Shown in pieces: positions 1 to 64,000 of a DNA stretch of 64,000 nucleotides. The stretch is from a virus, in IMG/VR virus record IMGVR_UViG_3300047157_000171, one strand, 5' to 3'. The translations under genes and the position numbers were made by a program. Under the pieces are notes generated by a model that saw only the letters and a list, made by a program, of their open reading frames with translations, was not told where the DNA came from and did not search any database. Each line of letters begins with the position of its first letter. Within the stretch, counting starts at the first letter, position 1.

Positions 1-8858: not shown

Positions 8859-10889
8859 TTATGACTTTTTTTCTGTTACTGAAATTTTTTCAGAATCCTT
8901 ATTTATTTTAAGGGAGTAACTCTTCCCCTCAACAATACCTTTACCTAATACTTCCTCAGCGATAAAGTCTTCTATGTATTCTTGAATCGCTCTACGTATT
9001 GGTCTTGCTCCGTATTTGGCGTCAAACCCTTTGTCTGCGATAAAGTCGATGATTGATGGTCCAAAACTAATGTTATAACCTCTTTCTACAATTCTCTTTG
9101 AGAGTTTATTCATTTCAATCTTTACGATTTTACCAATGTTTTCTTTCTCTAAAGCTTTGAAGACAACAATATCATCTAAACGGTTTAGGAATTCAGGTGA
9201 GAATTCTGCTTTTAGTGCTTTTTGAATTACACCTTTAGTGAGTTCTTCGTGTTGTGAAACCCTAGAGTCTGTACTAAATCCTAACCCCGTTCCGAAGTCT
9301 TGTAGTTTTCTTGCTCCAACATTAGAAGTCATAATAATTAAAGTATTTTTAAAGTTAATCTTACGACCTAAACCATCTGTTAAGTGGCCCTCATCTAATA
9401 CTTGAAGTAAGATATTAAAGACATCTCTATGTGCTTTCTCAATCTCATCGAAAAGTATTACAGAGTAAGGTTTGTTTTTAACTTGTTCGGTTAATTGACC
9501 ACCTTCGTCGTGTCCTACGTATCCTGGAGGAGACCCTACTAATCTTGATACTGAGTGTTTTTCCATTAACTCTGACATGTCCACACGAATCATTGCCGAT
9601 TCATCACCAAAGATTTCACGTGCTAATGTTTTAGCTAAGTGTGTTTTACCTACACCTGTCGAACCTAAGAAGATAAAAGAACCGATTGGTCTATTAGGTT
9701 CTTTAATCCCTACACGATTTCTACGAATTGCTTTAGAAATTTTAGTAACTGCGTCATCTTGTCCGATTACGTTAGCTTTTAAGGTTTTTTCTAAATTAAG
9801 TAATGACTTAGCTTCGTCACTGTCTAAACGAGTTACAGGAATATTAGTCATATCTGAAACAATTTTATAAACATCGTCTTCAGTGATTAAAGTTCTGTTT
9901 TCGTTTTGTTTTTGTTCCCACTCCTCTTTCTCAGTTGTTAACTTATTAATTAACTTCTTTTCTTGGTCTCTTAGTTCAGCAGCGATTTCATAGTTTTGTG
10001 TCTTAACCACATCCAACTTCTTTCTCTTAATTTCAGCTACTTGTAATTTAAGGTCTTCGATAAATTCAGGTAATTTAACATCGATTTGCGCCTTTGCACC
10101 TACCTCATCTAAGATATCGATAGCCTTGTCAGGTAATTCACGGTCAGTAATGTATCTGTCCGATAAAGTAACACAAGCCTCTAATGATTCTTCGCTATAC
10201 TTAACCTTATGATGGTTCTCGTATTTAGATTTGATATTAGAAAGGATAATCATTGTTTCCTCAGTTGTCGCAGGGTCAACCAATACTTTTTGAAAACGTC
10301 TTTCTAATGCTCCGTCTTTTTCAATATTCTCACGATACTCGTCTAACGTAGTAGCACCAATACATTGTATTTCACCACGAGACAGTGCTGGTTTAATGAT
10401 GTTCGAAGCATCTAATGAACCTGAAGAGTTACCAGTTCCAATGATGGTATGTATCTCATCAATAAAGACTACTACATTATCATTATCAACCAACTCTTCT
10501 AAAATCGCCTTAAGTCTTTCCTCAAACTGTCCACGGTATTTAGTACCTGCAACAACAGAAGTTAAATCTAATGAAACTATACGTTTATCCGCTAAGTTTT
10601 TAGGACAGTCTCCTTGGTGTATTTTTATTGCTAACCCTTCCACGATTGCGGTTTTACCTGAACCAGGTTCACCAATAACAATCGGGTTATTCTTTTTACG
10701 ACGAGATAAAATCTGTGCGATTCTATTAATCTCTTTCTCTCTACCAATTACAGGGTCAAGTTTTCCTTGTTCTGCTAATTTAATTAAATCACGAGAGAAA
10801 TTATCCAACACGGGTGTTCTCGAATCGTTTTTACTTTTCTTCATTGGAAGTCTTCTACCTCCTCCTTGTTCTTCGAATTCTGTATCCAT
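8859..10889 (-). CDS. clpC: ClpC-like Hsp100 AAA+ ATPase lacking the N-terminal Clp-repeat domain
   Basis: Two Walker A motifs (GEPGSGKT, GSTGVGKT), FIDEIH and LFDEIEK Walker B, short UVR-type middle coil (YEIAAELRDQE), GLGF ClpP-docking loop. Confidence 0.9.
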   Translation of the reverse strand: MDTEFEEQGGGRRLPMKKSKNDSRTPVLDNFSRDLIKLAEQGKLDPVIGREKEINRIAQILSRRKKNNPIVIGEPGSGKTAIVEGLAIKIHQGDCPKNLADKRIVSLDLTSVVAGTKYRGQFEERLKAILEELVDNDNVVVFIDEIHTIIGTGNSSGSLDASNIIKPALSRGEIQCIGATTLDEYRENIEKDGALERRFQKVLVDPATTEETMIILSNIKSKYENHHKVKYSEESLEACVTLSDRYITDRELPDKAIDILDEVGAKAQIDVKLPEFIEDLKLQVAEIKRKKLDVVKTQNYEIAAELRDQEKKLINKLTTEKEEWEQKQNENRTLITEDDVYKIVSDMTNIPVTRLDSDEAKSLLNLEKTLKANVIGQDDAVTKISKAIRRNRVGIKEPNRPIGSFIFLGSTGVGKTHLAKTLAREIFGDESAMIRVDMSELMEKHSVSRLVGSPPGYVGHDEGGQLTEQVKNKPYSVILFDEIEKAHRDVFNILLQVLDEGHLTDGLGRKINFKNTLIIMTSNVGARKLQDFGTGLGFSTDSRVSQHEELTKGVIQKALKAEFSPEFLNRLDDIVVFKALEKENIGKIVKIEMNKLSKRIVERGYNISFGPSIIDFIADKGFDAKYGARPIRRAIQEYIEDFIAEEVLGKGIVEGKSYSLKINKDSEKISVTEKKS

Positions 10890-10920
10890 ATATAAAAACT
10901 TTTTTTTGTTTTTGACTCTA

Positions 10921-10928
10921 CAAATATA
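10921..10928 (-). promoter_or_regulatory. Bacteroidota-type -7 element for clpC
   Basis: TATATTTG 31 nt upstream of the start; a second TATCTTTG at 11040-11047. Confidence 0.55.
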
Positions 10929-10963
10929 CTACATTTTATCTAAAAAACAATAGAATTACTATT

Positions 10964-11001
10964 TGTCAGTATTATTAGATTATAACTGACACTTTGTCAG
11001 T
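10964..11001. repeat. Inverted-repeat operator-like site in the clpC/dnaK divergent region
   Basis: TGTCAGT (10964) and perfect ACTGACA-CTT-TGTCAGT (10985-11001). Confidence 0.6.
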
Positions 11002-11125
11002 TAATCCCTATTCGGTATTTTTTTTGACCTAAGGAACCACAAAGATATGTATTATAGTTTAATCGACCAAAACATAACATATTAAATAAATCAAAACGTT
11101 TGTTGAATCTTTTAAAAAGATTATT

Positions 11126-11133
11126 TACTTTTG
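11126..11133 (+). promoter_or_regulatory. Bacteroidota-type -7 element for dnaK
   Basis: TACTTTTG with TTG 20 nt upstream. Confidence 0.5.
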
Positions 11134-11174
11134 GTATGACTACAAACGTCTAATATAAACAAATTAAAAAACAT

Positions 11175-13034
11175 ATGGGAAAAGTAATTGGTATTGACTT
11201 AGGAACAACAAACTCATGTATCTCTTTTATGGAGGGTGGAGAACCTAAAGTTATTGTAAATAATGAGGGAGGTAGGACTACCCCTTCAATTGTATCGTTT
11301 AAGGATGGCGATATTAAAGTAGGAAACACCGCAAAAAGAGTTTCCGTTACAAATCCTTTAAACACCATATACTCGGCTAAAAGATTTATCGGTCAGAGAT
11401 ATAGTGAGTTAAATGACGACCATAAAAACGTCGCATATAAAATTAAAAAGGGAAATAACGACTCTGTTGTTATAACCGCAAATGGTAGAGACTACGTACC
11501 TCAAGAGATTTCAGCAATGGTCTTACAAAACATTCGTAAAAGTGCTGAAGCGTTTTTAGGTGAGTCTGTTACTGAAGCGGTTATTACGGTACCCGCCTAT
11601 TTTAACGATTCACAACGTCAAGCAACTAAAGAGGCGGGTGAAATTGCGGGATTAAAGGTATTACGTATTATTAACGAACCAACGGCAGCTGCGTTAGCAT
11701 ATGGATTAGATAAGAAAGATAAAGACATGAAGGTCGTTGTCTTTGACTTAGGTGGTGGTACATTTGATGTGTCTATTTTAGAGTTAGGTGATGGTATCTT
11801 TGAGGTATTATCTACTAACGGTGATACACAATTAGGTGGTGATAACTTCGATGAAGCGATTATCGACCACTTTATGTCTCTAATCGAGATTCAATCAAAT
11901 GTAGATATCTCTGAAGACCCAATGGCGATTCAAAGAGTTAGAGAGGCCGCTGAGAAAGCTAAGGTGGAATTATCAACGGCAAATCAAACCTCTATTAGTT
12001 TACCTTATATATCTGCAGGTGCTAGTGGACCAATTCACTTTGAGACTACATTGACCAGAGCAGACTTTGATAGATTAACATCTAATTTAGTTGACCGTTC
12101 AATCAAACCTTGTGAAAAAGCATTGTCAGATGCGAACCTAACAATTGGTGAGATTGATGAAGTAATCTTAGTAGGAGGTTCAACTCGTATACCAGCAGTA
12201 CAGAATGCGGTTAAGAAGTTATTCGGTAAAGAACCAAATAAAGGAGTAAATCCTGATGAGGTTGTTGCAATGGGAGCATCGATTCAGGGTGGTGTATTGT
12301 CAGGAGACGTTACAGATGTATTATTATTGGATGTCACTCCACTTTCATTAGGTATTGAAACAATGGGTGGTGTTATGACAAAATTGATTGAATCAAATAC
12401 AACAATCCCCACTAATAAGTCACAGACGTTCTCAACGGCAATCGACAATCAAACGGTAGTAGAAATACACGTTTTACAAGGTGAAAGACCAATGGCCACA
12501 AATAACAGAACATTAGGTAAGTTTAAATTAGAAAGTATTCCAATGGCACCAAGAGGTATCCCACAGGTAGAAGTAACTTTTGATATTGACGCCAATGGTA
12601 TTTTAAATGTTTCGGCTAAAGATAAAGGAACCGGTAAAGAACAAAAGATTAAGATTGAATCCTCAACAGGTTTATCTGACGCAGACATCCAAAAGATGAA
12701 AGACGAGGCAGAACAAAATAGAGAAGAGGATAAAAAGAAGGAAGAAAAGATTAAACTTATTAATGAAGCCGATTCATATGTGTTTACAACAGAGAAACAA
12801 ATGTCTGAGTTAGGTGACAAAATTTCTGAAGATGAAAAAACAAACTTAGAGAAGTTAATAGGAGAACTTAATGAAGCTAAGACTTCAGAAAACTTAGAAC
12901 TTATCACGAGTAAGAAATCTGAACTTGAGGGTGTGTGGAATCAAATAACCACGAGACTATATCAAACAGGTGAAACAGGTGATAGTGGTGGACCTGATGA
13001 GGGGACACAAGATGTCGATTACGAAGAAGTTTAA
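11175..13034 (+). CDS. dnaK: Chaperone DnaK (Hsp70)
   Basis: [44 protein letters not shown] signatures. Confidence 0.98.
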
Positions 13035-13043
13035 GTATAAATT

Positions 13044-13068
13044 GAAACCCCTCGAAAGAGGGGTTTTC
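13044..13068 (+). terminator. Intrinsic terminator after dnaK
   Basis: GAAACCCCTC-GAAA-GAGGGGTTTTC. Confidence 0.8.
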
Positions 13069-13115
13069 TATTTTAATATAATTCTTAATATTTATATTAA
13101 TAAACACGCGTATTT

Positions 13116-13373
13116 ATGGCAATTATCTCAGAAAAGATATTAGGTAAAAAAATTAATGTTGTGTTAGATTCGTCTAACTTAAAAGAAGCAACATATCATA
13201 CAGACAGTAAAACTCTTTTAGTAGAGTTTAAAAATGGTGTCGAGTACGAATATTCTGACGTTCCGTGGGAAATATTCACAAAATTCAGAATGGCAGATTC
13301 ACAGGGAAGTTTCTTCAATAAAAATATTGGACGTGTTTTTGAGTATAAAAAAATCGAAGAAGATGAAAATTAA
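13116..13373 (+). CDS. KTSC-domain protein
   Basis: DSSNLKEATY...LLVEFKNGVEYEYSDVP...ADSQGSFFNKNI. Confidence 0.85.
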   Translation: MAIISEKILGKKINVVLDSSNLKEATYHTDSKTLLVEFKNGVEYEYSDVPWEIFTKFRMADSQGSFFNKNIGRVFEYKKIEEDEN

Positions 13374-14127
13374 AGAACAAAAAGACCCTAAAATCATACA
13401 AAGTTTCAAAACTAAGGACGAGTTATGTAGTGATATTTGGGAAGGAACTGAAGGTAGTCCTAAAATGGTTTCTGAAATTAGAGAACGTTTAATGGAGATT
13501 ACTAACGAATTTTTAGATTTCTTAGTTATTGAATTAGACATTGCTGACGTGATAATGACAGGTTCTTTATCTAACTATAATTGGTCTGAATTCTCAGACG
13601 TTGATTTACACGTTGTTTTAGACTTTGAAGATGTTGGTGAAAATGTTTCATTCATTAAAGAATTTTTTGATAGTAAACGTATCAATTGGAATACATCACA
13701 CAATATTCAAGTAAAAGGTTTTGAGGTTGAGTTATATGTACAAGACGCAAATGAAGCACATTTTTCTTCAGGTGTGTATTCGATATTAAAAGATAAGTGG
13801 ATTGTAGAACCAAAATCGGGTGGTAGAGAACCTGACGAAGAAAAATTAATATCTAAGGTAACACAGTGGATGAAGATAATCGATGAAGTTGTTGAAGAAT
13901 CTAAGGGTACCGGTGATTATGATAAAATCATGGAGGATATTAATAAAATAAGAAAAAAATTAAAACGTTTCCGTTCAACAGGGTTAGAAGAATACGGTGA
14001 ATATTCATATGAAAACTTGGTTTTCAAATTCTTAAGAAGAAACGGTTATATAGGTAAATTATTAGATGCTAAGAACGAACTATATGATAAGTCTTTGTCG
14101 TTAGATGAGGATAAAGTAGAAGAATAA
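13363..14127 (+). CDS. Pol-beta superfamily nucleotidyltransferase (likely start ATG 13363)
   Basis: IMTGSLSNYNWSEFSDVDLHVV (hGS...DhDh) and VELYVQD; overlaps the KTSC stop. Confidence 0.85.
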   Translation: MKIKEQKDPKIIQSFKTKDELCSDIWEGTEGSPKMVSEIRERLMEITNEFLDFLVIELDIADVIMTGSLSNYNWSEFSDVDLHVVLDFEDVGENVSFIKEFFDSKRINWNTSHNIQVKGFEVELYVQDANEAHFSSGVYSILKDKWIVEPKSGGREPDEEKLISKVTQWMKIIDEVVEESKGTGDYDKIMEDINKIRKKLKRFRSTGLEEYGEYSYENLVFKFLRRNGYIGKLLDAKNELYDKSLSLDEDKVEE

Positions 14128-14201
14128 TATTTTTTTGTTAAAAACAGATATTTATAATAGTATATACACGATAAACTAAATTTAGTTAAAGACATTTTAA
14201 A

Positions 14202-15743
14202 ATGAAAATGAAACCATTAGGTAGCGAAAAGCTAACAGGGCAAGATAAGATTCAAAGAATGATTGAAATTGCCAACTATAAGACAACGGACCATTCTGTG
14301 AATGAGTCAACAACTGAGTATACTAAATACGCAGTTGATGGTAATACGTACGCAATCGTTAAAGAAAACGATGGGTATTACGTTAAAACAGGTTTAAACG
14401 AGTCATCATTAGATTATGTTGATGGTATTTTAAACAAAAATAAAAACAGATTCAGTTCTTATTCAGGAGCACTTAAGAAAATCAATTTAATGATTAAACC
14501 GTTAAACGAACAGTTTAATGAAGGTAAAGAAGACCCTGTATTAAATGAGACTAAATATGTTTTAAAGAAACCAGCAGCCCCTTCACCAGAACCTGCAATG
14601 GACGAACCAATGATGGACGAACCAGCAATGGATGAGCCAGCAATGGACGTAGAGGATGAAGATTTAGACTTATCAGGTCTTAATTTAGGTGATGATTCAG
14701 AAGAGGATATCGATATCGAAGATGATTTAGATATGGATTCTGAGATTGGAGAACCTAAAGACGAAGAAGAAGGAAGTGGGTCATTAAAAAAAGTACAAAA
14801 ATTAACAGGTAAGTTAGGACAAGCTTTAAGAGAGATTAAAATCGACTTAGAGTCTTCTGACATTAAATACGTATTAAATTCAATAATTTCAGCAGTAGAC
14901 TTAACAAAGTTAAATTCTGAAGACTTAGAAGATGTTATGTCTAACTTTGAAGAGTTAGATGAATTCGAAATTGATGGTGAAGAGTCATTAGATTCGTCAG
15001 ATGAAGAATCAGGATTAGAAGACTTAGGTTTAGATATGGATGATTTACCAGCTGAAGAGGATGAAATGGAGTTAGAAGATGATTTATCCGAAGTTATTGA
15101 TATAGATGAAGAAGAAAAAGAATTAAACGAGTGGGGAAGTTCAGACCAAACCGCATTTAATCGTTCAGTACACACCGACTTAGGTGAACCTGAAAAAATG
15201 CCATCACCATTCTCATCAGAGTTTGAATCGGCAGTTGAATCAGCGGTTGATTTCTATTGGGATGATTGGTCAGAATATGAAGAAGACAGAAACGGATTAA
15301 TCGAACACGGTAAGAGATGTTACTTAAGAGCATACTTCAAAGAAACTTTTGATATGTTAGTTAAAATGTTCGAACCAGCGGTTGAAGATGAGGATATGGG
15401 TATGGAACCAAATTTAGAAATGGATTTAGATGAAGGGGCGTTTATGGACGGTCTTAAAACATTAGGTTCTAAATTTTTAACATATTATAAAGAAAATCCT
15501 GAAGCTAGAAAGATGGTAAATGATTTAGGTGCTAAAGCGGTTTCAAAGGGAACTAACAAAATTGCAGATAAATTAGACAAATCTGACACTATAGACATTG
15601 ATGGAAAATTTTCTGAAAAGTTAAAGAACGTAAATCCAACGGATAGTGAAATTGATAAGTTAGGTAACTTAATCTTTGGAGACTTAAGTGAGAGTGAAGT
15701 TTCAACAAAAATAGATAACGTTTTAGGTAAATACTTCAAATAA
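14202..15743 (+). CDS. Acidic late protein, probably prohead core or internal head protein
   Basis: 513 aa, very D/E-rich, many L/I/V-x-E sites, late motif at 14149. Confidence 0.65.
   Translation: MKMKPLGSEKLTGQDKIQRMIEIANYKTTDHSVNESTTEYTKYAVDGNTYAIVKENDGYYVKTGLNESSLDYVDGILNKNKNRFSSYSGALKKINLMIKPLNEQFNEGKEDPVLNETKYVLKKPAAPSPEPAMDEPMMDEPAMDEPAMDVEDEDLDLSGLNLGDDSEEDIDIEDDLDMDSEIGEPKDEEEGSGSLKKVQKLTGKLGQALREIKIDLESSDIKYVLNSIISAVDLTKLNSEDLEDVMSNFEELDEFEIDGEESLDSSDEESGLEDLGLDMDDLPAEEDEMELEDDLSEVIDIDEEEKELNEWGSSDQTAFNRSVHTDLGEPEKMPSPFSSEFESAVESAVDFYWDDWSEYEEDRNGLIEHGKRCYLRAYFKETFDMLVKMFEPAVEDEDMGMEPNLEMDLDEGAFMDGLKTLGSKFLTYYKENPEARKMVNDLGAKAVSKGTNKIADKLDKSDTIDIDGKFSEKLKNVNPTDSEIDKLGNLIFGDLSESEVSTKIDNVLGKYFK
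14594..14650 (+). repeat. Imperfect 15-nt tandem repeat (PAMDE-like x4)
   Basis: gcaatggacgaacca-like units encoding PAMDEPMMDEPAMDEPAMD. Confidence 0.7.
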
Positions 15744-15744
15744 T

Positions 15745-16167
15745 ATGAGATTAATTTATGTTAATGAACTTGGACCAAACTACATAGGTAATAATATTTA
15801 TGAATTTATCTTTGGTAGTAATGAGGTAGAACCTTTTGGTGACGGATGGGAATCTGTACCAGCTGCGGGTAACGCAAATCCTCCTGAGTTACAATACATA
15901 AAAAAGGTTGGAATATTAAAAGAATCAAATTTAAAACTACACTTAATACAAAATTCAGACTATTTTTGTGTTTATGACGCAGTTGAAGATGTTGTCGCTT
16001 TAGGGTGGGAAGATGCTGATACTGAGGAGATTGTAGACAAAGGTTTAACTCGTTTAGTGTTTAGGTTTGGTGAATCGTTAGATTCAGTTTCAGACAAACT
16101 ATACGAGAGGGATTTTGTTTTAACCTTTGATAAAGTAATTGATATCGTAGAACAAGATGAAGAATAA
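15745..16167 (+). CDS. Hypothetical protein in the head gene cluster
   Basis: 140 aa, coupled to neighbouring genes. Confidence 0.75.
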   Translation: MRLIYVNELGPNYIGNNIYEFIFGSNEVEPFGDGWESVPAAGNANPPELQYIKKVGILKESNLKLHLIQNSDYFCVYDAVEDVVALGWEDADTEEIVDKGLTRLVFRFGESLDSVSDKLYERDFVLTFDKVIDIVEQDEE

Positions 16168-16993
16168 TAAAAAATATAATGATTTATTAAGGGAAGGGTT
16201 TACAGAAAAGACCCTATCTATTCTTAATGAGAAAAAAATAGCAATCTTACATAGTAGGATTTTCTCTGAAGCGACATATAAGGTTTCTTCAGACAATGTG
16301 GACCAAATTAAAGATAAAGTCGATAGTGATGACACTATTGAAGTTACTGAGGAGGATGAAACACATGAAGAGGAATTAGATGAGGAGTCTGATTTCACTA
16401 AACCTGTATCTGCGGATAAGGGGTGGAAACAAGATACACACTCAAAACAAGTATCAGACAATAGATTAGACAAGACTGACGGAACGTTAAACTCTGTTAA
16501 GTTTGTTGAAAAAGGGAAACAAGCTAAAGAAGTTTCTAAGTCGGGTCATACAGGATTTGCACAACCAAAAGAAAAAGTTAATATTGGAGGTAAAAAGAAA
16601 GGGACTAAGTCCACTTCAGGGTCTTCAATGTCAGAATCAAAAACAACCAAAAAAGAATTGGTAAAATTCATATCTGAAATGGTAGAAAACACTACCTTAG
16701 CATCTCAAACTAAAACAGATAAATTACCCGACTTTATGGATATAGACATTTTTGATGGAAAATTAGGTGACATATTAGGAAACTCACCTGTAGAGACACC
16801 TGTAAAACCAACAACAACACCAGGTATAAAACCAGGTAAACCAATTGTTAAACCAAGACACTCACCAAAACCAAAAGCACAGATGGAAGATGAAAACATC
16901 GAAGAAAATGGAAGAACTTTCGCTGGTGGTGATGAGAAGAAAGGTGGGTTACCTAAACAAAGAGGTTCTAAACCTCAACAAATGAAAAAATAA
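16157..16993 (+). CDS. Hypothetical late protein with acidic and Pro/Lys-rich segments
   Basis: 278 aa, overlaps the previous stop. Confidence 0.7.
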   Translation: MKNNKKYNDLLREGFTEKTLSILNEKKIAILHSRIFSEATYKVSSDNVDQIKDKVDSDDTIEVTEEDETHEEELDEESDFTKPVSADKGWKQDTHSKQVSDNRLDKTDGTLNSVKFVEKGKQAKEVSKSGHTGFAQPKEKVNIGGKKKGTKSTSGSSMSESKTTKKELVKFISEMVENTTLASQTKTDKLPDFMDIDIFDGKLGDILGNSPVETPVKPTTTPGIKPGKPIVKPRHSPKPKAQMEDENIEENGRTFAGGDEKKGGLPKQRGSKPQQMKK

Positions 16994-16996
16994 GGT

Positions 16997-18364
16997 ATGA
17001 AAGATTTTGGATTCATATCGAAAGGTAGTATCTTAGCTGAGATTAAAAAAAACTTAGACGAGATGCCAATGAAATTTGACGGGACTCAAAGACCCGACCC
17101 TTCGATAGAAAAAACGATTGCAGATAAAGACAGTCCATTATCTGACAACCCTGCGTTAGATATTGACGTTAATGATAACGACATACCTGATACCTTTGAA
17201 GAGCTTTTAGCCTCAGAGAGATACAAACAGGTGGTCGATAAGTTTAAAGACGCCACAGGGTTCACTTCAGACGTTCAAACAGGTATGCAAGGTATTATGC
17301 AATTAATGCCGATGATTGGTCAATCATTCCAACAGGTTCAAGCAACAGAAAGTAGGTATAAGTCAGAATTAGAAAGACTTTCTATTAAATTAGTTGCTGA
17401 TGAAGAAGGATTAACTGAATTTGAGCCAGGGATATATGGAATAAAATCACACCCTGAAAAAAGATTTAGATTAGAATCTAAATTGGTTGGTATGGGACAA
17501 GTAAAACAAGATGATTTTACACAAACACCCGAAGAACCAACAGAAGAAGAATTTGAACAAGAAGAACAAGCATTTGAGACTTTCGAAGACTTAAAGTTAG
17601 AAAGAGCTAAAAGACGTTTTATAAACGCAATCATGCAAGGTTCATCTAAAAGAGGTCATTACATGTACGCATTGGTACAAAGAGAGTTAAGAGAACTAAC
17701 AGGTTCTGATAACTTATTCAATCAATACGGTATTATGATGACTGCTAACGATATGTTATATTGGCAAGTACCAGCATCGACTATGTTACCGGGAGGTTCT
17801 CCTGGTGGTGGTGATGCACCTGTTGGTGGTAGAGAAGAAGTGGATATGGAAACTGACCCACCAACGATTAAAGCTACGGCAATTTCGTTTCCAATTTTAT
17901 TACACGAACTGATTAAAGGTATTAAAGAATACTTAGGAGCATATTCTATGGATGATTTATCACCTGACCAAGCAGATAAAGTAGTTGAATTAGAAGATAC
18001 GTTAGATAAGGAGATATGGGATTTAAGATTAGGTCCGGCTATTTGGGATAGATTCAGAGCGTCATATCCACAAGAAGTTTTAATGGATGACGACAAGAAA
18101 TTCCTACAAAACGCCCTTTATGCTGAGTTTGTTGTGATGGACGCCAAAACATTACTATCATTATCTAATGAGGTAATGAGTGGTACTGATAGAGGTAAGT
18201 TAGTTTTACAACAATTAGTTGATGGTATTATTGAAAGAATGAAAGGTGAGGAGTCTGAGGAAGCAATGGAAGAGTTCCGTAACTCTATGGAAGATATTAA
18301 TGATGGTTTTAGTGATGATGATTTAGGTGACTTTTTGAGTGACTTTGGTATCGGATTGAACTAA
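16997..18364 (+). CDS. Hypothetical helical protein upstream of terL
   Basis: 455 aa, followed by a terminator. Confidence 0.75.
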   Translation: MKDFGFISKGSILAEIKKNLDEMPMKFDGTQRPDPSIEKTIADKDSPLSDNPALDIDVNDNDIPDTFEELLASERYKQVVDKFKDATGFTSDVQTGMQGIMQLMPMIGQSFQQVQATESRYKSELERLSIKLVADEEGLTEFEPGIYGIKSHPEKRFRLESKLVGMGQVKQDDFTQTPEEPTEEEFEQEEQAFETFEDLKLERAKRRFINAIMQGSSKRGHYMYALVQRELRELTGSDNLFNQYGIMMTANDMLYWQVPASTMLPGGSPGGGDAPVGGREEVDMETDPPTIKATAISFPILLHELIKGIKEYLGAYSMDDLSPDQADKVVELEDTLDKEIWDLRLGPAIWDRFRASYPQEVLMDDDKKFLQNALYAEFVVMDAKTLLSLSNEVMSGTDRGKLVLQQLVDGIIERMKGEESEEAMEEFRNSMEDINDGFSDDDLGDFLSDFGIGLN

Positions 18365-18388
18365 ACACAAACAATCATATTAAATACT

Positions 18389-18416
18389 ATGGGGGCTTTA
18401 TGTCCCCATTTTTTTT
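18389..18416 (+). terminator. Intrinsic terminator
   Basis: ATGGGGGC-TTTA-TGTCCCCAT plus T tract. Confidence 0.65.
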
Positions 18417-18440
18417 AGATAAAATTATTATTCGCACACT

Positions 18441-19121
18441 ATGAGATTATTATTCGCACAACATTTAGACCCTTCACTTAGAAAGGGTTTTGAAAACTTT
18501 TTTAATAGAGACCTAAAAGAAGAGATAATCACAATGACTAGGGTGTCTATTAAATCTGCATTAAAATTTTATTCTGATATTCATTTGTATTGTGATAAGG
18601 AGAGTGAAAAACATTATAACGATTTACCTATAACATTACACGAATTAAAAACGACACCTGAATTTTTTTGTGGTGCGAAGTTAGAGGTTTTAGAGGACCA
18701 AAAAGATTGTGATTTTATTTGGGTCGACCCTGATATTTTTATATCGACTAAGTTTAATATTAAAGACGATGTTAGGTTTATGTATGAGAAAAGCACCACA
18801 TTGGATGACAAGTATTATGAGAGGTTATCATATTTCTCAAAAAAGTACCCTGAATATCCAATGGTTAGAGAGTGGTTAAATGCTGGATTGTTATGGTTTA
18901 AAGATAGGGAGGTTTTAGATTACCATGTTAATTTATATAAGGAGTTAATGACTAAGACATTAGACGCTAGAATTGTTGAAACTTGGAATCTTTCACATTG
19001 TGCGACACAATTCACTAATCATGAGTTTAGAATGACTACTGAGTATTTACATTTTGATGGGTATAAAAAATTCTTTGGTATTAGTAGAGATATGATAAAA
19101 CAATTAGATTTATATTTATAG
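18441..19121 (+). CDS. GT-A fold glycosyltransferase-like protein
   Basis: KLEVLE...FIWVDPDIFI (DxD) and WLNAGLLWF. Confidence 0.6.
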   Translation: MRLLFAQHLDPSLRKGFENFFNRDLKEEIITMTRVSIKSALKFYSDIHLYCDKESEKHYNDLPITLHELKTTPEFFCGAKLEVLEDQKDCDFIWVDPDIFISTKFNIKDDVRFMYEKSTTLDDKYYERLSYFSKKYPEYPMVREWLNAGLLWFKDREVLDYHVNLYKELMTKTLDARIVETWNLSHCATQFTNHEFRMTTEYLHFDGYKKFFGISRDMIKQLDLYL

Positions 19122-19124
19122 TAT

Positions 19125-20903
19125 ATGACTAAACAGGAATTAATAACAGAATATACTAAATGTTTAAAGGATACTCCTTACGCATTGAAGACTTATTTAG
19201 AGACGTATGATAATACGCAGTCTAAATACGTCCCCTTTGAATTATTTCCTGACCAAGAACAACTAATAAGGGATTACGACACATATAATGAAAACTTAGC
19301 ACTTAAGTATAGACAGGCGGGTGTTTCTACGGCAACCTCGGCTTGGGTTAGTAAAAAATTACAATTCGCATCCCCTAAACAACCTGAGAAAGTTCTAATT
19401 ATTGCGAACAAACTTGATACCGCCAAAGAAATGGCGAATAAGGTTAGAGGGTTTTTGAATCAATGGCCTGAATGGATTAACGTAGGGTTTTCTAAAGATA
19501 AAGATTCTCAGTCACACTTCCGTTTGAATAATGGTTGTGAGGTTAAGGCGGTCGCAACCTCTATGGATGCACTAAGGGGGTACACACCAACGGTGTTGGT
19601 TTTTGATGAAGCGGCGTATATTGATGCCGGTAACGATTTTTGGGCTGCGTGTATGGCGTCTCTGTCTACGGGGGGTAAAGTAATTGTGGTATCAACACCT
19701 AACGGGTTTGATAAAATTTACTATGAGATATACGCTCAGAGTCAACAAGGATTAAATGATTTTAAGATTACTGAAATGGTGTGGTATAAAGACCCTCGTT
19801 TTACTAAAGATTTAAAGTGGATTAAAACCAAAGATATTATTGACTATATTTTAAACAGAGATAAGTATGACGACAATGAAGTTGTATTAATTGAAAATAA
19901 TCAAGACGAATTCCCTAAATTAATTAAGAAGGGTTATAAACCATATTCTAGTTGGTTTGAACAAATGTCTAAAAAGTTAAAGTATGATAGACGTAAAATT
20001 TCACAGGAGTTAGAGAATAACTTTTTAGGTTCAGGGGATAATGTAATCCCTCCTGACACAATCGAAATGATTAAAGAAAGAATGATAGAAGAACCTAAAG
20101 AAAAATATATGGCGGGCCAAATGTGGGTTTGGAACGAACCAAAAAAAGACCATAGATATATTATGGGGGTAGACGTATCTCGAGGAGATTCTGAAGATTC
20201 ATCGTCTATTTGTATTGTTGATTTTGATACGAGAGAACAGGTCGCTGAGTACTTAGGTAAGATACCGCCAGATGAGTTGGCAGATGTTTGCTTCAAATGG
20301 GGAACTATGTATTCCGCCTTTACCGTTGTGGATATTACCGGTGGTATGGGGGTTGCGACTGTTAGAAAATTACAGGAATTAGGTTATAAAGATTTATATG
20401 TTGATGGTATCAACGCGTTTGATAAATGGTCTTGGAATCCTAAAGCCCACGAAAAAATGCCGGGTTTATCATTTAATAGTAAACGAACACAAATTGTTGC
20501 CGCATTTGAAGAATCGTTGAGACATAATTTTGTTGTTAAATCGACAAGATTACTTAACGAGATGAATACTTTTGTCTATATTAATGGTAAGGCAGACCAT
20601 ATGAAAGGTCATCATGATGATTTAATTATGGCGATGGCGATGTGTGTATATGTTGGCGAGTTCTCATTTTCTTTATTAAAGAAATCTGAGGAATCGACAA
20701 AGGCTTTATTAGAAGGGTGGACAGTCGCTGAAAGACCGAACACACCTCAACCACAACAGAACAGTAATAGAAGACAATTAGGGTCACTGGACCCGTTTAG
20801 AGGTATTGCACCAAATAACCCATCAAACCCAAACCGTGTCGCTGGTAGACAAGACTATTCGGATTTTTCATGGTTAATGGGTGGTAAAAGAAGGAATAAT
20901 TAA
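19125..20903 (+). CDS. terL: Terminase large subunit (T4 gp17-like)
   Basis: LKYRQAGVST variant Walker A, LVFDEAAY Walker B, VVSTPNG motif III, MGVDVSRG and HDDLIMA nuclease motifs. Confidence 0.95.
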   Translation: MTKQELITEYTKCLKDTPYALKTYLETYDNTQSKYVPFELFPDQEQLIRDYDTYNENLALKYRQAGVSTATSAWVSKKLQFASPKQPEKVLIIANKLDTAKEMANKVRGFLNQWPEWINVGFSKDKDSQSHFRLNNGCEVKAVATSMDALRGYTPTVLVFDEAAYIDAGNDFWAACMASLSTGGKVIVVSTPNGFDKIYYEIYAQSQQGLNDFKITEMVWYKDPRFTKDLKWIKTKDIIDYILNRDKYDDNEVVLIENNQDEFPKLIKKGYKPYSSWFEQMSKKLKYDRRKISQELENNFLGSGDNVIPPDTIEMIKERMIEEPKEKYMAGQMWVWNEPKKDHRYIMGVDVSRGDSEDSSSICIVDFDTREQVAEYLGKIPPDELADVCFKWGTMYSAFTVVDITGGMGVATVRKLQELGYKDLYVDGINAFDKWSWNPKAHEKMPGLSFNSKRTQIVAAFEESLRHNFVVKSTRLLNEMNTFVYINGKADHMKGHHDDLIMAMAMCVYVGEFSFSLLKKSEESTKALLEGWTVAERPNTPQPQQNSNRRQLGSLDPFRGIAPNNPSNPNRVAGRQDYSDFSWLMGGKRRNN

Positions 20904-20958
20904 TATTGACTTAGAATAATATTTCAACTAATATTATTTTGAATATTTATATGTTAAC

Positions 20959-22791
20959 ATGGCAGAGCAAAATTATACAATTTATCAAAGATTAGGTAAA
21001 CTATTTGGAGGAACTACAGGAGCAAGTCCTGTTAGTGACCCAGCACCTACATACAATTTTGATAAGAAAGAATTGTTAAGGACTACGGATAGTGCGGAGT
21101 ATGAGCAGGAAAAACTACAAGCACAACAAGCGTTGTTCTTAAATAACCAATGGACTAAAATCGATAGTCAGTTATATCAACAGGCGGTTTTTCATGAACC
21201 AAATAGGATGGCTGCGTATTACGATTATGAGTCTATGGAGTTTACTCCTGAGATATCAGCGGCTTTAGATATATATGCTGAAGAAGCAACGACACTGTCA
21301 GAACAAGGGTATATCTTAAATGTTTATTCAGAGAGTAAAAGAATTAAATCAATATTAGGTGATTTATTTAATAACATATTAGACATTGACACTAACTTAC
21401 CTATGTGGACTAGAAACACATGTAAGTATGGTGATAATTTTCTTTATCTTAAATTAGACCCAAAGAAAGGTATTATTGGTTGTAACCAATTACCGAATAT
21501 GGAAGTTGAAAGAATAGAGAAAGGAATGAATGTTCACGGGTCAAGTGGTAATCAAAGTAATTCTTCAGAATCAAGAGAAACCAAATATGTTTGGAAAGAA
21601 AAAGATATGGAGTTTAATGTGTGGGAAATAGCACACTTTAGATTATTGGGTGACGATAGAAAATTACCTTATGGTACTTCTATGTTAGAAAAAGCAAGAC
21701 GTATTTGGAAACAATTAGTTTTGGCTGAGGATGCGATGTTAATCTATAGAACTTCAAGAGCACCTGAAAGAAGGGTATTCAAAGTATTTGTGGGTAATAT
21801 GGACGATAAAGATGTTGACCAATATGTACAACGAATTGCGAACAAGTTTAAAAGAGATAATGTGGTGGACCCAGCAAACGGGCAAGTGGACCAAAGGTAT
21901 AATCAAATGGCGGTTGACCAAGATTACTTTATCCCTGTACGTGACCCTAACGCACCTAACCCAATCGATACGCTACCAGGAGCACAAAACCTTTCTGAGA
22001 TTGCTGATATCGAATACATACAAAAGAAATTATTAGCGGCACTTCGTATACCTAAAGCGTTTTTAGGGTTTGAAGATGTGGTCGCTGACGGTAAAAACTT
22101 ATCATTACAAGATATACGTTTCGCAAGAACTATTAATCGTATTCAAAAGGCAATGATTCAAGAGTTAAATAAAATTGCCGTAATCCATTTATATATGTTA
22201 GGGATGGAGGATGAACTTAATAACTTTACATTAGGTTTAACAAATCCTTCGACACAGTCTGACTTACTTAAGGTTGAGGCTTGGAAAGAAAAGATATTAC
22301 TTTATAAAGATGCGGTAAGTGACCCAGGAAATGGTATATCTGCAGTATCACACACATGGGCTAAGAAAACAATTTTAGGTATGTCTGATGAAGAGGTTAA
22401 ACTTGATTTACAACAACAACGTTTTGAAAAGGCAATTGCTAGTGAATTGGAAACGACATCAGAAGTGATAAAGAAAACAGGTGTCTTTACAAATATAGAT
22501 GAATTATACGGAGACCCTGATGCTCCTGAACCTACAGGTGATGTGGATGATGGTTCTGATATGGGAGGTATGGGAGACACAGGTATGGATTCCCCAGCAA
22601 CGGAAGAACCTTCTGACGATATACCAATGGATACTGACGGTGGAGAATTAGGTGAGAGTAATACCGAAGAAGATTTATCCATTATATTAGAAACTAAGGA
22701 CTTTGGTGTCCCTAAAAAATTAAATCTAATGAAGGGTCAAGAAGTGACTACTGAGTTAGAAAAAAAGCTTAAAAATATCTTAGGAGAGTAA
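20959..22791 (+). CDS. Portal protein (T4 gp20-like)
   Basis: YESMEFTPEISAALDIYAEE, PYGTSMLEKARRIWKQL, RAPERRVF, DYFIPVR, IRFARTINRIQ. Confidence 0.93.
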   Translation: MAEQNYTIYQRLGKLFGGTTGASPVSDPAPTYNFDKKELLRTTDSAEYEQEKLQAQQALFLNNQWTKIDSQLYQQAVFHEPNRMAAYYDYESMEFTPEISAALDIYAEEATTLSEQGYILNVYSESKRIKSILGDLFNNILDIDTNLPMWTRNTCKYGDNFLYLKLDPKKGIIGCNQLPNMEVERIEKGMNVHGSSGNQSNSSESRETKYVWKEKDMEFNVWEIAHFRLLGDDRKLPYGTSMLEKARRIWKQLVLAEDAMLIYRTSRAPERRVFKVFVGNMDDKDVDQYVQRIANKFKRDNVVDPANGQVDQRYNQMAVDQDYFIPVRDPNAPNPIDTLPGAQNLSEIADIEYIQKKLLAALRIPKAFLGFEDVVADGKNLSLQDIRFARTINRIQKAMIQELNKIAVIHLYMLGMEDELNNFTLGLTNPSTQSDLLKVEAWKEKILLYKDAVSDPGNGISAVSHTWAKKTILGMSDEEVKLDLQQQRFEKAIASELETTSEVIKKTGVFTNIDELYGDPDAPEPTGDVDDGSDMGGMGDTGMDSPATEEPSDDIPMDTDGGELGESNTEEDLSIILETKDFGVPKKLNLMKGQEVTTELEKKLKNILGE

Positions 22792-22834
22792 TTAATACAA
22801 ACTTTAAGATATTTATTAGTAAACACATTGTAAT

Positions 22835-23560
22835 ATGATTGCTTTAGGAAAATTAAGACAACAGGTTTATACTCGCTTAGCCGAAGAATATACAAACAAA
22901 GAAACGTTTAAAAAAACGTTCAATACAATAATGACTGTATTAAATGAAAACAAATCTCTTAATAAGGTTTTTAACATTTATACAGATTTCGAAAATAGGC
23001 ATATCTCTAGTAAAGAAATCGCTTCAGAGTTTATTGTTGAGGCAGTAAATGAAATCAAATCTTTAATGACTAAAGATTACGTTTCAGGAGTTAAGAAACT
23101 TTCTACGTTGGTTGGTCAAGTAAAATGTAATGAGAACGAAACTACAAAACATTTAGACATTTTAGTTCACAATCACGGGTACGAAACATTAGTGGAACGT
23201 ATTGAGTCAAAGAATACTTTAGTTGGTATTTTAACCGAACCTAAAGAGATTAAGGAATCTACTAATCCTGTAACACAATCAATATTATCTTCTTTATTGG
23301 TAACTAAATTTAATGACAAATTTTCGGTAATGACCGAATCTGAGAAAGAAAAGTTTAAGAAATATACTGACATGAATACGTCAGAAGTTAATGATATAGT
23401 TACTGAATTAAAAACACAACTTAGAGAGTCAATTAATGAATTGAAGTCTAATGTTGAATTAAAAGAGATTGTTTTAGAAGTTGAAAAGAAAGTAGACGAA
23501 AGTGGTTCAGATTTATTATCTTTAGTAAAATTAGAACAACTTAAAGAAAGTTTATCTTAA
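22835..23560 (+). CDS. Hypothetical helical protein downstream of the portal
   Basis: 241 aa, late motif at 22810. Confidence 0.75.
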   Translation: MIALGKLRQQVYTRLAEEYTNKETFKKTFNTIMTVLNENKSLNKVFNIYTDFENRHISSKEIASEFIVEAVNEIKSLMTKDYVSGVKKLSTLVGQVKCNENETTKHLDILVHNHGYETLVERIESKNTLVGILTEPKEIKESTNPVTQSILSSLLVTKFNDKFSVMTESEKEKFKKYTDMNTSEVNDIVTELKTQLRESINELKSNVELKEIVLEVEKKVDESGSDLLSLVKLEQLKESLS

Positions 23561-23751
23561 AGTTCTTCTCTATCACTTTTAGCTTGTAGGTATACCGCCT
23601 TAGATTTTTGTTTTCTTTTAATAGACGAAGGTTTTTCGTGATATCTGTTTTCTCTTATTTTTTGTTGTTGTTTAACGTTACGAACTTTCCTTTTATACCT
23701 TTTCAAGGCTCTTTCGATAGATTCATTTTTTCCTAATTTTATAATTAACAT
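23557..23751 (-). CDS. rpsU: Ribosomal protein bS21
   Basis: MLIIKLGKNESIERALKRYKRK...IRENRYHEKPSSIKRK, Bacteroidota-style S21. Confidence 0.9.
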   Translation of the reverse strand: MLIIKLGKNESIERALKRYKRKVRNVKQQQKIRENRYHEKPSSIKRKQKSKAVYLQAKSDREEL

Positions 23752-23833
23752 ATATTGTATTTAAATTCTTATTTATTATAAATATACGGAATATCTTTGT
23801 ATTATACAATACTTCTAAAAAAAAGTAAGTTTT

Positions 23834-23862
23834 TTGACATGTAGGGTTATTTTTACTATAAT
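23834..23862 (+). promoter_or_regulatory. Perfect TTGACA-N17-TATAAT promoter
   Basis: TTGACA 23834-23839, TATAAT 23857-23862. Confidence 0.7.
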
Positions 23863-23901
23863 ATTATCAGGGACAATAAAAAGAAAAGATTATGATAATA
23901 T

Positions 23902-24339
23902 ATGAAATCAGGTAAATTCATAAATTTAAATGTTAATGAACAATTTAAATGTGGGTACGGAACTGTAGACTCAAAAAACTTAAAATCAATATACTCTAAA
24001 ATAACCTGTTGGATTGAACCAACAAATAACGTAACTAATTGGAATACCGTAATAGGTGGTTTAAAACGTAAGATATCAGGTAAATTAACAGAAACTCTAA
24101 ATATTACAGATAAATTTAAAAAGGATAGGTTTATTGTTGATTTAGATATTAGGGCGAGTGGGTTAGAAAAAGGTAAGAAGTCTTTTATGAACTGTGAGAT
24201 AACACTGTTTACAAATGGTAGTTATGAGATTAGAGACGTAGATTTTAAAACAGATGTTAATCACATAATAGAGAATATAATCGATAATTCGGTTATCCCC
24301 TATTCAAGTTTTACGTACTATAAAAGTAAGAGAGGTTAG
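23902..24339 (+). CDS. Hypothetical protein
   Basis: 145 aa between its own promoter and terminator. Confidence 0.75.
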   Translation: MKSGKFINLNVNEQFKCGYGTVDSKNLKSIYSKITCWIEPTNNVTNWNTVIGGLKRKISGKLTETLNITDKFKKDRFIVDLDIRASGLEKGKKSFMNCEITLFTNGSYEIRDVDFKTDVNHIIENIIDNSVIPYSSFTYYKSKRG

Positions 24340-24353
24340 TCCTCTCTTTTTTT
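24328..24353 (+). terminator. Intrinsic terminator overlapping the stop codon
   Basis: AAGAGAGG-TTAGT-CCTCTCTT plus T tract. Confidence 0.7.
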
Positions 24354-24420
24354 ATACCCAAACTTTATAAAATTTTTCTTTGTATTAATATATTTATAGT
24401 ATAGAAACATATGTAACATT

Positions 24421-25110
24421 ATGAAAATATTGAACCAAAACGATACGAACACAAGAGGTATCCTTATAGAATATGACGCTGGTCATATAAAACCTTCTGA
24501 AAACAAATCAGTTATCAGAGAGATGAAGGAGATGAATAAAGATAACTTTGTGTTGTATGCGGTACTTCAAAAATACGATACCCCAAACAAAAACGGTAGA
24601 ATTTACGGTGAAAGAATCCTAAAGAGAGAAACCGACAACTATAAAACATTAATAGAACAAGGAAGAGCGTTAGGTGAATTAAATCACCCTGAAACTTCTT
24701 TAGTCGATTTAGAGAGAACATCACACCGTATTACTGAGTGTTGGTGGGACGGTAAAATATTAATGGGTAAAGTTGAATTATTGACATCTGAAGCATTTAG
24801 GTCTACAGGACAGATTACGTGTATGGGTGATATCGCAGCGAATTTATTATTACACGGAGTCACATTAGGTATTTCATCAAGAGGTGTAGGGTCATTAAAA
24901 AAATCAGGAGAATATAATGAAGTACAAGATGACTTCGAAATGGTTTGTTTTGATTTAGTATCATCACCATCAACACCAGGAGCATATCTATTCCAAGACG
25001 AGGGAGATAGAGAGAAATATGCTGAGTCTATAGATAAGAAAGAACCTACTATCACTGATAATAAGACACTAAACTTAATGAACAAATTAAACTCATTCTT
25101 AGGAAAATAA
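24421..25110 (+). CDS. Prohead core protease (T4 gp21-like)
   Basis: NKNGRIYG, ALGELNHPE, SHRIT, LGISSRGVGSL, FDLVSSPSTPGA. Confidence 0.93.
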   Translation: MKILNQNDTNTRGILIEYDAGHIKPSENKSVIREMKEMNKDNFVLYAVLQKYDTPNKNGRIYGERILKRETDNYKTLIEQGRALGELNHPETSLVDLERTSHRITECWWDGKILMGKVELLTSEAFRSTGQITCMGDIAANLLLHGVTLGISSRGVGSLKKSGEYNEVQDDFEMVCFDLVSSPSTPGAYLFQDEGDREKYAESIDKKEPTITDNKTLNLMNKLNSFLGK

Positions 25111-25212
25111 AAAAAAACTTAATATTTATTCGTTTGTAGTATGTTTTTTTCGTACTACAAATATATTTATATAAGTATAATAAAATAAATACATTAAAAA
25201 AACATAGAAAAA

Positions 25213-26496
25213 ATGGCTAAATCAATCTTAGAAGAAGCATTACTTCAGGTGTCACAACTTGAGGAAGCGGTTAAGAACAACGCAAAAGAAATACTTGCAT
25301 CTACAATGAAGCAAGAAATTGATGAGCTAGTAAGAGAATCTATGGAAGAACCTCAAGAGGACGTAGAAGCATCGTTAGAGATGGAACCTACAGAAGAATT
25401 ATCAGAAGAATCTACAGACGTAGAAGAAACTGAATTAGACGAACAATTTGAGGGGTCTGAAGATGAAGACGAATCTGAAGAATCAGATGACGACGAAATA
25501 GAAGACGAAGACGAAGACAACGATGACGATGAGTCAGAGGAGTTAGAAGACTTCGATTCTAAAGAAGAGTCAGAAGAGGAATCGGAATTCGGAGACATTG
25601 AAATGCCAACGTTAGAATTACCATCACTTGATGATGAGGAGGACGAGGTTATTGATATGACAGGCGCATCTGACGAAGAGATTCTAAAAGTCTTCAAATC
25701 CATGGGAGAAGAAGACGGTATCATCGTATCACAAGAAGAAGACGGAACTGTTCACTTAGAGGACGGAGATGACGAGTACAGAATTGAAGTTAACGAATCT
25801 GAAGACGAAGAGTCTGATGAGGAAATTGCTGAAGAGGAAGTATCGGAATCGACGGAACCTATCGAAGAGTCGTCTGATGAAGTAGTTTATGAAATAGAAT
25901 TAGACGAAGAAGTTACTGAAGAAGTGGCAGAAGAAGAAGTTACTGAAGAAGTAGTGGAAGAAGAAGTTACTGAAGAAGTTACTGAAGGGTCTGAGGAAGA
26001 AGAAGAAACTCCTGAAGCTGATATGGAAGAGGCATCAAGAACTCACGCAGCTGACGCAAGAGTCCCTTCAAATCAAGGTAAAAAATATAAAGCAGGTCGT
26101 GCTGACTTAAGCGAAGATATTAAAACTTTGAAAACGAAGAACGGCGAATTAACTGAAGCCTTAAAGGTATTCAGAGACAAATTAAACGAAGTTGGAGTAT
26201 TCAACGCAAACTTAGCATACGCTACGAGATTGTTTACGGAACACACAACAACGAAATCGGAGAAATTAAACATCTTAAAGAGATTTGACGGTATTGAAAC
26301 GTTAAAAGAATCTAAGTCGTTATACAATTCGATTAAAAATGAATTAACTGCTTCAGATACAAAGTTAACTGAAACAGTTGTAAACAAAATTTCATCATCA
26401 CCAAAATCAGGTTCATCTGAAAAATTAGTGGAGTCTAAAACTTATGAGAATCCACAGATTAGAAGAATCAAAGAGATGATGGGTATTGTTAAATAA
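25213..26496 (+). CDS. Prohead scaffold/core protein (gp22-like)
   Basis: Extremely acidic middle, coiled-coil C-terminus, lies between protease and MCP. Confidence 0.8.
   Translation: MAKSILEEALLQVSQLEEAVKNNAKEILASTMKQEIDELVRESMEEPQEDVEASLEMEPTEELSEESTDVEETELDEQFEGSEDEDESEESDDDEIEDEDEDNDDDESEELEDFDSKEESEEESEFGDIEMPTLELPSLDDEEDEVIDMTGASDEEILKVFKSMGEEDGIIVSQEEDGTVHLEDGDDEYRIEVNESEDEESDEEIAEEEVSESTEPIEESSDEVVYEIELDEEVTEEVAEEEVTEEVVEEEVTEEVTEGSEEEEETPEADMEEASRTHAADARVPSNQGKKYKAGRADLSEDIKTLKTKNGELTEALKVFRDKLNEVGVFNANLAYATRLFTEHTTTKSEKLNILKRFDGIETLKESKSLYNSIKNELTASDTKLTETVVNKISSSPKSGSSEKLVESKTYENPQIRRIKEMMGIVK
25906..25986 (+). repeat. Tandem EEVTEEV repeats in the scaffold gene
   Basis: gaagaagttactgaagaagt units recur with ~27-nt period. 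Confidence 0.7.
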
Positions 26497-26531
26497 TAAA
26501 ATAAATAAAATTAATATAAAACCAAATTAAA

Positions 26532-28271
26532 ATGGGAGCATTATTAGAATCAGGATTAGTTGGTAACATCGGGTTAAAACACCTAAAAGTTATCAAAGAA
26601 GACACAATTAACAAATGGGACAAATTAGGATTTTTAGAAGGTCTTAACGGTCACCAAAAAGAGAACGTTGCACAGTTATTTGAAAACCAAGCATCGTACT
26701 TAATTAACGAGGCAGCTCACACGGATTCAGCAGGTTCATTCGAAACTGTAGTATTTCCAATCGTAAGAAGAGTATTCTCAAAATTATTAGCTAACGATAT
26801 CGTATCGGTACAAGCTATGAACTTACCAATCGGTAAATTATTCTTCTTCGTACCAAAGGTACAAGATAGAAAAAGTGATAATGGTCACTATAAGCCATTC
26901 GGATTTCCAGGAACTGATGAGTACAACTCTTCATCAATGGCAGGATATGAAAACGGTTCAAAGAATTTATATGATAGATTCTACGAAGACGGTTCGACTG
27001 ACTCAGGAATGTTTGATTACTCAAAAGGTGAATTCATTCAAGGTTCTGTAGCAGGTACGGCAATCGTAGTAGCAGACCCTAATGCAAATCCACCAATTGC
27101 AGGTTCAGTAGGAGATTTAACGTCAACTGATGATTTATCTTCAGCAGTATCTAAAGTAAAATTAAACTTTAAAGGTTTCCAAGATGCAGGTGCTGGTAAA
27201 TTACACGGACCAAACGGTCAAGAAGTAGATTCAGAAGAATTCTTAGCTTCATTAACAGTTAAATTAAACAATAAAGAAGTAGACTTTAGAGTAGTAACTC
27301 AGAAGTATGGTCAAGGTATCGTTGGAGGTTTAACTTCAAAGGATTCAGCAGCTACACCAGGTGGTCAATTCCAACAAATATGTGATGCTGATGGTATCAT
27401 ACATTTAGAAGCTGATGTTGAAACATATGACGCAGCAGCAGGATGGTCAGCACAATCAGTAGCTATTACAGATTTCAAAGTAGAGTGGAGACAATACTCT
27501 GATTTAGAATTTGAAGACGCTATCGGTGAGGTTTCTTTTGACTTAGAGTCAGTAACTGTATCTGTAACGGAAAGAAAATTAAGAGCATCTTGGTCACCAG
27601 AATTGGCACAAGACGTTTCTGCTTTCCATAACATCGATGCTGAAGCTGAATTAACGGCTTTATTATCTGAGCAAGTAGCAGCAGAAATCGATAGAGAAAT
27701 CTTAAGAGACTTAAGAAAAGGTGCAGCATGGCAATTAAAGTGGGACTACAATGAGTGGAAATACGGAAACGGTGGAAATTCATTCGCAGGTTACACACAG
27801 AAAGATTGGAACCAAACATTAATCACTAAGATTAACCAAGTTTCAGCACAAATCCACAAATCTACCTTAAGAGGTGGAGCTAACTGGATTGTTGTTTCTT
27901 CTGAAGTATCAGCAGTATTTGATGATTTAGAATACTTCCACGTATCTAACGCATCACCTGAACAAGATTCATACAACATGGGTATTGAAAAGGTAGGAAC
28001 ATTAGCAGGTAGATACCAAGTGTATAGAGACCCTTACTTCCCAGCAGGAAAAATCTTAATGGGACATAAAGGTACATCTTTATTAGACACAGGTTATGTA
28101 TACGCACCATACGTGCCATTACAGTTAACACCTACAATGTATAACCCGTTCAACTTTACTCCGATAAAGGGTATTATGACGAGATACGCTAAGAAAATGG
28201 TTAATAACCGTTTCTATGGTGTGATTTCAGTAGCGGGTCTACAATCATTCGATATCTCTGAATTAAGATAA
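26532..28271 (+). CDS. Major capsid protein (T4 gp23-like)
   Basis: VFPIVRRVF, VQAMNLPIGKLF, RKLRASWSPELAQD, YAPYVPL, IMTRYAKK; predicted maturation site LINE60/A61. Confidence 0.96.
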   Translation: MGALLESGLVGNIGLKHLKVIKEDTINKWDKLGFLEGLNGHQKENVAQLFENQASYLINEAAHTDSAGSFETVVFPIVRRVFSKLLANDIVSVQAMNLPIGKLFFFVPKVQDRKSDNGHYKPFGFPGTDEYNSSSMAGYENGSKNLYDRFYEDGSTDSGMFDYSKGEFIQGSVAGTAIVVADPNANPPIAGSVGDLTSTDDLSSAVSKVKLNFKGFQDAGAGKLHGPNGQEVDSEEFLASLTVKLNNKEVDFRVVTQKYGQGIVGGLTSKDSAATPGGQFQQICDADGIIHLEADVETYDAAAGWSAQSVAITDFKVEWRQYSDLEFEDAIGEVSFDLESVTVSVTERKLRASWSPELAQDVSAFHNIDAEAELTALLSEQVAAEIDREILRDLRKGAAWQLKWDYNEWKYGNGGNSFAGYTQKDWNQTLITKINQVSAQIHKSTLRGGANWIVVSSEVSAVFDDLEYFHVSNASPEQDSYNMGIEKVGTLAGRYQVYRDPYFPAGKILMGHKGTSLLDTGYVYAPYVPLQLTPTMYNPFNFTPIKGIMTRYAKKMVNNRFYGVISVAGLQSFDISELR

Positions 28272-28299
28272 TCTTAATCTAAAGATAACAATTATAATT

Positions 28300-28326
28300 A
28301 AGGGTTCCTTCGGGGACCCTTTTTTT
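28300..28326 (+). terminator. Intrinsic terminator after MCP
   Basis: AAGGGTTCC-TTCG-GGGACCCTT plus T tract (UUCG loop). Confidence 0.85.
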
Positions 28327-28421
28327 ATGCTAAGAAAAAAGGATTATCTTTACAATAGAAATGTAACGTGATAAGATTTTTGAAATAACTTTACAGATGG
28401 ATTATATTAAGTATAAGAACC

Positions 28422-28448
28422 AAAAAAAAACGAGAATTAACTCGTTTT
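28422..28448 (-). terminator. Intrinsic terminator for the minus-strand operon
   Basis: AAACGAG-AATTAA-CTCGTTT with a T9 tract on the minus strand. Confidence 0.7.
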
Positions 28449-28451
28449 GTA

Positions 28452-28718
28452 TTATTGTTTTTCTGATATGGTTATTTTAAGGTCACCAGTACCTTTAAAT
28501 ATTCTATGATATACCATCTTAGGAATTTTATATGTTCGTCCTTCTAATAAGACCTGAGGTAGTTCTTCATCCATTTGTAACATCCATCCATTACTCTGTT
28601 CTATAAAAACCTCACGAGTGTTTAAATCTCTATGCCATACGAGTTCTTCAGAATCCACATCTTCGGTGAATATTCTTTTGAATTTATATTTACTAATATT
28701 TTCCTGTTCGTATACCAT
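28452..28718 (-). CDS. Small cupin-like protein
   Basis: ELVWHRD...IPKMVYHRIFKG. Confidence 0.55.
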   Translation of the reverse strand: MVYEQENISKYKFKRIFTEDVDSEELVWHRDLNTREVFIEQSNGWMLQMDEELPQVLLEGRTYKIPKMVYHRIFKGTGDLKITISEKQ

Positions 28719-30346
28719 TACCAGAACCTACCTGAAACGTTCTTACCGAAATCTTTGTGTGCTCTACAAGCCCAATAACCAGCTTTGGTTTTGTCTTTCT
28801 TCTCGGCACATCTATGTCTAGCAGCGAATGATTTACGTGCAACTGGGTCATTCCATTTGGCTGACATATCAGGAGAACCGTAACTTATCTTTTTAACTTT
28901 ACCCGTCTTAGGGTTTTTAACATAAACATACCACTTCTTAGTACCTCCCGATTTAGGTTTATTTAAATCAACGTCTTTACCTTTATATTCTGATTCAGCA
29001 ATCATAGGGAAGTCGAAAGGTAATCTCTCACCCTCATATATGAAAAACTTACCACAGTCAGATTCTAATAATTCAATTTCTTCTTCAGACCATTCACCAA
29101 CTCCTTTATTATAAAGTTCACGAGATTCGTTAATTAGATTAAAGTATTTCGGACTACCATGTCTAAATATGTTTTCAGTAATTAAAAGGTTGTTACTTAA
29201 ATGAAACTGTAACTCATTAGAACTTTCTTTTAAGTCATTAGCAATACCTTTAAAAACGGTACTCATTACTTTTCTAAATTTTGCTAACTCTTCAGGAGTT
29301 GCGTCTTTAACATCGGTAGTTTGATTATCTGACCATACAAGACTTGAAAAATTGTCTTTATCAAAACCACTATTTACCCAATCTTCTTCGGTAAATTCGA
29401 CACCTTCATCTTTGTTGATGTATTTCATAGGGTCCACTAACTTACCATTCTTTTTCATTTCGAAATGTAGGTGAGCACCTGTAGAACGACCTCTATGTGG
29501 GTCATTTTTACCCCCACCTGACAAACCAATAACCTGACCTCTTTTGACAGGAGTACCAAGTTTTAAAAAGTTTATCTTTTTAACGTGACAATAACGAGTT
29601 GTTATTTTACCTCCATGTTGAATCTTCATTGTACCACCACAATGATTATTATGATATCCAGTGTCCTTAATCATAACACCATCTAAAGGAGATATTATGT
29701 TACTACCCGACGGCAATGCCAAATCAACTCCCCAGTGTTTTCTTGTACCACCACCTCTAAGTTCTTTAAATTTACCCGTAACCTTTGTTGATTTAACAGG
29801 ATTTAATATTGTGACTTCAGATAACTCTTTAGACGATTCTTCAAAATCTTCCTGTAACTTATTAATTGTTTCTAAATGATTAAGACTTTCAGATATTGTA
29901 TCATTTAATAATGGGATAGACGGCATATTAGATAGATGATTAGTTTTGAAATCAATCATCTTTTCTATAAACTTTTCTAATATTAAATCCTCTAAAAACC
30001 CGACACTAAAAGAAGTAATGGAACCAATACCTGAACCAGGTAACGATTCAATAACTCTTTGTACGACATCAATTAAATCCCTTTTAAATGTATCTTCATA
30101 TTCTGATAACTCTTTAATTGATTCTTCGTCAAATTCAGGTTTAGACAATATGTACTCATCAAATTTTTTGTTATTACGTTTTAGTTCAAAAATGTTTTTT
30201 GCCAATGCGGGAATCGTAACCAATAAATCAGGTCCATCAACCGTAGCGGCTAATTGTGGAATTGCATCTCCTAATGTGTCTGTAATAAAATCAAGTAAAC
30301 CTGATTCTTTGATGTATATCTTTTTTTTCATAATATTATTTTTCAC
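28718..30346 (-). CDS. Multidomain late protein with central M23 peptidase
   Basis: HWGVDLA (HxxxD), YCHV, TGAHLHFE (HxH) at ~29415-29815; C-terminal KPK...KSFAARHRC...GYWAC domain. Confidence 0.85.
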   Translation of the reverse strand: MKNNIMKKKIYIKESGLLDFITDTLGDAIPQLAATVDGPDLLVTIPALAKNIFELKRNNKKFDEYILSKPEFDEESIKELSEYEDTFKRDLIDVVQRVIESLPGSGIGSITSFSVGFLEDLILEKFIEKMIDFKTNHLSNMPSIPLLNDTISESLNHLETINKLQEDFEESSKELSEVTILNPVKSTKVTGKFKELRGGGTRKHWGVDLALPSGSNIISPLDGVMIKDTGYHNNHCGGTMKIQHGGKITTRYCHVKKINFLKLGTPVKRGQVIGLSGGGKNDPHRGRSTGAHLHFEMKKNGKLVDPMKYINKDEGVEFTEEDWVNSGFDKDNFSSLVWSDNQTTDVKDATPEELAKFRKVMSTVFKGIANDLKESSNELQFHLSNNLLITENIFRHGSPKYFNLINESRELYNKGVGEWSEEEIELLESDCGKFFIYEGERLPFDFPMIAESEYKGKDVDLNKPKSGGTKKWYVYVKNPKTGKVKKISYGSPDMSAKWNDPVARKSFAARHRCAEKKDKTKAGYWACRAHKDFGKNVSGRFW

Positions 30347-31706
30347 TAATCACGTAAAAACTAATTTCCTTTCTGTAGGTATTAACTTCTCTGTTTGTAT
30401 CTAATTGTAAATCCATATGGTATTCCTTATTTGGGATTAACATAGAAGTATCTAATAAGAAATAATTTGAATTGTATGCCCTATTTACGTCTGTGAATGG
30501 TATCACATCTATAGACGTATTACCTTCTTTAACATAAATTCTATATTTTAAGTTGTCTATTTGTACTCTATCGTCATATGTAAATGGGACTTTAACATCC
30601 ACATAAACCTTTCTAATATCTCCTCTAACGATTTTCTCGTCTCTTTTTAAACCAGTAAAAGAGTAACTATACTCCATAGGGTTTAATTCGTCGGTTCCAA
30701 TCTTAAATAGTTCCGAAGACGGTCTTAATGTGAATTCTTGATTAATCTCAGAAAGACTATACCCGTCTATTGAAACCCCTTTCCATACATCATTTAAAAT
30801 AAGTGGGGTAGGGCAAGACTGTGGGTCAACGGTGAATGATACTTTATATATTCCTTTACTAACATGTTCTGATTGTAAATCTGAAAGTAATACTTCGTCT
30901 CCGTTCATTATATCTACCGTAGGTTCAGTATCTAAATTTGTTGGTTCGTTACCTTGATTTACATATAATATTAAATTTCTAACAACTCCCGTATAGAAGT
31001 CATTTCTGTGGTCAATAAAGTGGTCATTAAATGTAGTTTCTAAGTAAGGCTCAAAGAATGTTTGAGTATACTTAGTAAAAAATGCGACACTACGATATAT
31101 CTGTAACGTATTGATTGCTTCGTAAGGAAGGTCAAAAGATATCCCTAATCCGTAATGTGTTTCAGTACCGTTTAATATGTCATTTATATAATCAGTAACA
31201 TCTAATTCTATATTTTCATTACCATTATCAAAATGTTGTGTTGAAATGATTTCACCTTCATTCACACCCTCCTGAGTCCAATCATTAAGATTAGTCGCAC
31301 TAAACCAATTAGATGAAGTGTCAGAGTGAGTACTTTGTAATGGAAATTGGTTAGAAGTGTTAATATAATCATAACCAACACCCTCATCCCATTCTTGATT
31401 TACTTTAAACACTATTAAATCGAAAGATGTTGCCCTTTTAGAATTAAGACTCGTAATTTCATTAAAATACGAATTTTCTGTAGGGTTAATAGTGTTAGTT
31501 AGTTTTAATATGTGTTTTTCAATTGAATTTGTATTGATATACCCATCAGTAATTTTGTGGATTAATTCTGACAAATCAATTTGTAATAGGAATCTAGTGT
31601 GAAACCCACCATAAAATAATTCACTAACAGGGTTCTTTGCCGTATTAGTATACGAATCACTTATGATTGTGTTGTTCTTACTGAAATAAGATTTAAATAT
31701 AGACAT
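30336..31706 (-). CDS. Probable virion/baseplate structural protein
   Basis: 456 aa beta-rich, late motif at 31722, adjacent to the gp5-like gene. Confidence 0.6.
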   Translation of the reverse strand: MSIFKSYFSKNNTIISDSYTNTAKNPVSELFYGGFHTRFLLQIDLSELIHKITDGYINTNSIEKHILKLTNTINPTENSYFNEITSLNSKRATSFDLIVFKVNQEWDEGVGYDYINTSNQFPLQSTHSDTSSNWFSATNLNDWTQEGVNEGEIISTQHFDNGNENIELDVTDYINDILNGTETHYGLGISFDLPYEAINTLQIYRSVAFFTKYTQTFFEPYLETTFNDHFIDHRNDFYTGVVRNLILYVNQGNEPTNLDTEPTVDIMNGDEVLLSDLQSEHVSKGIYKVSFTVDPQSCPTPLILNDVWKGVSIDGYSLSEINQEFTLRPSSELFKIGTDELNPMEYSYSFTGLKRDEKIVRGDIRKVYVDVKVPFTYDDRVQIDNLKYRIYVKEGNTSIDVIPFTDVNRAYNSNYFLLDTSMLIPNKEYHMDLQLDTNREVNTYRKEISFYVISEK

Positions 31707-31737
31707 TACAAATGTTTTATTTATAAATATCCAGTAA

Positions 31738-33249
31738 TTAGTTAATTCTAATTTTATTAGAAAGGATATTCTGTTTAAAGTTCTGAAATTTTTCCTCTAT
31801 GTCTAATTTTATATTTGGAAAAACAACGGGCGGTTCAGCAGGGTTATGTACGTGAGTTGTTAAGTAGAGATAAATTATATCTAAAAGTTCGTGTAATTGT
31901 TCACCCCTCACTAACGCATATGTTTCAGGTTCTATATTATTAATTATTTCATCCTGACTAATTTCGTAGTTAGACACTTTAGAGAAGTTAATCCCTTTTT
32001 TAGATGTAGGAATATTATTACCGTAAGCGAGTATGTAATTCTTATCTGATAATACCACAACGTTTTTACTGGGTTTATCAGTGTTTTTAACGATAGTCTC
32101 TTTTATTTTTATCTCCTTCTCAGGTGTGTTATCTTCTTCATTACTAAATAAAAGACCAAACCCTTTTCTGGTTTTAATATGTATATTTTTTAATATCTCA
32201 TTATTAAAAGCATCGTTGGTTTTCTCAACGTCGTATTGTGTTGGAACATTCCTGAAATATAACGGAAATATTGATGTCATTTTTTGTGGGTCAACATTTG
32301 ATGGGTGTTTGATGTAGTTCTCTAAAGAACTTAACCCTGTTAATCCACGATTTATTATCTGTTTAATTTCATGTCTGAGATTAAAGGATAAATCTTCTAA
32401 ATCATCACCATTAACGATAGTAGAAAATAACAATTCTTTTTTATCGTTTTCAATTTCAGTTGTTTGATTAAAGTATAACGTTTCTGTTATTTCTTTTTGT
32501 TTCGCTAATTTATACACATAAAGAGTCGAAGTACAATTTCCATCACAATTAAGGTCATCAATAAGGTATTCAATTAATACTTCAGTATGTACAAATTGAT
32601 TCACTTTAGAGGTGATTTCTTTACCTTCACTTATTGTTGTTGTCGTATCAAATTTAGATACCTGAATCATCGCAGGATTAGAGTCTCTAATAGGTTCTCT
32701 TTTTGAGACAACCTCATCGTCTTTAATTTTTCCAGCCCTAATCACTATTGCTTTTTGAGTCCAAAGAATATCTGAGTTTAATCTACTCGATATTGCAAAA
32801 TCTTCAGTTTTAGGAATTGCTCCGTCATAAGTTTTTTTAACAAACTCTCCTGTTGATTTATAAATGTCTTTTGCTTTCTTATACTTTAACCCCTCTTTTG
32901 ATTGTGACATCATATGCTCCGCACTTGAAGGGTTTGGATATCCTTGGTCGACTATAGACATTGGTATATAGAAACCATCTATAAATTTAGAGTCGGTATC
33001 GGTATATAATATATTAACGGATTCACCCACCTTAGGAACCATATTGATATGGTTAGGTAATAATGGTACAAACATAAACGGGTCAGATACTGCGTTCCAC
33101 CTGTCTTTTTGTTCTGAATACTTTCCTGAATACTCTGTAACATAAACCTCATCAGAAACAATCCACTCAACAGGGTCGATTCTAATTCTACCTAACGATT
33201 TCGGGTCTTTATTGTCTTTTACAACCCCCTTAAAAATGAGTTTAGACAT
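31738..33249 (-). CDS. Baseplate hub/spike protein (gp5/gpV-like N-terminal OB fold)
   Basis: GVVKDNKDPKSLGRIRI...PLLP...PKVGESV; C-terminal LVRGEQL...THVH (HxH); no lysozyme motif seen. Confidence 0.7.
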   Translation of the reverse strand: MSKLIFKGVVKDNKDPKSLGRIRIDPVEWIVSDEVYVTEYSGKYSEQKDRWNAVSDPFMFVPLLPNHINMVPKVGESVNILYTDTDSKFIDGFYIPMSIVDQGYPNPSSAEHMMSQSKEGLKYKKAKDIYKSTGEFVKKTYDGAIPKTEDFAISSRLNSDILWTQKAIVIRAGKIKDDEVVSKREPIRDSNPAMIQVSKFDTTTTISEGKEITSKVNQFVHTEVLIEYLIDDLNCDGNCTSTLYVYKLAKQKEITETLYFNQTTEIENDKKELLFSTIVNGDDLEDLSFNLRHEIKQIINRGLTGLSSLENYIKHPSNVDPQKMTSIFPLYFRNVPTQYDVEKTNDAFNNEILKNIHIKTRKGFGLLFSNEEDNTPEKEIKIKETIVKNTDKPSKNVVVLSDKNYILAYGNNIPTSKKGINFSKVSNYEISQDEIINNIEPETYALVRGEQLHELLDIIYLYLTTHVHNPAEPPVVFPNIKLDIEEKFQNFKQNILSNKIRIN

Positions 33250-33451
33250 CTGTTATACCTTTTCTTTTTTTAACTTCTTCGGAGATTTGATAATAACTGT
33301 TTTCCACATTATCTAAATGGTGTGATAATTGAATCATTAATGTCTTAGTGTCTTCAAATTCCTTTGATAAAATAGTTGCCGCTTCGATTAAATCTTTATT
33401 AGACCTTTTCGATGCGTTTTCTGCTATTTCTAAAATTATCTTTATATCCAT
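33242..33451 (-). CDS. Small coiled-coil hypothetical protein
   Basis: 69 aa, coupled to neighbours. Confidence 0.65.
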   Translation of the reverse strand: MDIKIILEIAENASKRSNKDLIEAATILSKEFEDTKTLMIQLSHHLDNVENSYYQISEEVKKRKGITDV

Positions 33452-35299
33452 TTAATATGATGTTAGTGGTACTGACTTACCCGTTACAAATGGTGTTACT
33501 ACAGGACCTAATGGATGAGCTCCAGTTGCCGGTAATGACACAAATTGATTAACCCCATTCTCACCTAGTTCTTTCATTGCTCCTTTCATAATAGAATCTA
33601 CTAATAGTATATGTTTATTTGGTGAACCGTCCGGTAAACTACCAAGACTCACACCTTGTTTTTCCATGAATTGAATCGCATTGTTGTAAGCTCTTGTTGA
33701 GTTTGCCCCTTCCCTTGCGTATGCACCATAAAGAAGTGGAAACGGTACCCCTAAAGGTATACCTGATTTAAGGTTAAGTAAAGATAATAGTCCTTGAATG
33801 ATACCTATACACGTACTAAAGTCTGTTGTGGTTATAAATTTGTGTAACATAGATAATAGGGCTAGTATAATAGCATATCTACCTCTTAATTGTTGTTTAG
33901 CAATTTCTTTAAGAACCATAGAAACTATTTGAGTTAACTCTTTTTTAATTTCATCCATCAGTTCTTTTTTATACATATCAAACACCCTTTTACCAACTCG
34001 AGTCATAAAACGTTTGTTATTTTCAGCAAATTCCTTTACGTCCTTCGACTTACCTTTAGCCTCATCAATCGCTTTAGTTAATATTATAAATGGAAGAACC
34101 GTTTTTGGTCCCAGCACTTTACCCATTATTGTTGTTGGTAATTGTTTGAATATGTCTAAATTAAGGTTAAGATTTATTGTAGGAACATCAAATCCTGATT
34201 GTTCTACAAATCCACTACCGATATTTTGTAATAACCCTTCTAATACCTCAGACTCAGAAATATTATCTGAATCTAAATCGAGTAAAGAATCGATTAATAA
34301 ATCAGTATTCATCTCACCCTCAAAATTCCCACAATTAACTAATTTATATATTTTATTAATTTTATAATTAAACTCCTCTTCAATTTGTCTTGTATCTTCA
34401 TCGTCAAACGCATAAGACAAATCTTCGTCTTGTGTTGACAAACCATCAATTAAACTTTCTTGTATTAACGCATCCTGTTCGTAAAAGTCACTACACAAAC
34501 TAGCCAAAATTTGCATCATCTTGTTTAATTCTGCGAATGACTTTACCCTTTTGGTTGAGACATCAATTGAAGCCACACCAAATAGTTGGTCCATTAAGTC
34601 AGACATTAAGTCTTTTGTGTTGAATAGTTCAAAAGATGAGTAATAGTGAGAGACAAAATCGGTTACGTTAATGTCCTTAAATTTTAAATTATATTCTTGA
34701 GTGAAGTCGTCAAAACTAAGGTCAAACATTTCTTTACCGTTTGCCGAGGTAAATGTTTTAGGGGAATTTAGGTCATTACTTATCGTAACGTCGTATAACA
34801 TTTTATTAAGTGGTAAAGGATACAATTCGTTATCTATATCACCTTTTTCGTACATTACTCTACCTGGCATTCCTTCAGGAGAAACTTTTAATAAATCAAA
34901 GAAGTCTATTTCTTCAGGAGATAGGTTTATCTCAATACCCGTCAATGAAAAATCAGTTTCACAATTAATCGCCCTAAACAATTCTTCGATAACTATCTTA
35001 GTTATTTTTGGTGAATCGGTAGAAACTTTCTTAATAATTTTTTTAACGAATGTTTTTACTTTATCAGGGCCACCACCGGAACTTTGAAGTAACGTATTAA
35101 CTAATTTTCCGATAAAATCAGTATTAACTGATTTACCACTACCGTCACCTAATAATTTTTTCTTTAACTTATTTGTGTCTAAATAAGCGGAACCAACAGA
35201 CTGAAGGTCAATTTTCTTCATGTCCGACATTGACTGTAGTACCAACTTTATTGAGTCAATACCTTTATCTAATTTGTTTTGTTCCGTCTTTAATCCCAT
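33452..35299 (-). CDS. Large hypothetical late protein, possibly baseplate-associated
   Basis: 615 aa in an operon with the spike gene. Confidence 0.65.
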   Translation of the reverse strand: MGLKTEQNKLDKGIDSIKLVLQSMSDMKKIDLQSVGSAYLDTNKLKKKLLGDGSGKSVNTDFIGKLVNTLLQSSGGGPDKVKTFVKKIIKKVSTDSPKITKIVIEELFRAINCETDFSLTGIEINLSPEEIDFFDLLKVSPEGMPGRVMYEKGDIDNELYPLPLNKMLYDVTISNDLNSPKTFTSANGKEMFDLSFDDFTQEYNLKFKDINVTDFVSHYYSSFELFNTKDLMSDLMDQLFGVASIDVSTKRVKSFAELNKMMQILASLCSDFYEQDALIQESLIDGLSTQDEDLSYAFDDEDTRQIEEEFNYKINKIYKLVNCGNFEGEMNTDLLIDSLLDLDSDNISESEVLEGLLQNIGSGFVEQSGFDVPTINLNLNLDIFKQLPTTIMGKVLGPKTVLPFIILTKAIDEAKGKSKDVKEFAENNKRFMTRVGKRVFDMYKKELMDEIKKELTQIVSMVLKEIAKQQLRGRYAIILALLSMLHKFITTTDFSTCIGIIQGLLSLLNLKSGIPLGVPFPLLYGAYAREGANSTRAYNNAIQFMEKQGVSLGSLPDGSPNKHILLVDSIMKGAMKELGENGVNQFVSLPATGAHPLGPVVTPFVTGKSVPLTSY

Positions 35300-35673
35300 T
35301 ACATATTAAAATTATCGTCAGATGGTGTATCATTACCTAAACCATTAACCAAATCCTTTAACATTTCTTTATCGTCATCACTCAAAGAACCACCAATGTC
35401 TTCTCGACCTTCTGATGATTTTTGTATAATGACCTGTTGTAGTTTAGCTAATGATAGTTTTTTTTCTAAAACACTATCTAATATTTTTTGTTGTTCTTTA
35501 ATGATAGGACCCAATAAGGTTAAGTCTTCAGGACCTTTCATAAATCCTAACATTTTATTTTGTATCCTAACTGCGGTATTTCTCTGCTCTACAGTTTCGT
35601 TATATATCTCCTGTAGAAGTGCCATTAAACTTTTTTGTGAAAAATTAATTTCTTTTTTAGTTGTTCTTCCCAT
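35299..35673 (-). CDS. Helical hypothetical protein
   Basis: 124 aa, late motif at 35678-35685. Confidence 0.7.
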   Translation of the reverse strand: MGRTTKKEINFSQKSLMALLQEIYNETVEQRNTAVRIQNKMLGFMKGPEDLTLLGPIIKEQQKILDSVLEKKLSLAKLQQVIIQKSSEGREDIGGSLSDDDKEMLKDLVNGLGNDTPSDDNFNM

Positions 35674-35687
35674 ACTAAATAAATAGT

Positions 35688-36389
35688 TTATTCCTGAATT
35701 ACCTGTAACATCATCTCAGAGTATATTTTTTTATACTTTTTCATTGACGTTCTAATTTCTTTTGTGGTCATAGATGTCATGTCTCTTAATGACAATAATA
35801 TAAGGTTCTTATTGAATTTATTTCCTTCCCCTCCTTGAAATATAACTTCGTAGTTAGTGAACACTTCTATTAACGCATATCCTAACTTTTCTTCATTTTT
35901 ATTAAGGTTAGTGATTTCCATAAAATCTTCTAATTCCTTAACTAAACGTTTAACAACGTCTTCATAATCTAAAGAGTCGTTATGTAAGAAGTATGTCATA
36001 TCAGGTCTGCTCTCAACTGAGGACGATATGTCTTCATAAGATATCTTTCTATTTAATTCTTTTTGGTCCTTTAATATCGCACCCATTAAATAGTTTTTAC
36101 AAATCGTACCAAAATACGAATAAGCCTTAGACCCTTTAGAGGGGTCAAACTTATCCGCTTTAGTGATTAAAAATGATGATACGTCAGTATGTAAAGATTC
36201 GTAATCGAAGTCTCTACGATATAATTTATATCTACGAATTATGCTTTCGACCATTTTACTTAATGGTTTTCTAAGACTCTGATTGTAAATCAGATTTCTT
36301 TCCTCATAGGTTTCTGCTTCTAAATATTTTACTACCGCAGCTTCCTCCTCAGGACCAAAGTATTGTTTGTTTTTTCTAGGTCTAGGCAT
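35688..36389 (-). CDS. Sigma70-family-like phage sigma factor (likely start ATG 36389)
   Basis: Region-2-like KADKFDPSKGSKAYSYFGTICKNYL; short, lacks region 1. Confidence 0.7.
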   Translation of the reverse strand: MPRPRKNKQYFGPEEEAAVVKYLEAETYEERNLIYNQSLRKPLSKMVESIIRRYKLYRRDFDYESLHTDVSSFLITKADKFDPSKGSKAYSYFGTICKNYLMGAILKDQKELNRKISYEDISSSVESRPDMTYFLHNDSLDYEDVVKRLVKELEDFMEITNLNKNEEKLGYALIEVFTNYEVIFQGGEGNKFNKNLILLSLRDMTSMTTKEIRTSMKKYKKIYSEMMLQVIQE

Positions 36390-36397
36390 AATAAGTT

Positions 36398-37174
36398 TTA
36401 GTCTTGGTATGTTATCGCTCGGTCTTCTGTGAAAAATTGCTCTTTCTTTGCCGTCTCTAACCAAAACATTGCCTCGTCAGAACTTAACTTATTTTCTCCT
36501 TCTTTGTAATCCCAAAATAGAGAACCTTTTCTAAAGTTAGTGTGTCTATACGTTAACTTAGGTATAACGAATACTTCATTAGACATATGCGTTAAACGAA
36601 GTAAAAATTCGTAACCAAAAGATAATTTAACATTACTCTTAAGACCACCAACTTCGTTATAGACAGACGTTTTAATAATCATACCACTGGTTTGATAGTT
36701 CTCGTAAGACGATAACGATTCGTTATCTAAGTATCCTATAGTTTCTGTTAGGTTCATCGCCCAAACAGATTCATTTGTAAATGACAAGAACTCACCCTGT
36801 GAATTAGTGTCTATGACGATAGGTAGAAAGGTTGATACATCAGGATACGCGTTAATGTGTTGTATAGCGTTTTGTATGTATGTTGGAGTAATCTCATCAT
36901 CCACCTCAGTAATTGCGATGTATTCTGATTTAGTGTTTTGTGCTCCAAAATTAATCTGTGAACAAAAATCAGTTTCTCCAGTGTTCTCTAATAAGGACAC
37001 ATAAGATTCTAAGCTATATTCATTCAAATATTTGGTTAACTCTTTTGTTGGTTTATAAACAATAGTTAATGTAAAATCCTTAACTGTTTGTTTAGATACC
37101 GATTCCATAAAGGTCTCAAATCTCGACCTGAGCTCTTTATTGATTGTATGTATAGGTAAAATTAAATTAATCAT
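36398..37174 (-). CDS. Glycosyltransferase, GT2-like
   Basis: INLILPIH, DFCSQINFG, IAITEVDD (variant DxD), YEFLLRL. Confidence 0.75.
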   Translation of the reverse strand: MINLILPIHTINKELRSRFETFMESVSKQTVKDFTLTIVYKPTKELTKYLNEYSLESYVSLLENTGETDFCSQINFGAQNTKSEYIAITEVDDEITPTYIQNAIQHINAYPDVSTFLPIVIDTNSQGEFLSFTNESVWAMNLTETIGYLDNESLSSYENYQTSGMIIKTSVYNEVGGLKSNVKLSFGYEFLLRLTHMSNEVFVIPKLTYRHTNFRKGSLFWDYKEGENKLSSDEAMFWLETAKKEQFFTEDRAITYQD

Positions 37175-38225
37175 TTTCTTCTAATTCTTTAAATTTATCG
37201 ACTGTGAACTCTAATTGTTCTTTTCTCTTTTTTGTTATGTTTGTAAAAACACTTAACGTTTCTTTTGTGAATGTTTCATAAGTTAATTTACTTACCGTTG
37301 AATCCATCTCATCGTATAAGTCTGATGGTATTCTATCTTCTAACCATCCCTTAAATACAGACGCAACTAAATCCACAATTTGATTTGAATCTATAGTCCA
37401 AATACCATTATCCTCTGTCATCCAATCAGGTTTAAGTGTTGGTATTTTACCAATAACAGGTACTCCTGATTTCATAGACTCTAATGGGAATGTTCCATAA
37501 CCTGAAACGTCATCAACCCAAACAGATAAACACGACTCTCTTAATGTTGTCGCGAATTCTTCTTGAGTTAATCCTCTCATATCTCTAAATGTTACCCATT
37601 TAAATTGTGGGTACTTCACATAGAAAGATTTGATTAATTTCATAGTATCTCTTTGGTCACGTGTGTGTATAGAAATAATTGGTTTTTGTGGTTTATCTGA
37701 CTTTGTAAACAATTCAGAAATAAACGGTGTAATAACATCGATATTCAGTTTCTTAAATAAGTCATTAAGATATTGTTTTTGGTCTAAACTTGTAGTTATA
37801 ACCTTATTAAACCCAAAGGAGTTCCAAGTAGCACCTGGTTTTAATGTTTCAAATAAATAATCGTATGACTGACATAGAACTACTTTATTACATGGCATAT
37901 CCGCAATTTGTTCCATTACGTGAGCAAATAACTCAGGTATGATAACTAAGTCATCAGGTCTAACTTGAAGACTACCCTCTTCTATTGAAACAACAGGTGT
38001 TTCATCATACTCTAATGGTAACCAAGAAGAAACCCCTTCATAGTCTTTATTTTCAACTAAGATATGAGCGTTGAACTCATTCTCATTTAATACTCTTACT
38101 AAATCGTAAGAATGTTTGATTGATGCTTTAGCATTACCTTTAGCATCTTGTACGAACACATAAACGTTCGACTCTAATTTGTCGAGACGTTCGATAGCCT
38201 CGTTAATTACTTTTACTTTATCCAT
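37167..38225 (-). CDS. Glycosyltransferase, GT-B (GT4-like)
   Basis: DDLVIIPE, ESCLSVWVDDVSGYGTFPLESMKSGVPVIG. Confidence 0.75.
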   Translation of the reverse strand: MDKVKVINEAIERLDKLESNVYVFVQDAKGNAKASIKHSYDLVRVLNENEFNAHILVENKDYEGVSSWLPLEYDETPVVSIEEGSLQVRPDDLVIIPELFAHVMEQIADMPCNKVVLCQSYDYLFETLKPGATWNSFGFNKVITTSLDQKQYLNDLFKKLNIDVITPFISELFTKSDKPQKPIISIHTRDQRDTMKLIKSFYVKYPQFKWVTFRDMRGLTQEEFATTLRESCLSVWVDDVSGYGTFPLESMKSGVPVIGKIPTLKPDWMTEDNGIWTIDSNQIVDLVASVFKGWLEDRIPSDLYDEMDSTVSKLTYETFTKETLSVFTNITKKRKEQLEFTVDKFKELEEND

Positions 38226-38263
38226 GCTCTTTATTTAATGGTTTAATAATTTATTTGTAAATC

Positions 38264-38434
38264 TTATCCTTGTTCCTCTACAGAAGATTTACGATAATCA
38301 GTTACTAATTTCTTAATCTCACCGATTGATTTACGTGCTCTTGTTTGAGACGCTTTAGTAGTTCCATTGTGGTTTTCTACGAAGTCATTGTAGTGACTTT
38401 CTATTGCTTCGAAAATTTCTTGTTTTTTTGACAT
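38264..38434 (-). CDS. Histone H1-like Hc1-family protein, Bacteroidota type (56 aa, not in ORF track)
   Basis: MSKKQEIFEAIESHYNDFVENHNGTTKASQTRARKSIGEIKKLVTDYRKSSVEEQG*; resembles the KAAGTRARK...EFRKAS pattern. Confidence 0.7.
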   Translation of the reverse strand: MSKKQEIFEAIESHYNDFVENHNGTTKASQTRARKSIGEIKKLVTDYRKSSVEEQG

Positions 38435-38446
38435 TTTTTTTTGTTT

Positions 38447-38806
38447 TTAATTTAATGGTTTAATTATACCATAGTTTAGTAATGTATTGAAACTTAATTT
38501 AAATGAGAACGGCATTTTTTTAAATCCATATGATATTCCCATTGCGGAGTCAATATCTTCCCCACCTTTTTCGTCCATAACAACTTCTAAAACATATTTT
38601 AAAAGTTCATATTTGGAGACGTTTAATCCCCCATCTTCCATTTCTTCTATTTCACTTTCGACACCTTTATCATCTTCTACCACTTTAACCACTTTTCTTG
38701 GTGGCATTTTAACGGCTTCGTGATAAGCATCTAAATCTAAAATATACGATAACCCCTCAACATCTAAGGTATATGGGATTAAATATGATTTGTCTTCGTT
38801 CGGCAT
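38447..38806 (-). CDS. Hypothetical protein
   Basis: 119 aa, coupled. Confidence 0.7.
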   Translation of the reverse strand: MPNEDKSYLIPYTLDVEGLSYILDLDAYHEAVKMPPRKVVKVVEDDKGVESEIEEMEDGGLNVSKYELLKYVLEVVMDEKGGEDIDSAMGISYGFKKMPFSFKLSFNTLLNYGIIKPLN

Positions 38807-39390
38807 TATAACTCTATTTCTTTTACATTCGTTAATGTTTCTACTGAATGGTTAGATTCATAATCTTTATTATATTCAGTTTCAACCTTTATTGATATTT
38901 TATCGTTTGGTTTTTGTTCTAAAACCTCACAGTCTGTTGTAATCCATATGTCACAATTTTCCCACATTGAATCAATAGTGTCTTTTTTATAAAACTTATA
39001 GTTATCGACATAACTACTATTTTTAGACATAAAGAATAGAGACGCCGCTTTACCCTTACCTAATTCATCAGAGACTATTGTGATTTCCCAATCTTTCTTT
39101 TCTTTCAAAAGGTCTGTTAGGTCTTTAAAAGCCCCCATATATGTTGGGGCAGAATGACCAAATATTTCCATAGCAAACTCAATAAAGAAGAAATACTTTA
39201 ATTCATCTTCATCTTGAAATTTAAAATGGTTTGAGATGTCATTTGTATTAACAGGTAAAACCATATCATACTCAAAACTCTCCTCGTCTTCAGAATCTGA
39301 TTCGATATAATACTTACGATATTCAGACGCTGCTTTTGCGAATGTGTCTCGTAATACACCTGTAATGTTAATATACACTTGTTTCATCAT
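38806..39390 (-). CDS. HAD-fold 5'(3')-nucleotidase-like protein with degenerate motif I
   Basis: VYINITGVLRD in place of DxDGV; FAMEIFGH; CDIWIT; YNKDY. Confidence 0.6.
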   Translation of the reverse strand: MMKQVYINITGVLRDTFAKAASEYRKYYIESDSEDEESFEYDMVLPVNTNDISNHFKFQDEDELKYFFFIEFAMEIFGHSAPTYMGAFKDLTDLLKEKKDWEITIVSDELGKGKAASLFFMSKNSSYVDNYKFYKKDTIDSMWENCDIWITTDCEVLEQKPNDKISIKVETEYNKDYESNHSVETLTNVKEIEL

Positions 39391-39432
39391 TAAAATATAG
39401 ATTTAATATACTTAAAGTAAAGTTTGTTATAT

Positions 39433-40152
39433 TTAGTCGTATTTCTCTAAAATCTGTGAGATTAAAGGGTTCCTAACAATGTCTTTATTATCGAACTCAA
39501 AGACTCCCACCTCATTCACACTACCTAATCGATTAACGATGTCGTATAAACCTGATTGTCTTTTATCTTTGTATCTGTCCGTTTGTTCTAAATCTCCTGA
39601 TATGAAGAATTTAGAATTAAACCCAATCCTTGTCAGTAGTAATTTCATTTGACCCGGAGTTGCGTTCTGTGCTTCTTCAAAAATTAAAATAGAATTGTCG
39701 ATATTCATACCTCTCATATATGCAAGTGCAAATACTTCGATATAATTCATCTCTTTTAATTTTTCTCTTTGTTCTTTTCCTATGATTTTATTTAATAAGT
39801 AATATGTTGGAAATATATAAGGGTCTAACTTTTCTTCAACTCCACCCGGTAATGAACCTAGTTTCTCTTCGGCCTCAACGGCAGGTCTAACAATTATTAT
39901 TTTTTCATACTTATTATCTTCTCTGTGTAATAACTCAACGGCTTTCATCATCGCCACATATGATTTACCAACACCCGCAGGTCCTGAACATAGAGTTATT
40001 TGATTTTCTTCTAAGATATTCCAATATTCTTTCTGTGCTTCAGTTAGAAATTTTTTCTTAGGGTTTTTTATAAGTGAACGTACAATCTCCTTTTTAGACA
40101 TTCTATGTAAAGGTAGTTGTGGTTCTGTATTTTTATTTTTTCGTGCTCCCAA
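39433..40152 (-). CDS. phoH: PhoH-family ATPase
   Basis: GPAGVGKS, RPAVEAEEKLGSLPG, YMRG, EEAQN, LTRIG, GDLEQTD. Confidence 0.92.
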   Translation of the reverse strand: MGARKNKNTEPQLPLHRMSKKEIVRSLIKNPKKKFLTEAQKEYWNILEENQITLCSGPAGVGKSYVAMMKAVELLHREDNKYEKIIIVRPAVEAEEKLGSLPGGVEEKLDPYIFPTYYLLNKIIGKEQREKLKEMNYIEVFALAYMRGMNIDNSILIFEEAQNATPGQMKLLLTRIGFNSKFFISGDLEQTDRYKDKRQSGLYDIVNRLGSVNEVGVFEFDNKDIVRNPLISQILEKYD

Positions 40153-40183
40153 ATTAATTGTGTTTAATTTATCACTTTATGAT

Positions 40184-40210
40184 ACTACTAATATCACCTA
40201 TAACCGTCAA
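40184..40210 (-). promoter_or_regulatory. TTGACG-N17-TAGTAT promoter upstream of phoH (end coordinate approximate)
   Basis: Minus strand TTGACG GTTATAGGTGATATTAG TAGTAT. Confidence 0.5.
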
Positions 40211-40237
40211 AAATCAATAGATAGTCTAACCCCTTTA

Positions 40238-40861
40238 TTAATTTTTTCCCGTAGACCCAAAACCTCCATCACCTCTGTCGGTATTAACTAAAGAATCAAC
40301 AGGGCTCAAAGTGGCACTTAACTTAGTTAGTACGGGGCATAACACTGCTTGTGCTATTCTATCACCTTGTATTATCTTTGTAATTTCATTCGATAAGTTG
40401 ACTAAGATAATTTTAATCTCACCAGTATAACCTTGGTCCACAGTCCCCGGTGTGTTTAACACAGTTAGACCTTGTTTTGCTGCTAACCCACTTCTTGGTC
40501 TAACTTGTAGTTCGTAACCCACAGGAATTTTAAAATATAACCCTGTTGGTACGACAAATCTTTCTAACGGTTTTAACGTTATGGATTCTCCGCAATTAGC
40601 TCTTAAGTCAAACCCACTATCCCCGTCATAAACATATTCAGGGTCTTTGTTACTTGATTTGTTAATAAACCCTAAACTCACCACTGGTTTATTTTCTTCA
40701 ATAATCGCTTTTTGAAGTTCATTTGTTAACTCAGAGAATTGTTCGTTTATTTTATTCTCATCAAAATCTACATCATCGACATCAAAATTTTCGTCAGATA
40801 AGTTACCAAACTTTTCAGTGACAATACGTGTTAGTTTTTCGTAATCAAAGTTATTTTCCAT
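40238..40861 (-). CDS. dut: Trimeric dUTPase with acidic N-terminal extension
   Basis: DSGFDLRA, RPRSGLAAK, PGTVDQGYTGEI, RIAQAV, RGDGGFGSTG. Confidence 0.95.
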   Translation of the reverse strand: MENNFDYEKLTRIVTEKFGNLSDENFDVDDVDFDENKINEQFSELTNELQKAIIEENKPVVSLGFINKSSNKDPEYVYDGDSGFDLRANCGESITLKPLERFVVPTGLYFKIPVGYELQVRPRSGLAAKQGLTVLNTPGTVDQGYTGEIKIILVNLSNEITKIIQGDRIAQAVLCPVLTKLSATLSPVDSLVNTDRGDGGFGSTGKN

Positions 40862-41429
40862 TATTCATTTCTTTTTCTTCTAAAATGGCTAAATCTGTCG
40901 CTTGTTTTAATAGTTGACCTAATTTAGTTGTATACCATCTTACTTGTTTATCATCATCACTTTTATCGTGATTTAAGATTGCTTGGTATTCATCTTCCGT
41001 TAATTTAACACCGTTAGAGAGTGCGTAATGTGCACTCCTTTCTCCAACCCTCATTGATACTAATTCTTCGTTATACTCAAAGTATTTACCCAAATTAGTC
41101 ATATGCCACTCACTTTTACAAGGGGTGAATAAGAATGTCTTACCAATTTCGGATAAAAATGAAACCTTAAGTATAGATTCCATAGTTTCCTGCATTGATT
41201 CGGGAATTACTTTATTCAGATAAACGGCATATTTAGCAACCTTTATGGTGTGGTCTAATAACCCACCAGGAAAAGCATTATTCATATCCTTCATAGGAGA
41301 CGCAGGTGATAGAAAATATCCCTGACCCAAAAAGTCTAAAAGGTCTTTTGTGAAAATATTATATTTTTCATTAACCTCTTCAAACTTTTTAATGTTTTTC
41401 TCTAATTTTTGTTTATCTAATGTTACCAT
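40851..41429 (-). CDS. HD-domain-like protein with degenerate HD motif
   Basis: AFPGGLLDHTIKV, FLSEIGK (normally LHDxGK), QAILNHD. Confidence 0.65.
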   Translation of the reverse strand: MVTLDKQKLEKNIKKFEEVNEKYNIFTKDLLDFLGQGYFLSPASPMKDMNNAFPGGLLDHTIKVAKYAVYLNKVIPESMQETMESILKVSFLSEIGKTFLFTPCKSEWHMTNLGKYFEYNEELVSMRVGERSAHYALSNGVKLTEDEYQAILNHDKSDDDKQVRWYTTKLGQLLKQATDLAILEEKEMNNGK

Positions 41430-41431
41430 TT

Positions 41432-41668
41432 TTAGTTAGTGTAATACTTTGGAGAAAGTGTTGGGTTTAATACATCCTCGAATGTTGATTTAGTTATTGT
41501 TAACACTTCAGAACCTCTACTATCTTCACTTCTGTATTTTGCAATAACAATCATAGCTTCCTCAACGGATTGAGCCTCTACTAAGTAACGTGACTTTTTC
41601 ATTTTAGGGTTTCCGTCTTTGTCTAAGTTTTCAGTTTCGTAACCTACTGTAATCGTGTAATTCATCAT
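41432..41668 (-). CDS. DUF4494-like small protein
   Basis: YTITVGYE...YLVEAQSVEEA pattern resembling a Bacteroidota family. Confidence 0.5.
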   Translation of the reverse strand: MMNYTITVGYETENLDKDGNPKMKKSRYLVEAQSVEEAMIVIAKYRSEDSRGSEVLTITKSTFEDVLNPTLSPKYYTN

Positions 41669-41670
41669 TT

Positions 41671-42894
41671 TTATTTATTTATTAATTGTTTATAAAATTC
41701 TTTTCTTTTCTCTGTAGTCGTTTTAAGGTGATATTTGTCTTTAACACTCTCATATAATCTCTCACCTAAATCCTCGACTAACGAAGGATTGTTCATTAAT
41801 CTCTTAATGTGTTCAAACCAAAATTTATGATTTTTATTTGAAGAAATCAAAAATGCGGTACCTTTATCGTTAAACTTCCCTCTATCCCAAGCATTAACTA
41901 ATGTTGAGGAATACATACCAAAATCTTGAGAGATTAATGCTTTCTTATAGAAACCCGCTTCAATTATCTTTAACTCTGACTTCATTGAGTTAAATTCGTT
42001 TTCAACTAGTGGAGCCAAAGATACGTCAAATTGAGTATAACCCAACGCGTATTTGTTAATTGGTTCTGTCCATATTCTACGATAGTTTTCGTTAGAATCA
42101 TCATACTCTAAATCTCTGTTGAATTTCAAAAGATGTTCCCTATAATCGTCAGATAAATTTTTAAATTTATTAGTTAGGATTGCTTCATATCCAAACCAAG
42201 AGGTTTCCCATGGTTTAACGGGTCTTTTCTTCTGTCCCTGAGGAGTTTGTTCGATAATGTTACCTCGAGTGTCATAACCACAAAGAACAAACTGATACTT
42301 ATCCTTAAATTGAGATTCCATCTTACCTGACATCCCATCCATAAGTTTAATGTCTTCACCGTGAGAAGAACCACCTAACCACCCAATTCTAAGTTTATCG
42401 GTTTTTTTAGTCTCACCTTTAAACTGTTTTTCTTCAGGGTCGATAGCATTTTCAATTACTATGACATTTTTAATACCAACACTTTTTAGTTTAGATGCGA
42501 AGATAGGTGTGGTTGTTGTTACATAATCCACAGACCTTAATAACGATAACTGATTTTTAGAATATCCGTTATCTTTATATGACTTCTGTAATGGATGGCC
42601 ATTAGGTAATAACCAATAATCATCAACGTCCATAACCACCTTAGAACCTCCTTTTTGGATTTCTTTAATCTTACTTACTTGCCATTCAGTATCTTTACCT
42701 CTGACCAGACGTTTATGGAAATGTATGATGTGATAATCATTGAAATTAACATTCTCCACGTTATCAAAAACAATGTCAACAAAGAACTCGTCTGAGTAAT
42801 GGTTGTTTAAGTAAATGTGTGGGTCTAATGAACGATATTTACCAATACCTGAAGTGTCGGATGGTAATACCAATATTTTAATAAGCTCTGACAT
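41671..42894 (-). CDS. Glycosyltransferase, GT-B fold
   Basis: GKYRSLDPH, VMDVDDYW, RIGWLGGSSH, DVSLAPL..NEFNSMKSELKIIEAG. Confidence 0.82.
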   Translation of the reverse strand: MSELIKILVLPSDTSGIGKYRSLDPHIYLNNHYSDEFFVDIVFDNVENVNFNDYHIIHFHKRLVRGKDTEWQVSKIKEIQKGGSKVVMDVDDYWLLPNGHPLQKSYKDNGYSKNQLSLLRSVDYVTTTTPIFASKLKSVGIKNVIVIENAIDPEEKQFKGETKKTDKLRIGWLGGSSHGEDIKLMDGMSGKMESQFKDKYQFVLCGYDTRGNIIEQTPQGQKKRPVKPWETSWFGYEAILTNKFKNLSDDYREHLLKFNRDLEYDDSNENYRRIWTEPINKYALGYTQFDVSLAPLVENEFNSMKSELKIIEAGFYKKALISQDFGMYSSTLVNAWDRGKFNDKGTAFLISSNKNHKFWFEHIKRLMNNPSLVEDLGERLYESVKDKYHLKTTTEKRKEFYKQLINK

Positions 42895-42948
42895 AAATTA
42901 TAATTTAACTACTTAAATGTAGTTAAACCATAATAATAAGTCAAAAGA

Positions 42949-43554
42949 TTACTTAACGTTTCTAACGTCTGTTATTTTTCCTATGAACATAGAGTCACCA
43001 ACTCTAATTTGTAGATTCTCACTAATTTCTTTATTAGACTCCATTAACTTATTTAACTTAGATTCTACGATATCATCTAAAGTCTCTGTAATGGCTTCTT
43101 TAATGAAACTCTTTAACTCTTCATTTAAGTTAAGTGAAGTAGTTTGTCTTTGTATTGGTTGTGTTGGTTGAGGTATTTTTTGTGCTCCTGAAGTGAACTT
43201 AGATTGTTCCTCCATTTTCTTAGCAACCTCATCTATAAAATCAGACGATAAGTTATTTTCAAAATTAACGGTAGGAATTGGATTCTCTAACATTAATTGT
43301 TTGATGTTGTCAGGTAAGTTTGAACCTTTAATTTTATCTTCTGACATATTACTTTTAACATCTCTTTGTGTTCTGTTAGAACTAACCGGTGTTTGTTGAG
43401 GAGATGGTTGTTGAGGAGAGGATTGTAAATTGTTTGTGTCCTGAGATAACATAGACGCATCAACATTACCTGTTGTGTACGATTTATTATCAACCTTAGA
43501 CATAACTTGTTTAGCTGCTAATAATGAGTTTTGTAACTTTTCGAATCCTTCCAT
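42949..43554 (-). CDS. Hypothetical late protein (likely start ATG 43554)
   Basis: MEGFEKLQ..., Gln/Pro linker, C-terminal LQIRVGDSMFIGKI. Confidence 0.7.
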   Translation of the reverse strand: MEGFEKLQNSLLAAKQVMSKVDNKSYTTGNVDASMLSQDTNNLQSSPQQPSPQQTPVSSNRTQRDVKSNMSEDKIKGSNLPDNIKQLMLENPIPTVNFENNLSSDFIDEVAKKMEEQSKFTSGAQKIPQPTQPIQRQTTSLNLNEELKSFIKEAITETLDDIVESKLNKLMESNKEISENLQIRVGDSMFIGKITDVRNVK

Positions 43555-43591
43555 AATACTATTTTTTAGTAAATATAAGTAACTTTTGTAA

Positions 43592-43969
43592 TTAGTCAAA
43601 CTTTGCAATCTCAAAAACTTGAGACATGTGCTTATCCCCTTTTGGGTTAAAATACGGTCTAGGCGTTTCAAAAGTGTCGTTAGTTGGTGAACTATTAGTT
43701 ATTTTATCTAATCTAAATAATCTCCACCCTGGTTGGTTTTCAGGGGTATCACTCGACCCTCTAACTTGCCAAGCCCTTAATACAACGTTTCCTGATACAT
43801 TATGAGGACCAAAGGCAACAGGTTCGATTTCCCTATAACCTTTATTAATCGTTTGGTCACCTGCGTAAAAAATAGTGATAACTTTTTTGTTACGTATTGC
43901 GTCAGCGATAGTATCACGACTAACGGCCTCTTTAATAATTAAAGATTTAAGTGACTGTATTAGTTTCAT
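43592..43969 (-). CDS. WYL-domain protein
   Basis: AIRNKKVITIFY...YREIEPVAFG...VLRAWQ...WRLFRLDKI. Confidence 0.8.
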   Translation of the reverse strand: MKLIQSLKSLIIKEAVSRDTIADAIRNKKVITIFYAGDQTINKGYREIEPVAFGPHNVSGNVVLRAWQVRGSSDTPENQPGWRLFRLDKITNSSPTNDTFETPRPYFNPKGDKHMSQVFEIAKFD

Positions 43970-44355
43970 TAGAAATTAGGATATTCGTTTGATGGTCCAT
44001 ATTGATTAGTCGACGTATTACTACCTCTGGTTAAAATATCAGTGGTCCCACCAATAGTGTTAGTTTGTCCTTTACCAGCCTCATCACCATCTGATAGTGC
44101 GTTAGGATGAGAAGAACCATAAGAGTTAGAATCGTTATATTCGTTACTATTAACTAATGTTTGCCTTGTTAGTATATCAGTCGAACTACCTGTTGTGTTA
44201 GTTAACCCTTTACCAGCTTCGTCACCGTCTGACAGTGCGTTAGGGTGGGTAGAACTATATTCATCACTCTCAGTACCGTCGTAGGTGTTTGAGGTCATCA
44301 AAGCAGTTCTTTGTTGATTTGCGATTTCTGTTAGTTTTTCGTTTGCGTTTGACAT
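43969..44355 (-). CDS. Internal-repeat protein
   Basis: Y(S/G)S(T/S)HPNALSDGDEAGKG twice, DILTR twice, partial third unit. Confidence 0.75.
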   Translation of the reverse strand: MSNANEKLTEIANQQRTALMTSNTYDGTESDEYSSTHPNALSDGDEAGKGLTNTTGSSTDILTRQTLVNSNEYNDSNSYGSSHPNALSDGDEAGKGQTNTIGGTTDILTRGSNTSTNQYGPSNEYPNF

Positions 44356-44374
44356 ATTCTTTTTATTATAAATA

Positions 44375-44812
44375 TTACTTAATTAGTTTATGGTATCTTT
44401 TAATACTTTCAGATAACCTACTTACGTCAACAGAAGGTACTTGACCGTTCTTTTCATGTGACTTTCTATACGCATTACTTTTACCCGGTGTTAAATCAGC
44501 AGCTCTTTGTGCGGATTTTTTCTGTTGTTCAATTTCTTTTCTAGCGTTGTCTAATGTATTATTAACCCACTTATACATAACCTCACCACCGTTAAGATTA
44601 AATGAATCAGAATTTTCTTCTTGGTTAATGTTTTTAAAGTCGTATTTTAATCTCTTAAGTTGTTGATATGTCATAACCCTTTCTTCAACCAATCTACGTA
44701 AACGTTTCATTCCTTCACCTTTAACGTGACTCATTTTCTTTAAAGTCTCGTTTAAGTGTTTAACAATGTTGTTCGGTATTTGAAATTCTTTGTTATGTAA
44801 TTTACGATTCAT
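44375..44812 (-). CDS. Basic hypothetical late protein
   Basis: 145 aa, C-terminal LSESIKRYHKLIK. Confidence 0.7.
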   Translation of the reverse strand: MNRKLHNKEFQIPNNIVKHLNETLKKMSHVKGEGMKRLRRLVEERVMTYQQLKRLKYDFKNINQEENSDSFNLNGGEVMYKWVNNTLDNARKEIEQQKKSAQRAADLTPGKSNAYRKSHEKNGQVPSVDVSRLSESIKRYHKLIK

Positions 44813-44814
44813 TA

Positions 44815-45543
44815 CTACTTAAGTTTGTTAATGATATATTTTTTATCTTCGTCAGATAAATCTATTAAAAATTTTAATTTTCTATCTAATATTGGATTTG
44901 GTTCAGATTCGACATCGTCTTCCTCTTCTATTGTTGGTTCTAAAATGTCTTTAGGTGAATCTTTTTTAGATATTACCGAATCAACATATTCTTCAATCTG
45001 ACCTTTAGTCATCTTTTCGATAAGTCTTACCTTATCTTCTGATGATGGGATATAACCCATTTTTTCTAATCTTTCTTTAGCATCGATTTCCTCGAAGTCT
45101 AATTCGTCCATAAAATACTTTAACGCCTCTTCATAAGATGCGTTCTTACCCATTGTTTCTTCAAACCCTAAGGAATCGTCCATTTCTGACTCACCCCAGT
45201 ATCTTCTCATATAATGTCCTTTTTGGAATGGAGGTTGAGAGGTTGCACTTACTTGCGCATCAGAGGTCTTTCTAGCGGTAACGCTTTTAGCCCTAATATC
45301 TTTAGGTATTTTTGATGTCGGGATTGACCCGTCAAAATCTACAATTTCTTCAATTTCTTCTTCAGTTGCCTTTTCAGGTAACTTTTTGAAGTTTGTATCT
45401 TTAGCAAATTCATCAGCCATTTTACACCATTTCTTCTTTTCTTTTTTTGAAAGTGAATCGTCATTACACTTTGCAAAGAAGAATTTTTGTTGTTTTTTTG
45501 ACTCGAATTTCTCTAATACTATCTGTTTTAATCTTTGGTCCAT
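44815..45543 (-). CDS. Hypothetical late protein
   Basis: 242 aa, FESKKQQKFFFAKC...EFAKDTNFKKLPE; late motif at 45561. Confidence 0.7.
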   Translation of the reverse strand: MDQRLKQIVLEKFESKKQQKFFFAKCNDDSLSKKEKKKWCKMADEFAKDTNFKKLPEKATEEEIEEIVDFDGSIPTSKIPKDIRAKSVTARKTSDAQVSATSQPPFQKGHYMRRYWGESEMDDSLGFEETMGKNASYEEALKYFMDELDFEEIDAKERLEKMGYIPSSEDKVRLIEKMTKGQIEEYVDSVISKKDSPKDILEPTIEEEDDVESEPNPILDRKLKFLIDLSDEDKKYIINKLK

Positions 45544-45599
45544 AGATAAAATTCTTTATTTATAAATATCAAACAACTTTAAAGATATTTATTATTATC

Positions 45600-47048
45600 A
45601 TGAGTATAACAAATAAATATCAAAATTCAGGTTCTGAACTAGGAATAAACCTAAATAAAGGGTATTTCTACGATGTTACACCACAAGTAAAAAATATAAC
45701 AAATATGAATTTATTGTATAGTAATCGTCTTTTTGATGATAAATTAGCGATAGATGTAAACCCAAACGATAGGGAAATCCTTTACATTAGTGATACAACT
45801 ATCCCACAATCTATGATGGCAAACTTCGTAGGTAAGGATGGTTTTGATAACAATCTTTTTTATAGATATCACTTTAAACAACCAGGAAAACAAGTTTTTC
45901 AAAATATAATGCCATGTGGATGGACATTTGAAACTGTAATGAACTTCGATAATAAAGATATGACTGATTTTAGTGTGTTTTATTATTTAGGTGTTGGATT
46001 TGAAAAAGAATTGATAGACGGAGAATTGGTGGACACATCAAGAAGTTACAAAAAAGATTATTTACACAACAATATTGCGTTTGGTTTTGATAAGAACAAA
46101 AGTATTGTTGTTCGTTCAGCAAGATACACTGAGGAGTGTTATGGTTGTGATGAAGAAGAAAAGAACTATTCTTCAACTGCATGTGGTGGGGATAGTAGTG
46201 TAACAGTTACTTCAGGTAATTTAGTTACGGGTTCTACGTTATACGAACATTCGTTTGATAAAGCGATATGTAGTGATGATAATACTAACTTTTTAGTTAC
46301 TGTTAAGTTTGAGAGAGACTCGAGTATCATTAATAATATGTGTACAGAATTAGGGACTAAGTTTGTAGAATCAGAATCAGAACGAATTGGTACTTTAAAG
46401 GTCTACGTTAATGGGTTATTATATGGTTCAATATATGGTTTTGAAGATATTGTTACTCGTAGAGCTAGTTTACCTGTTCATGAATTTGTACAGGGTTGGG
46501 GTTTTTCAGATAACTTCTTTATTAGTGAAGATTATAATATGTTTGGAACATTTGAAGGTAAACAACCAAGAGGTAGATTTCACTCAAACCCATTGTCTTT
46601 ATCTGAAATAAGACACAATTACAAACAATTAAAGGATTGTTATGACATTATTGGTTGTTTTGATTTAAACTGTGGTCCTACGTTCCCTGAAAAGGTGATT
46701 GAAGAGTGTCCAAATAGTAAAACTGATGAGACTACGCCAATATCGACTACAACAACAACTGAAGAAATAACAACAACAACGTCTACAATGGAAGAAGTTA
46801 CCACAACTACGACAAATGTAGACCCAACTGATACAACAGAACCACCCATCTGTAATCCATTTGAGGTGAATGGTTATTACCCATTGTATTTAACACAAGA
46901 CTGTGCTGAACGACACGTTGGTGGTAACGGTCAATTTCATACTCACGATTTTGGAGACCCAATGGTGACATATTATATGCCAAATGGTTTAAATATGGAC
47001 CCTAATAATGGTTTAGTAACAATGTGGCACGGTAACTATACGACTTAG
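45600..47048 (+). CDS. Probable virion surface protein: ConA/LamG-like beta domain, Thr-rich linker, His-containing C-terminal domain
   Basis: WTFETV, LKVYVNG, PLSLSEIRHNY; TTTTTEEITTTTST; GYYPLY...HTHDF...YYMPNG...WHGNY. Confidence 0.6.
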   Translation: MSITNKYQNSGSELGINLNKGYFYDVTPQVKNITNMNLLYSNRLFDDKLAIDVNPNDREILYISDTTIPQSMMANFVGKDGFDNNLFYRYHFKQPGKQVFQNIMPCGWTFETVMNFDNKDMTDFSVFYYLGVGFEKELIDGELVDTSRSYKKDYLHNNIAFGFDKNKSIVVRSARYTEECYGCDEEEKNYSSTACGGDSSVTVTSGNLVTGSTLYEHSFDKAICSDDNTNFLVTVKFERDSSIINNMCTELGTKFVESESERIGTLKVYVNGLLYGSIYGFEDIVTRRASLPVHEFVQGWGFSDNFFISEDYNMFGTFEGKQPRGRFHSNPLSLSEIRHNYKQLKDCYDIIGCFDLNCGPTFPEKVIEECPNSKTDETTPISTTTTTEEITTTTSTMEEVTTTTTNVDPTDTTEPPICNPFEVNGYYPLYLTQDCAERHVGGNGQFHTHDFGDPMVTYYMPNGLNMDPNNGLVTMWHGNYTT

Positions 47049-47072
47049 TAATTAATTAATATATTTAATAAT

Positions 47073-47417
47073 ATGGAACATTTTATAAAACAACATTCAC
47101 AGGAACCAATTTTATCGGTTACGTTATATAACGACGAAAAATTCTTTAAAGAACCTTTTGGTGATAGAATTGAGAATTCTATTATTACTTTTAATATGGT
47201 TGATGAAAAAGGGGCGTATAAAATATTAAACGGTGAGTGTGACTTAATTTTTGAAAATGGTGACTACTCTATCATATATCCTTTTACCAAGTCAGATACT
47301 AAAAAAATTGGGGAATATAAAGGAGAATTTAAAATACAATTCTTAAACGACACGTACAGAGTGTCTACTGAAACCATACTTCCAATAAAAGAAGAATTAA
47401 TCGTCTCAATTATTTGA
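47073..47417 (+). CDS. Small Ig-like structural protein (BppU N-terminal-like)
   Basis: FIKQHSQEPILSVTL...DTKKIGEYKGEFKI...PIKEELIV. Confidence 0.55.
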   Translation: MEHFIKQHSQEPILSVTLYNDEKFFKEPFGDRIENSIITFNMVDEKGAYKILNGECDLIFENGDYSIIYPFTKSDTKKIGEYKGEFKIQFLNDTYRVSTETILPIKEELIVSII

Positions 47418-47443
47418 TAATTTACCAAGTTTTCGTATCTTTG
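47413..47443 (+). promoter_or_regulatory. Bacteroidota sigma-A type promoter for DNA polymerase
   Basis: TTTG (47413) - 19 nt - TATCTTTG (47436). Confidence 0.72.
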
Positions 47444-47485
47444 TTTTGAATGTCAAAGAGTAATCTCACCATTGTGTGAGAGACA

Positions 47486-50356
47486 ATGTCTCAGACGAAA
47501 AACAATATTAAAATGGTAACTACAGAACAAATTGAATCCTTTCTACTAGGAGAAGACGACGAAAAATATATTGTCGCATTAGAGTATGACTACAGAACCG
47601 ACAAGGTATACAAAGTTATTCAAGACCCTGATAAGGGCAAACAAATCAAATCAGATACCTTTACTCCATTCGCTTGGGTTGGCGACCTTAGAGGGAAGAA
47701 CTTCTATAATGGGTCAAAAGCACAACAAAAAGATGCGATGACACATAACGGTATTATGATTGAAACTCTTAATACTATGGGTGACCCGAGAATGGAATCA
47801 GGTCTTAGGTACATCGTAAAATCAACAAAATCTTACTCATCATTAGTAAACTTCTTTAGAAAGGGTGGTTTAGACCCGTGGAGTCGTGATAATTCAGATT
47901 GTATAACAATACTACCACCAGTGGAGATGTATTTGGTACAAAAAGAAAAAAGACTATTTAAAGGGTTTGAAGAATATGACGAACTACACCGTTTTGTTTT
48001 CGATATTGAAACAACGGGTCTATCACCTGAAACGAGTAAAATATTCTTAATAGGGATGAAAGATAACAAAGGTTATCAAAAATCTTTATCCGCAGAGAAC
48101 GAAGAAGAAGAAGCTAAAATCATTGAAGAGTTCTTTGAAGAGATACATAAAATAAAACCAACATTAATTGGTGGGTATAACTCGGCATTTTTCGATTTTC
48201 CATTTATATTACGTAGAGCGGAGATTTTAGGGTTAGATATTAAAAAGATAGCAAGAACCTTACACCCTGAAAAACCATTACGACAAAAAGATTCAATTCT
48301 TAAGTTAGCCAATGAAATGGAGGACTTCACACAAACAATGATGTGGGGGTATAATATTATTGATATCGCACATGCGGTACGTAGGACACAAGCAATTAAT
48401 TCAGACATTAAGAGTTGGGGTCTTAAATACATCACACAATTTATTGGTGCTGAAAAAGAGAATCGTGTATACGTACAGGGGGATAAGATTGGTAAAACCT
48501 ATTTTGATAACGAGCAGTTTTATTACAACCCTAAGTCTGGCGGGTTTAAGAAAATAGGAGACCCTGGTACAGAAAACTTACTACAGAGATTCCCAAATCA
48601 ATTTGAGATTAAGACAGGTAAGAATATCATTGAGATGTATTTGGATGATGACCTTTATGAGACTATGGTTGTCGATGAAGAGTTTAATCAAGCGAACTTT
48701 CTACTATCTAAATTGGTACCGACAACATATGAGAGACTATCGACTATGGGTACTGCGACATTATGGAAGATGATTATGCAGGCTTGGTCATATAAAAATG
48801 GTTTAGCAATTCCATCGAGGGGTGAGAAGAGACCATTTACAGGGGGGTTATCAAGATTACTAGCCGTGGGTTATTCAACCGATGTACTTAAACTCGATTA
48901 CTCGTCACTATATCCGTCAATTCAGTTAGTACACGATGTGTTCCCTAAGTGTGATGTGACAGGTGCGATGAAGATGATGTTAAAATATTTCCGTGATACT
49001 CGTATTAAATACAAAAAGTTAGCAGCAGATTTCTATGTGGAAGACCCTAAATTATCTTCTCAGTATAACCGTAAACAACTACCTATTAAAATTTTCATTA
49101 ACGCATTTTTTGGTTCATTATCAGCACCACACGTATTCCCGTGGGGTGATATGGATATGGGTGAACAGATAACATGTACAGGTAGACAATATCTTAGACA
49201 GATGATTATGTGGTTTATGGAGAGAGATTATAAACCATTAGTAATGGACACAGATGGGGTTAACTTCTCAGTACCTGAGGGTAGAGATGCTCACACATAT
49301 GTCGGTAAAGGATTAAATGGATTAGTTGTTGAGGGTAAAACGTATAGTGGTTCTGAAGCGGATGTTGCTGAGTATAATGACATCTTTATGAGAGACGAAA
49401 TGGGGTTAGATACTGACGGACAATGGCCCGCGACAATTAACTTAGCACGTAAGAATTACGCCCTTTTAACCAACACGGGAAAGGTTAAATTAACGGGTAA
49501 CACTATTAAGTCTAAAAAAATGTCTACATATATTGCAGATTTCTTAGATAAAGGGTTGGCGTTATTATTAGATGGTAAGGGACATGAATTTTTAGAGTAC
49601 TATTATGAGTATGTAACAATTATCTATAACAGACAGATACCACTTTCTAAAATTGCTAATAAAGCACGTGTTAAGCAATCAACCTCAGATTATAAAATAC
49701 ACATACAAAAGAGAACTAAGTCAGGTTCATTAATGTCTAGACAGGCACATATGGAGTTAATTTTAAAACACGAAATTAAAGTAGGTTTAGGTGATACAAT
49801 ATACTACGTTAACAACGGAGCACGTAAATCTCACGGTGACGTACAAAAAGTAAAAGATGTTGTAAAACTTAATTGTTATTTTATTCCTGAAGACGATATT
49901 ACAAAACACCCCGATAAGTTAGGTGAGTACAATATCCCAAGATACTTAGCGGCATTTAACAAACGTATCGAACCACTATTAGTGGTATTCAATACAGAAA
50001 TTAGGGATGAAATATTAGTTGACGACCCTAACGACAGACAATACTTCACACGAGGTCAAACAGAGTTGGTTAGAGGTTATCCTCGTAGAGACGGTGACCA
50101 AGATACGTTAGATGAGGTATTAACACTATCTGATACAGAACTTAAGTTTTGGAAAGATGTAAATATAGACCCATATTATATGTACGTAGACGGTACAATG
50201 TCATTGGTTGATAATAAAAGAATTGAGCATAACCAAGATTTATTAAAAAACTTTGTAGAGGTAGAGAAGAAAGCTTCAATAACCAATAGGGTAATACCAC
50301 AACCTAAACCTTTTGTTAAACCTAAAACGAACCAACAAACGTTTAAATTTAAATAA
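47486..50356 (+). CDS. Family B DNA polymerase (start may be ATG 47513)
   Basis: Exo FDIETTG, GYNSAFFDFPFI, YLDDDL; Pol LDYSSLYPSI, KIFINAFFG, MDTDG; no intein seen. Confidence 0.95.
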   Translation: MSQTKNNIKMVTTEQIESFLLGEDDEKYIVALEYDYRTDKVYKVIQDPDKGKQIKSDTFTPFAWVGDLRGKNFYNGSKAQQKDAMTHNGIMIETLNTMGDPRMESGLRYIVKSTKSYSSLVNFFRKGGLDPWSRDNSDCITILPPVEMYLVQKEKRLFKGFEEYDELHRFVFDIETTGLSPETSKIFLIGMKDNKGYQKSLSAENEEEEAKIIEEFFEEIHKIKPTLIGGYNSAFFDFPFILRRAEILGLDIKKIARTLHPEKPLRQKDSILKLANEMEDFTQTMMWGYNIIDIAHAVRRTQAINSDIKSWGLKYITQFIGAEKENRVYVQGDKIGKTYFDNEQFYYNPKSGGFKKIGDPGTENLLQRFPNQFEIKTGKNIIEMYLDDDLYETMVVDEEFNQANFLLSKLVPTTYERLSTMGTATLWKMIMQAWSYKNGLAIPSRGEKRPFTGGLSRLLAVGYSTDVLKLDYSSLYPSIQLVHDVFPKCDVTGAMKMMLKYFRDTRIKYKKLAADFYVEDPKLSSQYNRKQLPIKIFINAFFGSLSAPHVFPWGDMDMGEQITCTGRQYLRQMIMWFMERDYKPLVMDTDGVNFSVPEGRDAHTYVGKGLNGLVVEGKTYSGSEADVAEYNDIFMRDEMGLDTDGQWPATINLARKNYALLTNTGKVKLTGNTIKSKKMSTYIADFLDKGLALLLDGKGHEFLEYYYEYVTIIYNRQIPLSKIANKARVKQSTSDYKIHIQKRTKSGSLMSRQAHMELILKHEIKVGLGDTIYYVNNGARKSHGDVQKVKDVVKLNCYFIPEDDITKHPDKLGEYNIPRYLAAFNKRIEPLLVVFNTEIRDEILVDDPNDRQYFTRGQTELVRGYPRRDGDQDTLDEVLTLSDTELKFWKDVNIDPYYMYVDGTMSLVDNKRIEHNQDLLKNFVEVEKKASITNRVIPQPKPFVKPKTNQQTFKFK

Positions 50357-50390
50357 AAAAAGAAACCCATCAATTACGATGGGTTTTTTT
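50357..50390. terminator. Bidirectional intrinsic terminator
   Basis: AAACCCATC-AATTAC-GATGGGTTT with flanking A and T tracts. Confidence 0.8.
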
Positions 50391-50409
50391 AATTCGATGA
50401 TACTCTAAA

Positions 50410-51519
50410 TTAAATTGCGTTGAATGGTCCTTGGAATGGTCTGTAAGAAAGAGTCTTATTAAGGTTTTCCGCCTCACTTGCTCTTCTTTCTAACATCTTA
50501 TCAGGACGTAATCTTTCTAATCTTGCTTGTAGTTCTTCGATTAGTTTCATTTTTTCGTCTTTACCTTCAGTAAGTAATGAATCGTATTCTAAACTTAATT
50601 CCGAATCAGGAACTTTTAAGTTTCCACCAAACTTACCTCTAACACGACCCAAAGCTTCTTTACACGTCGCGATAAAGTATTTTCTTACCCAGTTTTGACC
50701 AGGTTTATTTAATGTCTCCCATGTCATATCTTCTGTTTCAACATCAGAAGGTAATTTAATAACGTCAGGATTATCTTTCATACATGCCTTTCTATCTTCA
50801 GTGTCGTAATACCAATACCATACTTTTGATTGGTTTAGTGATTTTGAACCAAAATCAAACCTACCACCTGGTACGTTCAATAAATGAATGAATTTACCAC
50901 CATCAGGTGCTGCGGTAACTCTATATGTTAAATCACCACCGATAATTCTATTTTTTAAGTTACGGTCCTGCATCCTTAGTAGAATGTCAAAGGCTGGCAT
51001 CATAAAGTATGACCCCATAATACCCATTTGTGCGAATCCACCACCACCTCCGATACCTGTACCACCAAAACCACCAAAACCACCCATAAAAGGGTCGATA
51101 AGTGACTCATTAAGTTCAGCACGGTTAAACCAAAGTAGTTCGTTTAATTCACGTCCTTTTGGTATGTGATACATTTGTTGACCTTCCTCTAATTGGATAA
51201 AGTCTTTTTGTAATACCCAATCACCGCCTGTCTGTAAACCAACAATCTTTGAGTATGCGTATGTATATTGTGTTTCGTAATCCATACTTCGAGTTGTAAA
51301 TGCTCTCGACAATGATTGTTCGTCAACATTTAATCCGTTTAACGAGGTCCATTGTGATTCAATCAACCAATCCTGTATGAATTGTTCATATTCACCTAAA
51401 GAAATTTCCAACAAAGAATCCATTTGGTCGTCATCTAATTCGATTGAACGAATAGGTGCTCCCAACAAGTGCATTGTTTGTTTGTATAATTTACCTTTAT
51501 TTTTTGAGTTTATAACCAT
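50410..51519 (-). CDS. Neck/head-tail adaptor protein (T4 gp13-like)
   Basis: LLGAPIRSIELDDDQM, WVRKYFIATCKEALGRVRGKF, LLTEGKDE. Confidence 0.8.
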   Translation of the reverse strand: MVINSKNKGKLYKQTMHLLGAPIRSIELDDDQMDSLLEISLGEYEQFIQDWLIESQWTSLNGLNVDEQSLSRAFTTRSMDYETQYTYAYSKIVGLQTGGDWVLQKDFIQLEEGQQMYHIPKGRELNELLWFNRAELNESLIDPFMGGFGGFGGTGIGGGGGFAQMGIMGSYFMMPAFDILLRMQDRNLKNRIIGGDLTYRVTAAPDGGKFIHLLNVPGGRFDFGSKSLNQSKVWYWYYDTEDRKACMKDNPDVIKLPSDVETEDMTWETLNKPGQNWVRKYFIATCKEALGRVRGKFGGNLKVPDSELSLEYDSLLTEGKDEKMKLIEELQARLERLRPDKMLERRASEAENLNKTLSYRPFQGPFNAI

Positions 51520-51555
51520 TATCTCTTTTATTATAAATATCTTTACTTCGGTTAT

Positions 51556-52800
51556 TTACTTAATCAGTTTAAGTAAGTTTCTAATGATATTAATATCTTC
51601 ATTCAGTTCTGTCACACCTGTTTGGAAAGCGATACCACCATCGCGTACGACATATTTACCATTTTCAGGAAAACACAGATTCGAAAGTGCGACGATATAC
51701 GACCCATCTTTAGGGTGTTTTCCGAAAACAATATAATCGGTTGTATATCTTTTAGCCTGTCCCACACCATGTATGATTGTTGAATTATTATCTAATGTAA
51801 CACCAGTAAAAGGTTTTATTTGTATTGTGTGTGTAATTTCTTCAGGTACGGTTTCATATGTGATAGCGTCTACCCCATCAACCATATCTTCTCCAACACC
51901 TGAACCACCTAATTTTTTAATGTTTAATCCGTTGAATAGAGGGCAATTTGTTAATAACTCAACAGTTTCTTCTTCTGTCTTATCACCTTTAGCGGATGTT
52001 ACACCGATTATTCTCTCAACTATTGATTTATATAGTTCACCGTCTTCTGATAGAATTGATAAGAGATTACTTCTATAAAATTGTTTAAGTTCGTAATATA
52101 TCCCACTTGTTGGTCTCCACAAATCAACACCCATTTCCTCAATAAGTTTAGCCATAACGATGTAGTTGGTGTTTATTCTATTTAAGGTATGATGCCACTC
52201 ACCATCTTTGGTCCACACTCCTTTTTTGTATCTACCGTTGTCGTCTTTCTCTCCGTACCACCTTTTTTTAGGTGAATAAACATACTCTAAGGCTTTATTT
52301 AAAAAGACTCTCCAATCACTGTTATAACCCTTTCCGTAAGTACTCATAATATCACGAGCAATATCAACTGATTTTCTCTCAGGACTTCTTAAAATTGCCG
52401 GTTTGATATAATTGATATAATAAAAACCCTCCTCTAAAAATAATGACTTATACTCACGCCTAATTAAATTTTTAACTTCAACTAATAATAAACCAGCATC
52501 TTTATTTAAATCGGCTGAGGATAAATCTAATAACACAGACATTACTTTGTGGTCAGTATTTATTCTATTTAGTATTTGATGCCATTCACCATTAGAGTCT
52601 AAAACCCCCGTGGGTGTGTCGGCACCACTTGATTCTTGCCATCTATCTAATGGTTCGTATATGTGTTTTAAAACTTTGTTTATAAACACCCTCCATTCTG
52701 ATTTAGGCCCATTACCGTATTGTGTTACTATATCCTTAGATTTTACTAACGATTTCTTAACATCGTATTTTTCCATTATAAGCATGCTTAAATTTTTCAT
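51556..52800 (-). CDS. Tandem-duplicated-domain protein with C-terminal PD-(D/E)xK-like nuclease domain
   Basis: Two copies of DI..YG.G..S.WRVF.NK.L...Y...W...GV...GEWH..LNRINT; C-terminal GEDMVDGVD...TIQIKP. Confidence 0.6.
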   Translation of the reverse strand: MKNLSMLIMEKYDVKKSLVKSKDIVTQYGNGPKSEWRVFINKVLKHIYEPLDRWQESSGADTPTGVLDSNGEWHQILNRINTDHKVMSVLLDLSSADLNKDAGLLLVEVKNLIRREYKSLFLEEGFYYINYIKPAILRSPERKSVDIARDIMSTYGKGYNSDWRVFLNKALEYVYSPKKRWYGEKDDNGRYKKGVWTKDGEWHHTLNRINTNYIVMAKLIEEMGVDLWRPTSGIYYELKQFYRSNLLSILSEDGELYKSIVERIIGVTSAKGDKTEEETVELLTNCPLFNGLNIKKLGGSGVGEDMVDGVDAITYETVPEEITHTIQIKPFTGVTLDNNSTIIHGVGQAKRYTTDYIVFGKHPKDGSYIVALSNLCFPENGKYVVRDGGIAFQTGVTELNEDINIIRNLLKLIK

Positions 52801-52866
52801 ATTATCCTTTTTATATAAATACCGTAAAAATATTAAACCCCATATTTCAAATCATATTAAAATAAG

Positions 52867-52898
52867 TTTGTAGTAATAGAATATTTTACTTATCTTTG
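52867..52898 (+). promoter_or_regulatory. Bacteroidota sigma-A type promoter
   Basis: TTTG (52867) - 20 nt - TATCTTTG (52891). Confidence 0.75.
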
Positions 52899-52934
52899 TA
52901 GTATAATAATAAGAACCATAAAAAAATAAATAAT

Positions 52935-53699
52935 ATGTCTACAGTTTACTCTTTCATCAGCGAATACAACGGAAACAATTCTTTCTTAAACTCTTTAAAG
53001 ACGGGATACGCAAAGTATGGCCGATTAACACCATCACAGTTGTCAGCGGCGGACAGAGTAATCACAAACATTCGTGAAAAAGTTAAATCAATGGCACCAA
53101 TCGAAGTTCGTAAGAATATCGAGCAAATTATGGATTACAAAGGGGATAATAAGTTCGTATTAGACCTTAAAGCTAAGTACGAAAAATACGGGAAACTAAC
53201 CGAGAAACAAATCGACGCAGGTTTGAAAGTTGTAAACCGTAAGGTTCAGAACAAAATGGCAAAACCTTTACGTTTACCTAAGACTGAAACAATTGTAGTT
53301 GGTCAAAGAACGGGTCGTAGTATCAAAGAAGAGAAGGGATTAGATTTCTTACCAATCCAAATTGATGTATCTCACATAATCGGTGTTTCTCGTAAAGCGG
53401 TTCATTTGAGAGGGAAACTATCTACTGTTGTTGGTTCTGTATGTCGTTGTTGTGGTAGAAAATTAACTGATGAGTTGTCAAAACTTACAGGTATGGGTAG
53501 AACATGTGCCAAAAACACCAATGTACCATACGTTAAAAACACGGACGACCTTGAGCGTTTTATGGAAGACTTAAAGGTTCGTGTAGATGAAATTGGAGAA
53601 TTTGATTTTTGGATTCCTAAATCACAAATTATCGAGTGGAAAGGAATTTACAAAGCAATGGCAAAAACAAGTTTCAGAACTTATGTGGTTACTTCTTAA
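52935..53699 (+). CDS. Zn-finger (DUF6011-like) protein with two N-terminal helical repeats
   Basis: CRCCGRKLTDELSKLTGMGRTCA; repeats YNGNNSFLNSLK..LTPSQ and YKGDNKFVLDLK..LTEKQ. Confidence 0.75.
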   Translation: MSTVYSFISEYNGNNSFLNSLKTGYAKYGRLTPSQLSAADRVITNIREKVKSMAPIEVRKNIEQIMDYKGDNKFVLDLKAKYEKYGKLTEKQIDAGLKVVNRKVQNKMAKPLRLPKTETIVVGQRTGRSIKEEKGLDFLPIQIDVSHIIGVSRKAVHLRGKLSTVVGSVCRCCGRKLTDELSKLTGMGRTCAKNTNVPYVKNTDDLERFMEDLKVRVDEIGEFDFWIPKSQIIEWKGIYKAMAKTSFRTYVVTS

Positions 53700-54297
53700 G
53701 TTTAATGATAATCTCGTCCCCTTTTCTTTTAATACTAAAGGAATCGGGGGATAGGTTTTTGTAGTAGTCTTCATACATTGAAAACTCATCTGTTGTTTTA
53801 CTATTTTTAGATTCTTTTAGAGGTGTAATCACTTTTTCGCTCATCTCCTGAATCTCCACTTCGCTGACATCGTAACTTCTAACATCCCTCTCTATCAACT
53901 CTAATTCGTTCCACTCTGAATCTTCAAGAATTCTTTTTTCTATGTCCTCTTTGGAATAACCTTCAAGGGTACCTTCATAATAATCTGTGCCATACCCACT
54001 CCACATAACTTCAGCTCCTACCTCAAATCGTTTAAGTTTTGGTTCTTTAATGAAATTTTCGTCATTTACGTTTAACGTTGGGGATAATTGAAAGCTAGCA
54101 ATCGCTTTGTTAACTAATCCTTCCTCTTGCCATTGAAACCCAAACTGTCTTGCGTATTTTCTAATCGATGATACTATTTTCTCGGGGTCATCACTAAAAT
54201 TATGATATTTAGATGATAACACTCTAGAAACAAAAACAAGAAATTGGTCATATTTAACCTCTGTTATTTCTTCCGTAATACGTTTTCTTAAATTCAT
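53689..54297 (-). CDS. Hypothetical late protein
   Basis: 202 aa, late motif at 54316. Confidence 0.7.
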   Translation of the reverse strand: MNLRKRITEEITEVKYDQFLVFVSRVLSSKYHNFSDDPEKIVSSIRKYARQFGFQWQEEGLVNKAIASFQLSPTLNVNDENFIKEPKLKRFEVGAEVMWSGYGTDYYEGTLEGYSKEDIEKRILEDSEWNELELIERDVRSYDVSEVEIQEMSEKVITPLKESKNSKTTDEFSMYEDYYKNLSPDSFSIKRKGDEIIIKLKK

Positions 54298-54327
54298 TAG
54301 TGTGTGTTGTAAAATAATAAATAGTCA

Positions 54328-56076
54328 TTAACCCTCTTTGAGAGCCGAAAGTAGGTCTTCCATAACCGAATTACCCATATTATCTTCGTTATCTCCCATA
54401 ACAGTGTCTATAACATTTTTCTTTCTTTGTAAAATATCATAGATAATCATTTCTATTGTGTTTTCAAACACTGGATAAAATACAGATACGTTTGATTGTT
54501 GACCATAACGATACGCTCGGTCCTCTGCTTGTGAATGGTCTGAAGGTACAAAAGATAAATCGTTAAAGATTACGACCTCACCTGCGGTTAGGGTAATACC
54601 CACACCAGCGGCCTTAATGTTTCCAACAAAAACCTGTATTTTGTCGTCAGTCTGAAACCTATCAACAGACTCTTGTCGTTTTGCTTTACTCATTTTACCG
54701 TTTAAGGTTACAGAACGTTTGTTGTATTTCCACGCAATCTCTTCTAATGTTGCGGTAAAACTTGTAAACACAATGACTTTTTTACCTTGTTCGATGGCAC
54801 TGTCAATTAATTCGTATGTTGACTTTAGTTTGGCCTCTGCAATTATTTGTCTAGCGACCATTAACTTAGATAATTTAACCGCCAATGTTTTTTTAGTGTT
54901 ATCGTTGTTTGCCCATTCAACATATTCACCAATCTCTTTTTCATATTCTTTAGATTTTAAATTAAGATAAACAGGGGTTATAATCTTATCGGGTAAATCT
55001 AAGATGTCTTCTTTTAGTCTTCTAAGTACTTGAGGTTTTGTTCTATCTCTTAATTCCTCTAAATTAGATGCTCCGTTAACATTCCACACTTTTCTATTAC
55101 CGGCTTGGAATTGGTAACCATCACAATATCTCTTAACATAACCCGCCCAATTAATAGTTAAGGGAGAGTCTACAATATGTAATAAGTTAAAGTAGTTGAT
55201 TGGTCTTGATGTCATTGGTGTTCCTGTGAGTAACCATACACGACCAACTTGTCTAACCATATGGTTTACTAATTGTGTTCTTTTAGCTTGTTTGTTTTGT
55301 ATATAATGGGCTTCATCAATTAAAACCAAATCAAACCCTTCATCTAATATTTTAGATTTAAACTCGTCATCGTTCTTTTTTGGTATTTCATGGAAGTTTT
55401 TTAATATGTCATAATTGATAATAACAAACTTACCATCATCCCATTTTTTACCTTCAACTATGGCGACATTTTCATCGGTATAGTTTTTAATTTCTCGTTT
55501 CCAATTTAATTTAAGTGATGCGGGACAAATAACCAATATTTTATTTGCACCACTTTCAACCGCAGCAATGACCGCTGAGGTTGTTTTCCCTAACCCCATA
55601 TCATCGGCTAAAATATATTTATCGTTTCCTAACAATTTTACAATAGCCTCTTTTTGGTGGTCCATTGGAGGTCTATGGTTATATGGTTCCCAATCAACCT
55701 CAACTTTTCGTTCGTTGTATGTGATAATATGAGATTTAGGAATCCACATACATTCTAAGGCGGCTTTATCTAATATTTTACCATAGATGTGAAACGCCTT
55801 TTCTGTTTGTGTTAGTAATTTCTCGATATATATTTTTTTGATTGGTTGTGGTAATAGTCTTTCTTCTCTTAACTTATCACCAAAGTAAGAGTCCAACTCA
55901 ACCCACTTTCTCGCAACTTTAGGAGTATTTTCGTGGTTTTTAATTATGTACTCAGCCTGTGAACGAGACGGTTTATATCCCTTAGTAAAGAAAAGTTTTT
56001 CCTTACACCCTAGAATATAGTTATTTCCTCCTTCATATTTTTTTAATATTTCTATTGCTTTCTGTTCTGGAATCAT
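54328..56076 (-). CDS. SNF2/HARP-like SF2 helicase
   Basis: LADDMGLGKT, LIDEAH, LTGTP, GVGITLT, QAEDRAYRYGQ. Confidence 0.92.
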   Translation of the reverse strand: MIPEQKAIEILKKYEGGNNYILGCKEKLFFTKGYKPSRSQAEYIIKNHENTPKVARKWVELDSYFGDKLREERLLPQPIKKIYIEKLLTQTEKAFHIYGKILDKAALECMWIPKSHIITYNERKVEVDWEPYNHRPPMDHQKEAIVKLLGNDKYILADDMGLGKTTSAVIAAVESGANKILVICPASLKLNWKREIKNYTDENVAIVEGKKWDDGKFVIINYDILKNFHEIPKKNDDEFKSKILDEGFDLVLIDEAHYIQNKQAKRTQLVNHMVRQVGRVWLLTGTPMTSRPINYFNLLHIVDSPLTINWAGYVKRYCDGYQFQAGNRKVWNVNGASNLEELRDRTKPQVLRRLKEDILDLPDKIITPVYLNLKSKEYEKEIGEYVEWANNDNTKKTLAVKLSKLMVARQIIAEAKLKSTYELIDSAIEQGKKVIVFTSFTATLEEIAWKYNKRSVTLNGKMSKAKRQESVDRFQTDDKIQVFVGNIKAAGVGITLTAGEVVIFNDLSFVPSDHSQAEDRAYRYGQQSNVSVFYPVFENTIEMIIYDILQRKKNVIDTVMGDNEDNMGNSVMEDLLSALKEG

Positions 56077-56138
56077 AATTGCGCATTATACTAAATAATA
56101 AACATTAAACTAAACTTAATCAAGAGATATTTATTAGT

Positions 56139-56651
56139 ATGGGTAAAAAGAAACAACCGATTAATAGATTAAACAAGTTTTTTTCGTATGACGACTTTGA
56201 CTTAGATTTATCTATGGGTGAGGAATGGTTACACGGAGACATAAACTTTGATTTGGTTTTATTTAGAGTTGATAGGTCTAAAACTGTTGATGACGTATAT
56301 GGTGAATCGGGTAAAGGGGAGATTAAGTTCTTACCACCGACCGAATTTAAAGGGATGGTTCTTATTGGTGCACCTGACAACAAAACATATTCAAATGGAT
56401 TGGGTAGGTATTTAGAGCCTGGTAATATGACCATATCGGTCTATAAACACCATTTAGAAGAGAAGGGTATTGATGTGTCCTATGGGGATTACATCGGATT
56501 CTATGAGTCAGAGACAAGAGTAAGATATTATGAGGTTGCCAATGACGGTAAAGTGGTTTCAGATAATAAACATACAATCGGAGGATTCAAATCTTTTTAC
56601 AGAACATTACTTTGTACACCTGTAAGTGGTGACCAATTTAAAGGAGTATAA
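56139..56651 (+). CDS. Head-closure/neck protein (gp14-like by position)
   Basis: 170 aa after a late motif, upstream of the tail terminator and sheath. Confidence 0.55.
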   Translation: MGKKKQPINRLNKFFSYDDFDLDLSMGEEWLHGDINFDLVLFRVDRSKTVDDVYGESGKGEIKFLPPTEFKGMVLIGAPDNKTYSNGLGRYLEPGNMTISVYKHHLEEKGIDVSYGDYIGFYESETRVRYYEVANDGKVVSDNKHTIGGFKSFYRTLLCTPVSGDQFKGV

Positions 56652-56652
56652 T

Positions 56653-57924
56653 ATGGGGTTACCTAAGAAATATAAAAACGATATAAACGTATATTCTAAT
56701 AAGGAATTATTAGAAAGAAGGCGTGAACTTCTTGAAGAGATTACAAATCAAGACACTAACCTTCCTGAGTCTATTTTACACGAAGACTTAGATTTTGGTA
56801 TGTTGGAGTTTGTTAAGAACAATTTATTATTTCAAACGGGTGACGGTAATACTATTAATTTTATTGAAAGAATTTTAACAATACAAAGATGGGCAGAGAT
56901 GTCGAACACATTTCCTTTTACAGACGAAGATGGTAATATCGAGTTACCTTTTGTTGTTGTAATTAGAAAACCAGAAGTTCCTTTTGGAACCAACCCATCA
57001 CTACAATATACAATACCTGATAGACAATCGTTTTTTTATAGGAGAATACCAACATGGAATGGAAACAGAATCGGTGCTGATATCTATAAGATACCACAAC
57101 CAATACCTGTTGATATGTCTTTTGACATTGTTGTTGTTTGTAATAGAATGAGAGAACTTAACAGGTTTAATAAAAAAATAATGCAGAAGTTCTCATCGAG
57201 ACAATCCTATACTAATGTTAAGGGACATTACATTCCTTTAGTGTTAGAGGGTATTTCTGACCAATCACAAATTGATTCATTAGAGGGTAGAAGATACTAC
57301 CAACAATCATATACAATACAATTACAGGGATTTTTAATTGATGACGAAGAGTTTGAGGTAACACCAGCTATTGATAGAACACTTATAATGACGGAACTAA
57401 TTGCGGATGTTAAAGGACCTTCTTCGGGTGTTATGACAAAAGTAATTAAAAATAATGTTGAAGTTACTACAGAAAAGTTTTTAAGTGATGGTGTCACAAC
57501 GACATATAAAACACAAAAGAAAATAAACAATCTGTTCTATGTGGAATTAAATGGTTTAGTGTTGGTTAAAGATGTTGATTATTTACACAACGGCAATAGT
57601 TCTAATATTATATTTACTACCCCACCACCATTAGACAGTGTGTTGAGGATTGTTTATACCTTTGATAATACTATGAGTTCTATGGAGGGGAGTGTTTTAA
57701 ATCTTAAAAAAGAGACAATTGAATTTGTTGATGGACAGATGACATACCCATTAGAATTTCCAATATACGATATGATACTATTAGATGTTGGTGGTTTATT
57801 ACAAATTGAATCTGACTATTATACGTTTAGTAAAGGTCAGTTTAGTATCACGGTCAATGAACTTCCACCTGTGACAACACCTACAACCAAAATGAGTTTG
57901 GTTTATCTAACTTCGGAGTTATAA
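56653..57924 (+). CDS. Tail terminator/completion protein (gp15-like) with C-terminal beta extensions (likely start ATG 56653)
   Basis: LPFVVVIR, QPIPVDMSF, GHYIPL, RRYYQQSY. Confidence 0.6.
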   Translation: MGLPKKYKNDINVYSNKELLERRRELLEEITNQDTNLPESILHEDLDFGMLEFVKNNLLFQTGDGNTINFIERILTIQRWAEMSNTFPFTDEDGNIELPFVVVIRKPEVPFGTNPSLQYTIPDRQSFFYRRIPTWNGNRIGADIYKIPQPIPVDMSFDIVVVCNRMRELNRFNKKIMQKFSSRQSYTNVKGHYIPLVLEGISDQSQIDSLEGRRYYQQSYTIQLQGFLIDDEEFEVTPAIDRTLIMTELIADVKGPSSGVMTKVIKNNVEVTTEKFLSDGVTTTYKTQKKINNLFYVELNGLVLVKDVDYLHNGNSSNIIFTTPPPLDSVLRIVYTFDNTMSSMEGSVLNLKKETIEFVDGQMTYPLEFPIYDMILLDVGGLLQIESDYYTFSKGQFSITVNELPPVTTPTTKMSLVYLTSEL

Positions 57925-57935
57925 TAATTACGACA

Positions 57936-58097
57936 TTATATTTCGTCTCCGTAGATATCTCTTTTCACTTTACAATTGTCCTCAATTAGTTTTTCTACGA
58001 AGTTAAACATCTTAAGACCCCCTTTATTACAGTGGTCTTTTAGTAGTTTATGGTGGTATTCCGAGATTTTTAAGTTTTTAACCCTTTTGTCGTTCAT
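57936..58097 (-). CDS. Ribbon-helix-helix-like DNA-binding protein (53 aa, not in ORF track)
   Basis: MNDKRVKNLKISEYHHKLLKDHCNKRGLKMFNFVEKLIEDNCKVKRDIYGDEI*: beta-strand KNLKIS, helix, G turn, helix. Confidence 0.7.
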   Translation of the reverse strand: MNDKRVKNLKISEYHHKLLKDHCNKGGLKMFNFVEKLIEDNCKVKRDIYGDEI

Positions 58098-58104
58098 TAT
58101 CTGT

Positions 58105-58135
58105 AGTATGAAAAAAGTATGAATATAATCATACT
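58105..58135. promoter_or_regulatory. Operator-like AGTATG boxes (two direct, one inverted)
   Basis: AGTATGA at 58105 and 58116, TCATACT at 58129. Confidence 0.55.
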
Positions 58136-58232
58136 CTTAATAAATATTCGGTTTAATAAAAAGTCTTTTATAAAAATACTGAATATTTATAGTAGTAAAG
58201 AAATAAATTACAATTAAAAAAATATTCAAATA

Positions 58233-61041
58233 ATGGCAAATTCTAACAGAGTTTTCGTCTCACCAGGAGTATTCACATCAGAAAAAGACTTGAGTTTTGT
58301 TTCTCAAAGCGTTGGTGTATCTACTTTAGGTTTAGTAGGTGAAACAAAAAAAGGTCCCGCATTTGAACCAGTATTGGTTTCGGGTTATAATGGATTCAGA
58401 ACAATGTTCGGTGGTTCTTCACCTGAAAAGATGGGTGAAACATTAAAATACCCACTTCCGTATTATGCAAAATCATACCTATCTCAATCATCACAATTAT
58501 TTGTGACAAGAGTATTGGGTTATTCAGGTTATGATGCAGGTTCGGCACATTCGATAAAAACTATCGCTGGTGTTAATACAACAACAATAGGACAATCAAA
58601 TTCACTTAAAGCGGATTTTGTTATTGAACTTAATAGTGGTTCTTTAGATATCGCTGGTTTAGGTCAATTAGAAACAGATTATCTTAATACTGAATTTGAA
58701 TCAAATGCAGGTGTTACTACAAGTTTCTTAGATTTCGTAAACTTAAACCTATCAGAAGATAAGGTAATGGTTATGGGTCCATATTATAATACATTCGATT
58801 GGAACGCTATTGGTGTTGATGATACGGATAAAGTTGTTTATCCAATGTCAGACTCTAAATGGGCAGACCAAATAGAATTTACAGGAACAAATGAAAGCGG
58901 ATTAGCGTTTTACGCAAGTAAATTCGACGACGCGGGGGTTATTAAAGTACAGATTGTGGTTATGGAATTAGATGTCGTAAGATTTTCAGAGTTTCATAAT
59001 AAGACAATTGCTATATTACGTTCAAGAGCGGAATATACAGGTGACGATTTAAACTTCAAATTAAACAGTAATATTACGATTACTAGTGATGTGGTAAACG
59101 ACAATGCTTTAGCTGACTTTGATTTATCATTCACATCAGCGGCAGGAGTACACAGTTTTACGTGTAACTTATCACCATCATCTAAGAAATTTATAACTAA
59201 AGTGATTGGTGAATCAGCGTTTGATAAAAACCCTGATGATTATCCTGTTTATGTTGATAAGGTTTATGACAATTATTTAAATTGGTTAATCGCAACAGGA
59301 AAAATTAAAGGATTATATACAGGAACTTTAGATAGTGTAAATGAGGGTGGAGACTTTAAGTCGAAATATACATCATCATATACTCCATATGTTGTTTCTG
59401 AAGTAAGAGGTGGTTTTGTGTCTAACTTATTTAGATTCGCAACGATTTCAGACGGAGACGCATCAGCAAGAGAGGTTAAGATTTCTTTTGTAAACATTTC
59501 AATTGAAAAACAAGAGTTCGATATCATTGTTAGAGATTTCTTCGATACGGATGCAAGTCCAATCGTTTTAGAAAAATTCTCAAGATGTTCTATGAATCCA
59601 GACGTACCAGGTTACGTAGCGAGAAAAGTAGGTACATCTGATGGTGAGTACGAATTAAAATCAAGTTATATTATATTAGAATTATCTGATGACGCACCGA
59701 TAGACGCGGGTACCATCAGGATTTAGAGGTTACGAGGTTAAAGATTATAACTTCGCTTCATCTTCTAACGCAAGTATTAACTATAAAAACGAATACTACA
59801 CTGCAGGACAGGTTATCGGTATAGATAATGATGGTAATGATATTGTGGTAAATTCAGATAAAGTAAGAAAAACATATTTAGGTGTTTCTAACACAGTTGG
59901 TTTTGACCCGTCATTCTTTGAATTTTCAGGTGATTATCAAGGTGTTGAATTACTTAAAGGTTTCCACCTTTCATCACAAGCTAACGGAGTTGAGTTTGTT
60001 AAAACTAATGAAAACTTTGAGTTATCAGAAGGAAACTTTGAAAAGTTAGTTGGTTGTAAATTCACAATAGCACCTGTGGGTGGTTTTGACGGATTTGATA
60101 TCTTTAGAAAAGAAAGAACTAACGGTGACCAATATATAAAAGGTAAATCACCATATGCGAACGCAGGGTTTGACCCTTACGTTGGTAACTCTGATTACTA
60201 TGCGTTCTTAGACGGTATTAGAACATACGCTAACCCTGAAGCAGTAGATATTAACTTATTCTCAACACCAGGTCTTAACTTCTTTGACAATTCATCTTTA
60301 GTTGGTGAAGCAATCGACATGATTGAAGAAGAAAGAGCTGATTCATTATACGTAATTGATTCACCAAACAGGTCATCAGTAGATGAGATTGTAGGTGACA
60401 TTGAAGACATAGGTTTTGATTCTAACTACTCAGCAACATATTGGCCTTGGATTCAGGTGAGAGACACTGAAAATTCAGTTCAGGTATACGTGGCACCAAC
60501 AGGTGAGGTATTAAAGAACATCGCGTTAACAGACAACGTGGCATATCCATGGTTCGCATCAGCGGGTTACACAAGAGGTTTAGTAAATGCAATCAAAGCG
60601 AAAAAGAAATTAACATTAGATGAAAGAGATGAATTATATGTTAATAGAATTAACCCAATAGCAACATTCTCAGACGTAGGTACGATTATCTTCGGTAACA
60701 AAACATTACAAGTTAGAGAATCGGCATTAGACAGAATCAACGTAAGAAGATTATTACTACAAGCAAGAAAACTTATTTCAAACGTGGCGGTAAGATTATT
60801 ATTCGAACAGAATGATGAAGTTGTAAGAAACGAATTCTTAAGTTTAGTTAATCCAATTTTAGAAAACATAAAAAGAGAAAGAGGTTTAACAGAATTTAAA
60901 GTTGTATTGTCATCTTCACCAGAAGATATGGATAGAAATCAGTTATCGGGTAAGATATACATTAAACCAACAAGAGCTCTTGAATTCATTGATATTGAAT
61001 TCTTAGTAACACCAACAGGAGCATCTTTTGAAAATATTTAA
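58233..61041 (+). CDS. Tail sheath protein (gp18-like), ~935 aa once the extra G at 59708-59710 is removed
   Basis: FVSPGVFTSEKD, LVGETKKGPAFEP; corrected junction DAVPSGFRGY; C-terminal WFASAGYTRG, GNKTL, RINVRRLL, IKPTRALEFI. Confidence 0.92.
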
Positions 61042-61051
61042 AAAATTATAG

Positions 61052-61073
61052 AGGGGAGGGTTTCCTCCCCTTT
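61052..61073 (+). terminator. Hairpin after the sheath gene
   Basis: AGGGGAGG-GTTT-CCTCCCCT with a short T tract. Confidence 0.6.
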
Positions 61074-61086
61074 GTATGTATAATAT

Positions 61087-61938
61087 ATGAAACAAACATT
61101 AATAGAATCAGAAATTAAAAGACTTATGGAAATCATGAGTGTTGAGGTGTCTGAAGGTTTTAACGAAGAGGGTTTACCTGATTTTAAGTATTACGCATTT
61201 GATTGGGATGATAACCTAATGTATATGCCAACTGAAATTATGGTGAAAAGTTTTGGAGACCAAGAAATAGGTATGGGTACTGCAGATTTTGCTGAGTACA
61301 GAGGACAGATAGGAAAAGAAGATTTTGACTATAAAGGTCATACTATAGTTGGTTTTGCTGAAAATCCTTTTAGAAATTTCGGTGTAGATGGAAATGACCA
61401 ATTTGTTAAAGACGCTATGATTGCTAAAACAGGTCCTTCATGGAATGACTTTATAGAATGTATTAACGGAGGTTCAATATTTTCTATTATCACGGCAAGA
61501 GGACATAACCCTGAGACATTAAGAGAGGGTGTGGAAGCTATTGTTAAAGACGGTAAGGGTGGTTTATCATTCGAATCGTGCGTGGAGTCACTTAAGAAAT
61601 ATAAAGGTGTTATAGACGGGGATGGTGAAGAATTATTCCAAGAATATTTAGACCTATGTAGATTTCATCCTGTTTCACACGGAGCGGGTAGTGCTGCTAA
61701 CCCTGAAGAAGAAAAAATTAAGGCATTAGAATTATTTATTAAACACGTTAATTCTTTATCTGAAGAATTGGCGGTTACGATGGAGTTAGAAAATGACATC
61801 AAAAATAATTTTGTCCCGATGATTGGGTTTTCTGATGATGATAAAGCTAATGTCGACAATGTAAAAAAATACTTAGACGACAAAGGAGAAGAAAATGTCA
61901 ACGTGTATTACACTAAGACTGATAAAACAAAGATGTAG
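61087..61938 (+). CDS. HAD-superfamily phosphatase-like protein
   Basis: YYAFDWDDNL (motif I), IITARGH (II), EKIKAL (III), IGFSDDD (IV). Confidence 0.75.
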   Translation: MKQTLIESEIKRLMEIMSVEVSEGFNEEGLPDFKYYAFDWDDNLMYMPTEIMVKSFGDQEIGMGTADFAEYRGQIGKEDFDYKGHTIVGFAENPFRNFGVDGNDQFVKDAMIAKTGPSWNDFIECINGGSIFSIITARGHNPETLREGVEAIVKDGKGGLSFESCVESLKKYKGVIDGDGEELFQEYLDLCRFHPVSHGAGSAANPEEEKIKALELFIKHVNSLSEELAVTMELENDIKNNFVPMIGFSDDDKANVDNVKKYLDDKGEENVNVYYTKTDKTKM

Positions 61939-62128
61939 ATACTAGAACTAGTATACTAGTAATATTTAAGTTATTATATTTTATATATTTTATTTCTTAA
62001 GTGTTTTTAAGTGAGTTATACTGGAACTAGTTTAAACAAAATAATTAAAAGTGTCAACTAATATCGAAAGATTTTTAAATTACTTGATATTTATAGATAA
62101 ATAAGAAACAAATTAAAAAAAATACAAA

Positions 62129-62617
62129 ATGGCTGATTTATTAATGAAAATGCCTGTTCCTTACGAACCAAAGAAAAAGAATAGGTTTATTTTAAGATTC
62201 CCTTCAAGTTTAGGGATAAATGAGTGGTATGTAAGTACAACATCTAGACCTTCAGCGAACATAGGTTCAGTTGAAATACCATTCCTAAACACCTCAACAT
62301 TCGTTGCAGGTAGGTTTAATTGGAACACTATTAATGTAACGTTTAAAGACCCGATTGGTCCTTCAGCGGCACAAGCATTAATGGAATGGTTTAGATTACA
62401 CGCAGAATCTGTTACAGGTAGAATGGGTTATGCTGCGGGTTATAAGAAAGATATTGAATTAGATATGTTAGACCCAACAGGTGTTGTGGTAGAAAAATGG
62501 ATTATACAAGGAGCCTTTTTAACTGACTTAAACTTTAATGACTTATCTTACTCTGATGAAGGTTTAGCTGACATCTCAGTAACGTTAAGACCAGATAGAT
62601 GTATATTAGTATACTAA
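62129..62617 (+). CDS. Tail tube protein (gp19-like)
   Basis: YEPKKKNRFIL, WNTINVTFKDPIG, LDPTGVVVEKWIIQGAF, LRPDRCIL. Confidence 0.88.
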   Translation: MADLLMKMPVPYEPKKKNRFILRFPSSLGINEWYVSTTSRPSANIGSVEIPFLNTSTFVAGRFNWNTINVTFKDPIGPSAAQALMEWFRLHAESVTGRMGYAAGYKKDIELDMLDPTGVVVEKWIIQGAFLTDLNFNDLSYSDEGLADISVTLRPDRCILVY

Positions 62618-62644
62618 AACTATAACGGCCATATAAAATTAAAG

Positions 62645-62669
62645 AAACTCACTTCATGTGGGTTTTTTT
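62645..62669 (+). terminator. Intrinsic terminator after the tail tube gene
   Basis: AAACTCAC-TTCAT-GTGGGTTT plus T tract. Confidence 0.75.
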
Positions 62670-62720
62670 ATGCTTTACAATGTGGTTATATGGTGTATTA
62701 TTAAAACAAAAGTGTTTAAT

Positions 62721-63471
62721 ATGGACGAACAAAATTATAAAATGGAAGTAGCCTTCGATGTAATACCGTTACCGACTAACGGGGTATTCTACAAAAATAA
62801 GAAAGACACACTTAAAGTTTCTTTTCTTACTGCATCGGATGAAAACATTTTAACATCACAAAACTTAATCCAACAAGGTTTGGTTATTGATGAGTTACTT
62901 AAGGTTAAAATCTTAGATGACGATATTACCGTGGATGAATTACACGATTCAGACAAAGAAGCCGTTTTATTGTTTTTAAGAAATACCGCATATGGTTCTA
63001 TGATTAAACTATCTGTAATTGACCCTGATACCGGTTCTTCGGTTGAGGTTGATTATGACCTACAAAACATTAAGTATAAAAAATTTACTCTAACATCTGA
63101 TAGTGAAGGGTTATTTGATTATACACTACCAACATCTAAAAAAGTCGTTAAATTTAAGTTCTTATCACCAAATGATGAGAGAGAATTAGAAAAAATTAGT
63201 GAGGTTTATAAAGATATGTTAATAAAACCAACAGTCACTAAAAGGTTAGAAAAGATGATTATTTCAGTTGATGGTGAAAAAGACCCAATGAAAATATCAC
63301 ACTTCATTAGTACAATACCTATTAGAGATTCTCAGAGTTTTAGGAAGTATGTCACTGACAACACACCAGGTTTAGACAAAGGGGTAGAGATAACTTTACC
63401 TTCGGAAAAAAAAAATACAAACATTCTTTAACCTTGACACAGAATTTTTTCGTCCATTCTACGGACTATAA
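62721..63471 (+). CDS. Tail assembly chaperone / gp26-like protein; probable extra A in A10 (63406-63415), corrected end ...NLDTEFFRPFYGL*
   Basis: VIPLPTNGVFY, LTASDENILTS, LFLRNTAYG, PIRDSQSFRKY; lies between tube and tape measure. Confidence 0.75.
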
Positions 63472-63637
63472 AACATCTGTTTTAGAAGAAATCTATTATT
63501 TAGGGAAACATCTGAATTTCACGTATAGTGATGTTATGATTATGCCTGTCTACGAAAGAAAGTTTTTTGTTAATATGTTAGTTGAGGAATTTGAAAAAAA
63601 GAAACAAGACTACGAGAACGAAAAGGCTAAAAGGTAA
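63434..63637 (+). CDS. Downstream chaperone ORF (T-like), lacks an early ATG
   Basis: FFVHSTDYKTSVLEEIYYLGKH...YSDVMIMPVYERKFF. Confidence 0.65.
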   Translation: MTQNFFVHSTDYKTSVLEEIYYLGKHLNFTYSDVMIMPVYERKFFVNMLVEEFEKKKQDYENEKAKR

Positions 63638-63696
63638 TCTACATTATATCCACAAAAAAATGGTTGACAGGTATTTATAGTTATACTTAATATCAA

Positions 63697-64000
63697 ATGA
63701 ATATTACATTTAAAGACTTAATTGCTGATTTAGAGATAACAGACCCTCAAAAGAAGAACAAATTGGATAGATATGTTCAGAGTGTTGCTAATGAGGCGGC
63801 TAATAAGTCTAATAACAAAATCAGTAGTAGTGGAACCTCTGCGTTAGATGGTGTTAGTAACTATATAACAGAATTAGGTCAAGTTAATGCTTCTGCGATA
63901 GCTTTTGATAAAAATATTTTACAGTTAACTGACGATGTTTTAGATTTTGGTAAAGCCATGATTAGTATGGACTTTGGTAAAATTATGACATCCTTAAGTA
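63697..64000 (+). CDS. 5' part of probable tape measure protein (runs off the window)
   Basis: ATG 63697, open to the edge, helical Ala/Ser-rich; late motif at 63672; follows the chaperone genes. Confidence 0.6.
   Translation, partial: MNITFKDLIADLEITDPQKKNKLDRYVQSVANEAANKSNNKISSSGTSALDGVSNYITELGQVNASAIAFDKNILQLTDDVLDFGKAMISMDFGKIMTSLS

Follow-up and report, generated by a model that had tools for sequence, protein, structure and literature searches.

The scaffolding protein of phage P22 binds the coat protein with a C-terminal helix-turn-helix, and prohead proteases such as that of HK97 are targeted by their C-termini. Encapsulin cargo-loading peptides are short and portable and load diverse cargo into an HK97-fold shell. 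In T4 the internal proteins IPI, IPII and IPIII carry a capsid targeting sequence, CTS (Mullaney and Black 1996, reviewed in PMC9026906 and PMC9958956), while gp21 and Alt undergo C-terminal processing (PMC9026906). In the giant phages SPN3US and phiKZ the prohead protease acts on many head proteins, some of which lose short propeptides of 20-24 residues; the cleavage motif is A/S/G-x-E and a shared portable leader sequence was not reported (PMC10052503). A recent review still finds it 'mysterious' how proteins are chosen for T4-type heads (PMC9958956). So far one such signal has been defined, the 10-residue CTS carried by two or three internal proteins of T4.

The window, the whole stretch of 64,000 nucleotides analysed here, is a piece of an uncultured T4-like phage with relatives of about 300 kb genome size. 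The near-identical contigs G002 and G012 stood in for the phage beyond the window. Genes for the gp20 portal, S77 protease, scaffold and gp23 capsid protein all lie in the window (Table 1). The protease scored 81.1 bits in Pfam, above the curated cut-off of 27, and has a conserved C-terminal helix of its own; its cleavage specificity was assumed from T4 gp21. Residues 1-40 of the capsid protein, which lie in the propeptide, were 95% invariant in 4 genomes compared with 59% in the mature part, and the first 60 residues contain four conserved [LIV]xE sites. By conservation the propeptide falls within the top 7% of 40-residue windows in the capsid protein and is not unique in this respect. An Hsp70 (11175-13034) and a Clp-type ATPase (8859-10889) are coded by the same phage.

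Table 1. Positions of the features discussed in the text
Feature	Position	Strand	Basis or remark
Prohead protease, Peptidase_S77 (gp21-like)	24421..25110	+	Pfam PF03420, E 1e-22; phrog_207
gp22-like scaffold gene, 427 aa	25213..26496	+	between S77 protease and gp23 genes
Scaffold C-terminal 20-residue tail, right behind L-V-E site (residues 405-407)	26434..26493	+	
Capsid protein propeptide, residues 1-60, ends L-I-N-E	26532..26711	+	gp23 family
Residues 15-24 of 14202-15743	14244..14273	+	inside N-terminal domain of about 260 aa
C-terminal L-S-E site and 10-residue helix of 145-aa protein 44375-44812	44378..44416	-	
C-terminal helix of 51556-52800	51559..51606	-	in window and 100% identical contig only
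N-terminal helix of HAD-like protein, residues 1-23, ends V-S-E before G-F	61087..61155	+	AF2
Leader-like N-terminus (internal Met, residue 7) of M23 peptidase protein 28718-30346	30263..30328	-	leader HMM; M23 by PHROG
Leader-like residues 22-38 of 16157-16993, end S-E before A-T	16220..16270	+	G009 counterpart
Late-promoter-like motif TATTTATA, one of 23	52814..52821	-	others include 14149, 20944, 24391, 25164, 45561, 58184, 62088

The scaffold, for which no match was found in Pfam or PHROG, has 44 orthologous loci in IMG/VR. Its tail and the site were kept in 40 orthologues (42-96% identity) and in three large relatives, and conservation of the tail with its preceding [L/I]-x-E site reaches as far as two cultured phages. 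Three residues are invariant, namely the P1 Glu, an Arg and the last Lys; Flavobacterium phage immuto and Microcystis phage Mel-JY01 share them. The tail is a real element, a conserved helix specific to the scaffold. We infer that this helix attaches the scaffold core to the interior of the capsid shell, its partner most likely being the almost invariant capsid propeptide, and that the S77 protease would cut it off at the conserved site. The co-conservation of tail and propeptide is only suggestive of binding.

The sequence-only reading had taken this tail and four other amphipathic helices for one scaffold-like tag. All five peptides were found: at the scaffold C-terminus (26443-26493), the N-terminus of 61087-61938, the C-termini of 51556-52800 and 44375-44812 (both on the minus strand) and as residues 15-24 of 14202-15743. 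Each adjoins an x-x-E. As one shared motif they failed every null model, and the scaffold tail alone among them stands by itself. A BLOSUM scan with the scaffold tail gave the HAD N-terminus as the best non-self match with a score of 23 against a background of 20-21; 4 of the 24 top matches were terminal, as expected (16.6%). A PSSM of 14 columns, built from 14 natural scaffold tails, ranked no other window protein above shuffles. Its best non-scaffold score was 6.1 against a shuffle maximum of 6.9 ± 2.4, and the other four peptides ranked 23rd, 25th, 157th and 370th with negative scores throughout. On three relatives the strongest extra match of the PSSM was in a DnaB-like helicase coded beside ribonucleotide reductase, at its charged C-terminal tail. 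This false positive shows the noise level. A profile-profile scan of 38 orthologue families placed 20% terminal windows in the top 25 compared with 16% expected. Conserved [LIV]xE sites were not enriched at termini in 38 orthologue families (0.64 per 100 aa vs 0.58 internally). Thus sharing of the scaffold tail by the four other proteins did not rise above chance, except for a weak signal in the family of 44375-44812. In an I/K/E-rich proteome a likeness of amphipathic helices seen by eye is not evidence.

The C-terminal helix of 51556-52800 is not conserved, the orthologues in G007 and G010 having different ends. The helix of 14202-15743 belongs to an N-terminal domain that is conserved whole in orthologues, with no sign of a separable tag. 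For the HAD family the best hhalign match to the scaffold tail fell elsewhere (P 0.35). The AF2 model of the HAD-like protein has a helix at residues 2-22, pLDDT below 50 at residues 14-30 and a core (31-279) that resembles the T4 Pnkp 3'-phosphatase (5uj0_B, Z 10.5, rmsd 3.5, 132 residues; 1ltq_A, Z 9.9). D39, D41, T136, D250 and D251 are invariant, and so is Glu23 in 50 homologues. With a DxD nucleophile motif and a HAD Rossmann-like fold in the model, 61087-61938 is predicted to be a T4 Pnkp 3'-phosphatase-like member of the HAD superfamily; a Pfam search gave no match. PDB sequence searches with the four proteins returned nothing useful and the ESM Atlas no usable match, and the PHROGs, Pfam and NCBIfam libraries lack models for 14202, 44375, 51556, the scaffold or the leader described below. 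A single scaffold-like helix tagging all four proteins fits the presence of each peptide beside an x-x-E and the location of all four genes in or close to late-motif operons. Yet it is contradicted by the null models, by the loss or embedding of two helices and by the replicative helicase tail that outscored all four, and we consider it highly improbable. The four would be amphipathic helices of an ordinary kind, each belonging to its own protein family.

The weak signal of 44375-44812 deserves separate consideration. The family comprises 1988 proteins, and of 119 members read, 112 have an [LIV]xE among their last 30 residues, in most cases 13 from the C-terminus. In the AF2 model a core (1-107) is followed by a disordered stretch (111-129) and a helix (130-144); the fold matched nothing in Foldseek (best E 0.5) or VIA (best Z 5.2). 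The best hhalign match of the scaffold profile was tail to tail with P 0.011, yet the hhalign probability was only 3.7%. When families were compared profile to profile, the 44375 tail ranked 3rd among 11,830 windows, level with internal windows from portal and Clp-like proteins. Scaffold tail and 44375-family helix could thus form one C-terminal docking class which binds the same prohead site and is freed at the upstream site. In both tails an [LIV]xE site 10-20 residues before the C-terminus is conserved, the 44375 helix is tethered by the disordered linker, and the gene lies in an operon behind a late motif. On the other hand the 44375 tails are much more variable than the nearly invariant scaffold tail, and the gene neighbours function in transcription and nucleotide metabolism, where a tethered peptide could equally bind a clamp, a polymerase or another partner. 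We regard a common docking class as unlikely; of the four proteins, only the 44375 family has a tethered C-terminal helix that might use the docking site of the scaffold tail.

The sequence-only reading had also pointed to short basic leaders ending in [ILV]xE. These occur at chance frequency in the window: 20 of 61 proteins have the motif in the first 15 residues compared with 26% of internal 15-mers (p 0.14), and terminase and SNF2 helicase are among the 20. An unbiased all-against-all comparison of N-terminal 20-mers yielded a 22-residue module with the consensus MKKIIRLTESDLxRIVKRVIxE, which is not scaffold-like. It is present in the same phage outside the window, and complete genomes of the clade (257-321 kb) carry 16-21 copies. 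The position is usually N-terminal, at times C-terminal, internal or tandem. A profile search found 139 representatives among 1.84 billion at E ≤ 1e-3, of which 122 have the module in the first residues.

In IMG/VR a DNA pattern of the module gave at least 120 exact matches. Synonymous codons vary among the DNA copies; 76 of 79 matches begin 5-9 residues behind a Met, and Glu22 of the I-x-E was kept in 76 of 79 although it lies outside the searched pattern. In 28 aligned module proteins Glu9 and Glu22, both in [L/I]-x-E, are invariant. An S77 protease or gp23-like capsid gene was present on 10 of 10 large carrier contigs; 5 of 5 carrier genomes have S77 and 5 of 5 a gp23-like match, one of these matches weak. 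Among the genomes tested, the module was found only in those with an S77 protease. All known members are from uncultured phages: tblastn against GenBank phages returned two chance matches only (E=8), and a literature search for the motif strings gave nothing relevant.

Late-promoter-like motifs offered a link to the head genes. The window contains 23 copies of TATTTATA where 13.3 were expected, a number reached in 0 of 100 shuffles. They lie upstream of the portal, protease, scaffold, sheath and tube genes, of 14202 and 51556 and of the 44815 operon. The 100 nt upstream contain TATTTAT in 49 of 72 leader genes (68%) compared with 302 of 938 other ORFs (32%, p 4e-9), and its distance from the ATG of leader genes is mostly 18-24 nt. 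This association indicates that leader genes may be expressed together with head genes from candidate late promoters.

Within the window the module is at most represented by diverged or marginal copies, namely in the M23 peptidase, the HAD-like phosphatase and ORF 16157. The M23 peptidase was the best window match to an independent leader HMM (E 0.85) and aligns in register. The positional counterpart of 16157 in G009 (111882-112727) has a clear leader; the pairwise alignment pairs both stretches and is not significant. The HAD-like N-terminus also aligns in register with the module, with a non-significant HMM score far worse than that of the M23 peptidase, and the HMM was not significant against the 50 HAD homologues. 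The HAD helix is therefore not claimed as a member. An hhalign comparison of alignments A4 and A2 was disregarded because A4 includes the HAD row and is thus circular. Altogether, leader matches in the window did not beat shuffles (maximum 7.6, shuffle mean 8.7).

Could the leader genes simply be one fast-evolving paralogous family, with the N-terminus alone still recognisable? Many of them are small and arranged in tandem arrays, and the bodies, which are not homologous by any detectable similarity, might have diverged rapidly. However, the bodies carry distinct Pfam domains (TseH-like hydrolase, PG_binding_1, EF-hand), range from 73 to 750 aa, and the module also occurs in C-terminal, internal and tandem positions. 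This makes common descent of the genes quite improbable.

A second alternative is a real module that has nothing to do with capsids and serves as a handle for another phage hub. It could bind the phage's own DnaK or Clp-like ATPase, direct the wall hydrolases to a membrane or lysis apparatus, or act as an oligomerisation helix. The chaperone and ATPase genes of the phage would fit, several bodies act on peptidoglycan and could belong to lysis, and packaging of the module proteins is a prediction. Against such a handle stand the invariant Glu at both [L/I]-x-E positions and the placement of the site, which is behind N-terminal copies and upstream of the module in 5-7 of the 13 C-terminal and internal copies. 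Furthermore, the late motifs are at a fixed distance, some copies are inside head modules adjoining the protease gene, and the small variable gene arrays resemble T4 internal-protein loci. A role outside the capsid thus has a minor chance in our view.

Taken together, we lean slightly towards an explanation in which the five helices are not one tag, and a scaffold tail, helices proper to their families and a separate portable tag of 22 residues had been mixed together. The comparisons bear out the conservation and portability of the module, its position, flanking site, late-motif association and co-occurrence with S77. The clade has several traits of a T4-type CTS, namely a shared short peptide, a prohead-protease-type site, S77, gp22 and gp23 genes and the late-motif link. 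The module is probably a capsid-loading tag. Built as a short strand and then a helix, it is attached to some 20 unrelated late proteins in each genome; like the T4 CTS it would bind the prohead core during assembly and be clipped at its terminal I-x-E. Of the original proposal the concept was partly supported, since a cleavable-looking peptide with [L/I]-x-E does exist at either terminus of unrelated late proteins, whereas its particulars were not supported. Only tentatively, and at somewhat less than an even chance, we extend this to a position-independent, general LTESDL-type tag of a Bacteroidota T4-like clade of about 300 kb, which loads some 20 late proteins including wall hydrolases and is removed by S77, with the scaffold and 44375 tails as a second, C-terminal docking class.

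If the module is a loading tag, injected cargo could be listed from sequence across an uncultured jumbo-phage clade; anti-defence proteins and wall hydrolases are probably among this cargo. Binding and structural studies of the core-shell interface would also gain a defined peptide, with which foreign proteins could possibly be loaded into large capsids.

Scaffold and protease each end in a conserved C-terminal helix, which recalls the C-terminal elements of the P22 scaffold and the HK97 protease without a sequence relation; the C-terminus of T4 gp22 is also a different sequence. Like T4 gp21 and Alt in their processing, the tail is predicted to be detachable at a conserved protease site. The module resembles encapsulin peptides, by analogy only, in being short, portable and found at either terminus; encapsulin peptides are unrelated in sequence and are not removed by a protease. 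In contrast to the propeptides of SPN3US and phiKZ it is a shared portable leader sequence with an [L/I]-x-E site. The T4 CTS differs in length (10-19 residues compared with 22) and shows no sequence similarity. The module is far more conserved, is found in 16-21 genes per genome where T4 has about three, occurs also in C-terminal, internal and tandem positions and has a predicted function. The T4 system is matched in several traits: the module is a putative short N-terminal propeptide on otherwise unrelated small proteins with a gp21-type site at its end, the phage has gp20, gp21, gp22 and gp23 homologues, and the candidate cargo genes are variable and clustered.

Amphipathic helices on the HAD, 51556, 44375 and 14202 proteins had been described in a sequence-only reading as similar to the scaffold end, and proposed as a portable capsid-loading tag. 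All quoted peptides were present at their positions; their similarity did not exceed chance under a BLOSUM scan, a PSSM or profile-profile scoring. The ungapped BLOSUM scan of the window with the scaffold tail gave the HAD N-terminus as best non-self match with a score of 23, above a background of internal segments of unrelated proteins at 20-21, and 4 of the top 24 matches were terminal, which is what the proportion of terminal positions predicts. With a PSSM built on 14 natural variants of the tail no window protein scored above shuffled proteomes (6.1 vs 6.9 ± 2.4), and the quoted peptides scored negative. Run on three large relatives, the scaffold-tail PSSM had as its best extra match the charged end of a DnaB-like helicase, which was rejected as an obvious non-capsid protein. 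Orthology-aware profile-profile scoring ranked the 44375 tail 3rd of 11,830 windows, but internal windows of the portal and of a Clp-like ATPase did equally well, and termini were not enriched. The density of conserved [LIV]xE sites at termini was no greater than in protein interiors. Short leaders ending in [ILV]xE, likewise proposed as tags, occurred at 33% of N-termini vs 26% of internal 15-mers (p 0.14), among them those of terminase and an SNF2 helicase. The 51556 C-terminal helix is missing from the orthologues in the relatives G007 and G010, and the 14202 helix belongs to an N-terminal domain of ~260 residues conserved as a whole.

The conservation of the scaffold tail itself is real. 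Its last 20 residues and the preceding [L/I]-x-E, a prohead-protease-type site with the specificity assumed from T4 gp21, were almost unchanged in 40 IMG/VR orthologues (to 42% identity) and three large relatives; the acidic central part of the scaffold could not be aligned. Across 18 aligned sequences, those of phages immuto and Mel-JY01 included, the Glu at P1, an Arg and the last Lys do not vary. T4 gp22 likewise has a short end helix after its cleavage sites, yet of unrelated sequence. The capsid propeptide (residues 1-60, ending L-I-N-E) was 95% invariant over residues 1-40 vs 59% for the mature protein, placing it among the 7% most conserved 40-residue windows of the capsid protein. We infer that the scaffold tail may be the shell-docking element of the scaffold, freed by the protease.

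The head module has the order portal, S77 protease, scaffold and gp23-family capsid; genes for a Clp-type AAA+ ATPase and Hsp70 (DnaK) adjoin it. The last ~15 residues of the protease form a conserved C-terminal amphipathic helix of its own in 4/4 genomes, as in T4 gp21, which may be a targeting or an autocleaved propeptide. The closest cultured relatives, Microcystis phage Mel-JY01, Rhodothermus RM378 and Flavobacterium phage immuto, are distant (capsid identity 30-43%). Uncultured relatives have capsid proteins 65-71% identical and complete genomes of 257-321 kb, and a 92-kb contig 98% identical to the window was rated 28% complete. The tail sheath, one ORF of ~1060 aa in three relatives, is split in the window. 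Because the downstream frame is open already from ~59700, a single frameshift near 59700-59726 parts the halves; it would be an artefact of assembly or else a genuine or programmed shift.

One item of the earlier list, the 44375 protein, may be correct: the best hhalign alignment of its family with the scaffold-tail profile ran tail to tail (P 0.011), although at an hhalign probability of 3.7%. In the AF2 model a disordered linker (111-129) separates the confident helical core (1-107) from a terminal helix; fold searches gave no match. The family comprises 1988 unnamed proteins of ~150 aa with invariant Y-Q-Q..K-R.K and L-N-G-G motifs, on contigs as long as 430 kb, of which the large ones are phage-sized. 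[LIV]xE stood in the last 30 residues of 112/119 members read, typically 13 residues before the C-terminus and followed by an amphipathic helix. For HAD the same claim failed, as no relation of its family to the scaffold tail was found. The protein is a T4 Pnkp 3'-phosphatase-like domain (residues 31-279, Z 10.5) with an N-terminal helix that AF2 could not place; nearly all of 462 relatives in IMG/VR carry some N-terminal helix ending in [LV]-x-E, and Glu23 is invariant in 50 homologues. A G+C-rich hairpin followed by T's after the sheath gene and a TATAAT-like stretch directly before the HAD ATG indicate that the two genes may not be co-transcribed.

A different portable element emerged when N-terminal 20-mers were compared all vs all within each relative: near-identical leaders on proteins with bodies sharing no similarity (blastp E > 0.3). 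A profile of 17 leaders, run against 1.84 billion representatives, retrieved 139 proteins at E <= 1e-3, 122 of them with the module at the very start. The consensus is MKKIIRLTESDLxRIVKRVIxE; M1, K3, T8, E9, L12 and E22 are invariant in 28 aligned leader proteins, and nothing else aligns. Four long proteins (P0122, P0124, P0132, P0166), which have a Sec-type signal peptide and match the profile 5-6 times internally (I-T-E-S-Q-I repeat), are probably unrelated bacterial repeat proteins and false positives. A degenerate DNA pattern covering 13 module residues matched at least 120 IMG/VR stretches. Among the matches listed, 76/79 begin 5-9 residues after a Met, the same number have Glu two residues past V-I although the pattern does not specify it, and two are C-terminal in small ORFs. 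Synonymous codons vary freely, six-fold switches included, so the conserved entity is the peptide. Some proteins carry second C-terminal or internal copies, with [LIM]-x-E a few residues upstream in 5-7 of 13. No Pfam, PHROG or NCBIfam model, GenBank phage or literature searched covers the module.

Each of five complete genomes holds 16-21 copies, often in arrays of small ORFs. The bodies include a TseH-like NlpC/P60 hydrolase, a PG_binding_1 protein and an EF-hand protein, and an S77 protease or gp23-like capsid gene was present on 10/10 large carrier contigs tested. The main rival to capsid loading is that the module is an interaction handle outside the capsid.

The module is also associated with a late-promoter-like motif. 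TATTTATA occurs 23 times in the window (13.3 expected) and precedes the portal, protease, scaffold, sheath, tube and terminase genes, 14202, 51556 and the 44815-44375 operon. TATTTAT lay <=100 nt upstream of 68% of leader genes (n=72, IMG/VR) vs 32% of other ORFs (p 4e-9), the 8-mer starting mostly 18-24 nt ahead of the ATG. Late-motif enrichment, the check put forward in the sequence-only reading, was positive for the module and not for the helices first proposed.

The window's own phage carries clear copies outside the window, among them an internal one ~13 kb past its right end. That internal copy begins at Met137 of a 318-aa open frame, directly after L-K-E; the frame is a read-through of two genes or else encodes an internally tagged polyprotein. 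Within the window the module HMM gave no significant match, the best being an M23 peptidase N-terminus (E 0.85). Two further stretches, residues 22-38 of ORF 16157 and the HAD helix, keep the register of the module when aligned with it, likewise without significance. The HAD gene of both G007 and G010 is immediately preceded by a 47-49-aa ORF whose module-like end closely matches the HAD leader of the window; the window has no such ORF, and there the HAD protein itself carries the similar stretch as a fusion. The close match suggests that the leader arose by fusion in the window's lineage.

Coordinates of the features discussed (window unless a contig is named; G002 and G012 are near-identical to the window, G007 and G010 are relatives, G014-G016 carry leader genes)
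Feature	Coordinates	Remark
Clp-type AAA+ ATPase	8859-10889	
Hsp70 (DnaK)	11175-13034	
14202 protein	14202-15743	
Portal	20959-22791	Portal_T4
S77 prohead protease	24421-25110	Peptidase_S77
Scaffold	25213-26496	acidic, 427 aa; between protease and capsid genes
Capsid protein	26532-28271	gp23 family
44375 protein	44375-44812	
51556 protein	51556-52800	
Tail sheath, two ORFs	58233-59726; 59845-61041	
Hairpin and T's	61050-61075	between sheath and HAD genes
HAD protein	61087-61938	
Small ORF between sheath and HAD genes	G010 112692-112865; G007 131892-132041	loci L150/L151 (G010), L141 (G007)
Module copy	G002 84229-85407	TseH-like body, HMM E 1e-5
Module copy	G002 52989-53792	
Internal module copy	G012 16089-17042	
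Leader-gene tandem arrays	G014 201443-204208; G016 1429-3547, 19833-20440; G015 109452-111152	up to 8 small ORFs

In T4, internal proteins enter the core via N-terminal propeptides of 10-19 residues that are cut off by gp21 (PMC9026906, PMC9958956), and Alt and gp21 are processed at their C-termini too (PMC9026906). As a loading tag the module would bind a partner, be packaged and then be cleaved, and in all features visible in the sequence it fits the T4 scheme. Length, sequence, extent of conservation, copy number and positional freedom set it apart from the T4 propeptides. The tandem arrays of leader genes recall the T-even loci for variable internal proteins.
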